Shown one piece after another: positions 1 through 64,000 of a DNA stretch of 64,000 nt. The notes under the pieces were generated by a model that worked only from the letters and a program-made list of their open reading frames with translations, made no database searches and had not been told where the DNA came from. The translations under genes were made by a program, and so were the position numbers. Position 1 is the stretch's first letter. Each line of letters begins with the position of its first letter. Source of the stretch: Escherichia phage vB_EcoM_E9.1; the sequence record PP886230; one strand, given 5' to 3'.

Positions 1-25
1 CAAAGATACATACATTCTTAAATCA

Positions 26-343
26 ATGTCACCTATTACCGTGTTTCCTGAGAACCTATTCACTACATTAAAGAATAGTTTTATTGTGGGTGATATTGAT
101 GCATTCAAGTATTTTGACAAAGGTGCAAAACATTTTGAAATTCAATGTCTTAGTACTGCACTATGTGAACTCATTAAAATTTACATAAAAGAGTATTTGG
201 GTATTGACAATGTACGTGTACCAGAGTATACTTTTTCTATTGAATTCGATTGTGAATCAATCAAAGAGTTTGGAATTCTTTTCAATAAACAAATAGAACT
301 TGCAATTCAAAACGAAATCAAGTACTATACTACTAACATTTAA
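26..343 (+). CDS. hypothetical protein (105 aa)
   Basis: ATG ORF from track, compact plus-strand gene block. Confidence 0.5.
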   Translation: MSPITVFPENLFTTLKNSFIVGDIDAFKYFDKGAKHFEIQCLSTALCELIKIYIKEYLGIDNVRVPEYTFSIEFDCESIKEFGILFNKQIELAIQNEIKYYTTNI

Positions 344-358
344 TCAGAGGAAATTATC

Positions 359-541
359 ATGCAAATTATCATTCTTATCGTTGGCATCATGCTGGGTGTT
401 TACGGTCACTCCTGGATGAACGAGAAGTTTCCTAATACGCGTCCTGAGTATTGCAGTACTAATGTATTCCAGAATGGTGAGAAACCAAAGGAAAGCATTG
501 GTAAAAAGCTGGATAAAGTACTTGATGTGATCAATGAATAA
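359..541 (+). CDS. small membrane protein (60 aa)
   Basis: RBS-like agaggaaa upstream; hydrophobic N-terminal segment. Confidence 0.5.
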   Translation: MQIIILIVGIMLGVYGHSWMNEKFPNTRPEYCSTNVFQNGEKPKESIGKKLDKVLDVINE

Positions 542-752
542 GGGCCATAAAATGTTTAAACCGAATTCCAATGTTGGTAAGAAAGTTCAATTACTTGAAG
601 ATGTATCCACCATGAGTGGAATTTTCCCAAGAGGTCACATCATGACTATTATTGCCGAAACATCCCGTGGGTGGGATTTGGAAGATGCTGATGGTAATCG
701 CATCCTTGAGGCTGGATTCTATGGTCATCGTGAATATAAAATCGTTGATTAA
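534..752 (+). CDS. hypothetical protein (alt start 552)
   Basis: ORF overlapping upstream stop (ATGA-type coupling). Confidence 0.45.
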   Translation: MNKGHKMFKPNSNVGKKVQLLEDVSTMSGIFPRGHIMTIIAETSRGWDLEDADGNRILEAGFYGHREYKIVD

Positions 753-848
753 GGATACAACATGACTTTAGAGATTGTCTTTGGTATTGTTAGCTTAGTC
801 GTCTGTGTGGGTTGGTTTGGGTATCTGATGATTTTTGGTGATTAATAC

Positions 849-876
849 TTGACATAAGATATCAGTACTGTATAAT
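849..876 (+). promoter_or_regulatory. sigma70-type promoter, extended -10
   Basis: TTGACA - 16 nt (ending cagtactg) - TATAAT. Confidence 0.6.
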
Positions 877-906
877 GTTTATATCAAACGAAATCCACTT
901 TAACAA

Positions 907-1200
907 ATGATAGGAAATATTATGTCTTTTTCTAAAGAAGAACGTGACCTTATTAAAAAAGCAATTTGGTTTTATGCTAATGAAGGGAAGTGCGATGAAG
1001 AAAAAGCACGTGAACTGTGTAATATTCTTGAGAAGAAACAAGAACTGAAAGTGTATCGTATCCGTGATTTGGATGAAGGAGATCGTATTGTCCTAGCTGA
1101 AACAAAAGAAGAAGCAGAACAAATCTTCACTGATAAAAACGAAAATCCACATTGGATGGAAGAAGTCTGTGATGTTAAAAAAGGTACTTATATCGATTGA
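907..1200 (+). CDS. hypothetical protein (alt start 922)
   Basis: ORF downstream of consensus promoter at 849-876. Confidence 0.5.
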   Translation: MIGNIMSFSKEERDLIKKAIWFYANEGKCDEEKARELCNILEKKQELKVYRIRDLDEGDRIVLAETKEEAEQIFTDKNENPHWMEEVCDVKKGTYID

Positions 1201-1234
1201 CAGTACTGAATAATAGCAGTATTATGTTTTATAT

Positions 1235-1298
1235 AAAAGGGAATGCAGTGAAAGGAAAGACAGCATAATCGTACTCGTCACTGCGTTCCCGCCCTTTT
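1235..1298 (+). terminator. long inverted repeat, terminator candidate
   Basis: aaaagggaatgcagtga ... tcactgcgttcccgccctttt. Confidence 0.4.
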
Positions 1299-1319
1299 AA
1301 ATTAAATGAGGAATTAACT

Positions 1320-1628
1320 ATGTTTCAAACTAACACTCAAGGTTTTGTAATCATCGATTTGAATCAAAACAGCGGTCATTGGATGAAACCTACTGACGCA
1401 TGTATGCAGTTTGATTTCTTAGGTTACAAAATTAGTGTAAGTACTGGTGCTTCTGTACTGAGAGGTGGTTGTATCGTTGAACATCTGGTAACTGATCCAG
1501 AAGGTCGTGAGTATGAAATCGCAGGTTCAGTACAAGATGCCATTATGTTTGTATGTCAGCGTGAAATGAATGGTTCGAATTCAAATGCACTGACTCATGC
1601 TCTTTCTCAAGAAGTGGAGGTTCGTTAA
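1320..1628 (+). CDS. hypothetical protein (102 aa)
   Basis: RBS gaggaa 8 nt upstream of ATG. Confidence 0.55.
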   Translation: MFQTNTQGFVIIDLNQNSGHWMKPTDACMQFDFLGYKISVSTGASVLRGGCIVEHLVTDPEGREYEIAGSVQDAIMFVCQREMNGSNSNALTHALSQEVEVR

Positions 1629-1873
1629 TGAAATACATTGTAGCAGTACTCGTCGCATTTCTACTCACTGCATGTGATGCTTCTACCAAAGAACGTACAA
1701 GTGATTTTGTTCTACCTGCTGAATTAAAAGAAGCAGGGTGTAAGATTTATCGTATGCAACAAGATGGTGCTGGTGCGACTTTATACACTGTGTACTGTCC
1801 TAATGCAAATACAAGTACTGGATACACTAGCGGTAAAACACGAATCAACACTTCCGTAATTCATGGAGAATAA
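1628..1873 (+). CDS. putative lipoprotein
   Basis: signal peptide with lipobox-like LLTAC. Confidence 0.55.
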   Translation: MKYIVAVLVAFLLTACDASTKERTSDFVLPAELKEAGCKIYRMQQDGAGATLYTVYCPNANTSTGYTSGKTRINTSVIHGE

Positions 1874-1875
1874 CA

Positions 1876-2244
1876 ATGAGCCTTGATACAACACGTGCAG
1901 CAGATTTATTAACTCGTCTGAATGATGAAGAATATCTTGCTGAGATAAAGTACAAGCTTGACAAACTTGTTCGAAGTGCTGAAGTAATTGAAGTTGAAGG
2001 TCACTTACCGATGGATCAATACCATAGGTTCAAGGAAGATATGGTTTATTATCCTAATGAAATTTGGATTGAGTGGCAACATTGGACTAACAAAACTCTT
2101 CGCATTGAAGGGTATTGTGTGAAGTATGAAAGTTCACCTGGTGATGTTACAAAAACTCTATCAATTTGGTGTACAAAAACAAATGAACTCGTTGAGGTGA
2201 ATTTGAATTATATGAATGGATTCCGTTGGGGTGATGTTAAATGA
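1876..2244 (+). CDS. hypothetical protein (122 aa)
   Basis: ORF, tightly packed with neighbours. Confidence 0.5.
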   Translation: MSLDTTRAADLLTRLNDEEYLAEIKYKLDKLVRSAEVIEVEGHLPMDQYHRFKEDMVYYPNEIWIEWQHWTNKTLRIEGYCVKYESSPGDVTKTLSIWCTKTNELVEVNLNYMNGFRWGDVK

Positions 2245-2516
2245 TTAAAAAACTCTTGACTGGAATCATTGTGTGCAGTACAATGTTTCTTACAGCATGT
2301 AATGATGACGGCAGGTTTAGTGCAAAAGACTTAGTTCGTCAGGATTGTACATTCACAGGTAAGTCTTTTATTAACGAGTATGAAATATGTACACAATCAG
2401 GTCGTATCTGTGGTGGTTGGGAAAAACGACAGGAGCGATTGTATGTATATGAATGCCCTGGACATCACAACAAAGTACTAAGCACACACAAACTTGTTTA
2501 TGATAAGGTTGAATAA
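2241..2516 (+). CDS. putative lipoprotein, Cys-rich
   Basis: signal peptide with lipobox-like FLTAC; start overlaps upstream stop. Confidence 0.55.
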   Translation: MIKKLLTGIIVCSTMFLTACNDDGRFSAKDLVRQDCTFTGKSFINEYEICTQSGRICGGWEKRQERLYVYECPGHHNKVLSTHKLVYDKVE

Positions 2517-2731
2517 TGACTACCAATGAAATGATGCAGGTTATTTGGGATAAAGGTTGTGATATTAAAATCACTAGTACTGATGTTCGTGTATTCAAAA
2601 CTGAATATATGGAGTACTTGGACCTTGATACTTATAATAATATTGTATCAATTGAACACAAAGGTGCAGTACTGGAAACCATTGACGTAGTACTCAAGAA
2701 AGCTACCGACCTATTAGGAGTGGCAGTGTGA
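2516..2731 (+). CDS. hypothetical protein (71 aa)
   Basis: ORF with start overlapping upstream stop. Confidence 0.5.
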   Translation: MTTNEMMQVIWDKGCDIKITSTDVRVFKTEYMEYLDLDTYNNIVSIEHKGAVLETIDVVLKKATDLLGVAV

Positions 2732-2884
2732 ATAACAAAGAGTGGGAAGATTACCGCAAGAAGTGCAGGGAGTTTGATAAAGAACTTACTGGTACAGTGA
2801 ATGCAGTAATGTGGGTATCTGTAATTATTGCAGTTCTTGCGTTGGGTGCTATTATTATTAATAAATTATTCTAAGGCGAATATC

Positions 2885-3085
2885 ATGTTTACTTTATATC
2901 TCGCAGTAGTTCTCACCAATGGTGAAATCACTCGTACTATTGGTGAAGGTGTATATAAAACACCAGACCAGTGCTACTCTGCCACTCATTGGCCTCGCGA
3001 TAGTGGGGATGAAACTCGCACTGAATTCAAATGCATGAAAGTAAAAGGTGATTTTGTTAACCTTAAGGTTATCGAGGCGAAATAA
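2885..3085 (+). CDS. small secreted/membrane protein
   Basis: in-frame ATG (MFTLYLAVV) within track ORF 2828-3085; hydrophobic N-terminus. Confidence 0.45.
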   Translation: MFTLYLAVVLTNGEITRTIGEGVYKTPDQCYSATHWPRDSGDETRTEFKCMKVKGDFVNLKVIEAK

Positions 3086-3603
3086 TGGATATTAATGAGT
3101 TGTTGAAATTAGTGTTTAATCGTGAACGCCGCGATACAAGACCAATTGAATATCAAGATGTGATACGCATTGAAACTGATTTCTGTTATGGTAAAACAAC
3201 TCATGACCTTTTGAATCTCTCTGGAAAACGCTATGCTGATGTTTGTTTTTCAGAGAGAAGTGATGGTTCAGAAATAACGAGTACTGATATTGTTTGTTAC
3301 GCACGCAGTGCTGATAAATCTTATGAAATAGAACTTATATATTCCCCTAGTTCTAAAACAAATCATCACCGCCATATTTTATATGATGTTTATACACCAC
3401 CTGGTATTGCTGAATATTTTGTTATTGATTATAGTACTGAAGAAAATGTGTTTCAACAAAGTTTGATTCATAACTTTGAGGTGAATGATCCATTAGTACC
3501 AAAGTTGTTCAAACTACTTGACACCATAGATGTTGATTTTGAATTTGTTATGTGCATTAGAACTTCTTTATTCAATGAATTCATGGAACTTTTTAATATA
3601 TGA
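3085..3603 (+). CDS. hypothetical protein (172 aa)
   Basis: ORF; start overlaps upstream stop. Confidence 0.55.
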   Translation: MDINELLKLVFNRERRDTRPIEYQDVIRIETDFCYGKTTHDLLNLSGKRYADVCFSERSDGSEITSTDIVCYARSADKSYEIELIYSPSSKTNHHRHILYDVYTPPGIAEYFVIDYSTEENVFQQSLIHNFEVNDPLVPKLFKLLDTIDVDFEFVMCIRTSLFNEFMELFNI

Positions 3604-3821
3604 ATAGATACTATGTTGTGTATGAACACGTCTCTGAATTTAATAACATACGCGGGTTTTCCAGAGTAGTCACCAAGATGGATGTATTCATTCGTGCTCT
3701 TAGTGAAGTAGATGCACTGTTTAAATTGTTTGATGAAATTACAAAGTATAACACACCTAAAACACACCGCTATGTGGAAACTGTACATAGCATTATGCTA
3801 ACTGAAAGTGATGAGGAATGA
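3600..3821 (+). CDS. hypothetical protein (73 aa)
   Basis: ORF, overlapping start/stop. Confidence 0.5.
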   Translation: MNRYYVVYEHVSEFNNIRGFSRVVTKMDVFIRALSEVDALFKLFDEITKYNTPKTHRYVETVHSIMLTESDEE

Positions 3822-3824
3822 TAA

Positions 3825-4043
3825 ATGAATTTATATCTAGTTGAAGGTTTAGTACAAGTCTATAAACCAGAAGGTGAAGGTCAACGTTTTTCACACGTAG
3901 AAGAATTTAAGTACGTTGTACAGGCTGATGGTCAGTACGATGCGGAAATTCAAGTAGATGAATCATTCCGTAAGAAAAATGAAATTGGTAAATTTCAATA
4001 CCAGAACTTACAATATAAAGTATGGCCTAGTATAAATGACTAA
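3825..4043 (+). CDS. hypothetical protein (72 aa)
   Basis: ORF. Confidence 0.5.
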   Translation: MNLYLVEGLVQVYKPEGEGQRFSHVEEFKYVVQADGQYDAEIQVDESFRKKNEIGKFQYQNLQYKVWPSIND

Positions 4044-4251
4044 GATGTGGTGGTGTCATGGTGTATATAACGTGTATGTAAATGGTAGATATAAAATGTC
4101 TAGTACCTATGCAAGACGTGTTAATGCGAACAACCAAGTTGATGCTGCTTGTGAGATCATTGAGTGGTATGCTGAGTTCAATGCACCTGACTATATGTAC
4201 GAAATAGTTACAATAAATGTTGTACAAATCGATACATCTTTGATACAATAA
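4036..4251 (+). CDS. hypothetical protein (71 aa)
   Basis: ORF. Confidence 0.45.
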   Translation: MTKMWWCHGVYNVYVNGRYKMSSTYARRVNANNQVDAACEIIEWYAEFNAPDYMYEIVTINVVQIDTSLIQ

Positions 4252-4283
4252 CCACATCAAAAAAATTGCATCTGAGGATACTT

Positions 4284-4946
4284 ATGTTAGTTAATCTTAA
4301 TTTCATCACTTCACCTGACTGGGCATTACGTGGAGTTTCTTTAAACTTCAAGGAAACTATGTTTGACTACATTGGTGAGTGTACATTGGTAAATGCAACT
4401 TTTGATCCAAATCATCCGTTTTGGGCTGAAATTCATGATCCAAATGTAAACAACAATACATCTGTTATGACTATTGTCCAGACTAAACATGCAGGTATCC
4501 TTGCAGGTTATCGACCTGCACATGCAATTGAACACTTCACTGATTACGATGTCGTGGATGAATACCCAATGATCCATGAAGATGGAAGTCTATACACATC
4601 TGAAGACTTCCGTGCTATCTTTAATAGTACTGATGATATTCTACCAAGTGGACGTCCACGTCCTGAGTCTTATCTTATGCATCCATCTTATGGTGTAGCA
4701 GATACGCTTGAACAGATTATGAATAAGTACAAGAACCTAATTGAAGGTCCAGAAGAAATTGTCCTGTGCTATCACCCAGTACTGAAGTCTGAACAACCAA
4801 AGGATGGTGGATGGCGTTGGCATAAGAATGGTGAGTATATCGGTACTAAACGAAGTAAAGAACGTTTTGAGTACTTGTATGATGAGCCAGATGTTGATGT
4901 GGTTTTGTGTTATAATTTTATTAAGGTGAAAAAGAAATGTATCTAG
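4284..4946 (+). CDS. hypothetical protein (~220 aa)
   Basis: ATG with GAGGA RBS; track ORF begins at an upstream TTG. Confidence 0.55.
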   Translation: MLVNLNFITSPDWALRGVSLNFKETMFDYIGECTLVNATFDPNHPFWAEIHDPNVNNNTSVMTIVQTKHAGILAGYRPAHAIEHFTDYDVVDEYPMIHEDGSLYTSEDFRAIFNSTDDILPSGRPRPESYLMHPSYGVADTLEQIMNKYKNLIEGPEEIVLCYHPVLKSEQPKDGGWRWHKNGEYIGTKRSKERFEYLYDEPDVDVVLCYNFIKVKKKCI

Positions 4947-5179
4947 TACTAAGTTTTGTTGTTGCACTATTGTTTATGTTCTATCCTACACTAGTGGCAT
5001 TAGCCACTAGGCGAACGATGGTAGATCTCACTACTGTATTCTTGCTAAACGTGGCATTAGTACTGGTGTCTATTATCATTCCAGTGAGCTTTACAGTTAT
5101 TGATATTATTTCGGTATTACTCTTCGTGTTAAGTTATCTTATGCTTATTGAAGAAACAAATGTTGACAAACGTTCGTAG
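4937..5179 (+). CDS. small membrane protein
   Basis: two hydrophobic helices. Confidence 0.5.
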   Translation: MYLVLSFVVALLFMFYPTLVALATRRTMVDLTTVFLLNVALVLVSIIIPVSFTVIDIISVLLFVLSYLMLIEETNVDKRS

Positions 5180-5190
5180 TACTGTATAAT
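5163..5190 (+). promoter_or_regulatory. sigma70-type promoter, extended -10
   Basis: TTGACA - 16 nt (ending tagtactg) - TATAAT. Confidence 0.6.
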
Positions 5191-5237
5191 GGTTCCTGTA
5201 GTCTGAAACTTAACACTTAAACTTGAGGTAAAAAAAT

Positions 5238-5564
5238 ATGCTATCAGTACTAATTTCAATTCCGTCTTTAATTCTGATTTGGCTTCTGGTTTACGAATGC
5301 TTTATTACTGATGATAATGATAAAAAAGAGTTCTCTGAGTTGTTTATGCTTGATTCACCGATTGTGCGTATTTTCTATACAGTCGTTGTGGTTTCAGTAA
5401 TTGTATGGATTTTGAGTTTTATCTTCCCACTCGGTGCAGTAGTTAAAACTTTGGATTTAGTTGAGAACTTTGTTGCAATTATGTGGCTAATCAAAGCACT
5501 ATTTGCAGGAAATGTTAAAATTTGGATTGATATTATCAAATTCAAGTTCACGAATAAGATGTAA
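5238..5564 (+). CDS. membrane protein (108 aa)
   Basis: multiple hydrophobic segments; promoter at 5163-5190 upstream. Confidence 0.55.
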   Translation: MLSVLISIPSLILIWLLVYECFITDDNDKKEFSELFMLDSPIVRIFYTVVVVSVIVWILSFIFPLGAVVKTLDLVENFVAIMWLIKALFAGNVKIWIDIIKFKFTNKM

Positions 5565-5588
5565 CAGTGAAAATATCTCTATAGTATT

Positions 5589-5624
5589 AAATACTTCTGT
5601 ACATATATATAGTACAGAAGTATT
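5589..5624 (+). terminator. 13-bp perfect inverted repeat hairpin
   Basis: aatacttctgtac-atatatata-gtacagaagtatt. Confidence 0.45.
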
Positions 5625-5642
5625 TCTCGTTAGAGGTTTGTT

Positions 5643-6002
5643 ATGAAGAGTTATATAAAATTAATAGCACTTGTGTGTGCATTATTTTCATGTTTTAGTT
5701 ATGGTGCAGCAGCAGAAACATATTGTCGTAGTACTAAGGGAACGTGGCATGTATTGACTAACGACCCTAGAAATGGTAAAAATATAGTTGTTGATGGTGT
5801 GATTTATCGTTTTAAAGTAGAAAGTATTATCGGTAATAAAAAAATCTCGACTTATAGAGATGATTCTGGTACATTAGCAAACGTAATATTAATTGTAGAC
5901 CCAAGAACTGGTAATGGTGATATCTATATAGTAATTTACTTGGACTCATCGGTACGCCGTGACCTAGATATAGATAAATTGAACTTACACTGTGAAATAT
6001 AG
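5643..6002 (+). CDS. secreted protein (signal peptide)
   Basis: N-terminal signal-like MKSYIKLIALVCALFSCFSYGAAA. Confidence 0.55.
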   Translation: MKSYIKLIALVCALFSCFSYGAAAETYCRSTKGTWHVLTNDPRNGKNIVVDGVIYRFKVESIIGNKKISTYRDDSGTLANVILIVDPRTGNGDIYIVIYLDSSVRRDLDIDKLNLHCEI

Positions 6003-6013
6003 GACTTAAAAAA

Positions 6014-6391
6014 ATGGTAAACACTATTTTACTTTTGTTGTTGAATATTCCAATTATTCTGTCTTTTTTAATTTCTATTTTTATGGCAGGATATTGTTTA
6101 GTTGCAGTAATTCATTTCATTTTAACAAACAAATATGTCCTAATTTCTAAGCTTGATTCTATTTTTGCTTGCGATTCGATTGCTTATAACTTGTGGTTAA
6201 TTTGTTCTTGCATTATGGGAGTAACTTTCCTTCTGTATGTATTTGATGTCCTTGACCAAAAGTTCGTATACATCAGTACTGGATTGGCTCTTTATCCTGC
6301 TACGTGGTACTTGATTTACGTTGGTGATATATGGTATAGTACTTATAAAGAATATCAGTACAAGAAATCACTTAACGTTGGAGGAAAATAA
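6014..6391 (+). CDS. membrane protein (125 aa)
   Basis: several hydrophobic helices. Confidence 0.5.
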   Translation: MVNTILLLLLNIPIILSFLISIFMAGYCLVAVIHFILTNKYVLISKLDSIFACDSIAYNLWLICSCIMGVTFLLYVFDVLDQKFVYISTGLALYPATWYLIYVGDIWYSTYKEYQYKKSLNVGGK

Positions 6392-6393
6392 TC

Positions 6394-6744
6394 ATGAAAA
6401 TTATTTTATTTTTTGTATGTATGTTAATGTGTGGATTGTCATATGCTGAACCATTGGAAGGTTTAGTTTGTACAGATGGTAATATTAAACATATCTATCA
6501 AGGTGATAGTGACGATCGAGATATTGTATATATTGATGGACAATCATATACGTTTGTTAAAGAGCATACAGTAGGCGACATTAGCTTCACTGAGTTTTCT
6601 AACGACACAGACCCTAACTTCTTAGCGTTTATTGAAGTAGATGTATATGAAGATAGTAATGGCACACAATATGCTAAATTAGTTATGATGCGTCGTGGTG
6701 CTAAAGAAACTAGTTTTGGTGGCTTGTGTAAATATAAGGATTGA
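6394..6744 (+). CDS. secreted protein (signal peptide)
   Basis: RBS ggagg; signal-like N-terminus. Confidence 0.55.
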   Translation: MKIILFFVCMLMCGLSYAEPLEGLVCTDGNIKHIYQGDSDDRDIVYIDGQSYTFVKEHTVGDISFTEFSNDTDPNFLAFIEVDVYEDSNGTQYAKLVMMRRGAKETSFGGLCKYKD

Positions 6745-6748
6745 TATT

Positions 6749-6940
6749 ATGTTGATTTATCAAAGTGATAATATTCGTGTTATGCAGCATCCCTACTTAC
6801 AAATCTTTGATGTGCAGCAGTATATGGAAGGTGATGACCCAAGAACCTATGGTCGTAAGTATGATTACTTCACTGTAAAGCAGTGTAAAAATATTAACGA
6901 AGTACGACAATTAGTTCAAGAACTTCAAAACAAAGGTTGA
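6749..6940 (+). CDS. hypothetical protein (63 aa)
   Basis: in-frame ATG with aagga RBS inside track ORF 6695-6940. Confidence 0.45.
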   Translation: MLIYQSDNIRVMQHPYLQIFDVQQYMEGDDPRTYGRKYDYFTVKQCKNINEVRQLVQELQNKG

Positions 6941-6966
6941 CTTCGGTCAGCCTTTTTTGTTATAAT
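6932..6966 (+). terminator. terminator/promoter hybrid element
   Basis: aaaGGTTGACttcgGTCAGCCtttttt hairpin with TTGACT in 5' arm, TATAAT ~18 nt downstream. Confidence 0.6.
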
Positions 6967-6994
6967 TCTCTTAATAAATTAGAGGATTTTAATT

Positions 6995-7435
6995 ATGTAT
7001 GTATATCGTTTTGAACTTAAATTTAGTTACATTGAACCTAACTTAGATCCTGCACGAACTGTAGGTCCGTTTGCACGGTATTCAACTAGATACAGTACTA
7101 AAAATGGATTTGACCGTTTGCTTATGACTACACCTTCTCAATTCCAACCTGAACCAACTGAGGATGGGATCTATTCAATCAAAAGTGGATGGGTATTTGG
7201 CTGTCAAAGTTTGAAAGATTTGTTCAGATTCTTCACTATGGACTTGGGTAAATTGCATCGTGCTGGGTTTGCTATATCTGTATATGAAGTTCCAGACCAC
7301 CATGTAGACATTGGTCGTAATCAGGTTCAGTACTATTGCGGTAGTGCTAAATTAGTTCGTATCATGTCAGTTAAGGAAGCAAAGGATGAGTTCCGACAAA
7401 GTAAAAGAGAAACACATGAGGTAATATATGGATAA
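6995..7435 (+). CDS. hypothetical protein (146 aa)
   Basis: ORF after terminator/promoter element at ~6932-6966. Confidence 0.55.
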   Translation: MYVYRFELKFSYIEPNLDPARTVGPFARYSTRYSTKNGFDRLLMTTPSQFQPEPTEDGIYSIKSGWVFGCQSLKDLFRFFTMDLGKLHRAGFAISVYEVPDHHVDIGRNQVQYYCGSAKLVRIMSVKEAKDEFRQSKRETHEVIYG

Positions 7436-7772
7436 AACTCAAATAGAATTAAAGAAATTTGTTTCATTCTATTTTCCTGATGACCCACGTAATTCACAAA
7501 AAGATATTGAATATTATAATATCCTATCTAAACAGTTAATGAGAAAGTTTCAACAGTGTTTAACTATATTCAATACAGATGGAAGACGTAGATACCGAAT
7601 CGTTTCAATGAATGATGAAAACGCAAATTTCTTTGATTACGATGTAGTTTTTAGAGCATATAATGATGATCGTATAAAATTAAATTATGATCAAATTATA
7701 CTTGACCTGAATGTTATATGTGTTATAATCACTCACGTAGCCGAACTTAATGGTTTTAAAGAATGGTATTGA
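7428..7772 (+). CDS. hypothetical protein (114 aa)
   Basis: ORF. Confidence 0.5.
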   Translation: MDKTQIELKKFVSFYFPDDPRNSQKDIEYYNILSKQLMRKFQQCLTIFNTDGRRRYRIVSMNDENANFFDYDVVFRAYNDDRIKLNYDQIILDLNVICVIITHVAELNGFKEWY

Positions 7773-7786
7773 ATAGAGGATAACAT

Positions 7787-8053
7787 ATGAAGCTTAAATT
7801 ACAATATAATGGATTTACTTTACGTAATGATACTGAATTTATTAATCGTTCTCCTGGTGCTGAACTGTTTTTACGAGAGATGAACATTCCTTTCATCATT
7901 ACTACAGTGGGCGACCGTGAAGTTCTACAATATGCAGAGCATCCGATTATTGATGTTCCTTGGTACTCTGAGCATATGTACATGGATATGGCACGTCGCT
8001 ACAACTGTAAGTTCGTAGTTGAAGGTGATAAAATTACAGTCGAATTTAAATAA
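7787..8053 (+). CDS. hypothetical protein (88 aa)
   Basis: RBS agagga. Confidence 0.55.
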   Translation: MKLKLQYNGFTLRNDTEFINRSPGAELFLREMNIPFIITTVGDREVLQYAEHPIIDVPWYSEHMYMDMARRYNCKFVVEGDKITVEFK

Positions 8054-8065
8054 GGTAAATTAAAA

Positions 8066-8359
8066 ATGATCAGTACTTCAGTTAATGAAAGCATCGTCGC
8101 TGACGTAGAAATGGTTAAAGAATGTGCAGATGAAACTCTTCGTGATATGTACATTAATGATTTAATTACTGAATACGGTAGTCGTGGTGTACACGAATTT
8201 ATTCGTTTAAGTGGAGAGTTGATGAAAAATCGAATTCGTATGAAGCTTAACGTACATCCAAAAGCATGGGCATTTACATTAAAATACGCAGAAGATATTG
8301 TGAATTTGCGTCGAACTGAAGTATATGAACGTTTGCACAATGGTATGTTAGATAAATGA
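8066..8359 (+). CDS. hypothetical protein (97 aa)
   Basis: ORF followed by terminator hairpin. Confidence 0.55.
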   Translation: MISTSVNESIVADVEMVKECADETLRDMYINDLITEYGSRGVHEFIRLSGELMKNRIRMKLNVHPKAWAFTLKYAEDIVNLRRTEVYERLHNGMLDK

Positions 8360-8364
8360 TTGTA

Positions 8365-8394
8365 AAAAAGGAATTCTTAAATGAATTCCTTTTT
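8365..8394 (+). terminator. intrinsic terminator
   Basis: aaaaaggaattc-ttaaat-gaattccttttt. Confidence 0.6.
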
Positions 8395-8411
8395 GTTTAT
8401 AAGGTATAGTA

Positions 8412-8633
8412 ATGAAATATATAGTACTTGTACTGATATTATTCAGTACTGTTGTAAGTGCTAAACAAAAAGAATATGTTAAATGTATAAATTATGAAGA
8501 GAAATATGTTGAAACATATAAAAAAAGTATAATTAAAAACGTTTCGATTACTAACAGAGCAACAATCATTGTACTTAAAAATGGGTTAATTATGCTATAT
8601 AAACCACACGTTAAATGTGAAATTATTAATTGA
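8412..8633 (+). CDS. small secreted protein
   Basis: signal-like N-terminus. Confidence 0.5.
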   Translation: MKYIVLVLILFSTVVSAKQKEYVKCINYEEKYVETYKKSIIKNVSITNRATIIVLKNGLIMLYKPHVKCEIIN

Positions 8634-8640
8634 GGAAATT

Positions 8641-9213
8641 ATGAATCGTAAAGGTCGTTTTAAAGTATCAAAAAAGAACAAAAGTTCTAGGTTTAAACCT
8701 ATTGTTTTAACAGTTAAATCTAACAAAGAATTAACTGCACTTAGTAAAAAGATAATTTCATCTAAGATTGAAGTATCATACGTAAATTCATTAAAATATA
8801 TGAATGTCAAACCACTGGACCAACTCATTTCACTTATATTTGAACGTAATGATTTTGAGATATCAGTAGATGATTATAGAGCCTATAATGCTGGTTTCAT
8901 TAATGTTACTTGTAATAAAAAACTAACTGAGTTGGAAAATTTGTCATGTATAATAAATCTAGATAAAGGTGTTGTGAAGTACCATTTTGTACATTTCACT
9001 AATATCAATAATGGAATGGGTGTACAATCCAGACCTATAGTGCCTACGTGTGATGTTACTAAATTAGCAAAGCTCAATGATGAAGAATATTTTCAAGAAA
9101 GCATTGTAACTGAGCATTTAGATGATATAATAGCTACTTACAAAGAATGCATATGGGTGTTGAATGCTATAAAACCTAAATTGTGTTTAATGAATATTGT
9201 TCGTGATTTATGA
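8641..9213 (+). CDS. hypothetical protein (~190 aa)
   Basis: ATG with gaggaaatt RBS inside track ORF 8617-9213. Confidence 0.5.
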   Translation: MNRKGRFKVSKKNKSSRFKPIVLTVKSNKELTALSKKIISSKIEVSYVNSLKYMNVKPLDQLISLIFERNDFEISVDDYRAYNAGFINVTCNKKLTELENLSCIINLDKGVVKYHFVHFTNINNGMGVQSRPIVPTCDVTKLAKLNDEEYFQESIVTEHLDDIIATYKECIWVLNAIKPKLCLMNIVRDL

Positions 9214-9226
9214 ATGGGGAATCGTA

Positions 9227-9670
9227 ATGAGTTGGGTAAATGTTAATAGTATTGAACTTAACGAACAAGATATTTTTGCATTTGTAAATTTAACTAATAA
9301 CACAGTACTAAAAGGGCGTTTGTTCAGTGCTAGTGATGGGTACAAATGGATCTCTTTGATGGATGATAGTGGTGTGATTTATAATGTAATGCAATTACCC
9401 CAATGGGTATATAGTAACACTGCTGACGATGTTCTTACCGCAGTTATGCGTGAGTTTGAAAAACTCCCAGGTGGTGATATCAAAAACAAAGTTTTTAATG
9501 CAGAACGTAAAAATTATACAGCACAGCAGTTGGAATCCCTTGCCATTGCTGCTTATCAAGCTGCTATTAAGAAGCCAGAGTGCGTTATTCTTAAGTATGT
9601 ACCAGACTTAAAACTTACGTTGGAAGACATGGATGCATTCATTTTTACATCTGAACTTGATCAGTACTAA
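9227..9670 (+). CDS. hypothetical protein
   Basis: internal ATG (MSWVNVN) of track ORF 9197-9670. Confidence 0.45.
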   Translation: MSWVNVNSIELNEQDIFAFVNLTNNTVLKGRLFSASDGYKWISLMDDSGVIYNVMQLPQWVYSNTADDVLTAVMREFEKLPGGDIKNKVFNAERKNYTAQQLESLAIAAYQAAIKKPECVILKYVPDLKLTLEDMDAFIFTSELDQY

Positions 9671-9677
9671 TTTAACT

Positions 9678-9733
9678 TTGGGACAACCATTCTTATTATG
9701 ATATAATGTTTTATGTCATTCGATATAAATGAC
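9678..9733 (+). promoter_or_regulatory. promoter plus 5' hairpin
   Basis: TATAAT followed by gttttatGTCATTcgatataaAATGAC stem-loop. Confidence 0.4.
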
Positions 9734-9785
9734 AACGGAACTATAAATATTATAGTAAAATTTATCTCTTATAGGAGTTATAAAA

Positions 9786-10169
9786 ATGGTTGATAAATGG
9801 AATAAGAAAGATCCATCACATGATGTTGATATTTCTGGTCTAGACAATGCACATAAGCACAAGTATCTAGATTCACTAGGTCTTCTAAAACCAGACCAAA
9901 GTCTTGCACATGATCGTCCATCCCGTGAAAAAGCATTTAGCCTAGAATCACTAGGTCATGAGCTTAATCGTGTGTTTGAGGATCACCCAATCTATGTACG
10001 TGATATTATCGAGAAACTTAAAGTAACTCCTAAAGAGCACTTTAAAGCAACTGTACACTCTGCATTCCGTGCATTACATGAATCTCTAAAGAAAACTCAC
10101 AATCTTCGTAAAATTCATGATGAAATCGTGAATGCAATCGAAAGTGAAAAACATAAGTTCAAGAAGTAA
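9786..10169 (+). CDS. hypothetical protein; shares SLGLL..PKE motif with 10415 ORF
   Basis: RBS aggag; local paralogy. Confidence 0.55.
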   Translation: MVDKWNKKDPSHDVDISGLDNAHKHKYLDSLGLLKPDQSLAHDRPSREKAFSLESLGHELNRVFEDHPIYVRDIIEKLKVTPKEHFKATVHSAFRALHESLKKTHNLRKIHDEIVNAIESEKHKFKK

Positions 10170-10174
10170 TAAAA

Positions 10175-10215
10175 AGGGGTTGACTAAGGTCAGCCCTTTG
10201 TTGTATCATAAATTC
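10175..10215 (+). terminator. terminator/promoter hybrid element (variant)
   Basis: GGGTTGACtaagGTCAGCCCttt. Confidence 0.5.
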
Positions 10216-10238
10216 TCAATATAACTGAGGTATCATAT

Positions 10239-10352
10239 ATGCAAGGTTTGAAATTTGTAGTTGCTGCACTCATCGCCGCAGTACTGGTTGGTGGTGTATT
10301 CTATGTAGTGGATCAAAAAGTAAATCCACCTGCACAAGAACAATCTAAGTAA
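10239..10352 (+). CDS. small hydrophobic peptide (37 aa)
   Basis: short ORF MQGLKFVVAALIAAVLVGGVFYVV with RBS, between two terminator/promoter elements; coordinates approximate. Confidence 0.4.
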   Translation: MQGLKFVVAALIAAVLVGGVFYVVDQKVNPPAQEQSK

Positions 10353-10356
10353 CAAA

Positions 10357-10392
10357 ATAAGGTTGACTTCGGTCAGCCTTTTCTTTATACTA
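10357..10392 (+). terminator. terminator/promoter hybrid element
   Basis: GGTTGACttcgGTCAGCCttttc then TATACT. Confidence 0.55.
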
Positions 10393-10414
10393 TAAATATA
10401 GACATAGAGAAAAA

Positions 10415-11692
10415 ATGAAATCTATGGAGAGAAATCAAATGCCAAGTAATTTTACTGATAAAAATGGTGGTAACATGGCTGGTCACTCTGATAAATGGAG
10501 TGAACGCAACCGCCGTCCAAATAGTTATCAAGCAGGTCAAGGTTCACGTGGATCACGTAACCAAGGAACTGGTCTAGCTGGTAAAGCAAACGCAGAAGCA
10601 GGTGAAGTTAAGAGTACTGAGAACATGACTGAGCTAGAAAAGCTACGTTATGTTAATTCATTGGGACTTCTTAATGCTACACAAAAACAACGCCTAGCTG
10701 ATATGGAACGTGAAGAAAAAGAAAAATCTGCTCCTGCTAAAGAAGAACCAAAACAAGAAGCACCAAAGGCGGTTAACCCTGTCAAAGAACTGTCGGATAA
10801 GTTAGGTAAGATTTTTGCTAATAAACCACAACTTATCCAAGGTATTGTGAAAGAATTGCAATCTGTACCTAAAGAAGAATTAAAAGTCAAAGCACAAGCT
10901 GTGCTTGATGCAATGAGTGGAAATACCAGTACTGAACCAACTGAAGTATTCAGTACTATAATGCGTGCACTTGAAGGTACGCAACAAGGTGATGTGCCTG
11001 CACAAGAGGAAGTAAGTCTTGAAAGCGTACTTAAAACATTTGATAGTATTGGTAAAGAAGACCGTGCTAATGCTCAACAAGTTAAGAATGTACTAGCTAA
11101 GTTAGAAAACCGTCTGGAAGGTAAAGACGATAAGATTAAATTAGTATCTGATGCAGTTAACGATGCACTTAAATCTTATGTACAAGGTGAAAAGAGTCGT
11201 TTTGTAACTGCAATGGATGCTGCATTCAATACTATGAAAAAGTATGAAGCTGATCATGGTGAGAAGGTTACACGAGATGGTTATCTGATGCGTGATGATG
11301 AAGAAGGTGCAGTAGAACAGAACGATGTTCATTCAGACGAAGAAATTGATGACATGGAAGCTGAACTGTCACAAGACCGCCAAATGACTGAAAAATCCCA
11401 TAACGAACTACAGAAATTAATGCAATGGGTTGCAGATGTTGGTGAAAAAGCTGGTGCTGATAAGAAGAGTATAAACCGAAATCTTAGTTGGATTAAAGAT
11501 AAAGTTGGTAACAACGCTCGTAAACTACAAAAAGCGTGGACTGATGTAGTGAATGGTGCTGTTGACATTGATGTTGAATCCGGTGAGGCATATGATTATG
11601 CATTGACTACACTTGATGACTCTTTCCGTGATTACGAAAATGGAAATGTAACTCCTTGGGAAAAGGACATCATGAGCAAATACGGTAAATGA
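10415..11692 (+). CDS. acidic charged protein (425 aa)
   Basis: long ORF, low-complexity charged regions. Confidence 0.6.
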   Translation: MKSMERNQMPSNFTDKNGGNMAGHSDKWSERNRRPNSYQAGQGSRGSRNQGTGLAGKANAEAGEVKSTENMTELEKLRYVNSLGLLNATQKQRLADMEREEKEKSAPAKEEPKQEAPKAVNPVKELSDKLGKIFANKPQLIQGIVKELQSVPKEELKVKAQAVLDAMSGNTSTEPTEVFSTIMRALEGTQQGDVPAQEEVSLESVLKTFDSIGKEDRANAQQVKNVLAKLENRLEGKDDKIKLVSDAVNDALKSYVQGEKSRFVTAMDAAFNTMKKYEADHGEKVTRDGYLMRDDEEGAVEQNDVHSDEEIDDMEAELSQDRQMTEKSHNELQKLMQWVADVGEKAGADKKSINRNLSWIKDKVGNNARKLQKAWTDVVNGAVDIDVESGEAYDYALTTLDDSFRDYENGNVTPWEKDIMSKYGK

Positions 11693-11696
11693 TAAA

Positions 11697-11735
11697 ACAA
11701 AAGGTTGACTTCGGTCAGCCTTTTTTTGTAAATAC
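11697..11735 (+). terminator. terminator/promoter hybrid element
   Basis: aaaGGTTGACttcgGTCAGCCttttttt. Confidence 0.55.
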
Positions 11736-11763
11736 AAAAGAGGAATTAAGAAGAGGGATTACA

Positions 11764-12015
11764 ATGAAAAAATATATTATATTTGGAATTGTATTATTTT
11801 CCAGTACTGCTTATGGTGCAGATTATCATTGCTCCGTAGCAAGGCAGGATTTCAGAAATGGGGAGTTCTATACTACCTCATACACAAAAGGAATAATACA
11901 CGACACCGACAGAACTATTGGATTTAATGCGTTTGACAACAAAGATTCATATACTTCAGGTATACTATCTGAGCGTAAGACTGATGTAATGGGAATAGAA
12001 AAAGAGTTCCGGTGA
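11764..12015 (+). CDS. small secreted protein
   Basis: internal ATG (MKKYIIFGIVLFSSTAYGA) with RBS aggaatt; signal peptide. Confidence 0.5.
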   Translation: MKKYIIFGIVLFSSTAYGADYHCSVARQDFRNGEFYTTSYTKGIIHDTDRTIGFNAFDNKDSYTSGILSERKTDVMGIEKEFR

Positions 12016-12025
12016 TTCAGTAGCA

Positions 12026-12325
12026 ATGTGCAATGGCATTGAAAGTACTAAAACAATTTATTATAATAATGAACGTAACTATCGTTTTCATAATTTAACC
12101 ACAAATAAAAGTTTACTATTTTACAATTGTAAAGAAGTAATACTCCCATCAGACAATAGCTGTACTCCAACTAATCAACCCCCAGCACAATGTAATACTC
12201 CCTCTGAACCTGATAAAAATAAAAAAGACAAAAAACCTTTAAAAGATAAAAAGAAAGATAAAAAACCTAATCCGTTTAAAAATAATAAACAAGCACAACC
12301 CGATATGACGTGTAAAATAAAATAA
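12026..12325 (+). CDS. hypothetical protein, Lys-rich C-terminus
   Basis: ORF. Confidence 0.4.
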   Translation: MCNGIESTKTIYYNNERNYRFHNLTTNKSLLFYNCKEVILPSDNSCTPTNQPPAQCNTPSEPDKNKKDKKPLKDKKKDKKPNPFKNNKQAQPDMTCKIK

Positions 12326-12334
12326 GGATATATA

Positions 12335-12754
12335 ATGAAAAAGATTTTTTTAAGTATTATTTTAGTACTTTTTAGTTTTAATGTATATGCAGCAGATGCT
12401 AAACAGGTTGCAAATACAGTAAAAGATGTTATAGTAGATAATGCTCCTACATTAGAGGAAATTGGGGTAAAAACTTGTGATATAGTAATATATAATTTAG
12501 TTAATGATGAACGAGTTATGTTGAATACGTATGAACAAGTAGTCCCATTGGTTGAATCTGGTGATGCTTTTAGCTTTACATATAAAGTTAAATTAACAGG
12601 AGGGGTTGAAGTTAATCTTGACATTGATACCGCTTCAGTACTAAAAGATAAACTAGGATATGTGTTCAATCGTATTCGTGAAGAAGGTCATCTTAAGTAT
12701 GTTTATGAAAGTAAAATACTAAAACGTGCAATAGTTATAGAAAACTGTAAATGA
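12335..12754 (+). CDS. secreted protein (signal peptide)
   Basis: N-terminus MKKIFLSIILVLFSFNVYA. Confidence 0.55.
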   Translation: MKKIFLSIILVLFSFNVYAADAKQVANTVKDVIVDNAPTLEEIGVKTCDIVIYNLVNDERVMLNTYEQVVPLVESGDAFSFTYKVKLTGGVEVNLDIDTASVLKDKLGYVFNRIREEGHLKYVYESKILKRAIVIENCK

Positions 12755-12760
12755 TAATAA

Positions 12761-12795
12761 AAGGGTTGACTTCGGTCAGCCTTTTTTGTTATGAT
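12761..12795 (+). terminator. terminator/promoter hybrid element
   Basis: aaGGGTTGACttcgGTCAGCCtttttt then TATGAT. Confidence 0.55.
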
Positions 12796-12823
12796 GTTGG
12801 TATTAACTACAGAGGATAAAGTA

Positions 12824-13465
12824 ATGACTAAGCAAGACATATTCAAAACTTTAATTGACATTTTGCGTCCATCAAAAACTCGTTGTGCGATGGAGTTTGA
12901 TATTCCTTATGCTGAACGCGTAATCTTTCCACAAGTTAAAGCTGCTGGACTTACTTTGCTTGGAATGGGGATGTACTCTGTAGTAGTTGAACATAAAAAC
13001 TATCCTGGGCGTGCATTTAAAGTAACCACTTCACGCTGGGATGGTTTTCGTGCTTATGCAAAGTACTGCATTGAAAACGCAGGAACCAAGTTTCTTCCAG
13101 TGATCTACAGTGCAAACGAACAAGGAAACTTTGGATGGTATGAGATGGACAAGTACTATCCTATAATTAAACAAAAAAATAATTATGATGACTTTGTTAG
13201 TACTAAAATTGGAGATTTATATTCTTATGCACATGCTGGTCAGTACGCTACTTCAGTGAATGATATGCGTGGAAATTCTGAAGAGATTGCTATTGCGACG
13301 GTCGCTGCTAACATCATGAAAGAGTTTCACGGGCGTTTTGTACCAGACATTCATTCCAGTAATGTCATGATGGATAAAGATGGCAATGTATTCATTACTG
13401 ATCCTCTTTCGTGTGATGTACGTAGAGAAATACCAGTTACTGAAGAAGATCCAGTTTTTTATTGA
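12824..13465 (+). CDS. protein-kinase-like protein
   Basis: Gly-rich loop LLGMGMYSVVV, Lys motif AFKV, catalytic-loop-like DIHSSN, ITDP; start refined to ATG with RBS agagga. Confidence 0.5.
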   Translation: MTKQDIFKTLIDILRPSKTRCAMEFDIPYAERVIFPQVKAAGLTLLGMGMYSVVVEHKNYPGRAFKVTTSRWDGFRAYAKYCIENAGTKFLPVIYSANEQGNFGWYEMDKYYPIIKQKNNYDDFVSTKIGDLYSYAHAGQYATSVNDMRGNSEEIAIATVAANIMKEFHGRFVPDIHSSNVMMDKDGNVFITDPLSCDVRREIPVTEEDPVFY

Positions 13466-13526
13466 CAGAACTGATGTTCTGGTGTATTCTTAATAAACCA
13501 TAAAAATTGCGGTAAAGGATAAAATC

Positions 13527-13808
13527 ATGCGTTCATTTGAAAACTTAATAGGTAAGCATCTTTTATCTGAAATTGATGCAGACGTTAAAGAATTATCCAA
13601 ATCAAAAAGTTACATTCATTTGGATGAACTGTTTATTAAGTACGGTGAGATTGGTTTTAAGTCATTATTTGTTTTTACTATGAAAGTACATAGTTTAAAG
13701 TACTTCGATTTGAGTGCTAAAGATGGTGAACCGAATCTATATTACATGTATTACCTTAAGAACAAAGATGAAGCTAATACATTACTCTCTGAATATATAT
13801 TGGGGTAA
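13527..13808 (+). CDS. hypothetical protein (93 aa)
   Basis: ORF with RBS aaagga. Confidence 0.5.
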   Translation: MRSFENLIGKHLLSEIDADVKELSKSKSYIHLDELFIKYGEIGFKSLFVFTMKVHSLKYFDLSAKDGEPNLYYMYYLKNKDEANTLLSEYILG

Positions 13809-13810
13809 AA

Positions 13811-14149
13811 ATGGAACAATATTTTGAATTAATAAACAAAGTATCATTTTATGTAGTATCTTTGGTTTGGGTGTATTATATGTTTTGCTACATTATTGCA
13901 TTCTTCCGATACACTACTTTATATGAACGTATCTATTATGATGCCCCAATTTCATTCTTGATGTTTTGTGCATGTACGTGGGGAATATTAGAAGTACTGA
14001 TATGTGGGTATAGTACTGATGAATTAAATCTGGTATCGGTCTTGACTGGGTTTTCATTTGTTGTTATGATAGCTGCCGTTCCAGTATGGTTGTTCTTTGG
14101 ACTAGTTCATCGCATTGATATATGGCGTTCTAATATCCCTGAAAAGTAA
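13811..14149 (+). CDS. small polytopic membrane protein, paralog family A
   Basis: 3-4 hydrophobic helices; C-terminal R..NIPEK tail. Confidence 0.55.
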   Translation: MEQYFELINKVSFYVVSLVWVYYMFCYIIAFFRYTTLYERIYYDAPISFLMFCACTWGILEVLICGYSTDELNLVSVLTGFSFVVMIAAVPVWLFFGLVHRIDIWRSNIPEK

Positions 14150-14158
14150 GGATTGGTA

Positions 14159-14500
14159 ATGATTTATTACACTAACATGTTTGCCTATGCTGTTGCTTGC
14201 ATTTACATTGTGTACTTCTTATTCGGTGGAGTACTGTGCTTCTTTAAGTACAAAACGTTGTTCAACCGAATGTACCCAAATCATCCAATTGTGGTTGTAC
14301 TTTTGATTCTTTCAGTTTCTCAAATAATAGTTGAAACTACAATGGGTATCAGTAGTGTACATTATAGTTTTGGTACTATAGTAATTATTACTATGCTTAT
14401 TGCATACATTTTAGTACTTGGATATGGTATCTTTGGTAATATTGGTATGAAAATGTATCATCGAATTAAAACATTACGTGATAATCTACCGGAGCGTTGA
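14159..14500 (+). CDS. small polytopic membrane protein, paralog family A
   Basis: C-terminal R.NLPER; track start is an upstream TTG. Confidence 0.55.
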   Translation: MIYYTNMFAYAVACIYIVYFLFGGVLCFFKYKTLFNRMYPNHPIVVVLLILSVSQIIVETTMGISSVHYSFGTIVIITMLIAYILVLGYGIFGNIGMKMYHRIKTLRDNLPER

Positions 14501-14501
14501 T

Positions 14502-14846
14502 ATGTATAATTTGAACCTAATCTCATATATTATAACAACACTGTTTACATTCTATGCCTTTGTTGGTATAATCCTACTGTACTTTAAATTTTATAAAGTG
14601 TTTAACCGTTTCTATCCTTCAATGGAGAATGAGTTTTTCTTTGTGTTGTACGTAGGTTACACATTAATGGCTACATGTTTCACTGTAGCCGATGGTGTCA
14701 TCGGCATTAAAACTGATTCCCCAAATGGTAGTACGCTGGTTGCATTTATTCTTACTGGATTCCTTGCAACTTATATTGCCTTCATTACAACATGGTCAGT
14801 GGTTGAATTTCTCTTGCGACTACGAAAGAATATGCCGAATCGATAG
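14502..14846 (+). CDS. small polytopic membrane protein, paralog family A
   Basis: C-terminal RKNMPNR; internal ATG with RBS ggagcg. Confidence 0.55.
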   Translation: MYNLNLISYIITTLFTFYAFVGIILLYFKFYKVFNRFYPSMENEFFFVLYVGYTLMATCFTVADGVIGIKTDSPNGSTLVAFILTGFLATYIAFITTWSVVEFLLRLRKNMPNR

Positions 14847-14855
14847 GAGACATAT

Positions 14856-15110
14856 ATGTTTGCGTTGCGTAATAAAAACACTAAAGAATTATTATGTATT
14901 GATACCGTATGGGATTGTGCGGGGTCAACTACAGTTCTTGAAGAAGGAACTGGATATTGCGTGTTTGTTGTACATGATAGGAATGAACTCGAATTATTAC
15001 TTGCTGAGTTCAATGCTGGTGGTAATCCTAACAGTACTGAATACCCTGAGATTATCAATCCAGCACCACCAGGCTCTTATGAAATTCTACAACTGTGGGA
15101 GTTGAAGTAA
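14856..15110 (+). CDS. hypothetical protein (84 aa)
   Basis: RBS aggaga. Confidence 0.5.
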   Translation: MFALRNKNTKELLCIDTVWDCAGSTTVLEEGTGYCVFVVHDRNELELLLAEFNAGGNPNSTEYPEIINPAPPGSYEILQLWELK

Positions 15111-15490
15111 TGCGTCAAATGCACAAAGTAACCGAGCTAAACAAGCGTCTGGTTAAACAATCAATGTTCGAGGATAAAGAGTCTTATTATAACTTTAAAC
15201 GTGCTGTAGAGGCTGCTATCCACATTCAGAAGCTTAAAGAACGTGGTTGTATTATTCTGGAAAATGGGTCGGAAGTTGTAACGGATGACTTTAGTGTAGC
15301 GTTTGATGTTTCACCTGACGGGACGCTATCAATGCCCCGCTTAGGAACTGGAAACATGACTGTTTGGGTTGGCTTCACTATGGGGAATGTACCTGGTACT
15401 GTGTACGTAGATGATGCGGAATTGAAAGACAGTTTCAAAAACTTATCTTATCTTGAACCACAATACGCACATGAAATGAATTTATTTTGA
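15110..15490 (+). CDS. hypothetical protein
   Basis: ATG overlapping upstream stop (TAATG). Confidence 0.5.
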   Translation: MRQMHKVTELNKRLVKQSMFEDKESYYNFKRAVEAAIHIQKLKERGCIILENGSEVVTDDFSVAFDVSPDGTLSMPRLGTGNMTVWVGFTMGNVPGTVYVDDAELKDSFKNLSYLEPQYAHEMNLF

Positions 15491-15491
15491 G

Positions 15492-15548
15492 TTGACAAAC
15501 ACATTCAGTACTGTATAATGCTTATCAAGGGGATGAACTTCTCATCCC
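15492..15548 (+). promoter_or_regulatory. promoter plus 5' stem-loop (PeSL-like)
   Basis: TTGACA - 16 nt - TATAAT then GGGGATGA-acttc-TCATCCC hairpin. Confidence 0.6.
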
Positions 15549-15566
15549 TACAATCGAGGAACTACC

Positions 15567-16121
15567 ATGATTACTTTTAAGAAAACTGCTAACCACATCC
15601 ATGAAATCTACATTAACGGTCACAAAGCTGGCCTTCTTCGTTTACTCGCCCATCATCCTGATGTTACCGTATCTGATAATGAACCTAAAGATTGGCGTGT
15701 ATTTTTCTTTGGAAAGTACAGTGATTTTCAAGTATCAAACCTGAAGAACATTCGTTCAGTATGCACGTTAACTGAAATTAAAGAAAAGTTAGAAAAAGCA
15801 TTGAAAACTAATCCAGATGGTGTTCTTCCACCTGATAACTTTGTAGAGAAAGGTTATGCATTAGCTCATTTCAAAGATGGTACTATTCAATCTATCAGTA
15901 CTGAATATGAATATCAATGGACTGAGTACTTCACTTATGGATCGCGTAATACATTGATGGCTTCACGTAGTAAATTGGAAGAAGTACTGACTCGTATGAA
16001 TGAACGCGAGCGTCAATTTTATGACAAACCAGAAATGTGGAGTTCAACTTACATTGACCGTATTGACTATGTTATTATGACTCCAATCTTTGACACTGCT
16101 TACTATGATTCTTTGAAATAA
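15567..16121 (+). CDS. hypothetical protein (184 aa)
   Basis: ORF after promoter plus 5' hairpin at ~15492-15548. Confidence 0.55.
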   Translation: MITFKKTANHIHEIYINGHKAGLLRLLAHHPDVTVSDNEPKDWRVFFFGKYSDFQVSNLKNIRSVCTLTEIKEKLEKALKTNPDGVLPPDNFVEKGYALAHFKDGTIQSISTEYEYQWTEYFTYGSRNTLMASRSKLEEVLTRMNERERQFYDKPEMWSSTYIDRIDYVIMTPIFDTAYYDSLK

Positions 16122-16132
16122 GGATAACTTAT

Positions 16133-16309
16133 ATGAAACTACGTACTCGTAATCGACTGATGGATGCACTGTACCATGAACAGCTTTCACTGAATGAAGT
16201 GAAGCGTCAGTTAATGTACACATATCTGTTACCCGCTCGCATTGCAAAACAACGTGCTAAAGAATTGCTGAAAGAAGCAATCGAGTACTGGGAATCTGAT
16301 TCGTACTAA
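16133..16309 (+). CDS. hypothetical small protein (58 aa)
   Basis: short ORF with RBS aaggata, not in track; coordinates approximate. Confidence 0.4.
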   Translation: MKLRTRNRLMDALYHEQLSLNEVKRQLMYTYLLPARIAKQRAKELLKEAIEYWESDSY

Positions 16310-16313
16310 TATT

Positions 16314-16685
16314 ATGAATATAGATTTGAAAGGTGCAACACGAACTGTTATCCTTATTGGGGATTATGCTATCAAGATTCCAACCTTCAAAAGCTGGAAG
16401 TTATTCTTGACAGGAATGATAGCTAACCTCAATGAACGTTCGTGGATGCAGTACTCCAATCGTAGTGATAGTAGTATCTGTCCTACGTTGTGGTCATCAT
16501 GTACTGGACTAGTAACTGTACAGAAACGTTGTAAGCCAGTGCAACATAGGGGTTTATTTTGGGTGGAGTTGTGTGCTTTAGCATTGAATTCAGAGTTAAG
16601 TACTGACTTCTTCTATTCAGATGCGAAGCCAGAAAACTTTGGGTATCTGTGTGGTAAGTTGGTTAAACTTGATTATGGAGATTAA
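16314..16685 (+). CDS. mini protein-kinase-like protein
   Basis: GDYAIKIP (Lys motif), DAKPEN catalytic-loop signature, LDYG (DFG-like). Confidence 0.5.
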   Translation: MNIDLKGATRTVILIGDYAIKIPTFKSWKLFLTGMIANLNERSWMQYSNRSDSSICPTLWSSCTGLVTVQKRCKPVQHRGLFWVELCALALNSELSTDFFYSDAKPENFGYLCGKLVKLDYGD

Positions 16686-16686
16686 T

Positions 16687-16956
16687 ATGTACGCACTGTA
16701 TAATAAAGAAAAGAAACGATTTGCTAAGGTTGAAATTTCGATTGATACATTTGACATGTTGGAGTACTGTATTGTAACGGACCTATATGCTAACTTGTAT
16801 TACGTTCTTGATGACGTATCAGTACTGCAACGATTGCTTGAGAATTCCAAAAGCCAATGCCAGGGCATCTATGATGGTTCATCTTATGAAACACCTGAGT
16901 GTTCCTACGGCTATCTGGACGGGTATGAGATTGTGAAGTTGGGGATTGTTGAATAA
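16687..16956 (+). CDS. hypothetical protein
   Basis: internal ATG with ggag RBS inside track ORF 16621-16956. Confidence 0.45.
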   Translation: MYALYNKEKKRFAKVEISIDTFDMLEYCIVTDLYANLYYVLDDVSVLQRLLENSKSQCQGIYDGSSYETPECSYGYLDGYEIVKLGIVE

Positions 16957-17046
16957 ATGGATTAAACAATGAAGAAGTGTATGATTCTTTGTTCTAATCA
17001 CCATCGCATGGTACATTCTGGTAGACTATGTTTGATTGAAAGAAAA

Positions 17047-17082
17047 AAAGGGTTGACTTCAGTCGGCCCTTTTTGCTATAAT
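17047..17082 (+). terminator. terminator/promoter hybrid element upstream of denV
   Basis: GGGTTGACttcaGTCGGCCCttttt GC TATAAT. Confidence 0.6.
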
Positions 17083-17110
17083 CATTTCATCGAAACGAGA
17101 GGATGAATAC

Positions 17111-17626
17111 ATGACACGCATTAACTTAGTACACGTTAAAGAACTTGCTGACCAACATCTGATGGCTGAATATCGTGAACTCCCACGTGTATTTGGTGCT
17201 GTACAAAAACACGTTCAAGCACGTAAGCGTGTACGTGATTTCAAAATTAACAGTACTTATCTGTTAGGTTCAGGTCATGTAACATTTTTCTACGACAAGT
17301 TACTGTACTTACAGAAGCGTCATATTGATATTGTCAACGAATGTCTGCGTCGTGGTATGAAGATTCAAAACACTGAAGTAAACGACATTAGCGGCTTCCC
17401 TGCTGAGTTTTGTAATGACTATGTACCATCGGAGTCAGAGATTAAAATGTCTCGTGATCGTTTGATTGAGAAGCTCCAGATGAAGCCTACGTGGTATAAG
17501 TTTACTGATGTTGAATGTCCACAGTACGTTAAAGATATGCAGAACGTAAGTAGTAAGAACGAATCTAGTACTGATATGTTCGACGAAATTGAAGAACAAA
17601 TCAAAGATGAAATGAATAATTATTAA
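17111..17626 (+). CDS. denV: pyrimidine-dimer DNA glycosylase (T4 endonuclease V homolog)
   Basis: strong similarity by recall to T4 EndoV: [53 protein letters not shown]. Confidence 0.9.
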
Positions 17627-17664
17627 AGGAAAGGATTGACTTCGGTTACACAAAGGAACATAAC

Positions 17665-17859
17665 ATGTTATTAGTATATTCAAAGCGTTTCTGGATTTCT
17701 TTTATTGTACTATCGCTAATCGGCTTCGGTTTGAGTATACTCTTTTCGTGGGATGAATTGGGTACATGGTATTATGAAGTACCGTGGTACATGAAGATAG
17801 CTCCTTGTTATGCGGCATTGTTCGTGTCATTCCTTATTGTTGTCTTCAGCGAGGATTAG
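17665..17859 (+). CDS. small membrane protein
   Basis: hydrophobic helices. Confidence 0.5.
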   Translation: MLLVYSKRFWISFIVLSLIGFGLSILFSWDELGTWYYEVPWYMKIAPCYAALFVSFLIVVFSED

Positions 17860-17910
17860 TTGATGTAGTATGTGCTACACCAAAGTATTTGGATATTTGA
17901 GATATAAACA

Positions 17911-17939
17911 TTGACACCTGTTCTATCTTTCTGTATTAT
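17911..17939 (+). promoter_or_regulatory. sigma70-type promoter
   Basis: TTGACA - 17 nt - TG-TATTAT. Confidence 0.55.
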
Positions 17940-17965
17940 GTACATCACCAAATGAGGAATACAAC

Positions 17966-18325
17966 ATGGCATCTTTAAGTGAAATCGCGGAATACAACCC
18001 ACTAACAATCTCAACAATTCAACGTACAAAAACTTTTTATTTCCGTCCTGCTGATGGATGGAAACGTGGAATGAATGGTGACTATCGAGTACTGGAAGAT
18101 TCGCTCATCGAGCGTATCAACTCTGAACTACAGAAGTATGAAGGTGTTAAAGTTGTGCGTTCAACTTCTCGTTATTTTGAGTACTACATTGAGTCTTCAA
18201 CTGTAAATGAAAACTCATCATTCTCGGTGGACAACACTGATATTCTTCGTAATGCAGTTGGTCTGTTATGCAACATTGCAGAAGAAATGGGCTTAACTAT
18301 TACTACTATGAGTGAATTAGAATAA
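17966..18325 (+). CDS. hypothetical protein (119 aa)
   Basis: promoter at 17911-17939; RBS gagga. Confidence 0.55.
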   Translation: MASLSEIAEYNPLTISTIQRTKTFYFRPADGWKRGMNGDYRVLEDSLIERINSELQKYEGVKVVRSTSRYFEYYIESSTVNENSSFSVDNTDILRNAVGLLCNIAEEMGLTITTMSELE

Positions 18326-18328
18326 CAT

Positions 18329-18364
18329 AAAGGGTTGACTTCGGTCAGCCCTTTTTGCTATAAT
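18329..18364 (+). terminator. terminator/promoter hybrid element
   Basis: aaGGGTTGACttcgGTCAGCCCttttt GC TATAAT. Confidence 0.6.
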
Positions 18365-18390
18365 TATTTTATCGAAACGAGAGGTAATAC

Positions 18391-18630
18391 ATGAAACTAT
18401 CTTTTATACGTTTAGCAGAATTCTTCGGTACTGATATTATTACTTTACAACAAATTGCAGACAATACTTCATTAAGTACACAAGAAGTACTTGACTTAGA
18501 TGTAATTCAGTGCGATAATACTTCCATTGATTTCAAAGAAGGTCTTGTCGAAAAAGATAAGATTCAAGCTAAGATTAATGGTGCTGGACGGGTTCAGTAC
18601 TGGAAAGGAGTTTTAAGTAATGCCAGCTAA
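18391..18630 (+). CDS. hypothetical protein (79 aa)
   Basis: ORF after terminator/promoter element. Confidence 0.5.
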   Translation: MKLSFIRLAEFFGTDIITLQQIADNTSLSTQEVLDLDVIQCDNTSIDFKEGLVEKDKIQAKINGAGRVQYWKGVLSNAS

Positions 18631-28260: not shown

Positions 28261-29403
28261 TCAATAAACATCCCAAGGTAATGGGGTCTTCCTAAATCCA
28301 TACCTGGTTGTGCTCGCACCATCTCCAGCAATGTATCGACCGATGCCACATTGGTATAACTCTGTACTACTACATATAGCACCACCAATAGTACCACTAC
28401 CCCACTGAATTATATTAGAATATGTTATTGGTAAATCACTACATTTAGTATATACACCAACGGTAGCAGCACCACTAATACCACCAAACATGCTTCGGTT
28501 AGCACCAGTGTAATATATACCATCTGGACTCATAAATGCAGAGGTGTACGTTGTACTACAATCCACTGGACTTCTTATAGTATTAAGATCGCCAGGGTAT
28601 GTTCTAGCAGCATATACGTAAACATTACCATCAGTAGTAATACCATTACCCAACTGACCACTGTTCTGACCACCACACGTAACTAACGATGCAGAACCAG
28701 AAACAATTGCAGTAGCATTATACGAAGTACCCATTGCAATAGAAGCACCAGACAATAGTTTTGGTGTAACGATAGCTGTTGTATTACCCTGGCCTAATTC
28801 ACCATTTGTGTTTCGTCCCCATGCGTATATAGAAGTCGTATCCAATCGACATAGTACTGAACCATAACTAAACGTATATCGCATGTCATTTACAGCAGAA
28901 GGCAAATTAACCTTAGTTGCAACACTAATAACACCACCAGTAACACCACTGTTTGCGTTCATGTTACGACCATATGCATATAAAGAACCATCTGAAGTTT
29001 TAATATGCATCATACCATCTGTGCAATATAATGCATCGATGCTATCCACCGCAACCGGACCCATACTGGCAGTTATATCGGTCCATCCAAGAGTAGTAGT
29101 ACTAGAAATTAAGTTATTTCCTGCGTAAAGGATTCTATTATTATTAGTAACTACCACTGTATATCTAGCAGTAACTCCAATTAATCGAACATCAGTATAT
29201 ATCTTAGACCACGCACCTAGTGAATTGGTATTTGCATCCAAAAAGCCTAACTGCCCATCTGTATTGTATCCAATACCCCATGCATCACCTGCACTGTCCA
29301 ATAACACTTCATGTGAAAAGCCAATCTTAAAATCTTTTATTGTAGGAACTACCGGAACTGGTGCAATATTCCCGTACTTAACCATTCTTCCAAAAGGTAA
29401 CAT
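28261..29403 (-). CDS. leader-tagged RCC1-like beta-propeller protein
   Basis: leader MLPFGRMVKYGNIAP; motifs GYNTDGQLGF, GRNTNGELGQG, GGQNSGQLGNG; start trimmed from track ORF. Confidence 0.75.
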   Translation of the reverse strand: MLPFGRMVKYGNIAPVPVVPTIKDFKIGFSHEVLLDSAGDAWGIGYNTDGQLGFLDANTNSLGAWSKIYTDVRLIGVTARYTVVVTNNNRILYAGNNLISSTTTLGWTDITASMGPVAVDSIDALYCTDGMMHIKTSDGSLYAYGRNMNANSGVTGGVISVATKVNLPSAVNDMRYTFSYGSVLCRLDTTSIYAWGRNTNGELGQGNTTAIVTPKLLSGASIAMGTSYNATAIVSGSASLVTCGGQNSGQLGNGITTDGNVYVYAARTYPGDLNTIRSPVDCSTTYTSAFMSPDGIYYTGANRSMFGGISGAATVGVYTKCSDLPITYSNIIQWGSGTIGGAICSSTELYQCGIGRYIAGDGASTTRYGFRKTPLPWDVY

Positions 29404-29474
29404 AATTCCCTCCTTATTCATTATACTATATTTAATACAAATAAGAAAGCCAGTATCAAGTACTGGCCTATATT
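29404..29474 (-). promoter_or_regulatory. cassette spacer: hairpin, -10 TATAAT, RBS
   Basis: same conserved spacer. Confidence 0.55.
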
Positions 29475-30212
29475 TTAGACTGAATTGTTAGGATAATATC
29501 TCCCACGTCCCCATATTATTCGCACAGCACCACCACCAGCAGCCGTATAAGAAAAATTATCCCATATACTACCACCACCACCATACATCTTACCAGCACC
29601 ACCACTACCAGCACCACCATTATATGAACCATCGTATCTACCGCCAATACCATTAGCACCTTGAACAATGATACCAGTACCACCACCCGTACCAATGAAC
29701 GAGGTATTATAGAATGCACCACCACCACCGCCGCCGCCAGCACCATTTTCACCAGTGATTGCATCTCCGTTACCACCTTTACCAGTGTAGCCACCAGCAC
29801 CACCACCAATGACTGCACCACCACTTACACCAGCGTTGCCCCCATTACCACCACCATCATTAATAGCGTTAGCAGCTTTCCCACCTAGTCCACCAACCCT
29901 ATATTCACCAGTGAAGCTAACACATAGTTTTTCAGTTCCACGATATAAACCGTTTTCAACTGCTGTAGTAGTGTTGGGATGTGTAAGAGAAACACTTAAG
30001 TACTCACCACCAGAAACCGGAATATTATTACGCCACGATAAGCCGCCACCAGCACCACGTTGACCACCCGGCGAAATAACACATACTGATATTTCGGTAA
30101 CGCCAGCAGGAACTGTAAATTGTGTTGTTCCTATTGTCGTGATTAATTGTTCACCATGTGGCTTATATTCAATTTTATTCCCGTACTTAACCATTCTTCC
30201 AAAAGGTAACAT
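29475..30212 (-). CDS. leader-tagged glycine-rich protein
   Basis: same leader MLPFGRMVKYGN fused to Gly-rich body (GGGNGGNAGVSGG...). Confidence 0.65.
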   Translation of the reverse strand: MLPFGRMVKYGNKIEYKPHGEQLITTIGTTQFTVPAGVTEISVCVISPGGQRGAGGGLSWRNNIPVSGGEYLSVSLTHPNTTTAVENGLYRGTEKLCVSFTGEYRVGGLGGKAANAINDGGGNGGNAGVSGGAVIGGGAGGYTGKGGNGDAITGENGAGGGGGGGAFYNTSFIGTGGGTGIIVQGANGIGGRYDGSYNGGAGSGGAGKMYGGGGSIWDNFSYTAAGGGAVRIIWGRGRYYPNNSV

Positions 30213-30283
30213 ACTTCCTCCTTTATTCATTATACTATATTTAATACAAATAAGAAAGCCAGTACAAAGTACTGGCTAAATTA
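30213..30283 (-). promoter_or_regulatory. cassette spacer: hairpin, -10 TATAAT, RBS
   Basis: same conserved spacer. Confidence 0.55.
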
Positions 30284-31474
30284 TTACAATTGTCTAGGTG
30301 TATCCAGAACATATCTATTTGTACTAGGACCACCATCATCATACGTTCCGGTTGAATATATATTTTTCATATCAGCAGTTAGAAAAGTACGATACGAACC
30401 GCGATATATTTTTATTTTATCATACATAGAATATGATATTTCTGCTGGCATTGGACATATAGTAAATCTACCAATAGTAACATTAGAACCAACACCCAAC
30501 GAACCAGCATAACTACTCGCATTTAAACCAGTTGCATATACACCAGTACTCGTAACTAGTATACTAGATTGTGTTGGGTATCCTGTATGAATTGAATACA
30601 AAGTTCCAGTTGGTAATGTCGTACTATTGCTCCCTAATACAGCAATTGCCGAACTGGTTGTGGTATTGTTACCCCATGCACCATTACTCGCTAAACCACC
30701 AACTAGAAACTGACGTGCACCAGTACTTGGATTCTCAACCAAAGCACTGACTGCACCACTTGAGCATCCAGTGTATTGTAACGTTTTTGTGTATGTTGTA
30801 CTTGGTTTATATAAAGTATATTCATTAAATGGTGTCCATGTGGTACTGGTACTTATACCTGACGTACCACCACCAATATATAAATTATTTTGTGTATCAA
30901 AAAACATTACACAGTTATTTGTTGACAGTATTTGTGCAATATCAACATTAGGCGTGACAGCTTTTACAAATGATCCATCTGTTATTTGTTGAGTACTACC
31001 AGTACCATCAGCGAATTGTCTAGCCCCACTCCAACCAGTACTCCATATTGTATTATTATCCATTAATACCGTAAACCACGTAGTACCTCCATACATCTGT
31101 TTAATTGAAGTACTTGAACTTTGCGTGTACAAATTTTCAATATATTGGTTATAACTTAAAAACGTAGTAGTACTAGTTGGTAAACCAACATGATCACCAT
31201 ATCCACAATAAAAATAATTTGAGTCATTATCTTTTACTAATAAAGTTCCTTGTGTAACCCAGCAATCGTTAACGTTTTCTCTAATTAATGTCCATGATTT
31301 TAATGCAGTGTTGTTTCCCCTACCAAATTTCCCAAAACTATTATTCCCACGTGCATATAGTTGACCATCCGTATACAGAACAACAACATCTAAATCAGTT
31401 GGGATTATTTTCTTAATTTGAAGTGGTACTGGGGCAATATTCCCATAATTCATCATTCTTGCAAAAGGTAACAT
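30284..31474 (-). CDS. leader-tagged RCC1-like beta-propeller protein
   Basis: leader MLPFARMMNYGNIAP; own spacer with hairpin and promoter. Confidence 0.7.
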   Translation of the reverse strand: MLPFARMMNYGNIAPVPLQIKKIIPTDLDVVVLYTDGQLYARGNNSFGKFGRGNNTALKSWTLIRENVNDCWVTQGTLLVKDNDSNYFYCGYGDHVGLPTSTTTFLSYNQYIENLYTQSSSTSIKQMYGGTTWFTVLMDNNTIWSTGWSGARQFADGTGSTQQITDGSFVKAVTPNVDIAQILSTNNCVMFFDTQNNLYIGGGTSGISTSTTWTPFNEYTLYKPSTTYTKTLQYTGCSSGAVSALVENPSTGARQFLVGGLASNGAWGNNTTTSSAIAVLGSNSTTLPTGTLYSIHTGYPTQSSILVTSTGVYATGLNASSYAGSLGVGSNVTIGRFTICPMPAEISYSMYDKIKIYRGSYRTFLTADMKNIYSTGTYDDGGPSTNRYVLDTPRQL

Positions 31475-31545
31475 AAATTCCTCCTTTATTCATTATACTA
31501 TATTTAATACAAATAAGAAAGCCAGTACAGTGTACTGGCATTAAA
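31475..31545 (-). promoter_or_regulatory. cassette spacer: hairpin, -10 TATAAT, RBS
   Basis: same conserved spacer. Confidence 0.55.
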
Positions 31546-32694
31546 TCATTGTATAAATGACATATCAACTTCTGTATAACTAAGAATGTTTTGTCCAGCA
31601 ATTCCCCCCATTACTACCATAGCATACCCACAATAATATAATTTCTCAGTGTCCGTAAGTATAAGTGAACCAGATGGAGTGCGTACCAAATTACACGAAC
31701 TATTAAACGAAGTATACGAAGGAGTATATGAGTACTGATTAATATTATTACCAACACCTAATTGACCAAATCCATTCGACCCAGATGCGTATAGAACTTC
31801 ATCACCTTTAGCTATATGTGATGCCATGTTACTAACACACGTATATAGAGTATAAACTCCCGAACTCAATAATGTCGGAGTTTTGTATTGTATATCGGTG
31901 GATGAAGAAGTACCACCTGTGCCAAATTCGTTCCCGTATTGTGCACCGAACTGTTTACCACAAGCGTACAAATTATTATCCGATTTAATAAAAAATGTAC
32001 TTTGATAACTTACATCAAAATCTATAACATCCGAAGAAATCATCGTCACCCCAGTAATAGAAGTTTGATTACCTGTACCTAACTGATAGTAATAGTTAAA
32101 ACCACAACCCCATAAAGTATTATCTTCTTTTAGGTATATGTTACCAACTGCCTTTTTAACCGAAGTTATAGTATCTACCCTTTTGAATGTGTTAAAAGAA
32201 TTAATGTTTGTACCATCACCAAATGATGATAGGTTCGAGTTATTGTTAACTCCACAACAATACAACGTACCATCGTTTGTTATCAAATTCACCTTCATAT
32301 CATTAAAACTACTCATGTATTTTATATCAGAAACATTAATACCACCTGATGTTATCCACGTAGTACAGTCCGTCCACAAAGTTTTTGTATCAGTTACACC
32401 AGTGAATGCCTTCGTGTTACCCGTGATAAAAACTTTTCCAGTACCTTTCTCTTCATACAATTGACAACTACTACTGTTATCTTCCAATAGAACTCGTTTA
32501 ACATTCTCTGCACAAAGAATAAATTTACTCGATGCTACACCTGTTCCAGTACCCCAATTCGTCGCAGAAGATGCATACAACTTATTAGTATAAGTATCAT
32601 GGAGATACATAGAATCACTTGAATATATTTTAAAACGCCTATCCTTACCAGGGGCAATATTCCCATAATTCATCATTCTTGCAAAAGGTAACAT
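31546..32694 (-). CDS. leader-tagged RCC1-like beta-propeller protein
   Basis: leader MLPFARMMNYGNIAP; GSNGFGQLGVGNN motif. Confidence 0.7.
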   Translation of the reverse strand: MLPFARMMNYGNIAPGKDRRFKIYSSDSMYLHDTYTNKLYASSATNWGTGTGVASSKFILCAENVKRVLLEDNSSSCQLYEEKGTGKVFITGNTKAFTGVTDTKTLWTDCTTWITSGGINVSDIKYMSSFNDMKVNLITNDGTLYCCGVNNNSNLSSFGDGTNINSFNTFKRVDTITSVKKAVGNIYLKEDNTLWGCGFNYYYQLGTGNQTSITGVTMISSDVIDFDVSYQSTFFIKSDNNLYACGKQFGAQYGNEFGTGGTSSSTDIQYKTPTLLSSGVYTLYTCVSNMASHIAKGDEVLYASGSNGFGQLGVGNNINQYSYTPSYTSFNSSCNLVRTPSGSLILTDTEKLYYCGYAMVVMGGIAGQNILSYTEVDMSFIQ

Positions 32695-32765
32695 ATTTCC
32701 CTCCTTTATTCATTATACTATATTTAATACAAATAAGAAAGCCAGTACAGTGTACTGGCATTATA
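32695..32765 (-). promoter_or_regulatory. cassette spacer: hairpin, -10 TATAAT, RBS
   Basis: same conserved spacer. Confidence 0.55.
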
Positions 32766-33905
32766 TTATTTCCACGGTAGAAGTGAATCAGGAACCCTTG
32801 TTGGTACAGTAGTTGAAGACATTCCAGTAAGATTGGGTACACCACATGTGTATAAATTATTATATTCGTCAACTAACATCGTATAAGAATAGCTCTTACA
32901 AAAACTACTAAGATTACTACCTTCTAATGCAGTAAGATCCATTTCAGCGAATGATGTTATATACATATCAGTTGTACCAATACCACATTGACCATTTGAA
33001 TTAAGGCCACATGAAAATAACTTATTATTATTATTAATTATACAGGATGGTCCGGTAAGGTTTGTCCCAAGCTCACCCACCAACTCCACTTCTCCTTGGA
33101 ATGATAAATTTGGAATTAATGTACTCATTGGGGCTACTGACCTATTTCCTGTACCTGCTTGTCCATAGTCGTTAATAGATGCAACTTTAACATTACCATC
33201 ATTAAGAAATATATAAGAAGTTTCATTTGTATTGACTGCTTTAATTGCATTACTAATCGAAGTATCTTGTGTAAATGTGAGCAAGTTTTGTGTCGTCGTT
33301 CCTGATACAAACGTTCTACCTGCATACCAATATGAACCATCATTTAGTACTAATCCAGTACTATATATTGCACAACCAGCACTGATAACATTTTCTATTG
33401 TACTATAGGTGAATCGTGAAACGCTTGAAGTTGATCCATTCCCAAAAACACCACCAGTACCAGCACCACAGTAGAACCACTTTCCATTTTTTAAAAATAC
33501 ACGCATACACGAAGATATCACAACACTATCAATATCATCTGCACTGACACCGAAATCAGTAAAGTTCTGTGTTATATCAACCCAAACGCCGTTAGTGTTT
33601 GAAGATAGTATTGGAATAACAGTACGTCTACCAGTGTACCAAATAGTACCATCTTTCTTTATAGCAATTGTTCCTTGTACCCCACCCCAATATCGTGTAA
33701 CATTTGAGTTGACAAGAGTCCATTCAGTTGAAGAGTCCAATGAACCATTACCACTTTGTCCATATGCTGAAGAACCAAACCAATATAGATTGCCATTTGT
33801 GTGTAAATAAAATTTGGCATCAGCAGAACATTGTAACCTGTTTTTAGGTAGAATCAGTTCAGGTGCGATATTCCCGTACTTAACCATTCTTGCAAAAGGT
33901 AACAT
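32766..33905 (-). CDS. leader-tagged RCC1-like beta-propeller protein
   Basis: leader MLPFARMVKYGNIAP; GLNSNGQCGIG motif; start trimmed from track ORF 32766-34067. Confidence 0.7.
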   Translation of the reverse strand: MLPFARMVKYGNIAPELILPKNRLQCSADAKFYLHTNGNLYWFGSSAYGQSGNGSLDSSTEWTLVNSNVTRYWGGVQGTIAIKKDGTIWYTGRRTVIPILSSNTNGVWVDITQNFTDFGVSADDIDSVVISSCMRVFLKNGKWFYCGAGTGGVFGNGSTSSVSRFTYSTIENVISAGCAIYSTGLVLNDGSYWYAGRTFVSGTTTQNLLTFTQDTSISNAIKAVNTNETSYIFLNDGNVKVASINDYGQAGTGNRSVAPMSTLIPNLSFQGEVELVGELGTNLTGPSCIINNNNKLFSCGLNSNGQCGIGTTDMYITSFAEMDLTALEGSNLSSFCKSYSYTMLVDEYNNLYTCGVPNLTGMSSTTVPTRVPDSLLPWK

Positions 33906-33975
33906 ATTCCCTCCTTTATTTGTTATACTATATTTAATACAAATAAGAAAGCCAGTACAGTGTACTGGCATTATG
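33906..33975 (-). promoter_or_regulatory. cassette spacer: hairpin, -10 TATAAT, RBS
   Basis: same conserved spacer. Confidence 0.55.
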
Positions 33976-35085
33976 TTATTTTGGTAAATCAATTTTAGTA
34001 AAGACTGCAACATCCTCGATTGCACCTGGAATGGCGTAATACGATCCAGTACTATACACATCTCCATTTTTGGTTAATATCGATGTCAAACCATCACTAA
34101 AAAGAACATCCCTAATCTCACTAACTTCAACGGGTAATTGTAAATTGGTAGCACTATATATAGCACCAGTTTGAGAATTGTTTAATCCCAAACCACGGTT
34201 CGCCCCAACACCCTTCTGATATGTACTAGTAATTACCATTTGTGTAGCAGTATTTAAGGCAGGTGAATTCGTCATAAACAATGGAGAACTATTAGGCAAA
34301 GTACTTACAGGAACTGCACGGAATGTAGTCGTACCTGAACTAAGAAAGTTTGGAGTTTGACCACATACGAAATATGATGTACCATTATAGTAATTTAATG
34401 CATTACCACCAATGGCTGCATCGATTACACCAGAACTACGCAATCCCCAAGTGTTAATTTGTGTTTGGTTCCCCGTACCATGCTGCCCACTACTATTCCA
34501 TCCAGAACTATATAGCTTATTATCTAATGTAAGATACATACTATCATTCGCATTGGTCATTACTTTACGAACGTTCGTAGCACATTGAGTTAATGTGTAA
34601 ATTGATGAGGAACCAATACCCAAAGAACCACGATATCCATTATCTCCTGCACCATAGAGTACTGAATTAGTGCTAAGTACAAATATTAAACCATTTGTAC
34701 ATACAATATTAGCAATTTCACTTACTGGTATAGCATTGGTAAACCAATTAGTTCTTTCAACTAATACAGTACTGTAAGAAGTAGTTGTAGAAGATGAGAA
34801 CCAGTACGTTTGACCTGATGTCCATATCGTATTATCATTTTTAATAATAACAAGTGTACGATCACCCACGAAAAAATTAGAAACATCTGCACTTACTAAT
34901 GTCCACGAAGACACCGTGTTGGTATTACCATTTCCAGATTCACCACCTTGATTTCTACCTATGTAATATAAATCATGTGAATCAGTCAATAAGAATTGGC
35001 CTTGGGTAGAAGCACCAACTTTAATTATTTTTTTAGGACCAGGGACAATATTTCCATACCTAATCATTCTTCCAAAAGGTAACAT
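33976..35085 (-). CDS. leader-tagged RCC1-like beta-propeller protein
   Basis: leader MLPFGRMIRYGNIVP; GWNSSGQHGTGNQT motif; start trimmed. Confidence 0.7.
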   Translation of the reverse strand: MLPFGRMIRYGNIVPGPKKIIKVGASTQGQFLLTDSHDLYYIGRNQGGESGNGNTNTVSSWTLVSADVSNFFVGDRTLVIIKNDNTIWTSGQTYWFSSSTTTSYSTVLVERTNWFTNAIPVSEIANIVCTNGLIFVLSTNSVLYGAGDNGYRGSLGIGSSSIYTLTQCATNVRKVMTNANDSMYLTLDNKLYSSGWNSSGQHGTGNQTQINTWGLRSSGVIDAAIGGNALNYYNGTSYFVCGQTPNFLSSGTTTFRAVPVSTLPNSSPLFMTNSPALNTATQMVITSTYQKGVGANRGLGLNNSQTGAIYSATNLQLPVEVSEIRDVLFSDGLTSILTKNGDVYSTGSYYAIPGAIEDVAVFTKIDLPK

Positions 35086-35093
35086 ATTCCCTC

Positions 35094-36296
35094 CTATTGT
35101 TGCCATAACTGCGTTGGCATTAATGTTAGTGTAGTAATACTATAAGTGCCATCTGGCAATCTACCACCATTTCCATTCCAGCCACCACATGCATATAATT
35201 TATAATCTTTAGTAATTATTATGGTTCTGCTCCAATCTTTAGATGCCATAAGAACATTGTCATAACCACCACTTATTGCACTAAGATTAAAAATATTCCA
35301 AGTTCTAACTAATGTATTAGTTCCATTACCTTCTTGACCATATGAGTTAGCACCACTACTTCTAACATATGGTGCGTATTGTGCCATAGGTGCACCAATT
35401 GATGCATTTCCCATATTACTTGGACAAATAAAAGTACTGTACTTACTTACATCAACCGTGACCGATGTGTTCCTAATTGGTGTTAGCTGATTTACCGATG
35501 TAGTCGTACCATTACCAGCTTGTCCAGAACTGTTAGCCCCGCTATAATATACAGACCCACCAGTAGTAAACCACCAAGTAACATCGTATGTAGTACTAAT
35601 ATGTTCTACATTACTAATCACGAATTTGTTCAAATATACAACAGAACTACCACCACATCCACTTTCACCAAAGTTATCCTTACCACAAAACCATGCATCT
35701 TTATTTGATTTGATATAGTGCGTTCCTTGTAATGAACATGCCATATGTGTAACTTCACCCATATTAGTCATAACTGTGAGTGTAGGGATGGAATTTTTAT
35801 TCCCAGAGCCACATTCACCATTAGTATTTCTTCCACACGCAATTACTCTACCATCGGTTAATAATATTCTAGTACTTTCACCTATATATACACTCTTGAT
35901 CATATTAGCCATAACACCTATTTTATTAAATGCAACAGTAACATCAGTCCATGTTGTCAAATAACCATTAACAGGTGTTGCATCTCCATAATCAGAAAAT
36001 GCACCCACAGACCCAGTGTAGTATATTTTATTATCCAAATCAATCATCAATGAACCTTGAACACCAAGCCAAAAGGCTGCACAGTTCCTTGCAAGTACTG
36101 TAAATGACGAAACTGCTGCTGAATTCCCAAGACCAAATTGATAAAAGTTATTACTACCATAACCATATAAAGTATTAGTTGGGTTATGGAGATACATACA
36201 GTTTGTATAATGTTGTTGTAAAACATCTGAGAACTCTACAGGTTCTGGACCTGGTGCAATATTTGCGTACTTAACCATTCTTCCAAAAGGTAACAT
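35094..36296 (-). CDS. leader-tagged RCC1-like beta-propeller protein
   Basis: leader MLPFGRMVKYANIAP; GANSSGQAGNG motif; stop close to next start. Confidence 0.7.
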   Translation of the reverse strand: MLPFGRMVKYANIAPGPEPVEFSDVLQQHYTNCMYLHNPTNTLYGYGSNNFYQFGLGNSAAVSSFTVLARNCAAFWLGVQGSLMIDLDNKIYYTGSVGAFSDYGDATPVNGYLTTWTDVTVAFNKIGVMANMIKSVYIGESTRILLTDGRVIACGRNTNGECGSGNKNSIPTLTVMTNMGEVTHMACSLQGTHYIKSNKDAWFCGKDNFGESGCGGSSVVYLNKFVISNVEHISTTYDVTWWFTTGGSVYYSGANSSGQAGNGTTTSVNQLTPIRNTSVTVDVSKYSTFICPSNMGNASIGAPMAQYAPYVRSSGANSYGQEGNGTNTLVRTWNIFNLSAISGGYDNVLMASKDWSRTIIITKDYKLYACGGWNGNGGRLPDGTYSITTLTLMPTQLWQQ

Positions 36297-36367
36297 ATTT
36301 CCCTCCTTTATTCATTATACTATATTTAATACAAAAAGAAATGCCAGTATCAAGTACTGGCATAATA
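36297..36367 (-). promoter_or_regulatory. cassette spacer: hairpin, -10 TATAAT, RBS
   Basis: same conserved spacer. Confidence 0.55.
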
Positions 36368-37546
36368 TTATCGGTTAAATTTAAAATCTGTTATGTGTGT
36401 CCATGTATGATTTAATGGGGTACTCATTGGTGTAAAGCCAGCAGGGTCTGACAAAGCTGTACCACGTGCGTACATAAATTGATTGCCAGTACAATCCATT
36501 ATAGCATAAGAACGTGTTGCTGTGCCACATTTGAACCCAACTGCACTACTTGGGGTCGGTAATACTTCAAATGTAGGTGCATTTGAACTACCACCCCCAT
36601 CTTTTGTTCCAGCTATGTACAGAACTCCATTAGTATCAATGATTAAGTTAGTCCAATATGCTTGTTCTCGACCAGCATAAAAATATGTTAAATCACCGGG
36701 TACAAATGGTAACGTTCCTTTATATATTGTAGTATTAACATTCACTGGTGCACCAGCTACACCCCATGAACTCATATAGTTTCTCCCACTTGAGTAGAAT
36801 GTAGTTCCTTTACCGTAAAGTATTAATGTTGCTTGACTTGTTCGCATTGCATTATATTCAAACTCAGGATCATCAGTAGCGTCCTTAAAAATCTGTGTCC
36901 ATGTTGTTATATTACCAGTAGTCGTAACACCCATTTGATAATAATAATTATCACCAGTAGCATAGAATTCTTTAGGGCCAGTTTGTACAATTGCATTCCC
37001 ATTAGTTAACCAAAAATCTAATGTATTAGTCTTGATCTTGGTTGGTGTGTAATTCGCCACGGTATTTCCTTTTCCGAAATAACCATTAGCGTTATTTCCA
37101 TGACCCCATAAATCACCATTAGTTGTGCGTAGGAATAATGTACCAGTATTGAATCCAACTTTTTCTATAGTACTTATGTCAATACCAACAGTCGTGTACT
37201 TCGTTGTAAAATCTTGAAAAGTACTCCAATAATTAGATGAACCATTAAACATGGTTTGTCTACCAGTGTACTTCACTTTATTATCGTTAGTGATAAGTAA
37301 TGTCCCCCACACTGACGCGAACATTAACTTAACATTTTCCATAACAAAGTATGGCTTACCGTATGCTGACGCGGTAGTGTTTAAACCTAATAGTTGTCCA
37401 TCATTACTACAACCCCATACTTCGCCGTTATCCAAAAGCATCAACATAGTAGGTTTGCCGGATGATACATCCAAAAAGAAATCTTTTGGTGTTGGTACGC
37501 CCGGTGCTTCATTTCCATAATTCAACATTCTTCCAAAAGGTAACAT
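36368..37546 (-). CDS. leader-tagged RCC1-like beta-propeller protein
   Basis: leader MLPFGRMLNYGNEAP. Confidence 0.7.
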   Translation of the reverse strand: MLPFGRMLNYGNEAPGVPTPKDFFLDVSSGKPTMLMLLDNGEVWGCSNDGQLLGLNTTASAYGKPYFVMENVKLMFASVWGTLLITNDNKVKYTGRQTMFNGSSNYWSTFQDFTTKYTTVGIDISTIEKVGFNTGTLFLRTTNGDLWGHGNNANGYFGKGNTVANYTPTKIKTNTLDFWLTNGNAIVQTGPKEFYATGDNYYYQMGVTTTGNITTWTQIFKDATDDPEFEYNAMRTSQATLILYGKGTTFYSSGRNYMSSWGVAGAPVNVNTTIYKGTLPFVPGDLTYFYAGREQAYWTNLIIDTNGVLYIAGTKDGGGSSNAPTFEVLPTPSSAVGFKCGTATRSYAIMDCTGNQFMYARGTALSDPAGFTPMSTPLNHTWTHITDFKFNR

Positions 37547-37615
37547 AGTTCCTCCTTTATCATTATACTATATTTAATACAAATAAGAAAGCCAGTATCA
37601 AGTACTGGCATCGTA
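37547..37615 (-). promoter_or_regulatory. cassette spacer: hairpin, -10 TATAAT, RBS
   Basis: same conserved spacer. Confidence 0.55.
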
Positions 37616-38725
37616 TTACTTGGGTAATGGAATTGTGGTCCATCTATTTGCGGCAACGTCACCTGGTACATATGTAGGACTACCACTTACAGCAATAGTT
37701 TCATTACCATCATATACAACACTGAAGTTTGTGCACGTATACAACGCTGCGGCATCTGGATTGTAATTTTCAAGTGTTAGTGTATTGGTGAACAAATTCA
37801 ATGCAGTAGTTGAGCCGTTTTTACCATATGCACCTGTAGTATATATCTTTCCTTCTGTTGTTGAGTACATATTAACATATGACCCAGATGATGATTTAGC
37901 AATTTTATCTATCTTGCTATCTATTGTTTTAGAGTTAAATTGAAATGGATATACCTGTACGTTAGTATCTAAACCATTTCCCAGTTCCCCATTTAACTGC
38001 CACCCTGTGTGGTACATTCCCGCATTTGTATATGCAAGCGTACTATACGCATTACCACCCATTATTTTAGTGCCAGATAATTTTAAACCAAACGATGTCC
38101 ACTTACCAGTTTCATTTCCTATGGAACCATAAGCACTTGTACCACACGCACGAAGCTCGCCATTTGACGTTAGAAGCACTGTATTATTAACGTTACCAAA
38201 TATATCAATAACCTGATTAGTGCCATTATTCAGTACTGAAGTAAAAGTACTCTGTGAGTAAGTACTACCTGAACCAACAGAACCATTTGTGTTCATACCT
38301 CTTCCATATACAATTTTACCATCAGCACTAACATAGTGCATTGAATCAAAACCAATGGATATCATTTTAATATCAGATATATCTGGAAATGAAGAAGTTA
38401 CATCTACTCCACCTAGTGGAATTGTATTATTTCCTAAACCTAATGAGACATTAGTTCCGTGCATTATAAATTTATCTTCTTTAAAATATAAAATATTATA
38501 TCCACCAGCCCATGCATTATTAACGCCATTTGTAATCAGTACCCATTTATTTTGTGTAGTAGTTCCAGTAATATTTAACTGTTGATAGTTATTGATTCCA
38601 CAACCATATAGCGATCCATCACCATATAGTACATATAAATTATCATATCCTGCAATAACTTTCTTTATTTTTTTGGGTACAGGTGCTACATTCCCATACT
38701 TTAACATTCTTCCAAAAGGTAACAT
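37616..38725 (-). CDS. leader-tagged RCC1-like beta-propeller protein (first cassette)
   Basis: leader MLPFGRMLKYGNVAP; divergent promoter region upstream. Confidence 0.7.
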   Translation of the reverse strand: MLPFGRMLKYGNVAPVPKKIKKVIAGYDNLYVLYGDGSLYGCGINNYQQLNITGTTTQNKWVLITNGVNNAWAGGYNILYFKEDKFIMHGTNVSLGLGNNTIPLGGVDVTSSFPDISDIKMISIGFDSMHYVSADGKIVYGRGMNTNGSVGSGSTYSQSTFTSVLNNGTNQVIDIFGNVNNTVLLTSNGELRACGTSAYGSIGNETGKWTSFGLKLSGTKIMGGNAYSTLAYTNAGMYHTGWQLNGELGNGLDTNVQVYPFQFNSKTIDSKIDKIAKSSSGSYVNMYSTTEGKIYTTGAYGKNGSTTALNLFTNTLTLENYNPDAAALYTCTNFSVVYDGNETIAVSGSPTYVPGDVAANRWTTIPLPK

Positions 38726-38828
38726 TATTTTCTCCTTTATTCATTATATCATATTTACCTCCTAACGAAAACCCTTGACATTCTTTCAGTACTGGTGTAC
38801 TATAGAAGGAATATAAGGAGAACTACAC
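38726..38828. promoter_or_regulatory. divergent promoter region between the two arrays
   Basis: plus strand TTGACA (~38775) - 17 nt - TACTAT then aaggag RBS; minus strand TATAAT plus RBS for first RCC1 cassette. Confidence 0.5.
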
Positions 38829-39056
38829 ATGACAAATACTCTTAAGTACTACCTCAATACTCTAAATGAACTAGAGTACGGGGAATTTCTCGCGGATAGT
38901 TCGTGGCTAATTGAGCTAAAAAATTATAATAGTCCAGGATGCACCCTTATGATGAACAATGCAATTGATACCCTCATTGTGAGTATTTTACACAGCAACA
39001 TCTGCGGGGATAGCAATAAACAATTATCAAAAATCTTAGTACTGCTATCTATATGA
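38829..39056 (+). CDS. small-paralog family member (75 aa)
   Basis: N-term ..KYYLNTL, central NNAIDT, hydrophobic C-term ILVLLSI. Confidence 0.6.
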   Translation: MTNTLKYYLNTLNELEYGEFLADSSWLIELKNYNSPGCTLMMNNAIDTLIVSILHSNICGDSNKQLSKILVLLSI

Positions 39057-39256
39057 ATATCGAACAGTACTACATCGATGCACTACCAACAAAAGGTCTA
39101 CGTGAAAGCCTACTGCATACACAAACTAATTTCAAACACCTCAAACGTAGCCCTAAACTCCTGAACTCGTACAGGAATAATAACATAAGAAATGCTTTAC
39201 AAGGGGTAGAATGTATGCAATACTATTACATCCTTACCCTATTAATCGAGTACTAA
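39053..39256 (+). CDS. small-paralog family member
   Basis: family motifs; start overlaps upstream stop. Confidence 0.6.
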   Translation: MNIEQYYIDALPTKGLRESLLHTQTNFKHLKRSPKLLNSYRNNNIRNALQGVECMQYYYILTLLIEY

Positions 39257-39257
39257 T

Positions 39258-39467
39258 ATGAATACTGAACATAAAGAATTCTACACCAAATACCTTAGCA
39301 ACGAAGAACAATTGTTTCTAAGGAGTGTATCACCTGTAAGTACCAATACTCAATTCGGTAGAGATTGCTTTAATAATTGTATACGTAGTACTCTAGAAGC
39401 AATCGAATGCAATAACAAAAATATTATGTACTCAGGTTTAATAGGACTAATATATTTCTATGAATAA
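39258..39467 (+). CDS. small-paralog family member
   Basis: MNTEHKEFYTKY...FGRDCFNNCI...LIGLIYFYE. Confidence 0.6.
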   Translation: MNTEHKEFYTKYLSNEEQLFLRSVSPVSTNTQFGRDCFNNCIRSTLEAIECNNKNIMYSGLIGLIYFYE

Positions 39468-39654
39468 TCATAAAGATTTCTATTGTAGTAAACTACCCAA
39501 ACAAGAACAGCTATCATTCTCTTTAGCACCACCTATGAGAAAGGATAATCTGTATTATAATTACGATTTCAGGATGGTGACACGTTATGCAATAGAACAT
39601 CAGTTCCCTGAAACTAAGTACCGCTCTATCCTGAACCTCATCTTTAAGTTCTAA
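39460..39654 (+). CDS. small-paralog family member
   Basis: MNNHKDFYCSKL...; overlapping start. Confidence 0.6.
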   Translation: MNNHKDFYCSKLPKQEQLSFSLAPPMRKDNLYYNYDFRMVTRYAIEHQFPETKYRSILNLIFKF

Positions 39655-39706
39655 AAGGTACACCAGGGACCGAGTACTTTAATATAGTAAGGCTAATTAC
39701 ATTATA

Positions 39707-39892
39707 ATGAATCATATAAGCTACTACTACCAACAACTATCCGACAGAGACAAGTACAGTCACAACTCCCATGTGTGGTACTACAAACGCGGCAGTATAA
39801 GAGACAAACAACATTACTTCTGTATTTCTATTAAAGAAGCACTGACAACTAAGTACACGTACCGAGCAGTACTTAAACTTATTGAAATGTAA
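39707..39892 (+). CDS. small-paralog family member
   Basis: C-terminal YRAVLKLIEM. Confidence 0.55.
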   Translation: MNHISYYYQQLSDRDKYSHNSHVWYYKRGSIRDKQHYFCISIKEALTTKYTYRAVLKLIEM

Positions 39893-39902
39893 AGAGAATA
39901 CT

Positions 39903-40085
39903 ATGAACATTGAATTGTACTTAAGTAAATTACAGCCTGGCGATAGATTCATCTACAATAAGTTCGAATTCAACTACAAGAACGGGAGCAACAAATATCG
40001 TCGAGGATACCTATATACAAGCACAAGAGATGCACAAAACGAAAAGTACACATACAGAGAAGTACTTAAACTAATCTCTATTTGA
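39903..40085 (+). CDS. small-paralog family member
   Basis: internal ATG (MNIELYLSKL); C-term YREVLKLISI. Confidence 0.55.
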   Translation: MNIELYLSKLQPGDRFIYNKFEFNYKNGSNKYRRGYLYTSTRDAQNEKYTYREVLKLISI

Positions 40086-40093
40086 GGTAATAT

Positions 40094-40279
40094 ATGAATA
40101 CATTTGAGTACTATACCAATAAACTATCTATGCCTGAAAGATCTCATCTCTATGTGTGGAGAAATGCGTATAAAAGCGGCAATAAACTTATACAAAGAAA
40201 TTCCCTTACAGTGTGTACAAATTTAATTAAAGCAGAGTACCGCACATATATTGAAGTACTCAAACTGATAGCAATATAA
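40094..40279 (+). CDS. small-paralog family member
   Basis: MNTFEYYTNKL...YIEVLKLIAI. Confidence 0.6.
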   Translation: MNTFEYYTNKLSMPERSHLYVWRNAYKSGNKLIQRNSLTVCTNLIKAEYRTYIEVLKLIAI

Positions 40280-40287
40280 GGTACTCT

Positions 40288-40467
40288 ATGCAAGAATTCT
40301 ATATCTATAACCTCCAGCACAAAGATAGATACAACTATAATAAATTCCAAAGGTACTACACAGTCGGGAACAAAAGAGATAAAAAACGTTATCTACTCTC
40401 GTGTACAGTAGAAGCACAAAACGAAAAGTACACGTACAGAGAAGTACTTAAACTAATCTCAATCTAA
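40288..40467 (+). CDS. small-paralog family member (59 aa, not in track)
   Basis: MQEFYIYNLQ...YREVLKLISI; fills gap between neighbours. Confidence 0.5.
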   Translation: MQEFYIYNLQHKDRYNYNKFQRYYTVGNKRDKKRYLLSCTVEAQNEKYTYREVLKLISI

Positions 40468-40474
40468 GGTAGAC

Positions 40475-40663
40475 ATGAACACTTTTGAGTACTACTTCAA
40501 TAAACTAAACCACATAGAACAAAGTATGCACCACACATTTATTCAGAACCATCAATCATCTTCACCTCTAATTAAAAACATATCGATTGAGATTATCACT
40601 ACCCGTGTACAGTCATCTGAACGTTATATGTATATTGATGTACTGAAACTCATCTCTATGTAA
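40475..40663 (+). CDS. small-paralog family member
   Basis: MNTFEYYFNKL...YIDVLKLISM. Confidence 0.6.
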   Translation: MNTFEYYFNKLNHIEQSMHHTFIQNHQSSSPLIKNISIEIITTRVQSSERYMYIDVLKLISM

Positions 40664-40671
40664 GGAATACT

Positions 40672-40851
40672 ATGCAACAATTCTATAGAGAACACATAAG
40701 CATTAAAGACCGTTTCATGTACGACACCTTCGTGAAGTACTACAAACTAGGAACAAAAAGTACTAAAAATATTAATCTCAATAGCTGCATTTATGCTGTA
40801 CTAACACAAGATAATCCCTACAGGGAAATCATTGCCCTGGCATCTATATAA
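40672..40851 (+). CDS. small-paralog family member (59 aa, not in track)
   Basis: MQQFYREHISIKDRF...; fills gap. Confidence 0.45.
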   Translation: MQQFYREHISIKDRFMYDTFVKYYKLGTKSTKNINLNSCIYAVLTQDNPYREIIALASI

Positions 40852-40861
40852 AGGAAACCAA

Positions 40862-41521
40862 ATGAAACTTAATCCACACAGCAAACAATACCTTAAGCAC
40901 TTTAAATACCTCAACAGTATTCAAGCAGAATCTTTTACACCAGCATATACGTATCACCCAAATGTACTAAAGAAACGAAATAAAAAGAAAAAATCCAGAA
41001 ATGTTCTCGTATCTAAGAACCTCAAATCGTACTTGAAGAAAAATAATATAGCTCTTGCTTTTATTAATATCTATAATACTGATTTAAAAGTATTGAGTAC
41101 TAATACCAGCACAAAAGCACTAAAGAATGCATCTATCTATATACACATGGATAATATCCCGTGCACTATAATTCTATCTTTCGGGAATGTATACTTCTTC
41201 GGGAATTGTAATAGCACCCATGATATCAGTACTGCACAATTCCAAATCGGCGATATGTACTGCATGGGTTCAGAAAAAATACACGATAACATGCACTTCT
41301 TCCAAAAGCAACGTACTAACGAAACTGATACAGTACTGCAATTCCTAAAAGAACTACAAAACAAAGAATTAACACCAGAAGAAGAATTCATGTACAGTAC
41401 TGTAATCGATAATCCAGAACTCTATAAAAACGCGTACAATCTAACAAAACATGTACAGGAACTTATCAGTACTGATAAGAAATTTCATCACCTCATTACG
41501 TATATTTCAAACTATGTATAA
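40862..41521 (+). CDS. hypothetical protein (220 aa) embedded in small-paralog operon
   Basis: ATG with aaggaaacc RBS; unrelated to flanking family. Confidence 0.5.
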   Translation: MKLNPHSKQYLKHFKYLNSIQAESFTPAYTYHPNVLKKRNKKKKSRNVLVSKNLKSYLKKNNIALAFINIYNTDLKVLSTNTSTKALKNASIYIHMDNIPCTIILSFGNVYFFGNCNSTHDISTAQFQIGDMYCMGSEKIHDNMHFFQKQRTNETDTVLQFLKELQNKELTPEEEFMYSTVIDNPELYKNAYNLTKHVQELISTDKKFHHLITYISNYV

Positions 41522-41696
41522 AGAATACTACAAAGATAAAATCCCAATGCATCTACAACACCATATACCAAACGTTGCATTGGGTATCAAAGATCACGCA
41601 AAGATAATGTTCCAACAATGTACTAAGTACACGCTCATATACGATGATAATCCATATATGCTGTACTACGTAGTAATGCTAACATTCAGGTACTAA
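41514..41696 (+). CDS. small-paralog family member
   Basis: MYKEYYKDKIPMHLQHHIP...MLTFRY; ATGTATAA overlap. Confidence 0.55.
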   Translation: MYKEYYKDKIPMHLQHHIPNVALGIKDHAKIMFQQCTKYTLIYDDNPYMLYYVVMLTFRY

Positions 41697-41697
41697 T

Positions 41698-41877
41698 ATG
41701 AATACTTATAAAGAATTCTACCTCTCGTACCTTAATTCCGATATAGTAACATCCAATACATTCAGTACTAAAATTATCTATAATGAATTAATGAAAGAAT
41801 GTATTAAAGGTGCTATTAACCCTAAAGATACGTATGACTTGTACTATGCAGTACTAACCCTTGTTTTCACGAAATAA
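41698..41877 (+). CDS. small-paralog family member (59 aa, not in track)
   Basis: MNTYKEFYLSYL...KECIKGAI...LTLVFTK. Confidence 0.5.
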   Translation: MNTYKEFYLSYLNSDIVTSNTFSTKIIYNELMKECIKGAINPKDTYDLYYAVLTLVFTK

Positions 41878-41885
41878 CACATAAT

Positions 41886-42077
41886 ATGAATAACCACATA
41901 GAATACTACATAGAGAAACTCCCAATGTATCTCCAACACCTTGTACCAACAGTACCATTGGGTATAGAAAAAAACTACGAAAAAGACTACTTCATTCAGT
42001 GCACTAAATCCTCGATATATATTGAAGACTATAATCGAGTACTGTATCACATCCTTTTACTAATATATAGGTACTAA
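41886..42077 (+). CDS. small-paralog family member
   Basis: MNNHIEYYIEKLPMYLQHLVP...LLLIYRY. Confidence 0.6.
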   Translation: MNNHIEYYIEKLPMYLQHLVPTVPLGIEKNYEKDYFIQCTKSSIYIEDYNRVLYHILLLIYRY

Positions 42078-42078
42078 T

Positions 42079-42261
42079 ATGCACAAAGAATACTACACAC
42101 AATTTCTCCCCAGCATTTTTGAACACTACGCCAGATACAAAGTCCCTATGGATAACGATTTGGCAGTACTGGGATTCAATAACTGCATAGAACGAAGTAT
42201 AGAAAATAGTAGTAGTTATGACCAGCTATATAACACTATCCTACTTATATTCAGGTACTAA
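42079..42261 (+). CDS. small-paralog family member
   Basis: MHKEYYTQFL...NNCIERSIEN...LLIFRY. Confidence 0.6.
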   Translation: MHKEYYTQFLPSIFEHYARYKVPMDNDLAVLGFNNCIERSIENSSSYDQLYNTILLIFRY

Positions 42262-42262
42262 T

Positions 42263-42451
42263 ATGCATAAAGAATACTACACAAAATATTTCCCAATGTA
42301 CCTCAGTACTAATCTATTAGATAAACCTCGCGGTATCAATGCACAAAACGATAAAGTGTACTTTACTATGTGCACTAAAGCATGTATACTAGATTTTGAC
42401 AGCTATCATCGAGTACTGTATCATACCCTGTACCTAGCTTTCGTATTCTAA
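42263..42451 (+). CDS. small-paralog family member
   Basis: internal ATG (MHKEYYTKYF). Confidence 0.55.
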   Translation: MHKEYYTKYFPMYLSTNLLDKPRGINAQNDKVYFTMCTKACILDFDSYHRVLYHTLYLAFVF

Positions 42452-42460
42452 AAGAACAAT

Positions 42461-42646
42461 ATGCATAAAGAATTCTACTTAAGCCATCTCGATCTAAACT
42501 CCCAAATGCTTATACCACTAATCCCAATAGATATCAAGGATAAGAAAAATACCGAACAATTCATTTACCATACACAGTGTGCGATCACCCCAAATTACAT
42601 TCCATATGAATTGTACTACATTATCGCCCTAATATATAGGTACTAA
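42461..42646 (+). CDS. small-paralog family member
   Basis: MHKEFYLSHL...IALIYRY. Confidence 0.6.
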   Translation: MHKEFYLSHLDLNSQMLIPLIPIDIKDKKNTEQFIYHTQCAITPNYIPYELYYIIALIYRY

Positions 42647-42647
42647 T

Positions 42648-42833
42648 ATGCATAGAGAATACTACACACAATTTGTTAAAGGGAACTACAAATGTGCCGT
42701 ACCCAGAACCCCTTTAAATTCTCATGACCCAAGTACTATATTCTTGTTTAATGACGCAATACGTACAGTACTCAATACTAAAGATGAAGATGTGCAGTAC
42801 GTATTCTTACTATTACTTATATACAGACACTAA
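42648..42833 (+). CDS. small-paralog family member
   Basis: MHREYYTQFV...LLLLIYRH. Confidence 0.6.
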   Translation: MHREYYTQFVKGNYKCAVPRTPLNSHDPSTIFLFNDAIRTVLNTKDEDVQYVFLLLLIYRH

Positions 42834-42838
42834 CTAAT

Positions 42839-43048
42839 ATGAATAAAGAACATAAAGAATTCTACTCCAAATACATAAGCCCCTCAGAACAAATGTTTCT
42901 AAGGACTACTCCACCTTTAAGTACTAATACATTTTTCGGCAGAGTATGCTACAATAATTGTATTCAAATGACTTTAAACGCAAATGAAGATGGTAACAGT
43001 ACTAACCTGTACTCCGGCATCATAGGTATACTATTCCTGTATGAATAA
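42839..43048 (+). CDS. small-paralog family member
   Basis: MNKEHKEFYSKY...FGRVCYNNCIQ; close paralog of 39258. Confidence 0.6.
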   Translation: MNKEHKEFYSKYISPSEQMFLRTTPPLSTNTFFGRVCYNNCIQMTLNANEDGNSTNLYSGIIGILFLYE

Positions 43049-43229
43049 TTACAAAGACTTCTATTTGAATACACTACCTACTGTACTTTCTCTAAGTGCT
43101 CAATGTAAAATCCCCCTGGATAATGCTTACGCCAGATATAGCTATTCCATAACTGTTAATCGATGTATAGAGAATCATTGCAGTACTAACCAGTACTATA
43201 ACATAATCCTACTTATATTCAGGTACTAA
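43041..43229 (+). CDS. small-paralog family member
   Basis: MNNYKDFYLNTL...VNRCIENHC...LLIFRY. Confidence 0.6.
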   Translation: MNNYKDFYLNTLPTVLSLSAQCKIPLDNAYARYSYSITVNRCIENHCSTNQYYNIILLIFRY

Positions 43230-43230
43230 T

Positions 43231-43413
43231 ATGAATAAAGAACATAAAGAATTCTATATACGAAAACTAACATTCGTCCCCGTAAGAATATATAAAGAAT
43301 GCGACCCAAGATTATACCTATGGCACTTCAATGAGTGCATAAAAGATTCTATATACCATAAGAACTATAAAGAACAATTGTGCTCAGTACTAACACTAGT
43401 ACTATCATATTAA
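43231..43413 (+). CDS. small-paralog family member
   Basis: MNKEHKEFYIRKL...FNECIKDSI. Confidence 0.6.
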   Translation: MNKEHKEFYIRKLTFVPVRIYKECDPRLYLWHFNECIKDSIYHKNYKEQLCSVLTLVLSY

Positions 43414-43428
43414 TTAATAGAGAATACT

Positions 43429-43620
43429 ATGTATAAAAACTTCTATATAAGTAAACTAAAAGAAAATGAACAAGTATGGATTAGATCTATAATTCCACTG
43501 GCATTTAATAGATATGCATTTAACAGATGTACCGAGATTGCTATAGACCCTTATAATATTAAAGAGAATGTACAGTATAATCAGTACTACTATATCTTAA
43601 TGCTTATATATAGAAAGTAA
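43429..43620 (+). CDS. small-paralog family member (last)
   Basis: MYKNFYISKL...FNRCTEIAID...LMLIYRK. Confidence 0.6.
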   Translation: MYKNFYISKLKENEQVWIRSIIPLAFNRYAFNRCTEIAIDPYNIKENVQYNQYYYILMLIYRK

Positions 43621-43639
43621 TTAAACACATAGAGACAGG

Positions 43640-43715
43640 GGAAGCTCCTAGTGAACAACCTTTATGTACAGGCGAATTGTTAAAATTCAGCCTGGACAAA
43701 TGCGATCACTAGGAT
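43640..43715 (+). other. long imperfect inverted repeat (possible RNA structure or terminator)
   Basis: ggggaagctcctagtga ... tcactaggattctcccc enclosing an inner caggc/gcctg stem. Confidence 0.4.
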
Positions 43716-44265
43716 TCTCCCCAGGCTAAACCCCGTAATCATAGGTAGTCATAAGTAATCATATATAAACATTTATATGAGCACCGTAGAATCACAGAAT
43801 GATTATATATGATTCAGTACTGATTAGTATAGACAAGATTGCTCAAGAATGCACGGAAATGTGTGTGAATGATTCAGTACTGATATGCCACTAAGTAGGC
43901 AGAGGAAGTCTGCCGTACTTTGTAGTTTCCAAGCTCCTTTTCCATTTTGTAAATTACATCAAATGTAATCAAAAGTAATCACGCAATGATTAGTACTGAA
44001 TTATTACTTTCACCTTAATTACAATTACCCTTTTACCCTTCGGGGTAAAATTCAATTACCCCTTGAGGCTCCAGCAAAAAGTTGGTTAGTACTCCATCCT
44101 AAATCTCGATCCTAAAAATTTTGGAGTACCTATGAAATAAAAGTTGGATCTTCGAAAGTTGAAATTTACGTTGGGACGTTTATGATTTGTGGGATATAAT
44201 GATGTTTGTAGACGGGTAGTTCTCAAGAATATCAGTACTGAATGGTGAAAGAAAGTTATTGACAT

Positions 44266-44296
44266 TATGATTCAGTACTGTATAATGTTTTACATA
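44266..44296 (+). promoter_or_regulatory. sigma70-type promoter with no downstream ORF
   Basis: TTGACA - spacer containing cagtactg - TATAAT, then gttttacat; no ORF over 60 aa for >1 kb. Confidence 0.45.
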
Positions 44297-44599
44297 GAGA
44301 GATGAGTTGCCGCAAACAATTCATTCACTCTACCTCCTGTCGTGAGACAGTACAGAAAGATAGTTCCTCCAATGGGTGGTACATCTTTTTGAACCTCATA
44401 TGAAAATTGTAATAACAGTACTGATATTAACAGAATGGTGTCAGTACTGATTTTAATCTAAAGCATTATGCCACCAGCACAAGCTGGTGGATTCCCTCTA
44501 ACAGTATTCAGTACTACATGATAGTCTTCATCCTCCTAGGGTAACATAGTGAGGGCTATGATGGCAGTACTGAATACTCCCTTTCAAAAGATAGATCTA

Positions 44600-44800
44600 T
44601 GGTATAGTACTGACGGATTTTGGGCGTAGTTACCCTGGATGGATTTTGGACGTAGATATGTCTAGCCCTCCAGAAGTCTGGAAGTAAAGATGGCTATCCA
44701 TCTAGACGGCTAAACGGCTAGATTTCTGGATGGCTAGACGTTTGGACGGCTAAACGGCTAGATGGGTACACGTCTGGAAGTATAGACGGCTAAATCAAAA
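44600..44800. repeat. iteron-like direct repeats
   Basis: gacggctaaacggctagat twice (~44705, ~44745), partial third copy, ctggaagta twice, attttggRcgta repeats. Confidence 0.55.
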
Positions 44801-45410
44801 TTTTATTTTGTTTTTCCAATAGTTCCCCTACCGCGTGGGGATAGTTTCCCCGCAGTATCTGAAGTTAGATTTTTCTGAATCTGGAATCATTATCTTATAA
44901 ACTGGGGGCAATGTCAACGGCCTGGCCGGATATTTTTAAAAATTTTTTCAGTACTGAATTTTGGGCGTAACTATGCACCCGATGGGCTTGAGTCTTTCTC
45001 GACTTGATGGAACTATTATACAGTACTGAAAAAATAAAGCAATACCCTGGAAGCAAAAAAGTTTTAATTAATTTGCTTGCTATCCTGGGCCGGACTATGG
45101 TACTATATTTCAGTACTGAGAAAGTGCGTTTACCTGCTAGGGTGCGGGAGTCTATCCTTTTTTTATATCTTGAATTTTGGACGGATCTTCCCACCCCCTG
45201 GGGTATCCGCTTTCTCGCGTCTATGTAGTAATTATACGCTTTTTCAGGATCAAGTCAATACCTAAAAACAAAATAATTGAAAATAATTTAACGCGTTTAA
45301 ACGGCCCGTAACGCCCTGGATTGTTGGGAGTGGTGCAAATGTATAGCTTAGGTGTATTAATGCGTTAGAATGCGTCTGAGGCCGTTTTATGGGGTGTAGT
45401 AGTGATTTGG

Positions 45411-45503
45411 TTGATTCAGTACTGAATAATAGTACTCCTATATAGAAAGATAGTTCCCCTGGATTGATTCAGTACTGAATAATAGTACTCCTATATAGAA
45501 AGA
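45411..45503. repeat. 40-bp perfect direct repeat x2
   Basis: ttgattcagtactgaataatagtactcctatatagaaaga at ~45411 and ~45464. Confidence 0.7.
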
Positions 45504-45534
45504 AAACTATTTTAAAAGTATTTGTAGAAAGTAC

Positions 45535-45593
45535 TTGCACCGTACTGATAAAAGCGTATAATGTTTTACATCGAGAGCGGGAACACTTCCCGC
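45535..45593 (+). promoter_or_regulatory. PeSL-like cassette: promoter plus 5' stem-loop
   Basis: TTGCAC - 16 nt - TATAAT gttttacatcgaga GCGGGAAcacTTCCCGC. Confidence 0.6.
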
Positions 45594-45617
45594 TACACTT
45601 TAAGAGAGATTAATACG

Positions 45618-45980
45618 ATGGCAACTCAAATCACCAAAATTATTGCTAACCTGGTTAACTTCCGCGACGAGATGAAAGATCTTCCGGCGGCGACGGTTAA
45701 AACTCACATTGACGCATACCGCGAACTGATTAAAATGCTGCCGCTTAAGCGTGAACAATACGCCGCTACCGTGATGCTTGATGCGATGATCCATAAGATG
45801 ATCGCCAGTGATTTGACGATGGTTTATCAGTATATGGGCGAAAATTTCGCGGTGTGTAGTAAGCCAGTACCAGGGATGGCAACAACTGAGGAATTGCACG
45901 GCTTAAACTTAAAACAAGATGCATGGGATAATATGCCTCGTTTCCTGGTATGGGCTGACAGTGGCAAAATTTACAAATAA
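45618..45980 (+). CDS. hypothetical protein (120 aa), GC-richer codon usage
   Basis: ATG after RBS taagagag; track ORF start is an ATG inside the -10 hexamer. Confidence 0.6.
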   Translation: MATQITKIIANLVNFRDEMKDLPAATVKTHIDAYRELIKMLPLKREQYAATVMLDAMIHKMIASDLTMVYQYMGENFAVCSKPVPGMATTEELHGLNLKQDAWDNMPRFLVWADSGKIYK

Positions 45981-45994
45981 GTTTAATAAAGTAC

Positions 45995-46053
45995 TTGCAA
46001 ACTATGTTTAATGGCGTATAATGTTTTACATCAGGTGGGGAATAGTTCCCCAC
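45995..46053 (+). promoter_or_regulatory. PeSL-like cassette
   Basis: TTGCAA .. TATAAT .. GTGGGGAAtagTTCCCCAC. Confidence 0.6.
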
Positions 46054-46075
46054 TATATAAGAGGATTAAAAAAAA

Positions 46076-46315
46076 ATGGCTAAATCAAAAATGTTCTTAG
46101 GTCACAAAAACAAAACTCATTGGAATGTAAGCCTGTGGATTAATAACGATGAGGGATTGTATCGGTTGGCCCTGGACTTTATTGCCGCCAATACTAATCG
46201 CAATGATGCGGCCCGTCATATGATGTTATTTTTAGAACAGACTGGACAAGATAAAACACCGGACGGATTCAAATATAGCACTACTGCGATCCGTGCGGCG
46301 ATGGTTGGAATGTAA
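46076..46315 (+). CDS. hypothetical protein (79 aa)
   Basis: promoter and 5' hairpin upstream; RBS gagga. Confidence 0.55.
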   Translation: MAKSKMFLGHKNKTHWNVSLWINNDEGLYRLALDFIAANTNRNDAARHMMLFLEQTGQDKTPDGFKYSTTAIRAAMVGM

Positions 46316-46403
46316 TAGAATAGAATTTATTTAAAGTACTATTGCACGGGGATAGTACTTTATAATAGTGTTTTATTCATACACCAACGATAAGGGCAAC
46401 AGC

Positions 46404-46670
46404 ATGAATATTAAGTATTTTGCGACGCGTGAACAAGCTCGGATCGCCGCTCGCCAGGACGGGGCAACGTTTAAAGATATGGGCGTACAATCGGAACGTG
46501 GTAAACGTTGGGCCATTGTAAAGCGTAGTACCGCCAGATCATTACAGTACTGGTTAGCGGCCTTAAAAAGTCCCGATAGTGTATCGCGTCGAGTGGTAGA
46601 AATAAAGCTCGACCGAAAGGGCAACCGCGTGACCGTGTACCGTACTAAAAAGATTGCAGTACTTGAATAA
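46404..46670 (+). CDS. hypothetical protein; paralog of 58621 ORF
   Basis: shared KYFATREQARIAAR..TFKDMG..DRKGNRVTVY motifs. Confidence 0.6.
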   Translation: MNIKYFATREQARIAARQDGATFKDMGVQSERGKRWAIVKRSTARSLQYWLAALKSPDSVSRRVVEIKLDRKGNRVTVYRTKKIAVLE

Positions 46671-46677
46671 AAAGTAC

Positions 46678-46736
46678 TTGCAAACTATGTTTAAAGGCGT
46701 ATAATGTTTTACATCGAGAGCGGGAACTCTTCCCGC
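46678..46736 (+). promoter_or_regulatory. PeSL-like cassette
   Basis: TTGCAA .. TATAAT .. GCGGGAActcTTCCCGC. Confidence 0.6.
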
Positions 46737-46757
46737 CTATAACCTGGAGTAATAAAA

Positions 46758-46988
46758 ATGACTAATATGTATATGACTGAAGTTAAAACCGTAAAAGATA
46801 CTACCACGAATAAAACTACTTACTTACAGCGGATCTGTGGTGTATGGCAACGTATCAGCAAATCAAAGTACTTTAAATTAACATCATATGCAAACCGTTC
46901 TGATTCATTCAGTACTGAAATAAAAGGTAATAAAGTACACCAATACGGCACTTATTATTATTACAGCCTGGACGCGATTGCAGTATAA
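46758..46988 (+). CDS. hypothetical protein (76 aa)
   Basis: promoter-hairpin cassette upstream; RBS ggag. Confidence 0.55.
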   Translation: MTNMYMTEVKTVKDTTTNKTTYLQRICGVWQRISKSKYFKLTSYANRSDSFSTEIKGNKVHQYGTYYYYSLDAIAV

Positions 46989-47237
46989 GCAGTTTACAAA
47001 TCTTTACAATTGCCGGTATTGACTTATTTTGTCAGTACTGGCATAATGTATTCATTGGCAGATAAGCCGTAGCCCATAGGGTGCGGGAGTGTATCTATAG
47101 AAAAATTAGTTTAGTATAGTTACAATTGTGCACCCGGTGGGTTAGCTGTTGTCATGGGGTATATTATGCCAGTACTTGATAATGCTGTCAATACTTTTTT
47201 TTACTATCCAGTACAGAAAACTATTTTTAAAAAGTAC

Positions 47238-47384
47238 TTGCAAACTATGTTTAAAGGCGTATAATGTTTTACATCAGGACGGGGGAACGAAATAAGTAAC
47301 TTCCCGTTAAGTAGCCCAGGAGTAAGGCACACGAAAAACTCCCCTGATAAAATAGTTTGACAAATGTTTTTAAAAGCGTATAAT
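47238..47384 (+). promoter_or_regulatory. dual-promoter module with conserved inter-promoter element (copy 1)
   Basis: TTGCAA..TATAAT (47238-47265), ~73-nt element caggacggggg...cccctg, then TTGACA..TATAAT (47357-47384). Confidence 0.55.
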
Positions 47385-47416
47385 ACTTACATCAACTACT
47401 GAATGAGGGTTACAAA

Positions 47417-48028
47417 ATGAAAACTATCACTACTACTACTTTCGTTATGGATTTTTCTGAATTGAACGCAGAACAAAAAACGTCAGCTATCGAACTGGTT
47501 CGGGAACGTGAAAAAAACTCAAACGACAATTATTTTTCTGAAAGTGAAATTGAATACTATAAAGAAACAGTACTACCGGAATATGGCATTAATGACGCTG
47601 AAATACAATTCAGTGGCTTTTGGTCCCAGGGTGACGGTGCATCAATCAGTACTGACCACGTTGACGCAGTGAAGTTTTTACGCAAGGTAAGAGCATTAAC
47701 TAAGTATCGCTCAATCCGTCACTTGCTGAATGAAGATGATTTGGCGATGAGTGTAAAGCGTTCGCACTCCCACTACTCGCATGAGAATACTGTAAGCGGG
47801 TACATTGAATCGGCTTACACTGATTTAACCGCAAAACAAGAAACGTTAGTTAATGAGCTTGAGGAACTACTCACTGATACTATTCGTGAATTGTCCCGCA
47901 AGTTGTACCGTGATTTAGAGAATGCATATGAGGATCAATTCACTACTGAAAACATTACGGCACTGATTGAGGGTAACGAGTATCAATTCAATGTTATTGA
48001 TGGCGTAGTGGAATCAATCGAATATTAA
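47417..48028 (+). CDS. hypothetical protein (203 aa)
   Basis: downstream of dual-promoter module; RBS gaggg. Confidence 0.6.
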   Translation: MKTITTTTFVMDFSELNAEQKTSAIELVREREKNSNDNYFSESEIEYYKETVLPEYGINDAEIQFSGFWSQGDGASISTDHVDAVKFLRKVRALTKYRSIRHLLNEDDLAMSVKRSHSHYSHENTVSGYIESAYTDLTAKQETLVNELEELLTDTIRELSRKLYRDLENAYEDQFTTENITALIEGNEYQFNVIDGVVESIEY

Positions 48029-48040
48029 TTTAAAAAGTAC

Positions 48041-48099
48041 TTGCAAACTAAGTTTAAAAGCGTATAATACTTTATATCGAGAGCGGGAATAGTTCCCGC
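48041..48099 (+). promoter_or_regulatory. PeSL-like cassette
   Basis: TTGCAA .. TATAAT .. GCGGGAAtagTTCCCGC. Confidence 0.6.
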
Positions 48100-48120
48100 T
48101 ACTAATGAGGAATACTACAA

Positions 48121-48285
48121 ATGAATACTTTTACCTTCGCTCAATTGAACGCCCTGGATGTATTGTCTGATGCTTTGCGGGATGCAACTGAAAGCGGTTT
48201 ATTTGACAATGTTGACATTCACCCTGATGTAATTAATAATTTTTGTGATGCTATCGCAGAAGTACTGGAAGATCTAAAAAAATAA
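48121..48285 (+). CDS. hypothetical small protein (54 aa, not in track)
   Basis: ATG after promoter-hairpin cassette and RBS gagg. Confidence 0.5.
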   Translation: MNTFTFAQLNALDVLSDALRDATESGLFDNVDIHPDVINNFCDAIAEVLEDLKK

Positions 48286-48295
48286 TAGAAAGTAC

Positions 48296-48355
48296 TTGCA
48301 ATTAGTTTTTAGTACTGTATAATGTTTTACATAGAGGGGAGAAATGGTTCTCCCT
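48296..48355 (+). promoter_or_regulatory. PeSL-like cassette
   Basis: TTGCAA .. gtactgTATAAT .. GGGGAGAAatggTTCTCCC. Confidence 0.6.
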
Positions 48356-48373
48356 GGTAATGAGGAAAATACA

Positions 48374-48595
48374 ATGGCTAATATCACTACTCTTTCCCAA
48401 CTGGAAGCACTGGTTAAATCTATGCGGGAACATGCCGACAATATCGGCGTAAAAGATCCAGCCGTTTGCTTCTGCGACGAATTGAATGATGATACCCTGG
48501 TAATAGCAGAAGTCCAGGACGTTTCTAACTATTCCTCGCGTTACACTGGCGGCGTAGCAAATAAAGGTGACTTCTGTTTATACCTTACCAAATAA
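48374..48595 (+). CDS. hypothetical protein
   Basis: internal ATG (MANITTLSQ) after RBS; cassette upstream. Confidence 0.55.
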   Translation: MANITTLSQLEALVKSMREHADNIGVKDPAVCFCDELNDDTLVIAEVQDVSNYSSRYTGGVANKGDFCLYLTK

Positions 48596-48763
48596 CAACG
48601 CGGGGAGATAATAACTCCCCGTTACTTTTTCAGTACTGAATCATTTAATAGACGGATCTCGGCACCCGGTGGGTTAGTGACTGTTTCGTCTTGATGTAGT
48701 AATTATGCCAGTACTGGATGCACTTGTCAACAACTATTTTTCAAATACTTTTTATTAAAATAC

Positions 48764-48817
48764 TTGCTAATAGTTTTTAAACGCGTATAATGTTTTGCAT
48801 AGGGGGAGCGGTTCCCC
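48764..48817 (+). promoter_or_regulatory. PeSL-like cassette
   Basis: TTGCTA .. TATAAT .. GGGGAgcgGTTCCCC. Confidence 0.55.
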
Positions 48818-48838
48818 TGGTAACTAAGGAATAATAAA

Positions 48839-49075
48839 ATGCTTGAACAAATCAAATCAACGTCTGCGAATGTAACGGGAACGGTTGTACACTTTACTAG
48901 TGATGAATCGCGGGGCGTTCCCTATTGTGCTGTACATGTAAACACTGATGGCAACTACTGGTTTACGGTTTACGGATCATATTCATTTGGACGACCAGGG
49001 CATCAAAAAATTCTGGATAAAGTACAGCCAACGGGTAAAAATATCACGGCTGAAATGTTTTATAAAAAATCATAA
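48839..49075 (+). CDS. hypothetical protein (78 aa)
   Basis: cassette upstream; RBS aagga. Confidence 0.55.
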   Translation: MLEQIKSTSANVTGTVVHFTSDESRGVPYCAVHVNTDGNYWFTVYGSYSFGRPGHQKILDKVQPTGKNITAEMFYKKS

Positions 49076-49080
49076 AGTAC

Positions 49081-49140
49081 TTGATAATAGTTTTTAGTAC
49101 TGTATAATATTTTACATCGCAAGGGGGTAATGGTTCCCCC
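49081..49140 (+). promoter_or_regulatory. PeSL-like cassette
   Basis: TTGATA .. gtactgTATAAT .. GGGGGTAAtggTTCCCCC. Confidence 0.55.
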
Positions 49141-49160
49141 TGGTAACTAAGGATAATCAA

Positions 49161-49460
49161 ATGAAAGTTGCATTCATCGCCCTGGCTTTATCTGTTTCCT
49201 CTTTTGCTGTTAATGCGTCGTTAGATGTAAGTAGTGAAAAATTCATTCAGTGCACTGTAGCAATGACAGATGAAAGTACTGGCGAGATTGTATTAAAGGA
49301 TCTGGAGATTCAGCCGGAAGCATTTAAAAACGGCCCGTTCCATGAAGAAGACGAAAACGGTAGCACAACAATTTATTATGATGCCAGTACTAAACGCGGG
49401 TCGGTCACTGTTATGGATACTGAGAAAGTAACTCATACTGGCGTTATTAATTGCCGTTGA
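49161..49460 (+). CDS. secreted protein (signal peptide)
   Basis: N-terminus MKVAFIALALSVSSFAVNA. Confidence 0.6.
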   Translation: MKVAFIALALSVSSFAVNASLDVSSEKFIQCTVAMTDESTGEIVLKDLEIQPEAFKNGPFHEEDENGSTTIYYDASTKRGSVTVMDTEKVTHTGVINCR

Positions 49461-49481
49461 TAGATACTACGGGGTAACATC

Positions 49482-49712
49482 ATGACTAAGCGAATTGTTT
49501 TACTTAACGAAAGCAGTACTACACAACTACTTAACGCCGTGCATTATGATATTGAAACGAGCGTTAATCTTATCAGTACTGTAGTACTGTTGGACACTGG
49601 AAAGGTCGCCAATGATAAAGCGATTGCAGGTATACTAACGGATCTTGAGCCTGGTAGCAGTGCACCAATAACGTTAAATGGTAAAGTGTTTAATATTTTA
49701 CTCACTGATTAA
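49482..49712 (+). CDS. hypothetical protein (76 aa)
   Basis: ORF followed by intrinsic terminator. Confidence 0.55.
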   Translation: MTKRIVLLNESSTTQLLNAVHYDIETSVNLISTVVLLDTGKVANDKAIAGILTDLEPGSSAPITLNGKVFNILLTD

Positions 49713-49718
49713 GTACAT

Positions 49719-49742
49719 AGCCCACCTGGTGGGCTTTTTTGT
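49719..49742 (+). terminator. intrinsic terminator
   Basis: agcccacctggtgggct + T-run. Confidence 0.7.
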
Positions 49743-49943
49743 TTTTGTAGTATCGTAGTACTGAGATACTTTGAAAATAGTTTTAAAAAAGTAGTTGACA
49801 TTACCGCAGAAAAGCGTAGAATGTATTACATCAAGACGGGGAGCACTAAGTAGACCGCCAGTAAGTCGAACGAAAAACTGGACACGTCGAGAAAACTTTG
49901 ATACACTAATAAACGTAAACTAAACTTTAATTGAGGATTTATA

Positions 49944-50426
49944 ATGGCTAATGTAAAATCATTCATCAAAGCACTGGTAGCAAATGAAACTAACGTCGCG
50001 GCTGAGATCCTGGCTGAACTGGATAACGATACCATGAAAGCGGTACGCAATAATTTTAACATCGCGTACAGTACTGCGAAAGAACTACAAGCAAATAAAG
50101 CGGCAGAAATTGAAGCGGCAAAGGCGGCCCGTGAAGCAGAACTACAAGCAACAATCGAAAGTATCCAGGCGGCGGTGTCTGGATTGGATCTGGAAGTGGT
50201 TGTGGAAATGGCACATAAAGCCCTGGCGGTTAAGTATGGTGAAGATAAGCCAGAATCTAAACCCAAAAAATGGATTCAGGAACGCGTAGCGGTAGTACTG
50301 GACAACGGGGAAGAATATCTGATTCCGGTGCGTGGTAACTGTATTGCGGTAGTACTGGACGCTATCAAAGAAAGCGGTATGACTCGCGAGGAATGGATCG
50401 AAGCTCATCGCAAAGTTGAAGCATAA
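49944..50426 (+). CDS. hypothetical protein (160 aa), Ala/Glu-rich helical
   Basis: long 5' leader after promoter at ~49795; RBS gagga; terminator downstream. Confidence 0.6.
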   Translation: MANVKSFIKALVANETNVAAEILAELDNDTMKAVRNNFNIAYSTAKELQANKAAEIEAAKAAREAELQATIESIQAAVSGLDLEVVVEMAHKALAVKYGEDKPESKPKKWIQERVAVVLDNGEEYLIPVRGNCIAVVLDAIKESGMTREEWIEAHRKVEA

Positions 50427-50447
50427 CAATTAAAGTACTGAATCACT

Positions 50448-50473
50448 AGCCCACTGTATAAGTGGGCTTTTTT
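50448..50473 (+). terminator. intrinsic terminator
   Basis: agcccactgtataagtgggct + tttttt. Confidence 0.7.
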
Positions 50474-50637
50474 GTGTTTATCGTTTACCAGGCCACCAGC
50501 ACCGCCTAGAAACGATTCTAACGCATTAAACGGATTATCTGATGCATTGCCCTAGCTGGTGGCGTTAAGGCTGTAAGAACGCGATTGAGAGCGTTTAAAG
50601 TATTTTGCAAAAAGTAATAAAAAGTACTTGAACGATT

Positions 50638-50687
50638 AAGAGATTAGCGTATAATGTTTTACATCGAGAGGGGGAAACGGTTCTCCT
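50638..50687 (+). promoter_or_regulatory. PeSL-like cassette
   Basis: TTGAAC .. TATAAT .. GAGGGGGAAacggTTCTCC. Confidence 0.55.
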
Positions 50688-50710
50688 TCCAAATCAAAGG
50701 AATCAAAACA

Positions 50711-50938
50711 ATGGCTATTATCATTACTCGCGTATCTGGTACTACTGGCAACGAACAAGTAGTTGCAGTCATTACGAACAAGGCAGGTGCGGAATTGCAA
50801 AATGCAATGAATACCTGGGCCGTTAATGAGTTCGGTCAGTGGGCAAGTGTAGCATACATTGAAACCTATCAAGTGCCGTCGATTAGTTTAACTGATTTGG
50901 GCGTTGAGCGTATCCTTTGCCTTGATGAATTAAATTAA
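50711..50938 (+). CDS. hypothetical protein
   Basis: internal ATG (MAIIITRV) after RBS aagga. Confidence 0.55.
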   Translation: MAIIITRVSGTTGNEQVVAVITNKAGAELQNAMNTWAVNEFGQWASVAYIETYQVPSISLTDLGVERILCLDELN

Positions 50939-50946
50939 AAAAGTAC

Positions 50947-51006
50947 TTGCAAAGTAAATCGAATAAAGTATAATACATTACATCAAGGGGAGAAATGGTT
51001 CTCCCC
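50947..51006 (+). promoter_or_regulatory. PeSL-like cassette
   Basis: TTGCAA .. TATAAT .. GGGGAGAAatggTTCTCCCC. Confidence 0.6.
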
Positions 51007-51023
51007 ACTACAAGGAAACTAAA

Positions 51024-51236
51024 ATGGCTATCATTACTAAAATCAAAGTTAGTAAATCACTGGTTAAACTTGAAGAAGTGAAAGAAGGTTATAAAGTATC
51101 TTGGTGCGGTATGTATCGGACGTTCGCAGATATAGATGATGCGATCAATTATTACACTGACACGGTTAAAAACTTTGTTCGTGCTGATGTGGTTATGGCA
51201 GTGGCAACATATAAAGCATCAAAAGAAAGTAAGTAA
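51024..51236 (+). CDS. hypothetical protein; N-terminus resembles 54180 ORF
   Basis: MAII.K start; cassette upstream. Confidence 0.55.
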   Translation: MAIITKIKVSKSLVKLEEVKEGYKVSWCGMYRTFADIDDAINYYTDTVKNFVRADVVMAVATYKASKESK

Positions 51237-51317
51237 AAATATTATCACAGTACTATTGACATAGTTTGATAGTACTGGCATAATAACTTTTATCAAGACA
51301 ACTAAGAGGAAATTAAA

Positions 51318-51662
51318 ATGGCTAACATCAATACTATAGCAGCACAAAATATCAACCTGTCTTCTGTTGAAGTTGTACATATTGCCGCTCGGCGTTGGTT
51401 CCAGGCTTCATATGGTAACACTTATTTCTCTTTAAGTGTAGACGTAGAAATTGATGGTAATTTTATTGAAGTAGTAAACGTGCCGTTCCAATATGGATAC
51501 GGGGATCATTTTGACACTGTAGCAATGGAAGAATTTAGCAAGGTTATTAATATGGAAGGTAAAGAGTTTTTACGCGGTTCTTATCTTTCCCGTTTTTGCC
51601 GTGATAATAATATCACTGTTTATAGTTCTGTTAGTGATGTTAAACGCAAAAAAGATCTTTAA
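51318..51662 (+). CDS. hypothetical protein; paralog of 58202 ORF
   Basis: shared RW..GNTY...YGYG...VKRKKD motifs. Confidence 0.6.
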   Translation: MANINTIAAQNINLSSVEVVHIAARRWFQASYGNTYFSLSVDVEIDGNFIEVVNVPFQYGYGDHFDTVAMEEFSKVINMEGKEFLRGSYLSRFCRDNNITVYSSVSDVKRKKDL

Positions 51663-51742
51663 TTAGCTTTACTTTATGCAGATACTTTGATATAGTGTCT
51701 GCATAGGGGAAAGAAATTAAATTAACTTAAGAGGATAGTATA

Positions 51743-52012
51743 ATGAAAAATATCAGTACTTTAATCGATGCAGGTACTCATGTTCGTCGGTCTATGGTTG
51801 CAACCAGTACTACAAAACAAGTAGCGAGCGGTTATCTTGTATTTGTGCACGATGGTAAACTCCTGGAACGTTCAATCAATTTTGATGTTAAAAACAATTG
51901 CCGTTTTATTATCTTTAAGCGTGAGCAATATAAAATTGATTTACCAGCAAAGCCCATTAGTGGGGCGTACAACGTGCAATCATTGTTTGAACGTCAACCA
52001 TACACCTATTAA
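51743..52012 (+). CDS. hypothetical protein (89 aa)
   Basis: RBS agagga. Confidence 0.5.
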   Translation: MKNISTLIDAGTHVRRSMVATSTTKQVASGYLVFVHDGKLLERSINFDVKNNCRFIIFKREQYKIDLPAKPISGAYNVQSLFERQPYTY

Positions 52013-52063
52013 TCAAAACATCGTTAGCGGTCGATTCAGGCCGCTTATATTGGGGATTATACC

Positions 52064-52336
52064 ATGAACGTTAATCAAGTACTGAATGAGATCGAAAGCA
52101 TCATTAAACCGATGAAGCGTACTGATGCTATGTTAACACCGGAAGAATGCCGCCTTTATGAGCGTTACAGCGTCGAACAAGTCCAGGCAATGGCTATGGC
52201 TACCCCAGCCGTTAAACCGCCTGAGAATGCGTTACAGGACGTTACAGGGGATTATATCATCAATCCAGTACTAGGGAAGATGGCTGCAATCACCGAAGAT
52301 CAACAAGACTACTTAAGCCAGTACTTAAAAGGTTAA
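52064..52336 (+). CDS. hypothetical protein (90 aa)
   Basis: ORF with RBS. Confidence 0.5.
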   Translation: MNVNQVLNEIESIIKPMKRTDAMLTPEECRLYERYSVEQVQAMAMATPAVKPPENALQDVTGDYIINPVLGKMAAITEDQQDYLSQYLKG

Positions 52337-52341
52337 TTAAT

Positions 52342-52551
52342 ATGCTTACTGTACAGGATAAGATCGACATCTTAAAGGTTAATATGTATGTGATTGATGC
52401 AGAACCTGGTAAAGTATTTGCATACGATGATAGTACTGTAAGCGATTTCTACTATAGCCAGGCCGTGGGGGATCTTTCTGTACAGTCGGTTATTGAAAAC
52501 GTAGTTAATGCAGCGTATGAGCATTTACTTTCAAATAGTACTTGCAATTAG
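52342..52551 (+). CDS. hypothetical protein (69 aa)
   Basis: ORF. Confidence 0.5.
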   Translation: MLTVQDKIDILKVNMYVIDAEPGKVFAYDDSTVSDFYYSQAVGDLSVQSVIENVVNAAYEHLLSNSTCN

Positions 52552-52600
52552 TTTTTAAACGCGTATAATGTTTTACATCGAGAGCGGGAATAGTTCCCGC
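52542..52600 (+). promoter_or_regulatory. PeSL-like cassette
   Basis: TTGCAA .. TATAAT .. GCGGGAAtagTTCCCGC. Confidence 0.6.
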
Positions 52601-52621
52601 CTCACTTTTAAGGAATATGAA

Positions 52622-52768
52622 ATGAAAGCATCAAAAAAGAGTACTAACAAGAAAGCACGTTCAACCTTAGATGGGGTATTCCCTTTACGTTTCGTTGATG
52701 AAGTGGTTTCCTACCCGCCTGGCCTTACTCCTGAGATGGTAGAAAGTTTGCGTAAATCTAAAAAATAG
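52622..52768 (+). CDS. hypothetical small basic protein
   Basis: internal ATG (MKASKKSTNK) after RBS aagga. Confidence 0.5.
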   Translation: MKASKKSTNKKARSTLDGVFPLRFVDEVVSYPPGLTPEMVESLRKSKK

Positions 52769-52771
52769 TAC

Positions 52772-52831
52772 TTGCAATTAGTTTTTAGTACTGTATAATG
52801 TTTTACATGAAGGGGAGAAATGATTCTCCCC
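52772..52831 (+). promoter_or_regulatory. PeSL-like cassette
   Basis: TTGCAA .. gtactgTATAAT .. GGGGAGAAatgaTTCTCCCC. Confidence 0.6.
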
Positions 52832-52849
52832 AATAACAGGAGAAACAAA

Positions 52850-53002
52850 ATGAAACAATACAACGCTCGGTTTGATGTTACTATCGGTAACGGCAAAGGT
52901 CAATTCTCTTTCAGTACTCGCCGCAGTTATACAGAAAACTTCCTGCGTAATTGTGCATTGACCGCCGCTCAAATTAAACATTATTTTCAGGCTAAAAAAT
53001 GA
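52850..53002 (+). CDS. hypothetical small protein
   Basis: internal ATG (MKQYNARF) after RBS aggaga. Confidence 0.5.
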   Translation: MKQYNARFDVTIGNGKGQFSFSTRRSYTENFLRNCALTAAQIKHYFQAKK

Positions 53003-53088
53003 GATCATTAGCTTATTACAGTTCGGCCCTGGTCGGTGCATTGATCGCGGCGTTGTTAGTAACCTATCTATTCTTTATGGTGATTTAA
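52999..53088 (+). CDS. small hydrophobic peptide (29 aa)
   Basis: ATGA overlap with upstream stop; single TM-like helix; not in track. Confidence 0.4.
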   Translation: MRSLAYYSSALVGALIAALLVTYLFFMVI

Positions 53089-53226
53089 ATGAATCCTAAC
53101 GGTATAATTTACAGTACTCCTAAAACGAAAGCAGACAAGGTAAACGCTAAAAAAGCGAAAGTAAAGGAGTACATCAAACAAGGAATGACACGAAAGGCGG
53201 CGATTCTAAAAGCTAAAAATAAATGA
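53089..53226 (+). CDS. small Lys-rich peptide (45 aa)
   Basis: TAAATG overlap; not in track. Confidence 0.35.
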   Translation: MNPNGIIYSTPKTKADKVNAKKAKVKEYIKQGMTRKAAILKAKNK

Positions 53227-53230
53227 AAAA

Positions 53231-53264
53231 GTGGTTGACTTCGGTCAGCCATTTTGCTATTATA
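53231..53264 (+). terminator. terminator/promoter hybrid element (second-half variant)
   Basis: TGGTTGACttcgGTCAGCCAtttt GC TATTAT. Confidence 0.55.
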
Positions 53265-53367
53265 TATTCATTGAGAGATAGCTCACTAGCCCACAGGGTG
53301 CAGGAGTGTATCTATTGTATAATGTTTGAGTACTGAAAACTATTTTAAAGTATTTGATAAAAAGTAC

Positions 53368-53426
53368 TTGCAAACTATCTCAATAAGCGTATAATGTTTT
53401 ACATCGCAAGGGGAAACGGTTTCCCC
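53368..53426 (+). promoter_or_regulatory. PeSL-like cassette
   Basis: TTGCAA .. TATAAT .. GGGGAAAcggTTTCCCC. Confidence 0.6.
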
Positions 53427-53446
53427 TAGTAATAAGGAAACGAATC

Positions 53447-53788
53447 ATGACTATCTCAATTGCTCAATCTAACTTTGAAAATGAAATCATCGCCCAGGCA
53501 CTGCGTTTAAATGATGGTCGGGCCGAAATCAATTACGGTTTCAATTCAGGCGGTTGTGAAAAATATCAGTACTTTGTAACGGCTGATGGCGGTGTACTGG
53601 GCATCAATACAGTTATTGTAAACATACAGAAAATTAATTTCAATGATCCAGACGATAGCCAGTTTTACATCACTGGCGTAGACGTGAACTATGAGGATGA
53701 CTCACTAACTGATGACCACACTGGCGAGAAGTTAGAAAGTGCATACGGTGAAGATGATTATCAGTCCGGTCCAGAAGATTTCGAATAA
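53447..53788 (+). CDS. hypothetical acidic protein (113 aa)
   Basis: cassette upstream; RBS aagga. Confidence 0.55.
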   Translation: MTISIAQSNFENEIIAQALRLNDGRAEINYGFNSGGCEKYQYFVTADGGVLGINTVIVNIQKINFNDPDDSQFYITGVDVNYEDDSLTDDHTGEKLESAYGEDDYQSGPEDFE

Positions 53789-53802
53789 TATTAAAAAATA
53801 GT

Positions 53803-53862
53803 TTGACAATAGATTATAGTACTGTATAATAGTTTACATCAAGGGGAGAAAAACTTCTCCCC
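53803..53862 (+). promoter_or_regulatory. PeSL-like cassette
   Basis: TTGACA .. gtactgTATAAT .. GGGGAGAAaaacTTCTCCCC. Confidence 0.6.
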
Positions 53863-53884
53863 ACTAACAGAGAGAGAAAACAAA

Positions 53885-54097
53885 ATGGCTAATATCCGGT
53901 CGAAATTAAAAAATGCAAAACAAGTTTTATTTTCAGATCATGAATACTTTAATAAAGATATTACAGGAGTTACAAGTATCAAGGAAGTAAAAGAAAAAAC
54001 CGGCGTTTTGTGTGATGTGCGATTAGTTGGGACATTTGGGAATAACGTGCTATATCGCTGTGGTGATTACAATTTTACACTGACTATCATTAACTAA
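53885..54097 (+). CDS. hypothetical protein (70 aa)
   Basis: cassette upstream; RBS agagag. Confidence 0.55.
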   Translation: MANIRSKLKNAKQVLFSDHEYFNKDITGVTSIKEVKEKTGVLCDVRLVGTFGNNVLYRCGDYNFTLTIIN

Positions 54098-54179
54098 AAA
54101 TATTATCACAGTACTATTGACATAGTTTGATAGTACTGACATAATAACTTTTATCAACTACACTACTAAGGAATTAAAA

Positions 54180-54359
54180 ATGGCTATCATCGCAAAAACT
54201 GAAATCATCGGCCTGGATTCTATCATCATGACGTTTGAAGATCAAAAAGGTATGTATGTGGTTTCCTATGGTGATTATGTTCGGGAGTATGAAACGGTAG
54301 ACGAAGCCTTTGAAAGTTACATTCGCCAGGTGAATAAAGCATACGACGACTACCGCTAA
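54180..54359 (+). CDS. hypothetical protein (59 aa, not in track)
   Basis: MAIIAKTEIIGLDS; promoter TTGACA..CATAAT upstream; RBS aagga. Confidence 0.5.
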   Translation: MAIIAKTEIIGLDSIIMTFEDQKGMYVVSYGDYVREYETVDEAFESYIRQVNKAYDDYR

Positions 54360-54458
54360 AATATATTACCAGTACTATTAAAGATATTGACAACGTTTGA
54401 TAGTACTGTATAATAAGTTTTATAAACAGTAGTTAACTTAACCTAAGAGAGAAATAAA

Positions 54459-54602
54459 ATGATCGCACTGGATTCATTCATCGACGCAGTACTGGCAAAA
54501 ACTGGCGAGGATCTGACCGCAGAACAATACGCGATGATCGAACAATGTCAACAGGACGGTAAATCGGTGAAAGATACTGTTAAGATTATCCGCAAGATGT
54601 AA
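54459..54602 (+). CDS. hypothetical small protein (47 aa, not in track)
   Basis: promoter plus RBS agagag; terminator hairpin downstream. Confidence 0.45.
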   Translation: MIALDSFIDAVLAKTGEDLTAEQYAMIEQCQQDGKSVKDTVKIIRKM

Positions 54603-54608
54603 GATTAT

Positions 54609-54637
54609 AGCCCACTGGTTAACGCTGGTGGGCTTTA
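54609..54637 (+). terminator. terminator hairpin containing a Chi octamer
   Basis: agcccactggttaacGCTGGTGGgcttt. Confidence 0.5.
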
Positions 54638-54707
54638 ATTCATTACCCTATACAATGCCAGTACTAAACCGTTTATCTCGTTAGAATGCGTTACAGGACG
54701 TTTACCA

Positions 54708-54905
54708 ATGATTAGCATGAAATCAGTACAAAAACAAATAGAAACATTATCAAAAATTAAACGTAAACAGTACTCCTTAGAATATACAATCAATGGTAAC
54801 TATCATCTAATGAAAGAAAATAATTTTATAGTCATTGATGAATCATTGCAAATCATTAGTATAGTACTGAAAGCATTAATCAATGACAGAAAAAAATTAA
54901 AATAA
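54708..54905 (+). CDS. hypothetical protein (65 aa)
   Basis: ORF. Confidence 0.45.
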   Translation: MISMKSVQKQIETLSKIKRKQYSLEYTINGNYHLMKENNFIVIDESLQIISIVLKALINDRKKLK

Positions 54906-55236
54906 ACTATTGACAATATCATCCAGCACTGGCATAATACTTACACCAAGACGAGAACGTCACTAACCCATAGGGTGCACAAATGTAACTGTATAATATT
55001 GATCAAAAAATGATCTGATCAATACTTGATCAATTTGCGTAAAGTAGTATAATTCTATGCAGTTGGTTAGACGAAAGGTTATGATTAGTAGTGCAAGTGT
55101 ATAAAAATTTTCATGGTGTATCGTTCCGCACATATGGGGATGAATATGTGGTATCATGTGGATTGGAAAAAGTAAGAACAAGTAATATTATTGTCGCATT
55201 ACAGTACTATAGTATTTTTATAATGAGGTTAAAATA

Positions 55237-55494
55237 ATGGCTGTAGGATTCGCGAAAGATGGGGCCGAGCAAGACGAGATTAACGCAGTGATTCAGGCCG
55301 CCGTTAACCACGCTAGAAAGCAAATTAACGCACAAATAGAATCACTGATACATTGCCTCGACTGCGGCGATATAATCCCTGAGAAACGACGCCAGGCCGT
55401 TAAGGGATGTAAGTACTGCATAACTTGCCAGGAGGATCATGATAGTACTTTTAAACGTCCCCCGCGTAATTGTTGGCATAGATCTATGAGATAA
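55237..55494 (+). CDS. TraR/DksA-family C4 zinc-finger protein
   Basis: CLDCGDIIPEKRRQAV..CKYCITCQE matches the TraR C-x2-C-x17-C-x2-C finger and basic PE.RR motif. Confidence 0.7.
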   Translation: MAVGFAKDGAEQDEINAVIQAAVNHARKQINAQIESLIHCLDCGDIIPEKRRQAVKGCKYCITCQEDHDSTFKRPPRNCWHRSMR

Positions 55495-55500
55495 AAAGTA

Positions 55501-55528
55501 TTGACAGTACTGAAAGATAGTGTATAAT
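55501..55528 (+). promoter_or_regulatory. sigma70-type promoter upstream of GNAT-like gene
   Basis: TTGACA - 16 nt - TG-TATAAT. Confidence 0.55.
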
Positions 55529-55557
55529 GTTTTATATCTTAACTGAGGATAGTAATC

Positions 55558-55914
55558 ATGGGAATACAACATATCACGCGTACTACTGACAATGGCGAGA
55601 TCACTGGCTATCAAGTACAGGGCAAAGTAGCACAATTGCAGTACTGGTTTGTGAAACGTGGAATCATTGCACCGGATCTTGATTATGACCGTGTAGCGTT
55701 TATTGATTCTCTTTATGTTGATCCTGATAGTCGGGGCAATGGTGAAGGTAACGAATTAATGAATGCCTTTATTGATGCCGCCGATGATTCAGATTGTATC
55801 ATTTTAGAATGCGATACGGGAGAAGATAACGCCTTTAATCTTAAAGAATGGTACGAAGGTTTCGGATTCGAGGTACTGATCGATAGTGAATATCCTATCA
55901 TGATTTTATCATAG
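55558..55914 (+). CDS. GNAT-like acetyltransferase domain protein
   Basis: LYVDPDSRGNGEGNELM resembles GNAT motif A (R-G-x-G-x-G); C-terminal YEGFGF. Confidence 0.5.
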   Translation: MGIQHITRTTDNGEITGYQVQGKVAQLQYWFVKRGIIAPDLDYDRVAFIDSLYVDPDSRGNGEGNELMNAFIDAADDSDCIILECDTGEDNAFNLKEWYEGFGFEVLIDSEYPIMILS

Positions 55915-55992
55915 TACTTGCATTTAGTTTTCAGTACTGTTATAGTACTTGCATCAAGGGGAAACATCTTCCCCTACTAAGAGGAAATAAAA

Positions 55993-56181
55993 ATGGAAAA
56001 CTTATCAAGTATTTTAGTACAAGATGATTTCGGTAATCCTGGAAGTGCTATCATTGTTCGGGGTAATAAAGCAACGTTTGTTATTGCTGGTGGACCAGTA
56101 CAGCGTAGCATTAAAAATAATGCTGTTACCATTAATAATGTACGCTATCGCTTAGATAAAGAATTGATTCATAAACTGTAA
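55993..56181 (+). CDS. hypothetical protein (62 aa)
   Basis: cassette upstream; RBS agagga. Confidence 0.55.
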   Translation: MENLSSILVQDDFGNPGSAIIVRGNKATFVIAGGPVQRSIKNNAVTINNVRYRLDKELIHKL

Positions 56182-56208
56182 TATTAATTTAATAGAGGAT
56201 AACAATAA

Positions 56209-56532
56209 ATGTACATTCATACTACTATCACAAAGGAAGTCCGTTGCCAGTTCGAAAGTATTCCGGGCGTATGTTTCATCACTGGTACGTTTTCCCCTGG
56301 TGATCGTGATAATCCAGTACTGTTACAATTACGCCATCCATCATGGGATAAAGCATTTGATCTACCGTTGAATGAATTCGCAACTACTGCTGAAAAGTAC
56401 ATTAAAAATATTCGCGAGAATGATCGACTATTCATTAATGCTTTTAGTGATTCCGCGTTAAGCGAGATCCACGGCGTATTGGTTGCAATCATGGAATCAA
56501 TGCAGAAAACTAAATTCAAACAAGGTGAATAA
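56209..56532 (+). CDS. hypothetical protein (107 aa)
   Basis: RBS gagga. Confidence 0.55.
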   Translation: MYIHTTITKEVRCQFESIPGVCFITGTFSPGDRDNPVLLQLRHPSWDKAFDLPLNEFATTAEKYIKNIRENDRLFINAFSDSALSEIHGVLVAIMESMQKTKFKQGE

Positions 56533-56538
56533 AAACTA

Positions 56539-56598
56539 TTGACAATGCAACCCAGTACTGTATAATAGTTTACATGAAGGGGAGAAATGATTCTCCCC
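56539..56598 (+). promoter_or_regulatory. PeSL-like cassette
   Basis: TTGACA .. gtactgTATAAT .. GGGGAGAAatgaTTCTCCCC. Confidence 0.6.
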
Positions 56599-56615
56599 AC
56601 TGAGAGGAAAGAAAA

Positions 56616-56828
56616 ATGCAAGGTCAACTAATCGTTCGTAAATGGTCTGATACTAACGAAAAACCGTGGGATGTACAATACATCGGACCGGATGGGGTAT
56701 CACGTTATCAGCCTGGCGTAACGCATAGTACTGAGCAATATGCCGCCGCTCACCGCGAACGCCTGTTAGAATCCATGAAACAGGGATTCTGTGAAAAATT
56801 CATTCAAGATCATTGGCTGAAAGATTAA
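56616..56828 (+). CDS. hypothetical protein (70 aa)
   Basis: cassette upstream; RBS gagagga. Confidence 0.55.
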   Translation: MQGQLIVRKWSDTNEKPWDVQYIGPDGVSRYQPGVTHSTEQYAAAHRERLLESMKQGFCEKFIQDHWLKD

Positions 56829-56845
56829 TAGAAGGAGTACAGCTT

Positions 56846-56938
56846 ATGCAAATGAATCCGATGATTATTGTTTTAGCTGTACTTATGATCATTCATGCAA
56901 TTGTAGAAGTATTAACGCAATCAGGAGTAATAAAATGA
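56846..56938 (+). CDS. small hydrophobic peptide (30 aa)
   Basis: RBS aggag; single TM-like helix; not in track. Confidence 0.4.
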   Translation: MQMNPMIIVLAVLMIIHAIVEVLTQSGVIK

Positions 56939-57108
56939 TTCAAGTAGAATTATCAGTACTGAAAGATCTGTTTTATCGGTTAGGTACTACTGGAGAGTAT
57001 CCTAAAAGTGATACCGCAAAACTTTTTGTATCACTCGACTTATGGCAACGCGAACAATTAGTAATGTCCTGGCGTAAAGGTAAAGCAGATCGCGAGGTGA
57101 AAGCATGA
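56935..57108 (+). CDS. hypothetical small protein (57 aa)
   Basis: ATGA overlap; not in track. Confidence 0.4.
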   Translation: MIQVELSVLKDLFYRLGTTGEYPKSDTAKLFVSLDLWQREQLVMSWRKGKADREVKA

Positions 57109-57254
57109 AAGAATTCTTATTCGAAGTAGTGTTTCAAGGTGTCGGTAGTAACCAACTGATTCGCTCAAGTGGTTACAATGTTAACCAGGCATGGAATAAC
57201 ATTAAACAAATGTACCCGAACGCTATCACCTATCGCAACCCGAAAGAAGTTTAA
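57105..57254 (+). CDS. hypothetical small protein (49 aa)
   Basis: ATGA overlap; not in track. Confidence 0.4.
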   Translation: MKEFLFEVVFQGVGSNQLIRSSGYNVNQAWNNIKQMYPNAITYRNPKEV

Positions 57255-57267
57255 AAATATTTGAAAA

Positions 57268-57303
57268 AGGGATTGACTCCGGTCAGTCCCTTTGCTATTA
57301 TAT
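57268..57303 (+). terminator. terminator/promoter hybrid element (second-half variant)
   Basis: GGGATTGACtccgGTCAGTCCCttt GC TATTAT. Confidence 0.55.
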
Positions 57304-57391
57304 ACGCATAGAAACAATTCAGCCCACCGGGTGCATAAATGTATCTATTATATGCTGGTGGCTAGTACTGAAAACTATTTTTAAAAAGTAC

Positions 57392-57535
57392 TTGCATTGT
57401 ATTTAGAATCAAGTATAATGTTTTACATCAGGACGGGGAACGAAACAAGTAACCCCGTTAAGTAGTCCAGGAGTAAGACATACGAAAACCTCCCCTGATA
57501 AAATAGTTTGACAATAGAAATTAAACGAGTATAAT
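57392..57535 (+). promoter_or_regulatory. dual-promoter module with conserved inter-promoter element (copy 2)
   Basis: TTGCAT..TATAAT, element caggacgggg...cccctg (~57429-57496), TTGACA..TATAAT. Confidence 0.55.
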
Positions 57536-57567
57536 ACTTACATCAACCACTGATAAGGAAACATAAA

Positions 57568-57843
57568 ATGCGGATTCTACTGACAGCTAACGAAATCGAA
57601 CAAGTACTGACTACTAACCTGGAAGACTGGAAACGTGAAGCAGATATCCAGGCGGTTCAATGGTTAAATGATAAGTTAACGCCGGATGACTTAAGCAAGA
57701 TTGTAGATCCTCAATTCTACGAAGATATCCACGACACCGCGTTAAGCGTCGAGGATGTACTAGATAAGCACTTTATTGATACTGATTTGCAGGTTTACGG
57801 TCGTAAAAACTTTATCACTATTCACGACATTTACAATAATTAA
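57568..57843 (+). CDS. hypothetical protein (91 aa)
   Basis: downstream of dual-promoter module; RBS aagga. Confidence 0.55.
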   Translation: MRILLTANEIEQVLTTNLEDWKREADIQAVQWLNDKLTPDDLSKIVDPQFYEDIHDTALSVEDVLDKHFIDTDLQVYGRKNFITIHDIYNN

Positions 57844-57846
57844 GTA

Positions 57847-57908
57847 TTGACAAAGTATCTTAGTACTGTATAATAGTTTACATCAAGCGAGGGGAATGGT
57901 TCCCCTCC
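57847..57908 (+). promoter_or_regulatory. PeSL-like cassette
   Basis: TTGACA .. gtactgTATAAT .. GAGGGGAAtggTTCCCCTC. Confidence 0.6.
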
Positions 57909-57930
57909 TAACTAAAAGAGAGAAATAAAA

Positions 57931-58113
57931 ATGGCTAAGTGCACTATCTGCAAGAAAGAAATAGTATTAGTTCCAAGTGCCCGTGAACGTGCCGCTCGGT
58001 TCGGTGGCAAAGCGTCAGACTATACAAAAATGTTTACTACCCATACAGCTTGCCAGGTAGCAAAACGTTCACAAGAAAGCGTAGAATTAATGCGTAAACT
58101 TTCCAAAAAATAA
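57931..58113 (+). CDS. small basic Cys-containing protein (60 aa)
   Basis: CTICKKE....HTACQ; cassette upstream. Confidence 0.55.
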   Translation: MAKCTICKKEIVLVPSARERAARFGGKASDYTKMFTTHTACQVAKRSQESVELMRKLSKK

Positions 58114-58116
58114 GTA

Positions 58117-58179
58117 TTGACAAAGTATCTTAGTACTGTATAATAGTTTACATCAAGTGAGGGGAAACGGTTCCCCTCC
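58117..58179 (+). promoter_or_regulatory. PeSL-like cassette
   Basis: TTGACA .. gtactgTATAAT .. GAGGGGAAacggTTCCCCTC. Confidence 0.6.
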
Positions 58180-58201
58180 TAACAAAGAGAGAGAAATAAA
58201 A

Positions 58202-58525
58202 ATGGCTATGATCCTTGCCCAGAAAGTAGAATTGAAAATTGTAACCTCCTTTGACATTAACGTTAATCGGTGGACTGATTCACACGGCAATACTTACCAC
58301 TCTTGCTACGTGTCTGCGTTAATTGGCGACCGCTGGGAAGACCTGGGACACGAAACCTTTACATACGGTTACGGTACACAAGGCGAATACACGGGCTTGG
58401 AGATCATTAAAGAAACCGTTATAGGTTTCAACCCGAAAGAAAAAGTTATTCACCGCATCGAGGAAGAGATCAACAAAGAAATAACAGTTCGCTACCACGA
58501 TGTAAAACGTAAGAAAGACATGTAA
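58202..58525 (+). CDS. hypothetical protein; paralog of 51318 ORF
   Basis: internal ATG (MAMILAQ); shared motifs with 51318. Confidence 0.55.
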   Translation: MAMILAQKVELKIVTSFDINVNRWTDSHGNTYHSCYVSALIGDRWEDLGHETFTYGYGTQGEYTGLEIIKETVIGFNPKEKVIHRIEEEINKEITVRYHDVKRKKDM

Positions 58526-58620
58526 TAGAATCCATTTAAAGTACTATTTGACATTGCCCAGATAGTACTTTATAATAGACTCTAACTTGTAGTACTAACT
58601 TAACTAATAGGATGTATACC

Positions 58621-59016
58621 ATGATTACTAAATTCTACGCTACCCGTGAAGCTGCCCGTATTGTTGCACGCGAGGAAGGCGAAACATTTAAAGACATGGG
58701 CAAAGATGCACCGAAAGGTCAACGCTGGGCCGTACAGTTCAAAGAGATCTCTGATATTGTGAATTCACCGGAGCCAGTACTAACAGCAGCAGAACTAAAA
58801 CGAGCGGATTTACTGGCGTCAATACTTGATGCACAAGATGAGTTTATCGCTGATTCTGATATCAAAGTACAGACAAACCACACCGCTTGGACTCACGCGG
58901 ATCACCTGGCAAACCTTAAGCGTCCAAGTGAACTGATTCGCAACCAGAAAGAGATCCGACACGACCGTAAGGGTAATCGTGTAACAGTATACAGTAAACG
59001 CCGCCAGGTTATCTAA
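58621..59016 (+). CDS. hypothetical protein; paralog of 46404 ORF
   Basis: KFYATREAARIVAR..TFKDMG..DRKGNRVTVY; terminator downstream. Confidence 0.6.
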   Translation: MITKFYATREAARIVAREEGETFKDMGKDAPKGQRWAVQFKEISDIVNSPEPVLTAAELKRADLLASILDAQDEFIADSDIKVQTNHTAWTHADHLANLKRPSELIRNQKEIRHDRKGNRVTVYSKRRQVI

Positions 59017-59039
59017 TAACTTGCAGTACTAACAACACG

Positions 59040-59065
59040 GCGGGATCAGTTCCCGCCTTTTTTAT
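59040..59065 (+). terminator. intrinsic terminator
   Basis: ggcgggatcagttcccgcc + tttttt. Confidence 0.7.
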
Positions 59066-59077
59066 AGGACAAACAAA

Positions 59078-59332
59078 ATGATTAAGGTTCAACTATATAA
59101 AGATAACATCTTACGGGTACACTATAAAGCACCTCAGAGAATCATCACAAAGGCCGTACAGCTTGCTAATGAGTTTATTAATGGTAACCTATTACCAAGG
59201 AAGTTAAGCAACGGGAAACTGCGTGTAATCGATGTGGACACTAACAACAGAATAGTAATAGAGAACACAGGAAAAATAAACCTATATGAACACCAACAAT
59301 ATAATAAGAAAATAAAACTAATATCACGTTGA
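59078..59332 (+). CDS. hypothetical protein (84 aa)
   Basis: ORF after terminator. Confidence 0.5.
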   Translation: MIKVQLYKDNILRVHYKAPQRIITKAVQLANEFINGNLLPRKLSNGKLRVIDVDTNNRIVIENTGKINLYEHQQYNKKIKLISR

Positions 59333-59385
59333 CAGTACTCAAATGTTTTAGTACTATATGTACATACCAACACGGGGGAAACAAA

Positions 59386-59628
59386 ATGATTACTTTAGAA
59401 AAACGTATCAAAGAAACTACATCGCTGGTGGAACTGTTAACAGTACTCAAATGTAAAACAACACCATTCAGCACGCCGGACTTTATTAATATGGTTGATG
59501 TTAATGGTCGCTATCGTATCACGGTCGAACAAGGAGCGGCGAAAGTATTCAGTACTAAAAACACGAAGGAAGTGATCCACGCCGTTAATGTTAAAAAAGT
59601 AGTTGCCATTGATAGTAAAGTACTGTAA
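59386..59628 (+). CDS. hypothetical protein
   Basis: internal ATG (MITLEKRIKE) after RBS. Confidence 0.5.
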   Translation: MITLEKRIKETTSLVELLTVLKCKTTPFSTPDFINMVDVNGRYRITVEQGAAKVFSTKNTKEVIHAVNVKKVVAIDSKVL

Positions 59629-59659
59629 GATAGTTACATTAACTCAAGGAGAACATGCA

Positions 59660-60244
59660 ATGCGTAATTATACTAAATTCATCCGTACACTGTCAGAAAT
59701 GGAAACCAACAAAGAGATCCTTTCAGCTTGTCGGTTAGCTGGCCTGGAGATCATCGGTGCTGGTTCTTCCCGTATAGTATTCGCTTTAAATGATCGGTTA
59801 GTGATTAAGGTCGCGAATTGTGATGCGGGTGTAGAACAAAATGAAACTGAATGTAAGGTATGGAATTTTTTAGACTATGACCGCCCTCAGTTGAAACAGT
59901 ACTTTGCAAAGGTGCATATGCATTTATGCGATCCTGATAATATGTTTATCGTTATGGATCGGTTGAGTACTGCAAGCAAAGGCAGCGTAAAGCACGTTAA
60001 CGCGTGCAACGAATTAAAGTATAATATTAAACGTAATGCCATTGAACGCCAGCACCGCTTTGCTGATGCACTACAACACGTTGATGATACATTATCAACA
60101 CTAACGATAAGAGATATCAGAAAACAGAATATCGGCCAGGATCGTAATGGACTTATTAAAGTACTTGATTACGGTTTAACCCGCAATATCTGGAATCAGT
60201 ACTATAAAAAGCGTGATGTAGAAGCAAGTAAGGTAACACGATAA
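59660..60244 (+). CDS. mini protein-kinase-like protein
   Basis: IGAGSSRIVF (Gly loop), VIKVA (Lys), RDIRKQN (catalytic loop D-x4-N), VLDYG (DFG-like); internal ATG with RBS aaggag. Confidence 0.6.
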   Translation: MRNYTKFIRTLSEMETNKEILSACRLAGLEIIGAGSSRIVFALNDRLVIKVANCDAGVEQNETECKVWNFLDYDRPQLKQYFAKVHMHLCDPDNMFIVMDRLSTASKGSVKHVNACNELKYNIKRNAIERQHRFADALQHVDDTLSTLTIRDIRKQNIGQDRNGLIKVLDYGLTRNIWNQYYKKRDVEASKVTR

Positions 60245-60258
60245 AAAAAGATTAAAAA

Positions 60259-60295
60259 AGGGATTGACTCCGGTCAGTCCCTTTGCTATTATATA
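60259..60295 (+). terminator. terminator/promoter hybrid element (second-half variant)
   Basis: same as 57268 copy. Confidence 0.55.
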
Positions 60296-60385
60296 TTCAT
60301 TGAGAGATAACTCACTGACCCATAGGGTGCGGAAGTGTATCTATTATATAAGTATTCAGTACTGAAAACTATTTTTAAAAAGTAC

Positions 60386-60446
60386 TTGCATTGTACTTAG
60401 AATCAAGTATAATGTTTTATATCGAGAGGGGAAATGGTTCTCCCTC
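60386..60446 (+). promoter_or_regulatory. PeSL-like cassette
   Basis: TTGCAT .. TATAAT .. GAGAGGGGAAatggTTCTCCCTC. Confidence 0.6.
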
Positions 60447-60466
60447 AAAGAACAAGGAATAAAATC

Positions 60467-60688
60467 ATGACTACAATGACTTGCATTCACGCTTCAAACC
60501 TGCTTAATGATGCGGCCTTTAATGTTGAAACAGAATATCAATGTTATCGGGATGAAAATAAAAAAGTTTTTGTAGTTGATAATAATGGTTTCCATATTGA
60601 ATTGCAATCCGGCTTCACTGGCGTTGATGGTAAATCAGTATGGGGCGTACAGGATGATAAAGGCACATATCATTTTAAACGTAATTAA
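60467..60688 (+). CDS. hypothetical protein
   Basis: internal ATG (MTTMTCIH) after RBS aagga. Confidence 0.5.
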   Translation: MTTMTCIHASNLLNDAAFNVETEYQCYRDENKKVFVVDNNGFHIELQSGFTGVDGKSVWGVQDDKGTYHFKRN

Positions 60689-60691
60689 GTA

Positions 60692-60750
60692 TTGACAAAG
60701 TATATCAGTACTGTATAATAGTTTACATCAAGGGGAGAATAGTTCTCCCC
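60692..60750 (+). promoter_or_regulatory. PeSL-like cassette
   Basis: TTGACA .. gtactgTATAAT .. GGGGAGAAtagTTCTCCCC. Confidence 0.6.
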
Positions 60751-60774
60751 ACACCAATAAAAGGAAACATAATT

Positions 60775-61047
60775 ATGTCTAGCTACTCCGCTACTATGAT
60801 CATTAAAGATATGAACGGTAATCCTACTTCTGCTGGTGGATCATTTGGAAACATTAATTTAGATGGTCGGTTATCCATGCAATCAGCAATCGATGCAGCG
60901 AAAGAAGTTTTTAAGAATGAATGTACTGTTAGTAAGCTGGATTATATGGGATTTGCTATCGAAAAAACTAATCGTTTTGTGGACTACAAAAAACCACTGA
61001 TGATTGATACTAACCTGAAAGCAAACGAAGTGGAGTACTTATTATGA
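60775..61047 (+). CDS. hypothetical protein (90 aa)
   Basis: cassette upstream; RBS aagga. Confidence 0.55.
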   Translation: MSSYSATMIIKDMNGNPTSAGGSFGNINLDGRLSMQSAIDAAKEVFKNECTVSKLDYMGFAIEKTNRFVDYKKPLMIDTNLKANEVEYLL

Positions 61048-61235
61048 CAGTTGAAGAAGTAAAAAAAGTACTGGCAGTACTACGCTATCATAATCATTGT
61101 AAGGTGAAGAATGATCCTGATTATCTTGATTCATCCCTGGAAGAGGATACACTACAAGCAATAAGCCATATGCAAAAAATGCTTAAGCGTATGACCGAAA
61201 AGAACAGGCCAGACTATATCGGAAATAAAATTTAA
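61044..61235 (+). CDS. hypothetical protein (63 aa)
   Basis: ATGA overlap. Confidence 0.5.
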   Translation: MTVEEVKKVLAVLRYHNHCKVKNDPDYLDSSLEEDTLQAISHMQKMLKRMTEKNRPDYIGNKI

Positions 61236-61242
61236 AAAGTAC

Positions 61243-61303
61243 TTGCATTGTAGTTAGATTAACGTATAATGTTTTACATAGAGCGGGGGAATAGTTCTCC
61301 CGC
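61243..61303 (+). promoter_or_regulatory. PeSL-like cassette
   Basis: TTGCAT .. TATAAT .. GCGGGGGAAtagTTCTCCCGC. Confidence 0.6.
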
Positions 61304-61321
61304 CAGTCCAGGAGATACACC

Positions 61322-61585
61322 ATGAACACTATCGAAATCACTATCAATGCACACGTATACGACAACGTAGTACTGCAAACTACTATGACCGCTAATGATA
61401 CCAGTACTTTGCGGAATACTGTTATTAGTGCCGTATGTGCCGCTATCGGTGATGTCGCCCTGGAAAATGCAAAACACGTAAACGATGGTTTCACTATGTG
61501 CAAACGTGATAACGCAAAACATATCATCGTGGAAGGTTACGGCGGTGTAGAATTTAATGTTTATATGAAAAAAGTACTTGCATAA
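61322..61585 (+). CDS. hypothetical protein (87 aa)
   Basis: cassette upstream; RBS aggag. Confidence 0.55.
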   Translation: MNTIEITINAHVYDNVVLQTTMTANDTSTLRNTVISAVCAAIGDVALENAKHVNDGFTMCKRDNAKHIIVEGYGGVEFNVYMKKVLA

Positions 61586-61634
61586 TAACTAAAACAAAGT
61601 ATAATGTTTTGCATAGGGGGAGATATCCTCCCCC
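61578..61634 (+). promoter_or_regulatory. PeSL-like cassette
   Basis: TTGCAT .. TATAAT .. GGGGGAGatatCCTCCCCC. Confidence 0.55.
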
Positions 61635-61652
61635 ACTAAAAGGAGTACTAAA

Positions 61653-61877
61653 ATGGCTAACTTTGATGAACTGATGCGGGAAGTAGCTAACCTGGCAGAA
61701 GAGAAGAAATCATTCGATTCTATCTATAACACCGCTCATCGTGATTCAGTACTGGCATGTAACCAGGATCAAAAAGATGAACTAATCGCCACCTATCATG
61801 AAGCATGGAAGTACTACCGACAATGGGAGAAAGAAGAAAGCGAGTCTACCATCAACGGCATCAATAATCTAATCTAA
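61653..61877 (+). CDS. hypothetical protein (74 aa)
   Basis: cassette upstream; RBS aaggag. Confidence 0.55.
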   Translation: MANFDELMREVANLAEEKKSFDSIYNTAHRDSVLACNQDQKDELIATYHEAWKYYRQWEKEESESTINGINNLI

Positions 61878-61953
61878 AAGTTTTATTTCAGTACTATTGA
61901 CATAGCTTGATAGTACTGATGTAATAACTTTACTAACTACAAGGGGAAACATA

Positions 61954-62211
61954 ATGGAACAGTTCACACAATATCGGGTAAATCCTCAAGCTATGGCCTA
62001 CGTAGAAGACCATAAAACGTTACCAGTACTGCAACCAGTTAAAGGCCATATCTATCGTGCAATGTCGTGGTGTGCGGCCCAGGATGGCTATAAAACCGTA
62101 GCCGTGGGTATGTACTGCGGTAATGGTGAATGGTTTGATCCAAATAATCCGGTAGCCATTGACAGTACTGAAAAAATGAAATGGGCCGACTACATCGAAG
62201 ATATTTCATAA
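61954..62211 (+). CDS. hypothetical protein (85 aa)
   Basis: promoter TTGACA..CTGATGTAAT upstream. Confidence 0.5.
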   Translation: MEQFTQYRVNPQAMAYVEDHKTLPVLQPVKGHIYRAMSWCAAQDGYKTVAVGMYCGNGEWFDPNNPVAIDSTEKMKWADYIEDIS

Positions 62212-62218
62212 AAACTAT

Positions 62219-62279
62219 TTGACAGTACTAACCAGTAATGTATAATGTTTTACATAGAGCGGGGGAATAGTTCTCCCGC
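62219..62279 (+). promoter_or_regulatory. PeSL-like cassette
   Basis: TTGACA .. TATAAT .. GCGGGGGAAtagTTCTCCCGC. Confidence 0.6.
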
Positions 62280-62301
62280 CAATAGTTTGGAGTTAAACAT
62301 T

Positions 62302-62502
62302 ATGTCTATCGCTATCTCCCTGGTTGAAGTACTGAAAGAAGCTAAAGCCAACCAGATCGACGTAAAGATCCAGGAACTACAAAACGGCTTAATCGGCTGT
62401 ACTTGTACCGCTGGTGGAGCGGCAGACTATCGAGAACACGAATCACTCGAATCACTGGTTCGGTATCTTTCCATGATCGTTGATGATTGGAGAATCATCT
62501 AA
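62302..62502 (+). CDS. hypothetical protein
   Basis: internal ATG (MSIAISLVEV) after RBS ggag. Confidence 0.5.
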   Translation: MSIAISLVEVLKEAKANQIDVKIQELQNGLIGCTCTAGGAADYREHESLESLVRYLSMIVDDWRII

Positions 62503-62518
62503 CAAAAAAGAATAAAAA

Positions 62519-62555
62519 AGGGATTGACTCCGGTCAGTCCCTTTGCTATTATATA
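62519..62555 (+). terminator. terminator/promoter hybrid element (second-half variant)
   Basis: same as 57268 copy. Confidence 0.55.
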
Positions 62556-62746
62556 CGCATAGACAAAAACTAGCCCACAGGGTGCATAGGTGTATCCAAA
62601 ATATATAGTTAATAACGGTGAGTAACTATCTGCTGGTGGAACTAAAACTATTAATAAAAAAGTATTGACAAAGTATATCAGTACTGCGATAATGTATCTC
62701 GTAGGGCGGCAATGGTGCGACGGCCCACAAAGTTAGGAGATTCAAA

Positions 62747-63079
62747 ATGACTACTTCAATCGCTATCGTTAAAGCTTTCATCCGTACTAATGTTTCCTCT
62801 GTATTCATCGACGGCCTCGACCGTAACGTAGAATACTCAATCATTATCGCACAAACGGCAAACGGTTCTCGGTACATCCTGAATGATAGTGAAGCAAATC
62901 ACTACTACTTCACTAAAGCCACTGGCTTTAAACGCATCGATGCTGATGTAGTATACGCTAAGATGAATAAGCTGGTAGATAAGATTAACGCTAAAGGTAC
63001 TATAGATTTACAGTACTGGACCGAAACCGATCCAGAGTATGGATCTCACCGCTACCTGAATCCAGGTATCAAAATGTAA
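62747..63079 (+). CDS. hypothetical protein (110 aa)
   Basis: promoter upstream; RBS aggag. Confidence 0.55.
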   Translation: MTTSIAIVKAFIRTNVSSVFIDGLDRNVEYSIIIAQTANGSRYILNDSEANHYYFTKATGFKRIDADVVYAKMNKLVDKINAKGTIDLQYWTETDPEYGSHRYLNPGIKM

Positions 63080-63086
63080 AAAGTAC

Positions 63087-64000: not shown

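Follow-up and report, generated by a model that had tools for sequence, protein, structure and literature searches.

Multicopy promoter-coupled hairpin modules in the terminal repeat of a jumbo coliphage look like an undescribed immediate-early non-coding RNA family

Described systems closest to the repeated module

T4-type phages carry PeSL (promoter-early stem-loop) cassettes, in which a terminator-like stem-loop is joined to a near-consensus sigma-70 early promoter (Arbiol 2010, PMC2839356; Comeau 2014, PMC4122927). A module recurring in jumbo phages, here analysed in a stretch of 64,000 nucleotides of Escherichia phage vB_EcoM_E9.1 (record PP886230; the "window"), resembles PeSLs in its composite layout of stem-loop and early promoter and in being repeated many times among small early ORFan genes in plastic genome regions; a hairpin covers the -35 element in four of the nine window copies. 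However, PeSLs are defined by the upstream stem-loop and the promoter, and no conserved transcribed domain has been described for them. In contrast, the conserved part of the jumbo-phage module lies downstream of the start and comprises two hairpins, one with an invariant stem, and this domain is kept in genera in which the hairpin upstream of the promoter is absent or different.

Short structured RNAs located right after early promoters, in operons punctuated by terminators, are also known from the nut sites of phage lambda (boxA plus boxB) and from putL and putR of HK022. In HK022, each put site is a pair of adjacent stem-loops, and the stems show compensatory differences between putL and putR. 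The jumbo-phage module lacks a boxA, a pentaloop boxB and an N-like peptide, is present in 8-13 copies per genome instead of two, and many of its copies meet a terminator at once or oppose another copy without any downstream gene. With 5'-terminal stabilisers such as the ompA leader, the module shares a first hairpin placed 2-6 nt from the predicted 5' end and conserved in structure but not in sequence, although stabilisers need no invariant second hairpin. Closed units composed of a promoter, ~100 nt without ORF and an intrinsic terminator are reminiscent of terminator-ended small RNA genes of bacteria and phages, but the known sRNA genes rarely occur in ~10 near-identical copies and do not form shared bidirectional terminators from their own conserved cores. 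Finally, RNA anti-CRISPRs (solitary repeat units) are phage RNAs that mimic a protein-binding hairpin. The module, if expressed as its promoters predict, would have in common with them the idea of a small, invariant and highly expressed hairpin RNA serving as protein handle or decoy. Its second hairpin, however, presumably does not resemble the CRISPR repeats of types I-E and I-F found in the hosts, and the same hairpin is retained in phages whose hosts differ in CRISPR type.

Copies, promoters and confinement to the terminal repeat

The window derives from an Asteriusvirus jumbo coliphage with 97.6% identity to SP27. The original prediction listed six copies of a box. Indeed, the box CCCAYNGGGTGC is found on the plus strand at 47073, 53290, 54967, 57323, 60319 and 62574, in each case 0-4 nt from the predicted position, but the list was restricted to this strand and the total is higher: three further strong copies reside on the minus strand (44975, 47130 and 48662), giving nine strong and two degenerate copies. 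When searched with up to two mismatches, the 12-mer CCCAYAGGGTGC had 12 matches in the window versus 3.1 ± 1.9 expected, a number reached in none of 100 shuffles; nine of these matches carry at most one mismatch, invariably at the third loop base. A covariance model applied to the whole window without filters returned precisely nine copies, scoring 37-64 bits. The earlier inspection had overlooked not just the minus-strand copies but also that copies can face each other, that a hairpin 1 exists, that the module is confined to the terminal repeat and that its promoters form a class separate from those of the genes.

The next-best model match (45113..45167, plus strand; 16.4 bits, E=0.16) is a degenerate copy, in which hairpin 2 ACCTGCTAGGGTGC (45132-45145) is followed by GGGAG and TCTATCC. 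It is opposed by the second degenerate copy on the minus strand (45170..45258), which has a promoter at 45258-45231 (TTGACT-16-TATAAT), a hairpin 1 of CGC-gagaaa-GCG and a variant hairpin 2 ACCCCAGGGGGTGG (45204-45191). Both are also present in fEgEco12, at positions 1256 and 1328, respectively.

According to blastn, window positions 43894..64000 correspond to the direct terminal repeat of relatives, which spans ~21 kb and is their immediate-early region: fEgEco12 positions 1-1500 match 43894-45376 and 19501-20993 match 62509-64000. The fEgEco12 repeat comprises 20,993 bp, as established by PhageTerm and restriction digests (PMC13070987). Every window copy falls within 43,894-64,000 and maps inside the fEgEco12 repeat; the remaining 44 kb of the window contain no module copy, and no covariance-model match above 16.4 bits was obtained outside 43894..64000. 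RaK2, GAP32, CBB and the Yersinia, Erwinia and Salmonella relatives possess 8-13 modules per genome, in both orientations. In each of ten jumbo contigs, pattern matches were confined to one span of 15-25 kb or, if the record contains the repeat twice, to both contig ends, and in Muenster, CBB and fENko-Kae01 this span is the terminal repeat according to the depositors' annotation. An oriented cluster of Chi sites is co-located with the modules.

Each copy is preceded by a -35/-10 pair. The predicted spacing of 20-30 nt between promoter and box, taken as the distance between -10 end and box start, held in 83 of 84 related copies, 71 of them distinct. Eight of the nine window copies have a promoter of the strong sigma-70 type TTGACN-17-TGn-YATWAT. 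The genes' own promoters differ (TTGACA/TTGCAA-16-TATAAT) and the box is absent from them; the box belongs to a promoter class separate from these. The hairpin overlapping the -35 in four of the nine copies is a terminator, and terminators overlapping the next promoter cut the repeat into short units.

On the plus strand, the copy at 53228..53323 (promoter 53235-53263, RNA domain 53268-53323, box 53290-53301; 61.6 bits) has an upstream terminator hairpin (53228-53255) that includes the -35, and a gene's own promoter follows at 53368-53395. The copy at 54910..55000 (promoter 54910-54938, RNA domain 54943-55000, box 54967-54978; 54.1 bits) is likewise followed by a second promoter (55026-55053). 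Terminator/promoter hybrids precede the copies at 57266..57356 (hybrid 57266-57301, RNA domain 57306-57356, box 57323-57334; 52.6 bits), 60257..60352 (hybrid 60257-60292, RNA domain 60297-60352, box 60319-60330; 64.4 bits) and 62517..62607 (hybrid 62517-62552, RNA domain 62557-62607, box 62574-62585; 56.2 bits). A Chi site (57354-57361) begins at the 3' edge of the first of these domains and extends slightly beyond, and the last copy is followed by another Chi site (62632-62639) and then by a promoter (62665-62693). On the minus strand, the copy at 44953..45042 (promoter 45042-45015, TTGCTT-16-TATAAT; RNA domain 45010-44953; box 44986-44975, CCCATCGGGTGC; 37.2 bits) is followed by a second promoter (44917-44889).

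A predicted two-hairpin RNA domain in closed and open contexts

In the reading that we favor, to which as a whole we give roughly even chances, the box represents the invariant stem and 3' flank of hairpin 2 within a structured RNA domain of ~50 nt. This domain begins 2-6 nt past the transcription start predicted at the A in a conserved CAT. Hairpin 1 has a stem of 3-5 bp of free sequence and an A-rich loop of 6-8 nt, and is connected by a linker of 3-4 nt (YUA/UUG) to hairpin 2, which reads R-CCC-AYN-GGG-U and is followed by GC, a purine-rich 5-mer and U-N-Y-R-U-C-Y-R-U. The latter consensus, 5 nt past the box, replaces the 3' part of the box as originally perceived (GTGTATCTAT), which is conserved but not invariant.

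Hairpin 1 is formed by 29 distinct complementary stems among the copies, and 78% of 87 copies reached a hairpin score of at least 4 as compared to 25% of shuffled leaders. Cells changed on both sides of the stem numbered 62 in an unfitted MAFFT alignment (28.6 ± 4.9 when shuffled; 0/500) and 76 in the box-anchored alignment (47.2 ± 6.1; 0/500), and the covariation score in the latter was 0.281 versus 0.185 with all slid controls lower, the shuffle controls somewhat overstating significance because the copies are paralogues. In hairpin 2, the closing pair is G.U (38 of 67 copies) or A-U, the loop comprises 3 or 4 nt, and one copy carries the compensatory variant ACCU-ACA-AGGU. Across at least six host genera, the CCC/GGG stem and the UG are constant, whereas hairpin 1 and all of the flanking sequence drift; this invariance is limited by the fact that relatives were first gathered with a pattern fixing ten of the 12 box positions; the model search afterwards added ~18 variant copies, which revealed the changeable positions. 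Single-sequence folds of the domain are weak (z -1.5 to +0.1), and RNAalifold predicted hairpin 2 but not hairpin 1 from the MAFFT alignment.

As predicted, the gaps containing the box lack ORFs: no frame keeps a consistent ORF across the box, and a conserved small ORF covering it, the coding explanation raised at the outset, was not found in any frame. A tRNA search of the module was negative and no Rfam family fits it.

More than half of the copies look like closed units of ~95-130 nt, ended by a terminator or a facing copy; the remainder point with the genes and are located ~100 nt upstream of a gene's own, different promoter. Cassettes directed against the genes are closed either by an intrinsic terminator, within ~100-130 nt, or by a facing copy, and terminators follow minus-strand copies in a plus-strand gene field at 48662 in the window and at 7759 and 14826 in RaK2. 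The window example (48601..48730, minus strand; promoter 48730-48702, RNA domain 48697-48640, box 48673-48662; 53.5 bits) is antisense to the local genes, carries CAGTACTG at 48638-48631 and an intrinsic terminator at 48621-48601 (CGGGGAGTTATTATCTCCCCG plus CGTTGTTATT), and its predicted RNA of ~100 nt contains no ORF. Facing pairs yield long box:anti-box hairpins (-43 to -47 kcal/mol, z ~-5), followed in RaK2 by a U-rich tail. In the window, the copies at 47019..47106 (plus strand; promoter 47019-47047, RNA domain 47052-47106, box 47073-47084; 54.6 bits) and 47108..47191 (minus strand; promoter 47191-47163, RNA domain 47157-47108, box 47141-47130; 41.8 bits) oppose each other; the read-through RNA of the former (47054-47165) folds with -42.7 kcal/mol (z = -5.35) and the latter copy with -28.8 kcal/mol (z = -4.42). 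Among 61 non-redundant copies, 19 face a partner, 8 have a scored hairpin with U-tract, 19 more precede a second promoter and 7 additional copies show hairpins evident by eye, 4 of them GC-rich terminators. In about one third of the copies, no terminator is clearly recognisable ahead of the next promoter and gene, so these may act as long leaders rather than discrete RNAs.

Alternative explanations and a candidate function

The module could alternatively be a leader that acts in cis on the RNA polymerase transcribing it, either directly through its two nascent hairpins, as in HK022 put, or with the help of a phage protein, as in lambda nut. Transcription begun at box promoters would then run through the many terminators of the repeat or be Rho-resistant, whereas transcription from gene promoters would stop, so that each gene block, with its two promoter classes, would have two transcript fates. 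The promoter-proximal position at fixed distance, the adjacent hairpins with compensatory changes and the splitting of the repeat by terminators overlapping the next promoter are in agreement with this idea. However, an antitermination signal makes no sense in view of the copies, more than half, that lead directly into a terminator or facing copy with no gene behind, and antisense copies are always closed. Moreover, the modules are not accompanied by boxA-like sequences, a search of the terminal repeat for arginine-rich N-like peptides was negative, and hairpin 1 has loops of 6-8 nt in place of boxB-type pentaloops. We regard this explanation as unlikely, and equally so the view that the box is just the transcribed tail of a mobile PeSL-like terminator-promoter cassette spread by recombination, its hairpins being a generic 5' stabiliser or promoter-escape sequence. 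The four window copies with a terminator hairpin over the -35 reproduce the PeSL layout exactly (PMC4122927), copies within a genome are highly similar over more than 100 bp, and the cassette sits between small ORFan genes in a region rich in indels among relatives, where a 6-kb query aligned in 3-8 pieces per record. But this leaves unexplained why the CCC/GGG stem and UG remain constant across genera, the compensatory CCU/AGG variant, and the retention of antisense copies with own terminators; described PeSLs also have no conserved transcribed element (PMC4122927).

Less probable still is a signal at the level of DNA, the 12-mer being read as operator by an early regulator or as a non-template-strand hairpin in a paused complex, comparable to ops/RfaH, with a pause at the U-G 5 bases downstream. 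The consensus for pausing is G-10/Y-1/G+1, which fits the GG located 10-11 nt ahead of a conserved U (93%) that is followed by G (62%). The 12-nt length and leader position are also ops-like, and facing pairs would form a symmetric DNA site. Yet 38% of the copies lack the G behind the conserved U, the ops consensus is absent, and the covarying hairpin 1 sits outside any transcription bubble; loop variation between 3 and 4 nt and the compensatory stem change fit pairing better than base read-out. A double-stranded operator is disfavored because the element occupies a defined strand with respect to the promoter and because its G.U closing pair, which makes the strands asymmetric, corresponds to an A.C mismatch on the other strand. 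The originally suggested alternative of a protein-binding site is retained only as a putative protein-binding hairpin in the RNA. Very improbable, finally, is a transcription-primed replication or recombination module, in which a G-rich stretch of the RNA (GGGUGCGGAG) ahead of AT-rich DNA would give rise to a persistent R-loop priming DNA synthesis or repeat-repeat recombination, as in T4 ori(uvsY)/ori(34) or ColE1. Restriction to the terminal repeat, independence of downstream genes, the 60-70 bp of AT-rich sequence behind the G-rich patch and the co-located, oriented Chi cluster would suit such a role, but 8-13 origins within 20 kb of a 350-kb genome are implausible, primers from facing promoters would point at one another, and known R-loop origins lack covarying hairpins.

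In the preferred reading, for which, as stated, the chances are balanced, the box marks an immediate-early module in many copies, encoding small RNAs or leaders with a hairpin for protein recognition. The originally suggested family of short non-coding transcripts fits the anatomy, i.e. an own strong promoter at fixed distance, covarying hairpins, no conserved ORF and an end within ~130 nt in more than half of the copies, from which we infer the transcripts themselves. When the repeat enters the cell, host RNA polymerase would at once fire the dedicated, very strong sigma-70 promoters, producing short untranslated RNAs or leader RNAs in large amounts. Hairpin 1, near the putative 5' end, may shield the RNA from 5'-end-dependent decay, and hairpin 2 with the UG(C) may provide a sequence-specific handle for a protein, conceivably a conserved early protein of the phages or a factor that their hosts share throughout the Enterobacterales. 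Facing pairs are awkward for this model as the finished RNA would bury hairpin 2 within a long helix. The RNA rather than a coding leader would be the functional product, for instance by titrating or recruiting the partner factor. Taken together, the box family looks like an undescribed immediate-early non-coding RNA family of RaK2-like giant phages, as judged from its sequence.

The box, its promoter and its place in the genome

The repeated box is real, and it reaches beyond the coordinates and the strand originally reported. Allowing up to two mismatches, its 12-mer core CCCAYAGGGTGC occurs 12 times in the window, versus 3.1 ± 1.9 occurrences expected, and this count was reached in 0 of 100 shuffles. 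A covariance model built from related copies, searched without speed filters across all 64 kb, returned exactly nine strong copies (37–64 bits), the next-best match in the whole window scoring 16.4 bits. All six plus-strand sites of the original prediction are among them (47073, 53290, 54967, 57323, 60319 and 62574), as are three minus-strand copies that it had left out (44975, 47130 and 48662). All nine deviate from the 12-mer at the third loop base only. A weak match at 45113-45167 and an opposite-strand partner with the box-like sequence ACCCCAGGGGGTGG at 45204-45191 make up a degenerate facing pair, i.e. two modules converging on opposite strands. The stems AGCCCAC...GTGGGCT of the intrinsic terminators at 49719-49735 and 50448-50468 share AGCCCAC with the 5' half of the box; since the covariance model does not match them, they are ordinary terminators rather than box copies. 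A 6-kb piece around the box region is 97.6% identical to Escherichia phage SP27 and 92–98% identical to PBECO4, G17, fEgEco12 and other Asteriusvirus jumbo coliphages of ~350 kb. Annotation of the equivalent gaps is available for the relative G17 and lists nothing there besides 'terminator' features and small hypothetical genes.

When aligned, the nine window contexts showed an invariant TTG of the -35 element, followed by the -10 element, a conserved 'CAT' at the expected transcription start and the box. The box had been placed 20–30 nt past a promoter, and indeed the distance from the end of the -10 element is 20–30 nt in 83 of 84 related copies (71 distinct). A consensus scan separated two promoter classes within 44–64 kb. 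Box promoters read TTGACN, a 17-nt spacer and TG one base ahead of YATWAT (8 of the 9 window copies). The genes' own promoters, at which the box is never present, read TTGACA or TTGCAA, a 16-nt spacer, TATAAT and GTTTTACAT, with a leader hairpin GGGGAGAA...TTCTCCCC and a ribosome-binding site downstream. Twelve gene-proximal promoters match TTGACA-16-TATAAT-GTTTTACAT perfectly (44259, 47357, 53803, 54387, 55501, 56539, 57508, 57847, 58117, 58548, 60692 and 62219; spacer 17 at 58548). Each is followed by a ribosome-binding site and ATG, and about half by a leader hairpin of the type GGGGAGAAnnnnTTCTCCCC, which is a separate repeated RNA element. The terminator/promoter hybrids noted originally were recovered in four copies (53228, 57266, 60257 and 62517), where the -35 element lies inside a 12-bp terminator-like hairpin. 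A palindrome, CAGTACTG, occurs 63 times in the whole window versus 0.86 expected, within and beyond the terminal repeat (e.g. at 44949, 45021, 47033, 48631, 48709, 60357 and 62679). It lies directly upstream of the -10 element in many promoters, where it supplies the extended -10 TG of the box promoters, and also ~20 nt 3' of the box domain (UUCAGUACUGAAA). Its likely role is that of a promoter element, or else of an operator bound by a phage regulator.

Direct terminal repeats, which contain the immediate-early region, measure 20,993 bp in fEgEco12, with experimental support (PMC13070987), and 20,668 bp in Sharanji according to a PhageTerm prediction (PMC11895373). By blastn, position 1 of fEgEco12 falls on 43,894 of the window, and the final 1.5 kb of the fEgEco12 repeat match 62,509-64,000; window 43,894-64,000 is therefore the repeat. 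An alternative genome end at the facing pair 47073/47130 was rejected once indels were considered, the blastn end being 43,894. All window copies lie inside the repeat and none in the remaining 43.9 kb. fEgEco12 carries the same nine copies and the degenerate pair within its repeat and none in the following 3 kb. Counting copies of at least 37 bits, there are 9 in fEgEco12, 8 in RaK2 (28 kb searched) and 13 in GAP32 (first 31 kb). In each jumbo-phage contig, pattern matches are confined to one span of 15–25 kb, and in the CBB genome (378,379 bp), in which the repeat is written twice, they appear at both ends. BLAST with one RaK2 copy found matches in jumbo phages of Klebsiella, Salmonella, Escherichia, Cronobacter, Pectobacterium and Erwinia, and for Muenster, CBB and fENko-Kae01 the matched stretch is annotated as 'terminal repeat'.

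The E. coli Chi sequence (GCTGGTGG) is found at 16 sites between 15015 and 62639 of the window versus 0.58 expected, with no shuffle above 3. Sequence matches within the repeat lie at 44471 and 50493 on the minus strand and at 44483, 50555, 54624, 56086, 57354, 59424, 60832, 62410 and 62632 on the plus strand. In the right two-thirds of the repeat every Chi is on the plus strand and thereby oriented to halt RecBCD that comes in at the right end of the genome; at the left end, a minus-strand Chi is present ~600 bp inwards. Two Chi sites are located at, or directly past, box modules, and in other genera Chi or its complement is found within the spacer of box promoters (TTGACAnnCCACCAGC...). Cumulative GC skew peaks at ~24 kb and has its minimum at ~44 kb; gene orientation switches at both positions, and the second switch falls at the left boundary of the terminal repeat.

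A predicted RNA domain downstream of the promoter

Single-sequence folding of the domain was unimpressive (z -1.5 to +0.1) and comparative evidence was therefore needed. Relatives were gathered by scanning viral contigs for the box plus TGTA, which is present in ten jumbo-phage contigs (~346–378 kb) and several fragments of the same group; further scattered chance matches fell in unrelated GC-rich contigs. Nearly all copies possess a hairpin between the transcription start and the box (hairpin 1), whose stem varies from copy to copy while complementarity is kept. Among 87 distinct copies there are 29 different stems, e.g. UGGC/GCCG, AGCA/UGCU, AGACA/UGUCU, GCC/GGC, UGAG/CUCA, GGAG/CUCC, GACG/CGUC, ACCG/CGGU, ACCAC/GUGGU and ACAAA/UUUGU, closed by A-rich loops such as AGAUAA, AGAACAA, GCGAAA and GAGAAA. 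A hairpin score of at least 4 at this position was obtained for 78% of the copies versus 25% of shuffled leaders. In a plain MAFFT alignment, 62 cells were changed on both sides of the stem versus 28.6 ± 4.9 in shuffled alignments (0/500); the box-anchored alignment gave 76 versus 47.2 ± 6.1 such cells and a covariation score of 0.281 versus 0.185 (0/500), all slid controls being lower. Asymmetry between the strands, assessed through G.U versus A.C at the pair flanking hairpin 1, was uninformative (9 versus 7).

The box itself forms hairpin 2, composed of R-CCC, the 3-nt loop AYN and GGG-U, with G.U as closing pair in 38 and A-U in 27 of 67 copies. A covariance-model search added ~18 variant copies that were invisible to the collecting pattern. 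Here the loop may have 4 nt (UCAA, UAGA, UAUA, GUAA or UUUA), the 3' GC may become GU, GG or UC, and one copy carries the compensatory stem ACCU-ACA-AGGU. The fixed part is therefore the CCC/GGG stem followed by UG. Further 3' come a purine-rich 5-mer and U-N-Y-R-U-C-Y-R-U. A third hairpin of 3 bp (AGA-UGUA-UCU) is weakly supported, pairing in 63% of cells. A helix closing the 5' end onto the UGUAUCUAU tail, or other long-range pairs, were dismissed as weak (z 3–4 among hundreds of column pairs), the third hairpin being the best of these signals.

The gaps had been described as free of ORFs, with a conserved small ORF across the box as the competing explanation. No frame with a start codon was consistently open in 70 copies, and the small ORF was rejected: the best frame, on the antisense strand, has a start codon in 35 of the 70 (median 21 codons), and the sense frames in 9–23. 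Several deposited genomes carry a 'hypothetical protein' over the module (e.g. OR532817, NC_027399, MK773491, PP191103 and PQ464590); these calls are doubtful because no conserved ORF spans the box. Rfam 15 covariance models gave no match at gathering score in the whole window and, at E up to 10, four chance-level matches in 44800-48900, a stretch holding three strong copies and the degenerate pair, none of them on the module. ARAGORN found no tRNA or tmRNA genes in the window. Early promoters of RpoD-like type or terminal repeats are described in papers on CBB, PA5oct, phAPEC6, Sharanji and fEgEco12, which do not mention the module, and the searched literature yielded no transcriptome of Asteriusvirus, Alcyoneusvirus, Mimasvirus or Eneladusvirus. 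A link to the RNA-seq-defined non-coding RNAs of the distant relative PA5oct was rejected, since the box is absent there. The transcribed domain would be a new structured RNA motif, present in neither Rfam nor the searched literature.

Orientation and termination

In RaK2, GAP32 and the window, genes of this region share one direction, and modules pointing against them are followed by an intrinsic terminator within ~100 nt or by a facing module. Intrinsic terminators close the minus-strand copies at window 48730 to 48601 and at RaK2 7759 and 14826. These three and several copies in other contigs have the anatomy of a small-RNA gene, i.e. their own promoter, no ORF and an intrinsic terminator within ~150 nt. 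Facing pairs attain this anatomy through a different hairpin: in the predicted fold of the read-through RNA, the box of one copy and the complement of its partner's box (the anti-box) pair to give a long hairpin. The fold of 47054-47165 has -42.7 kcal/mol (z = -5.35), that of a RaK2 facing pair -46.7 (z = -5.27) followed by a U-rich tail (GGGCUUUUCGAUU). These modelled folds suggest that two facing copies may serve as each other's terminator, a compact design principle by which their conserved cores would double as a terminator common to both directions of transcription. The spacer of the facing copies in one clade of relatives carries a palindrome, GCGAAATGATAATCATTCGC or GAGAATGATAATCATTTAC (L002:8050-8136, L008:1248-1334, L042:3082-3168 and L055:6060-6139), which corresponds to the central part of the E. 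coli Fur box, AATGATAATCATT.

Contexts were tallied for 61 non-redundant copies. A facing partner is present in 19 and a scored hairpin with U-tract in 8; by eye, evident hairpins follow 7 more, 4 of these being GC-rich terminators. In another 19 of the 61, a second promoter lies ~70–100 nt downstream, and the window copies in sense orientation are of this tandem type. That the downstream promoter acts as terminator in all tandem copies was rejected as a general rule. Two fEgEco12 copies and those at 57306 and 60297 have a hairpin CAUUGUACUU/AAGUAUAAUG followed by UUUU, which is missing at 53268, 54943 and 62557. Altogether, over half of the copies have the anatomy by which a terminator-ended small RNA gene is defined, and about one third do not, as a second promoter follows. 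A family of short non-coding transcripts, one of the possibilities raised originally, fits the lack of an ORF and, for over half of the copies, the terminated anatomy, about a third being tandem instead.

Relation to known systems and possible roles

The module is an independent cassette of a strong promoter and a ~50-nt structured RNA, used in either orientation and insulated when pointing the wrong way. Such behaviour speaks for a cassette that exists for its RNA, or for the making of that RNA, rather than just to provide one particular gene with a leader. We therefore favour a multicopy immediate-early family of predicted small RNAs or leaders. Hairpin 1, located 2–6 nt from the predicted 5' end, would guard the RNA against 5'-end-dependent decay, a protection that is established for 5' stabiliser hairpins, and hairpin 2 would offer a sequence-specific handle for a putative protein partner.

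Other readings account for parts of this picture. Nut- and put-type antitermination leaders resemble the module in position and two-hairpin design, HK022-type put RNA, which needs no protein factor to act in cis on RNA polymerase, in particular through its two stem-loops. However, many copies are closed within ~95–130 nt by a terminator or a facing copy, which speaks against put RNA and makes an antitermination leader rather unlikely. Moreover, the nut boxA of lambda type (YGCTCTTWA) occurs 45 times versus 48.6 expected and never in the module, hairpin 1 has loops of 6–8 nt instead of the GNRA-like pentaloop of boxB, and no ORF of the repeat exceeds ~4 Arg, or 5 for Arg plus half-Lys, per 15-residue window, as sought for an arginine-rich N-like protein; the module lacks the testable hallmarks of such leaders. 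The PeSL cassettes of T4-type phages are alike in combining a promoter with a terminator, but differ from the module in its conserved transcribed domain (PMC4122927). Their layout, in which a terminator-like stem-loop directly precedes or overlaps an early promoter of sigma-70 type, is found at 53228, 57266, 60257 and 62517 and is absent from the other five window copies. As to the further PeSL trait of lying at indel or exchange points between close relatives, as in a recombination role, the 6-kb query as a whole is split into 3–8 pieces in relatives. If the box were the functionless tail of such a mobile promoter cassette, its invariant stem across genera would be left unexplained, and we consider this quite doubtful. 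A site acting at the DNA level, or in the manner of ops, is less probable still, as hairpin 1 covaries and the loop of hairpin 2 is variable, and the ops/RfaH loading site GGCGGTAGnnTG (21 versus 18.4 expected at up to two mismatches) is absent from the module. R-loop primers for the terminal repeat are implausible at such density and appear highly improbable. We rate the module as an early regulatory cassette of known kinds joined to a new structured RNA motif.

The giant phages related to RaK2, 121Q, GAP32 and CBB are therapy candidates; the function of most of their genes is not known and no published transcriptome is known. Where expression of the genome should begin, the module ranks among the most conserved non-coding features found. 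Its promoters are near-consensus host promoters, and its location inside the terminal repeat means that each genome carries it twice. It distinguishes two classes of early-region promoters and accounts for the 'empty' gaps of 200–430 bp. Provided that the predicted RNA is indeed made, it would constitute a new family of ~50-nt structured RNAs with a clear covariation signal, and hairpin 2 would provide a simple experimental handle for pull-down. Returning to the favoured small-RNA family, a more far-reaching version, which we regard as possible though unlikely, is that the terminal repeat of RaK2-like jumbo phages carries a battery of ~10 immediate-early genes for one small RNA, whose invariant hairpin serves to titrate or hijack a factor conserved across Enterobacterales, for example an RNA-decay enzyme, an RNA chaperone or an RNA-sensing defence protein. 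Were this true, host take-over would start with an RNA decoy, ahead of any phage protein.

Follow-up and report, generated by a model that had tools for sequence, protein, structure and literature searches.

Comparative sequence analysis indicates that many enterobacterial phages of unrelated groups, T7 included, carry a real, conserved and knotted RNA fold in their earliest transcripts. The stretch analysed (PP886230, Escherichia phage vB_EcoM_E9.1, 64 kb; hereafter the window) belongs to an Asteriusvirus-type, RaK2-like jumbo phage of E. coli and contains exactly three copies of the underlying element, namely A, B and a shorter copy C (Table 1). A 30-nt core pattern matched three times in the window compared to 0.00 matches expected, and the covariance model R1 retrieved only copies A, B and C, at 50-53 bits, with the next-best match at 13 bits. 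What the comparison demonstrates is a mobile sequence family with a common fold and a promoter-proximal placement, taken as within about 110 nt of a host-type early start, which in the window is relative to predicted promoters. In all three copies the element starts 2-3 nt past a predicted sigma70 start site. A sequence-only reading of the window had placed two copies at 47238-47384 and 57392-57535, each between tandem promoters, and had seen a related leader ahead of gene 49944; both observations were borne out, the core of the leader (49846-49883) lying behind TTGACA-16-TAGAAT. Its description of the promoters as consensus ones holds for the downstream promoters of A and B (12/12) but not strictly for the upstream ones, which score 10/12 in A and fall below the cut-off in B.

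Table 1. Coordinates in the window of the three element copies, their helices and the adjoining promoters
Feature	Positions	Strand	Description and evidence
Copy A upstream promoter (predicted)	47238..47265	+	-35 TTGCAA 47238-47243, 16-nt spacer, -10 TATAAT 47260-47265; 10/12
Copy A element, three-way-junction form	47273..47348 (about 47271-47352 at widest)	+	MFE fold, RNAalifold, anchored-helix test
Copy A closing helix P1	47273-47278 with 47343-47348	+	AUCAGG with CCUGAU
Copy A variable hairpin P2	47279..47307	+	ACGGGGG 47279-47285 with UUCCCGU 47301-47307; 15-nt loop
Copy A core, H-type pseudoknot	47308..47342	+	R1 match 47307-47344, 49.8 bits; covariation
Copy A stem S1	47311-47316 with 47326-47328 and 47330-47332	+	GUAGCC with GGC and CAC
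Copy A stem P3	47319-47322 with 47339-47342	+	GGAG with CUCC
Copy A A-rich loop	47333-47338	+	GAAAAA
Copy A downstream promoter	47357..47384	+	TTGACA-16-TATAAT, 12/12; without 5' stem-loop
Copy B upstream promoter (predicted)	57392..57419	+	-35 TTGCAT 57392-57397, -10 TATAAT 57414-57419; predicted start near A57425
Copy B element	57427..57499 (about 57425-57503 at widest)	+	R1 match 57458-57495, 51 bits; fold z-score -2.5
Copy B helices	P1 57427-57432 with 57494-57499; P2 57433-57438 with 57453-57458	+	
Copy B core	57459-57493	+	S1 centre U57466:A57478; P3 57470-57473 with 57490-57493
Copy B downstream promoter	57508..57535	+	12/12; drives gene 57568-57843, 91 aa
Copy C promoter	49795..49822	+	TTGACA-16-TAGAAT; directly 3' of terminator-like hairpin 49719-49735; predicted start near A49828
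Copy C element, minimal form without P2 hairpin	49830..49901	+	R1 match 53.2 bits
Copy C core	49846-49883		S1 GUAGAC 49850-49855 with GUC 49865-49867; P3 CCAG 49858-49861 with CUGG 49878-49881
Copy C candidate closing pairs	49835-49838 with 49885-49888		GACG with CGUC

From the comparison of the copies, the conserved unit is the RNA and not the promoter pair. The core follows the consensus UAAGUAG-NC-NN-[P3]-(N)UAAG-N'C-NN-ACGAA-NAN-[P3'], which all three window copies match, and covariation supports an H-type pseudoknot as its invariant part, in which stem S1 joins GUAGNC with GN'C-N-NAC, P3 comprises 4-5 bp and the conserved A-rich third loop reads GAAAA. Substitutions between A and B had been noted earlier to be partly paired, and indeed a C to U change at 47315/57466 goes together with a G to A change at 47327/57478, its partner in the pseudoknot stem, while the differences within hairpin P2 leave it paired; indels and substitutions in B, 121Q, muut and A7_1 have not abolished the P2 pairing seen in copy A. 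Copy C has compensatory changes in both P3 and S1 when set against A and B. The centre pair of S1 is C:G in A, U:A in B and A:U in C, and over 25 distinct sequences it is A:U in 17, U:A in 5 and C:G in 2, with one mismatch. Four of the five P3 pairs show double-sided changes (GGAG/CUCC, CCAG/CUGG, CCUG/CAGG, CUUG/CAAG), to which L108 adds the variant GUCAG/CUGAC, and S1 contains a C.A mismatch in one natural variant, EmilieFrey. In the core alignment of these 25 sequences 93.8% of the cells are paired, compared to 81.4 +/- 1.4 in shuffled alignments, a statistic inflated by kinship among the sequences, and 21-32% with the partners slid. Counting the pairs changed on both sides gave no excess over shuffles (126 of 500), and the sequences were gathered by patterns fixing 16-20 core bases, so that covariation is informative at the free positions only.

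Around this core, folding of the + strand gives a three-way junction (z-scores -1.4 to -3.9), the - strand does no better than its shuffles, and G-U pairs are confined to the + strand. RNAalifold independently recovers P1, P2 and S1. In the junction-type lineages the closing helix differs in sequence and keeps its position, the anchored closing helix reaching a summed length of 46 compared to 32.6 +/- 2.9, a value reached by 0 of 2000 shuffles. Folding combined with covariation, which had been proposed as a check, supports a stable conserved fold on the + strand, and the suggestion that the upstream-promoter transcripts (from predicted starts) begin with a structured RNA stands, its fold showing conservation and covariation in many phages. 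The window copies are clamped by the 5'-3' closing helix (AUCAGG/CCUGAU), with the extra hairpin present or absent, and the segment directly 3' of P3 pairs back to the 5' flank or the hairpin loop, most weakly in C (4 bp, GACG/CGUC). T7-like phages have a second pseudoknot as clamp, formed by the tail and the loop of an upstream hairpin; each of its five pairs shows 7-10 double changes in the T7 group, four without mismatch and one with a single mismatch (e.g. GUCAA:UUGAC, GUCAUC:GAUGAC, GUCGGU:ACCGAC, GAUUAG:CUAAUC).

These pairings bear on the reading that the element acts at the DNA level, serving the downstream promoter as an UP-element or as a protein site, or is the non-functional scar of a cassette whose ORF was lost, leaving promoter, stem-loop and an SD-like AGGAG. 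Its A-rich 3' part precedes the second -35, the T7 tail doubles as the -35 of promoter A2, and an SD-like AGGAG without ATG, GTG or TTG behind it would suit a scar. Against this stand compensatory changes and G-U pairs on a single strand, a spacing to the next -35 that ranges from 2 to 46 nt, a tail that covaries with the hairpin loop even where it is no -35, and conservation in at least five phage lineages. We consider the reading scarcely credible and largely refuted by the covariation.

The surroundings of the element are made of cassettes, about 25 of which lie in the 44.2-64 kb region, each with a sigma70-like early promoter and a stem-loop ahead of small ORFs; every ordinary cassette has a simple 5' stem-loop at the position of the element, and these stem-loops are without U-run. 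The upstream promoter of copy A, with a predicted start at A47271 or A47273, is a variant identical to that of the neighbouring cassette (46678-46705), and the TTGCAT of copy B, although under the scanner cut-off, has an A-tract/'agtac' context common to about 25 other cassettes and recurs as the same variant at 61265 and 63109. Hexamers, initial transcribed sequence and element are conserved between A and B. As the promoter spacers diverge and the first promoter of A is the variant of the neighbouring cassette 46678, the A/B repeat is a mosaic and not a simple block duplication. The downstream promoter of copy A drives a gene of 203 aa (47417-48028, phrog_5162), and behind copy C come a weak promoter-like TTGATA-17-TAAACT and gene 49944-50426. 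In 57 of about 62 copies another promoter follows within 2-46 nt, at a distance varying between copies. This second promoter is the promoter of the next cassette, and the proposed dual-promoter module does not hold as a unit: the promoters are exchangeable and the RNA is conserved. ARAGORN found 0 tRNA or tmRNA genes in the window, and a small protein gene was rejected, no start codon being present past AGGAG and any reading frame being broken by indels of 1 and 2 nt that distinguish A from B.

In muut (Stephanstirmvirinae), similarity to its own family gives way to similarity to jumbo phages within the -10 and initial transcribed sequence of the upstream promoter (L001 2490-2524), and the block of element, downstream promoter and gene of copy B is 92-97% identical there. 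Related jumbo phages have the element within the annotated direct terminal repeat, at 3.4-3.7 kb from the left end. The cassettes recombine via near-identical promoter and initial transcribed sequences, and such recombination accounts for both the dual-promoter appearance and the spread between unrelated phage families. This recalls the PeSL (promoter-early stem-loop) cassettes of T4-type phages, whose stem-loops were described as terminators (Arbiol et al. 2010, PMC2839356). The likeness concerns the surroundings and not the element, with arrays of short sigma70 promoters and stem-loops ahead of small ORFs and modules shuffled by recombination at repeated promoters, as in muut; here, however, the stem-loops lack a U-run, the phage is a RaK2-like jumbo phage, and the payload of the element's cassette is an RNA and not an ORF.

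The element could also be a cis-acting leader of the downstream gene that stabilises the 5' end against RppH/RNase E, marks a site for processing or, in the riboregulator role named by the sequence-only reading, separates the fates of long and short transcripts. Its closing helix would hide the 5' end from nt +3, a simple 5' stem-loop takes its place in the ordinary cassettes, and AGGAG is paired with CUCC in the A/B form. On the other side, CCAG/CUGG or CCUG/CAGG replaces AGGAG/CUCC elsewhere, the downstream genes vary among A, B, C, muut, EmilieFrey, A7_1 and T7, and a simple hairpin is enough for the other cassettes, T7 A1 having a hairpin plus the element. An attenuator, as suggested by the sequence-only reading, is not supported: no terminator-like site occurs in 47266-47416 or 57420-57567, where the tail is AUAAAAUAG, no terminator or U-run separates element and gene, the window sequence holds no discrete 3' end or terminator for the upstream-promoter transcript, and pairing with the downstream ribosome-binding site is not conserved, since different genes follow in different copies and phages. 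A cis leader is quite unlikely in our view.

The A/B type occurs in 44 records, among them phages of the Stephanstirmvirinae and Vequintavirinae, where it is about 90% identical and has different promoters and genes as neighbours; both subfamilies have few carriers. The T7 type was found in 485 T7-group records and is near-universal in enterobacterial T7-like phages. Further carriers are LIMEzero-like podophages, K64-1/RaK2, Munch-like jumbo phages and Hallingskeid, such that conservation spans at least five phage lineages, and all named hosts are Enterobacterales. One of 35 bacterial-genome pattern matches was genuine, a T7-type sequence; a genuine bacterial-chromosome copy was not found among these 35, nor was there any E. 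coli genome match. In T7 the core (551-596, R1 score 61.6 bits) lies between promoters A1 and A2 and reads UAAGUAGACAG-CCUG-AUAAGUCGCACGAAAAA-CAGG. According to the T7 annotation A1 starts at 498 and A2 at 626, which places the element (nt 536-606) at +38 to +108 of the A1 RNA; this A1 start is the only annotated one, those in the window being predicted. The untranslated T7 A1-A2 interval carries the same RNA family, promoter-proximal and with a second strong host promoter immediately downstream, but the pseudoknot GUCAA:UUGAC between hairpin loop and tail replaces the 5'-3' closing helix, the element begins at +38 instead of +3, and there is one copy per genome. The flanking promoter types differ among the T7, Vequintavirinae and jumbo-phage copies. 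The A1-A2-A3 region has been called a 'non-coding internalisation signal' and, in the sources searched, was handled as promoters, not as RNA structure (PMC11863960). No annotation or description of the element was found in the literature searched or in Rfam 15.

A functional parallel may be put of phage HK022, of which the two copies putL and putR are RNAs of about 70 nt past an early host promoter that contain base triples and work without a phage protein (PMC9378689). By analogy with put, which binds the beta' zinc-binding domain of RNA polymerase and suppresses pausing and termination, the nascent pseudoknot would bind its own polymerase and confer resistance to pausing, Rho and terminators, allowing transcription from the first promoter to cross the cassette array; in T7, read-through would aid transcription-driven genome entry. 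Size class and placement agree with putL (about 70 nt, directly past an early promoter, two diverged copies per genome, a compact triplex-containing fold; PMC9378689), every carrier depends on host polymerase for its early genes, all named hosts are Enterobacterales, terminator-like hairpins lie downstream of each window copy (48600, 49719, 50448, 59039), and the element is in the first-entering genome end. Yet put folds as two tandem stem-loops in a V shape without pseudoknot, whereas covariation gives the element a pseudoknot plus junction; no further promoter lies behind put, which belongs to a temperate lambdoid phage; and R1, run with filters off on HK022 20000-40751, gave 7.9 bits at best, without sequence or profile similarity to put. 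Moreover, the transcripts of the next promoter (57 of about 62 copies) and those of T7 A2 and A3 are without the element, so a put-like element could not serve early transcription generally. T7 A1 transcripts also end normally at TE in vitro, and we regard this reading as unlikely.

The proposed fold further seems to resemble in topology the preQ1-I and SAM-II aptamers and the T4 gene 32 leader pseudoknot, which likewise have two short stems, a first loop of 1-2 nt and an A-rich loop along the first stem. The element differs from these in an extra 3-4-nt UAA junction, other conserved bases and the lack of an expression platform and of an Rfam match. The element could thus also be a new small self-cleaving ribozyme or a ligand-sensing aptamer. 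A double pseudoknot this compact (60-80 nt), in which about 20 nucleotides are invariant and part of these unpaired, is commonly seen in small ribozymes and in the aptamers of pseudoknot riboswitches, and self-cleavage would supply the missing 3' end. The Rfam search that had been recommended returned no known family: Rfam 15 gave zero matches at or above the gathering score in the window and only noise at E <= 10 for 47230-47420 and T7 480-930, with no ribozyme or riboswitch among them. An aptamer would be without expression platform, the strand topology is unlike that of the HDV type, and a new ribozyme or aptamer seems very unlikely.

Our preferred, if tentative, reading is that the element is a noncoding immediate-early RNA, the payload of its own cassette, which needs no translation and serves as decoy for, or modulator of, a host factor; this reading may well be correct, yet falls somewhat short of probable. 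The upstream-promoter transcript, made by host sigma70 RNA polymerase, would have this compact RNA (about 60-80 nt) at its very 5' end, and the RNA would be freed by processing or persist as a stable 5' domain. We infer binding to a conserved host macromolecule from the unpaired or tertiary nucleotides, near-invariant from T7 to 350-kb jumbo phages, and from the enterobacterial nature of all named hosts. Made in stoichiometric amounts, the RNA could act in trans on a host transcription, RNA-decay or defence factor, and dosage would be served by the two to three copies that jumbo phages have in their terminal repeat. That nearly all enterobacterial T7-like phages have the element suits a target in the core machinery better than a patchily distributed defence system; its sporadic occurrence in Stephanstirmvirinae and Vequintavirinae is in keeping with an accessory role and pulls the other way. 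Sequence alone does not separate this action in trans from a put-like action in cis. Pseudo-ToxI and RNA anti-CRISPRs offer an analogy only, as multi-copy, horizontally mobile phage noncoding RNAs that titrate a host protein; judged by eye, the element is not known to be related in sequence to ToxI or CRISPR repeats.

In a stronger form, which we think possible but on the unlikely side, the element would represent a new class of protein-free immediate-early RNA disabling a conserved enterobacterial factor of defence, RNA decay or the polymerase, or else a new self-cleaving ribozyme. If so, a double-pseudoknot RNA would be made by the host polymerase within seconds of genome entry, would have been hidden for fifty years in the T7 A1 leader, and would be traded on promoter cassettes among podophages, 145-kb myophages and 350-kb jumbo phages.

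The window matches jumbo phages of E. coli in the PBECO4/121Q/phAPEC6 group (Asteriusvirus, RaK2-like), to which 46500-50500 is 92-98% identical. From about 44.2 kb to the window end, some 25 stereotyped, near-identical cassettes follow one another, which gives this RaK2-like jumbo phage a PeSL-like architecture; 95 promoter-like sites were counted compared to 52 ± 8 expected. This array, together with a flip of GC skew near 44 kb and the position of copy A in relatives with determined ends (3.4-3.7 kb from the left end, within the annotated direct terminal repeat), points to an early region that enters first and is transcribed by the host polymerase. None of the eight proteins flanking the element has a Pfam match and their PHROGs are all of 'unknown function'.

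Features of the element, its surroundings and related loci
Feature	Location	Strand	Description
Copy A	47273-47348	+	model R1 site 47307-47344
Copy C (shorter)	49830-49901	+	model R1 site 49846-49883
Copy B	57427-57499	+	model R1 site 57458-57495
Three-way junction helices			P1 AUCAGG/CCUGAU; P2 ACGGGG/CCCCGU; P3 GGAGU/ACUCC (nested folding)
Cassette array	44200-64000	+	order: UP-like A-tract; 'agtacTTGCAA' or 'TTGACA'; 16-17-nt spacer; TATAAT; gttttACATCGAGAG; 5' stem-loop; Shine-Dalgarno; small ORF
Border of the array	43600-44260		switch of GC skew and coding strand
28-nt hairpin, two copies	53228-53265; 57266-57303		stems GTGG/CCAT vs GGGA/TCCC
Core in T7	551-596		host promoters A1 (start 498) and A2 (626)
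Core in Yersinia phage phiA1122	553-587		core match
muut junction, Stephanstirmvirinae-type/Asteriusvirus-type	L001 (muut) 2490-2524; MN850573 about 73050-73083		homology switch
boxA-like site CGCUCUUUA(A/U)ACAAUCUGG	L016 (LIMEzero) 925-940; L041 (a further locus) about 4165-4180; L015 (T7) 812-824

The 5' stem-loops of the cassettes are of the type GGGGAGAA-NNNN-UUCUCCCC, and the initial transcribed sequence AUCGAGAGGG is common to the cassettes and T7 A1. The border of the array is dense in short repeats (tgattcagtactga, aatcat/taatca) and, judged by positions in related records, it probably represents the physical left end or the point where the direct terminal repeat begins. Over the whole window, the palindrome CAGTACTG appears 63 times compared to 0.86 expected (e.g. 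at 43815, 43875, 44233, 44273, 44416 and 44442), is clustered at 41.2-45.5 kb, around this probable genome end, and often occupies the promoter spacer directly 5' of the -10 ('tagtactgTATAAT'); a protein may bind there, or it may be a site of modification. Within the 28-nt hairpin lies a -35-like TTGACT, and GCTATTATAT comes after the hairpin; the stems of its two copies carry compensatory differences, each copy is followed by a CCCAC(A/C)GGGTG hairpin, and the second copy of the 28-nt hairpin is directly upstream of element copy B.

Two copies of the element and a third, related leader lie where the sequence-only reading had placed them. A 30-nt core pattern has three matches compared to 0.00 expected, and model R1, a covariance model of the element core, finds exactly three sites over the 64 kb (50-53 bits), the next best match scoring 13 bits. 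Copies A and B are alike in promoter hexamers, initial transcribed sequence and element but not in promoter spacers, and the upstream promoter of A is the same variant as in the adjacent cassette at 46678, that of B the variant seen at 61265 and 63109; the A/B repeat is thus a mosaic and not a block duplication. The structured 5' RNA that had been proposed proved right in kind, as the fold is conserved and covarying, but the unit is this RNA and not the dual-promoter module.

Nested folding gives one three-way junction for copies A and B and for the Stephanstirmvirinae/Vequintavirinae copies, with modest z-scores (-1.4 to -3.9), as expected when a pseudoknot is ignored by folding; the - strand folds no better than shuffles. 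By comparison, GUAG-N-C, which flanks P3 on its 5' side, and the P3 loop (G-N'-C, then N-NAC) pair with each other to form the stem S1, and covariation supports a predicted H-type pseudoknot core with an A-rich third loop GAAAA. In the core alignment (A2, not the T7 promoter of that name; 25 distinct sequences), in which 16-20 bases are fixed by the retrieval pattern and only the free positions are informative, 93.8% of cells are paired compared to 81.4 ± 1.4 when shuffled and 21-32% after sliding the partners. At the free centre of S1 the pair is A:U in 17, U:A in five and C:G in two sequences with one mismatch, and four of the five P3 pairs show changes on both sides, the count of doubly changed pairs in this alignment being no higher than in shuffles (126/500). 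Among the window copies alone, each of the three S1 pair types is represented and P3 comes in two versions. The unpaired bases are nearly invariant from T7 to the jumbo phages, and G-U pairs set the strand as +. A DNA-level function, or a 'scar' left by a cassette that lost its ORF, is contradicted by this covariation on one strand and by the wide conservation.

The core is clamped in two ways. In T7-like phages, five loop bases of the hairpin directly upstream pair with the tail directly after P3; each of these pairs shows 7-10 double changes in the T7-group alignment (A3), four of the five being mismatch-free and one having a single mismatch, and the predicted second pseudoknot is very well supported. 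The T7 tail is the -35 hexamer of promoter A2, but elsewhere GAUGAC, ACCGAC, CUAAUC or GUGAC takes its place and the next -35 is more distal; since the tail is not always a -35, it is the pairing that is conserved and not the promoter. In the junction-type lineages the tail pairs with the 5' flank instead, in a closing helix of which eight versions keep the position and not the sequence (AUCAGG/CCUGAU, CGGGG/CCCCG, GCGGCG/UGUCGC, GCGACG/CGUUGC, ACCGAAGC/GUUUCGGU and others). This helix is not significant per sequence, single helices of 4-8 bp being frequent in shuffles; taken jointly and anchored at the P3 end, the summed length is 46 compared to 32.6 ± 2.9, with none of 2000 shuffles as high. 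RNAalifold on eight junction-type sequences independently recovered P1, P2 and S1. The P2 hairpin is optional and missing from copy C, K64-1 and Hallingskeid.

Copies at about 90-99% identity were found in 44 phage records, including Stephanstirmvirinae (muut, EmilieFrey) and Vequintavirinae (A7_1); in these three named phages the element is again flanked by two promoters, those of A7_1 being of a different type (TTGACA...TAAGAT), and the downstream genes are other ones. Munch-like, K64-1/RaK2-like and Erwinia jumbo phages carry diverged copies, as do LIMEzero-like podophages. A second copy in CMSTMSU, with a deletion within P3, was left out as the record is 'UNVERIFIED' and its ORFs are fragmented. 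The core also matches in phiA1122, and in T7 the same core lies between the annotated host promoters A1 and A2. A pattern scan of IMG/VR added about 45 T7-like genomes, blastn with the T7 segment returned 485 records whose named hosts are all Enterobacterales, and a metagenome scan mainly returned phages already found, one diverged jumbo contig and chance matches. Among 185,579 bacterial and archaeal genomes the pattern had 35 matches, of which 34 fail R1 and the one that passes has a T7-type sequence; as E. coli genomes have no match either, a host homologue or mimicry was rejected. The family is confined to virulent enterobacterial phages whose infection starts with the host polymerase. None of the records found annotates the element as RNA, and some place a 'hypothetical protein' or 'promoter' across it; the 'hypothetical protein' CDSs over this noncoding element in several deposited genomes (e.g. 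OR699181, PQ330092, OR896852) are likely over-annotation.

The element starts at +3 in the three window copies and in most junction types, and at about +38, after a simple 5' hairpin, in the T7 group. A promoter-like site follows P3 by 2-46 nt in 57 of about 62 genuine distinct copies, counted by a regular expression to which at least the promoter of Hallingskeid was lost. Phage muut is homologous to about 150 members of its own family up to a point within the -10/initial transcribed sequence of its upstream promoter, and 92-97% homology to Asteriusvirus starts at that point; the junction shows directly that cassettes pass between unrelated phage families. Such a switch at a promoter is the behaviour described for the PeSL cassettes of T4-type phages (PMC2839356). 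With such shuffling, the tandem promoters reflect a promoter with an RNA payload put before a promoter with an ORF.

Known identities were rejected. The Rfam search that had been suggested gave no match at gathering thresholds over the whole window and only noise at E <= 10 (47230-47420; T7 480-930), namely Methylobacterium-1 (17 bits) and Ysr197 (12.5 bits). A scan for tRNA and tmRNA was empty, and coding is rejected by an absent start codon and frame-breaking indels. The attenuator that had been considered falls as well, since no terminator-like site separates the element from the gene. Matches to a boxA/nut-like site beside the element are only at chance level in the window, with none in the early region. 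Elsewhere, a boxA-like CGCUCUUUAACAA comes after the element in LIMEzero-like phages, 15-30 nt past the pseudoknot, and at about 812 in T7, after A3. By eye, the T7 A2-A3 interval (L015 626-750) would likewise fold into a long hairpin, GUGCC...GGCAC enclosing GGUG...CACC, with a stretch rich in A ahead of the A3 -35 and no R1 match. Resemblances to 16S rRNA 1492-1510 (AAGUCGUAACAAGGUA) and of the sarcin-ricin loop to the initial transcribed sequence CGAGAGGGAC we take to be probable coincidence. Full-text literature searches, also with the literal sequences, gave no description of the element and only papers that list the T7 fragment as template, though older T7 literature could contain one; in a 2025 paper, T7 A1-A3 figures as a 'non-coding internalisation signal' (PMC11863960).

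Comparative analysis thus establishes the element as a mobile, promoter-proximal RNA family with a predicted pseudoknot, and we infer that this RNA binds a conserved host macromolecule. In the main rival reading the element would act in cis, like put, on the polymerase that transcribes it: the element is like HK022 put in size, placement and duplication but is not homologous to it, and since the transcripts of the following promoter lack the element, it is unlikely to serve early transcription in general in cis. Next come an RNA that stabilises or riboregulates the long transcript in cis, and a ribozyme or an aptamer. We favour a stand-alone immediate-early RNA, possibly acting in trans, because the element has its own promoter and is indifferent to the downstream content; two to three copies in the jumbo-phage terminal repeat suggest dosage. 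RNase III removes the T7 A1 leader at R0.3, and deletions into the A1-A2 interval (D111) are viable, with which an accessory role would fit.

The element represents a new RNA family of a broad known kind, the promoter-proximal structured RNAs of phage early transcripts, and its common core in T7, jumbo and rV5/phAPEC8-type phages is, as far as checked, undescribed. Few transcription templates in molecular biology are used more than T7 A1 with its leader, and the T7 A1-A2 interval holds a strongly covarying, predicted double pseudoknot, to be weighed when A1 leader fragments serve as 'neutral' templates or early regions are refactored. Annotation in genome records is warranted. With 60-80 nt, T7 genetics and natural variants in hundreds, the family is tractable, and its presence in the T7 A1 leader together with its exchange between families makes experimental follow-up well worthwhile. 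It offers a clear case of regulatory/RNA cassettes crossing unrelated phage families via promoter recombination, and possibly a translation-independent layer of host takeover in the first seconds of infection.

Follow-up and report, generated by a model that had tools for sequence, protein, structure and literature searches.

Does the 85-codon open reading frame at positions 55237-55494 of a sequence from Escherichia phage vB_EcoM_E9.1 encode a protein that acts on the RNA polymerase of the host in the manner of TraR, and where does it stand among the relatives of TraR and DksA? The frame was studied within a stretch of 64,000 nucleotides (the window; sequence record PP886230), for which an initial annotation had proposed a TraR/DksA-family zinc finger protein and a plausible modulator of host transcription.

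The zinc-finger gene, its family and its relatives

The reading frame runs from ATG to TAA over exactly 55237-55494 of the + strand, is a real gene, and encodes an 85-residue protein, MAVGFAKDGAEQDEINAVIQAAVNHARKQINAQIESLIHCLDCGDIIPEKRRQAVKGCKYCITCQEDHDSTFKRPPRNCWHRSMR, that is the orthologue of 121Q gp294. The gene and its parts are as follows.

55237..55494, + strand: zinc-finger gene (YbiI-like TraR/DksA family, C4), from the ORF, Pfam, PHROG and PDB matches and AF2/Foldseek
55225..55228, + strand: Shine-Dalgarno sequence GAGG, 8 nt 5' of the ATG, by direct reading
55237..55272, + strand: N-terminal tip, codons 1-12, MAVGFAKDGAEQ, the YbiI-like conserved tip that replaces DxxDxA of TraR
55354..55428, + strand: zinc-finger core C40-C64 including I47-P48-E49-K50-R51-R52, with invariant columns and the equivalents of the TraR rim-helix/beta'-Si3 contacts
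55450..55491, + strand: basic C-terminal tail, codons 72-85, FKRPPRNCWHRSMR, phage-specific and beyond the TraR C-terminus

The Shine-Dalgarno sequence is kept in vB_Ec-M-J and in 121Q. The C-terminal half of the protein carries four cysteines in the arrangement C40-x2-C43-x17-C61-x2-C64 (CxxC-x17-CxxC), and the basic stretch I47-P48-E49-K50-R51-R52 lies between the two pairs. The reading frames of the opposite strand over 55237-55494 gave no phage-family match in PHROG, and a search of the zinc-finger gene and its two neighbours with the PADLOC defence-system models likewise gave no match.

Residues 39-68 match the Pfam family PF01258 (zf-dskA_traR) with 41.2 bits and E = 1.6e-10, exceeding the gathering score of 24.9 bits, and residues 12-76 match PHROG 54, 'DksA-like zinc-finger protein', at 1.1e-18; both matches are far beyond chance. 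The initial annotation had recognised a TraR-type C4 finger and basic motif in the C-terminal half and had named an HMM search with zf-dskA_traR as its check, with the lack of a significant match as the result that would speak against it. The Pfam score and an ungapped alignment with TraR bear it out, and membership of the zinc-finger protein in the TraR/DksA family is confirmed.

The position within the family was determined with narrower models. The top-ranked NCBIfam model was the YbiI-type NF008243 (PRK11019, an equivalog), at 81.4 bits and under its curated cut-off of 96, followed by the TraR-family subfamily model TIGR02419 at 52.5 bits against a cut-off of 59.7. Scores also fell below the cut-off for NF010268, the equivalog for the conjugal transfer protein TraR (30.1 bits against 108), and for NF033459, the model for DksA (13.9 bits against 105). 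In a sequence search of the PDB, E. coli YbiI (2KGO) came first, with an E-value of 2e-12 over residues 1-74, and TraR in the RNA-polymerase complexes 5W1S and 6N57 came next, with an E-value of 1.2e-5 over residues 18-71 in the ungapped alignment mentioned above. The precise placement is therefore in the YbiI-like branch of the TraR/DksA family rather than with TraR proper, and of the likeness to F-plasmid TraR first proposed the family stands, while the nearest relative is the YbiI subfamily. Orthologues in public records of the same phage genus, Asteriusvirus, already carry the annotation, under the labels 'DksA-like zinc-finger protein', 'C-4 type zinc finger protein' (121Q gp294) and 'TraR/DksA C4-type zinc finger protein'. 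The annotation as such is correct, routine and already public, and its novelty is low.

A search of 5.8 billion proteins returned two groups of homologues. The first, with 62-99% identity, lies on phage contigs of ~170 kb and ~350 kb and includes proteins of Citrobacter phage Moon, Yersinia phages MHG19 and fHe-Yen9-01 and Escherichia phage vB_EcoM_RZ; the second consists of bacterial YbiI proteins of 88 residues with 42-52% identity. By tblastn against 50,697 phage records a relative was found in 974, and in ~160 of these the identity was at least 60%; these belong to Asteriusvirus and to Tevenvirinae genera (Gaprivervirus, Dhakavirus, Kanagawavirus and others). In the Tevenvirinae the gene either belongs to a group of small early genes close to tk, rI and mobD, or adjoins the primase gene and is preceded by an annotated consensus promoter. 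When 1.84 billion cluster representatives were searched with a profile, 2,574 clusters matched at E <= 1e-3, with the clade that bears the phage tail forming one single cluster at 50% identity. The alignments indicate that the zinc-finger protein is under strong purifying selection across the jumbo and T4-like virulent phages. For virulent-phage members, the literature searched yielded neither expression nor binding data.

A second PHROG family, phrog_25948, matches residues 59-85, and was considered as a separate tail module. This was rejected, since the match arises from a chimeric remnant in Mosigvirus TH58 that holds the last 27 residues of the zinc-finger protein. In that phage (MT446423.1, L004 2390-2581), an ORF of 54-63 residues ends in these 27 residues (IYCVGCQSMHDEIFKREPRNCWHRSMR), and its N-terminus is unrelated to the zinc-finger protein and resembles the start of the next gene downstream. 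This ORF is a recombination remnant that has neither the N-terminal helix nor the first CxxC.

Position in the terminal repeat and the predicted transcription unit

The region of the gene is 99% identical to the Asteriusvirus jumbo coliphages BAU.Micro_ELP-22, SP27 and CRJP21 and 87-90% identical to 121Q and fEgEco12, and the source phage is an Asteriusvirus jumbo coliphage of the 121Q/SP27 group. For vB_Ec-M-J a direct terminal repeat of 21.5 kb is annotated, with which positions 43908-64000 of the window are collinear, and homology to that repeat stops exactly at the last base of the window, which is the end of the repeat. The second copy of the gene in BAU.Micro_ELP-22 lies 8.4 kb from the right terminus, and 8.5 kb separate the end of the gene from the last base of the window. 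On both grounds the end of the window is most likely the right end (physical terminus) of the linear genome, and the zinc-finger gene is most likely present twice per packaged genome, ~11 kb into a direct terminal repeat of ~20 kb. For fEgEco12, the passages of the genome paper drawn on here describe verification of a ~21 kb terminal repeat by restriction digests, report a phage sigma factor and mention no phage RNA polymerase (PMC13070987). The phage appears to depend on the RNA polymerase of the host.

The terminal repeat is a run of short ORFs on the + strand, most of them with a promoter of their own. A scan that required at least 11 of 12 matches to TTGACA-N16-18-TATAAT found 41 near-consensus sigma-70 promoters in the window, 35 of them on the + strand, and their discriminators are AT-rich (mean GC 0.29). 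The reliance on host sigma70-type promoters that had been suggested for this phage fits such a dense array of consensus promoters and the passages cited above, with their phage sigma factor and no mention of a phage RNA polymerase. Many intergenic segments of 60-200 nt within 43908-64000 are repeated copies of promoter-bearing spacers.

In the consensus scan no promoter was found directly 5' of the zinc-finger gene. Upstream of it lie the following features.

55091..55237, + strand: 48-aa ORF with a GTG start, orthologue of 121Q gp293 (phrog_38664, 7e-36)
55026..55053, + strand: nearest upstream sigma-70-like promoter, TTGATC-16-TATAAT, 10 of 12 in the consensus scan
54910..54938, + strand: second upstream promoter, TTGACA-17-CATAAT with TG, 11 of 12 in the consensus scan

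The stop codon of the 48-aa ORF overlaps the ATG of the zinc-finger gene (TAATG), to which it is translationally coupled, and its GTG start is replaced by TTG in relatives. Compared with 121Q it carries 10, 7 and 20 substitutions at the first, second and third codon positions, respectively, a third-position bias which suggests that it is coding, and its last ~50 nt are identical at the DNA level in three phages. It is the probable first cistron of the zinc-finger transcript, and the predicted promoter at 55026-55053 likely drives the two genes as a unit.

The ~50 nt that follow the promoter at 54910-54938 form a non-coding 5' segment that is nearly identical in relatives. A known RNA family in this leader was considered and rejected: Rfam returned no known RNA family for the promoter/leader region of 290 nt, and the fold z-score of the region was only -2.1. 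The same promoter with its conserved 5' transcript segment is a repeated element, found at 54910-54998 (+), 48600-48745 (-) and 47060-47205 (-). Within it, CAAGACGAnAAnGTCACTAACCCA occurs at 54947 (+) and 48693 (-) where 0 occurrences are expected by chance, and the third copy is weaker. Two small hairpins lie in the segment, and a terminator-like GGGGAG..CTCCCC stem closes the copy at 48.7 kb. Rfam returned nothing for the repeated element; its copies may be a small-RNA family of the terminal repeat.

Some further arrangements were observed in the vicinity of the gene. Positions 54998-55034 form a 37-bp near-palindrome (ATTGATCAAAAAATGATC t GATCAATACTTGATCAAT) with 18-nt arms that are 83% complementary and with four GATC sites. 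The near-palindrome shares bases with the -35 hexamer of the 55026 promoter. Nowhere else in the 64 kb window do three or more GATC sites lie within 50 bp, and overall GATC is rarer there than expected (137 observed, 211 expected); in relatives five GATCAA copies are kept at shifted positions. An operator or a Dam/SeqA-sensitive element for the zinc-finger operon is a possible role. On the + strand at 53228-53255 and 57266-57293, there are two copies of a hairpin with a 12-bp stem, AAAGnGnTTGACTyCGGTCAGyCnnTTT, each followed by GCTATTATAT. In both copies the stem includes a -35-like TTGACT, with a TG-extended TATTAT -10 downstream, so that a terminator-like structure and a promoter are superimposed. 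On the other side of the zinc-finger gene, a perfect consensus promoter at 55501-55528, seven bases past the stop codon, precedes a GNAT acetyltransferase gene (118 aa; Pfam Acetyltransf_1, 4e-9) located directly downstream at 55558-55914 (+). The pairing of the two genes is kept across Asteriusvirus records and is not found in T4-like phages.

Conserved residues, predicted fold and the two termini

An alignment of 58 homologues shows C40, C43, I47, R51, R52, G57, C61 and C64 of the core and M1, A2 and G4 of the tip to be invariant, with P48 and E49 as well as K7, D8, G9, A10 and Q12 at least 90% conserved. The cysteines C40/C43/C61/C64 align with C37/C40/C58/C61 of TraR, and I47-P48-E49-K50-R51-R52 align without gaps to I44-P45-E46-A47-R48-R49, so that the equivalents of TraR I44, P45, E46, R48, R49 and G54 are invariant or nearly so. 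In TraR, P45, E46, R48 and R49 contact the beta' rim helices and beta'-Si3, and their roles have been established experimentally (PMC9239242, PMC6970531). All four are present in the globular domain of the zinc-finger protein, as P48, E49, R51 and R52. Apart from the cysteines, no part of the protein is better conserved than these equivalents of the polymerase-contacting residues of TraR.

The AF2 model computed from the 58-sequence alignment features predicted helices at residues 8-32, 49-54 and 62-71 together with the zinc domain. Its confidence is moderate (pLDDT 73) and is low for residues 1-7 and 72-85, so that the tip and the tail are modelled as disordered. The model has the long N-terminal helix, the zinc-containing globular domain and the C-terminal helix of a TraR-type protein of ~73 residues, and the length of 85 residues is accounted for by the extensions at the tip and tail. 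When the model was compared with the PDB by Foldseek, YbiI ranked first, followed by RNA-polymerase-bound TraR (6N57_M; TM 0.66, rmsd 3.2 Å over 67 columns) and by 5W1S (TraR), and then by RNA-polymerase-bound DksA (7KHI); 5VSW was also among the matches. In functional TraR homologues the C-terminal helix contacts beta-lobe Si1 (PMC9239242, PMC6970531). The predicted helix 62-71 is placed as in TraR, and its sequence is not conserved with TraR.

The N-terminal tip was aligned with TraR, lambda Orf73 and VP882 Orf61, the latter two translated from their records. In the ungapped alignment the zinc-finger protein has three additional N-terminal residues relative to TraR, and the positions of TraR D3, D6 and A8 hold A6, G9 and E11, with the single aspartate, D8, adjoining the position of D6. 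The DxxDxA tip by which functional TraR homologues are recognised (PMC9239242) is accordingly not found. What stands there is a motif of the YbiI-like subfamily as a whole, MAxG[FWY]AKDGAxQ, which the tip matches. Among the 150 best family representatives, MAxG[FWY] occurs in 126 and any DxxDxA within the first 60 residues in four. The N-terminal signature MAxG[FWY]-x-x-D-G-A-x-Q was derived in the present analysis and has no published definition.

At the other end of the protein, the phage clade has the tail FKRxPRNCWHRSMR, which reaches about ten residues past the C-terminus of TraR. The bacterial members end in [YF]NRRGSKDSQLR, a signature likewise derived in the present analysis, and in the zinc-finger protein PRNCWHRSMR stands in its place. 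This segment is identical in Asteriusvirus and in T4-like phages whose proteins are otherwise 62-74% identical. The codons of the tip differ synonymously between phages, as do those of the tail, with the exchanges over the two segments comprising Ser TCT/AGC, Arg AGA/AGG, Pro CCG/CCA/CCC, Cys TGT/TGC and His CAT/CAC, and these silent differences locate the constraint in the protein. An origin of the phage tail as a frameshifted bacterial YbiI tail was rejected, as the three-frame translations are unrelated. The metagenomic member P0136 ends in NRKVWHRSMR, intermediate between the bacterial and the phage tails, and the lytic T4-like Klebsiella phage KP27 (L011 1501-1761) encodes a YbiI-like protein with a tail of the bacterial type (AGYNRRGSKDSQLR). 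As read from these comparisons the phage tail is a diverged YbiI tail, the intermediates pointing to ordinary divergence.

Candidate action on host RNA polymerase and comparison with known systems

We consider it fairly probable, by analogy with the characterised homologues, that the zinc-finger protein acts on host RNA polymerase by a TraR-like mechanism. The protein probably binds the polymerase; that it does so in the secondary channel, the direction of its effect on transcription and its early timing are plausible. In the scheme we propose, host sigma-70 RNA polymerase would transcribe the gene early, from consensus promoters in the ~20 kb terminal repeat, as the second cistron behind the 48-aa ORF. 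The protein would then dock on host RNA polymerase at the secondary channel as TraR does, with its N-terminal helix of ~25 residues extending down the channel toward the active site. The kinetics of initiation would shift, host promoters with short-lived open complexes (rRNA, ribosomal protein) would be placed at a disadvantage, and the phage consensus promoters with their AT-rich discriminators would keep firing. The tip MAVGFAKDG, with its one aspartate, is unlike DxxDxA of TraR, and for this reason the potency or the outcome may differ from that of TraR.

This reading is supported by the family, the fold, the contact residues, the purifying selection and the context of terminal repeat and promoters, and in addition by tested homologues and by YbiI itself. 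Five phage homologues of TraR have been tested, all of which bound RNA polymerase and inhibited rRNA promoters, and two of the five, with incomplete DxxDxA, were still active although weaker (PMC9239242). YbiI at high expression was reported, as data not shown, to rescue the auxotrophy of a dksA-null strain (PMC2613031). Counted against it are the incomplete DxxDxA with a single aspartate, the scores under the TraR and YbiI equivalog cut-offs, the pLDDT of 73, and the fact that this 'data not shown' remark is the only functional evidence for YbiI. DxxDxA is needed for the activity of TraR, lambda Orf73 and VP882 TraR, and an NxxNxA variant of VP882 TraR lost growth suppression and was inactive (bioRxiv 10.64898/2026.07.27.740977), which also counts against it.

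VP882 TraR acts in complex with QisA, the product of the co-transcribed gene immediately upstream (bioRxiv 10.64898/2026.07.27.740977). By analogy, the 48-aa protein may be a partner of the zinc-finger protein, which we regard as a lead and not as a finding. The 48-aa ORF is absent 5' of the orthologues in SE_PL and in T4-like phages, and any such partnership would therefore be specific to the genus.

An unlikely alternative is that the protein does bind in the secondary channel with an outcome other than that of TraR, either as a competitive antagonist of DksA/ppGpp and the Gre factors, for instance blocking the host stringent response during infection, or as a plug of the active site, in which the Gly-rich tip, longer by three residues, would inhibit non-specifically. 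The docking residues are conserved and the tip is different yet itself strongly conserved, the ungapped alignment leaves three more residues at the N-terminus, and proteins of the secondary channel such as Rnk are known that bind and only compete (PMC9239242), all of which would suit such an outcome. Against it, the reported replacement of DksA by YbiI in vivo (PMC2613031) is DksA-like rather than anti-DksA, and the homologues with imperfect DxxDxA still inhibited rRNA promoters (PMC9239242).

Somewhat less probable again is an activity away from RNA polymerase, with the protein either taking over the role of YbiI in bacteria or binding nucleic acid or a host protein through its zinc finger and basic tail. 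YbiI is uncharacterised and rpoS-dependent and lies in an iron-related locus, and the authors who reported the rescue favoured a role in iron metabolism (PMC2613031), a link suggested because of the neighbouring genes. Some C4 zinc-finger proteins of the family are inactive as DksA or TraR when DxxDxA and the C-terminal helix are missing (PMC9239242), and the strongly conserved tail, rich in Arg, Trp and His, has no counterpart in TraR. Against this, the TraR contacts to RNA polymerase are the best conserved part of the protein outside the cysteines, the predicted fold as a whole matches RNA-polymerase-bound TraR, and the C-terminal helix is present in the AF2 model.

A broader proposal, and one we hold to be similarly improbable, is that the clade defined by the tip MAVGFAKDGAEQ and the tail PRNCWHRSMR is a distinct class of secondary-channel effectors of virulent phages, covering the Asteriusvirus jumbo phages and several Tevenvirinae genera. 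If this were true, the Gly-rich aromatic tip and the basic tail would make contacts that TraR does not, the outcome would be unlike TraR/DksA mimicry (for example a plug of the active site or antagonism of the DksA/ppGpp response), the 48-aa upstream protein could be a partner comparable to QisA of VP882, and the YbiI subfamily, widespread in bacteria, would gain its first function. Experiments might be worthwhile only on the tip and the tail of the phage clade.

The composition of the gene bears on its origin. Its GC content is 46.9%, against a window mean of 36.4% (sd 4.8), which ranks it 2nd of 142 ORFs, and its GC3 is 45%. The GC content expected from its amino-acid composition with phage codon preferences is 42.7%, so that most of the excess is due to amino-acid composition; T4-like orthologues fall in the same range, 43-47%. 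The log-likelihood ratio of E. coli versus phage synonymous preference, calculated with the Kazusa K-12 table as the E. coli reference, is -0.069 per codon, on the phage side. Of the codons that E. coli seldom uses, ATA occurs four times in the gene and AGA three times. Codon usage had been described as more host-like than that of neighbouring genes, a claim that fell, as the codon-preference z-score is +1.06, the rank is 23 of 134 and several neighbours score higher; as a distinguishing feature it was rejected. A blastn search ('distant' setting) of 5,426 E. coli genomes gave no DNA match to ybiI, and the best match, just 70% over 88 nt, was to prophage TraR/DksA genes, on which ground a recent capture from the host was rejected. 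The notion of a moron, a recently captured host gene with host-like codons and no adapted role in infection, could draw on 46.9% GC in a 36% GC window and on an enterobacterial YbiI as nearest cellular relative, but it is effectively refuted by the absence of DNA-level similarity to E. coli ybiI, the codon preference, the identity of only 42-52% to bacterial YbiI, and a phage clade conserved with its own invariant tail across two very different virulent groups.

If the TraR-like action on host RNA polymerase that we favour is true, then reprogramming of the host enzyme via the secondary channel without ppGpp, the strategy of TraR that has so far been shown only for a plasmid and temperate phages, would extend to strictly virulent jumbo and T4-like phages. 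It would also open a route to the role of YbiI, which is conserved in enterobacteria and whose structure has been solved.

Of the known systems, YbiI (NF008243/PRK11019; NMR structure 2KGO) is the best match both by sequence and by Foldseek, and alignments with E. coli YbiI and other bacterial members give 38-52% identity. The two have in common MAxG[FW]AxDGAxQ, the C4 finger, I-P-E-x-R-R and a basic tail ending in [LM]R. They differ in that the phage protein, at 81.4 bits, falls short of the curated cut-off of 96 and has the tail FKRxPRNCWHRSMR where YbiI has GYNRRGSKDSQLR, and in that ybiI is a chromosomal, rpoS-dependent and uncharacterised gene whereas the zinc-finger gene belongs to the early region of virulent phages.

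DksA shares the Pfam zinc-finger domain, and the structural matches 7KHI and 5VSW show its mode of binding in the secondary channel. It is a protein of ~150 residues that has a two-helix coiled coil and needs ppGpp, whereas the phage protein has 85 residues and a single N-terminal helix.

TraR, lambda Orf73, P2 Orf82, VP882 Orf61/TraR and VHML Orf8 have the same three-part architecture as that predicted for the phage protein. TraR P45, E46, R48 and R49 are conserved in it, and its AF2 model superimposes on RNA-polymerase-bound TraR with a TM of 0.66. Like TraR and its tested homologues, it is encoded on a mobile element among early or regulatory genes. Unlike TraR it lacks the DxxDxA tip and is longer, by three residues at the N-terminus and by about ten at the C-terminus, and its identity across TraR, lambda Orf73 and VP882 Orf61 is 27-36%. 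The members that have been tested are encoded by temperate phages and a plasmid, whereas the zinc-finger protein is found in strictly virulent jumbo and T4-like phages.
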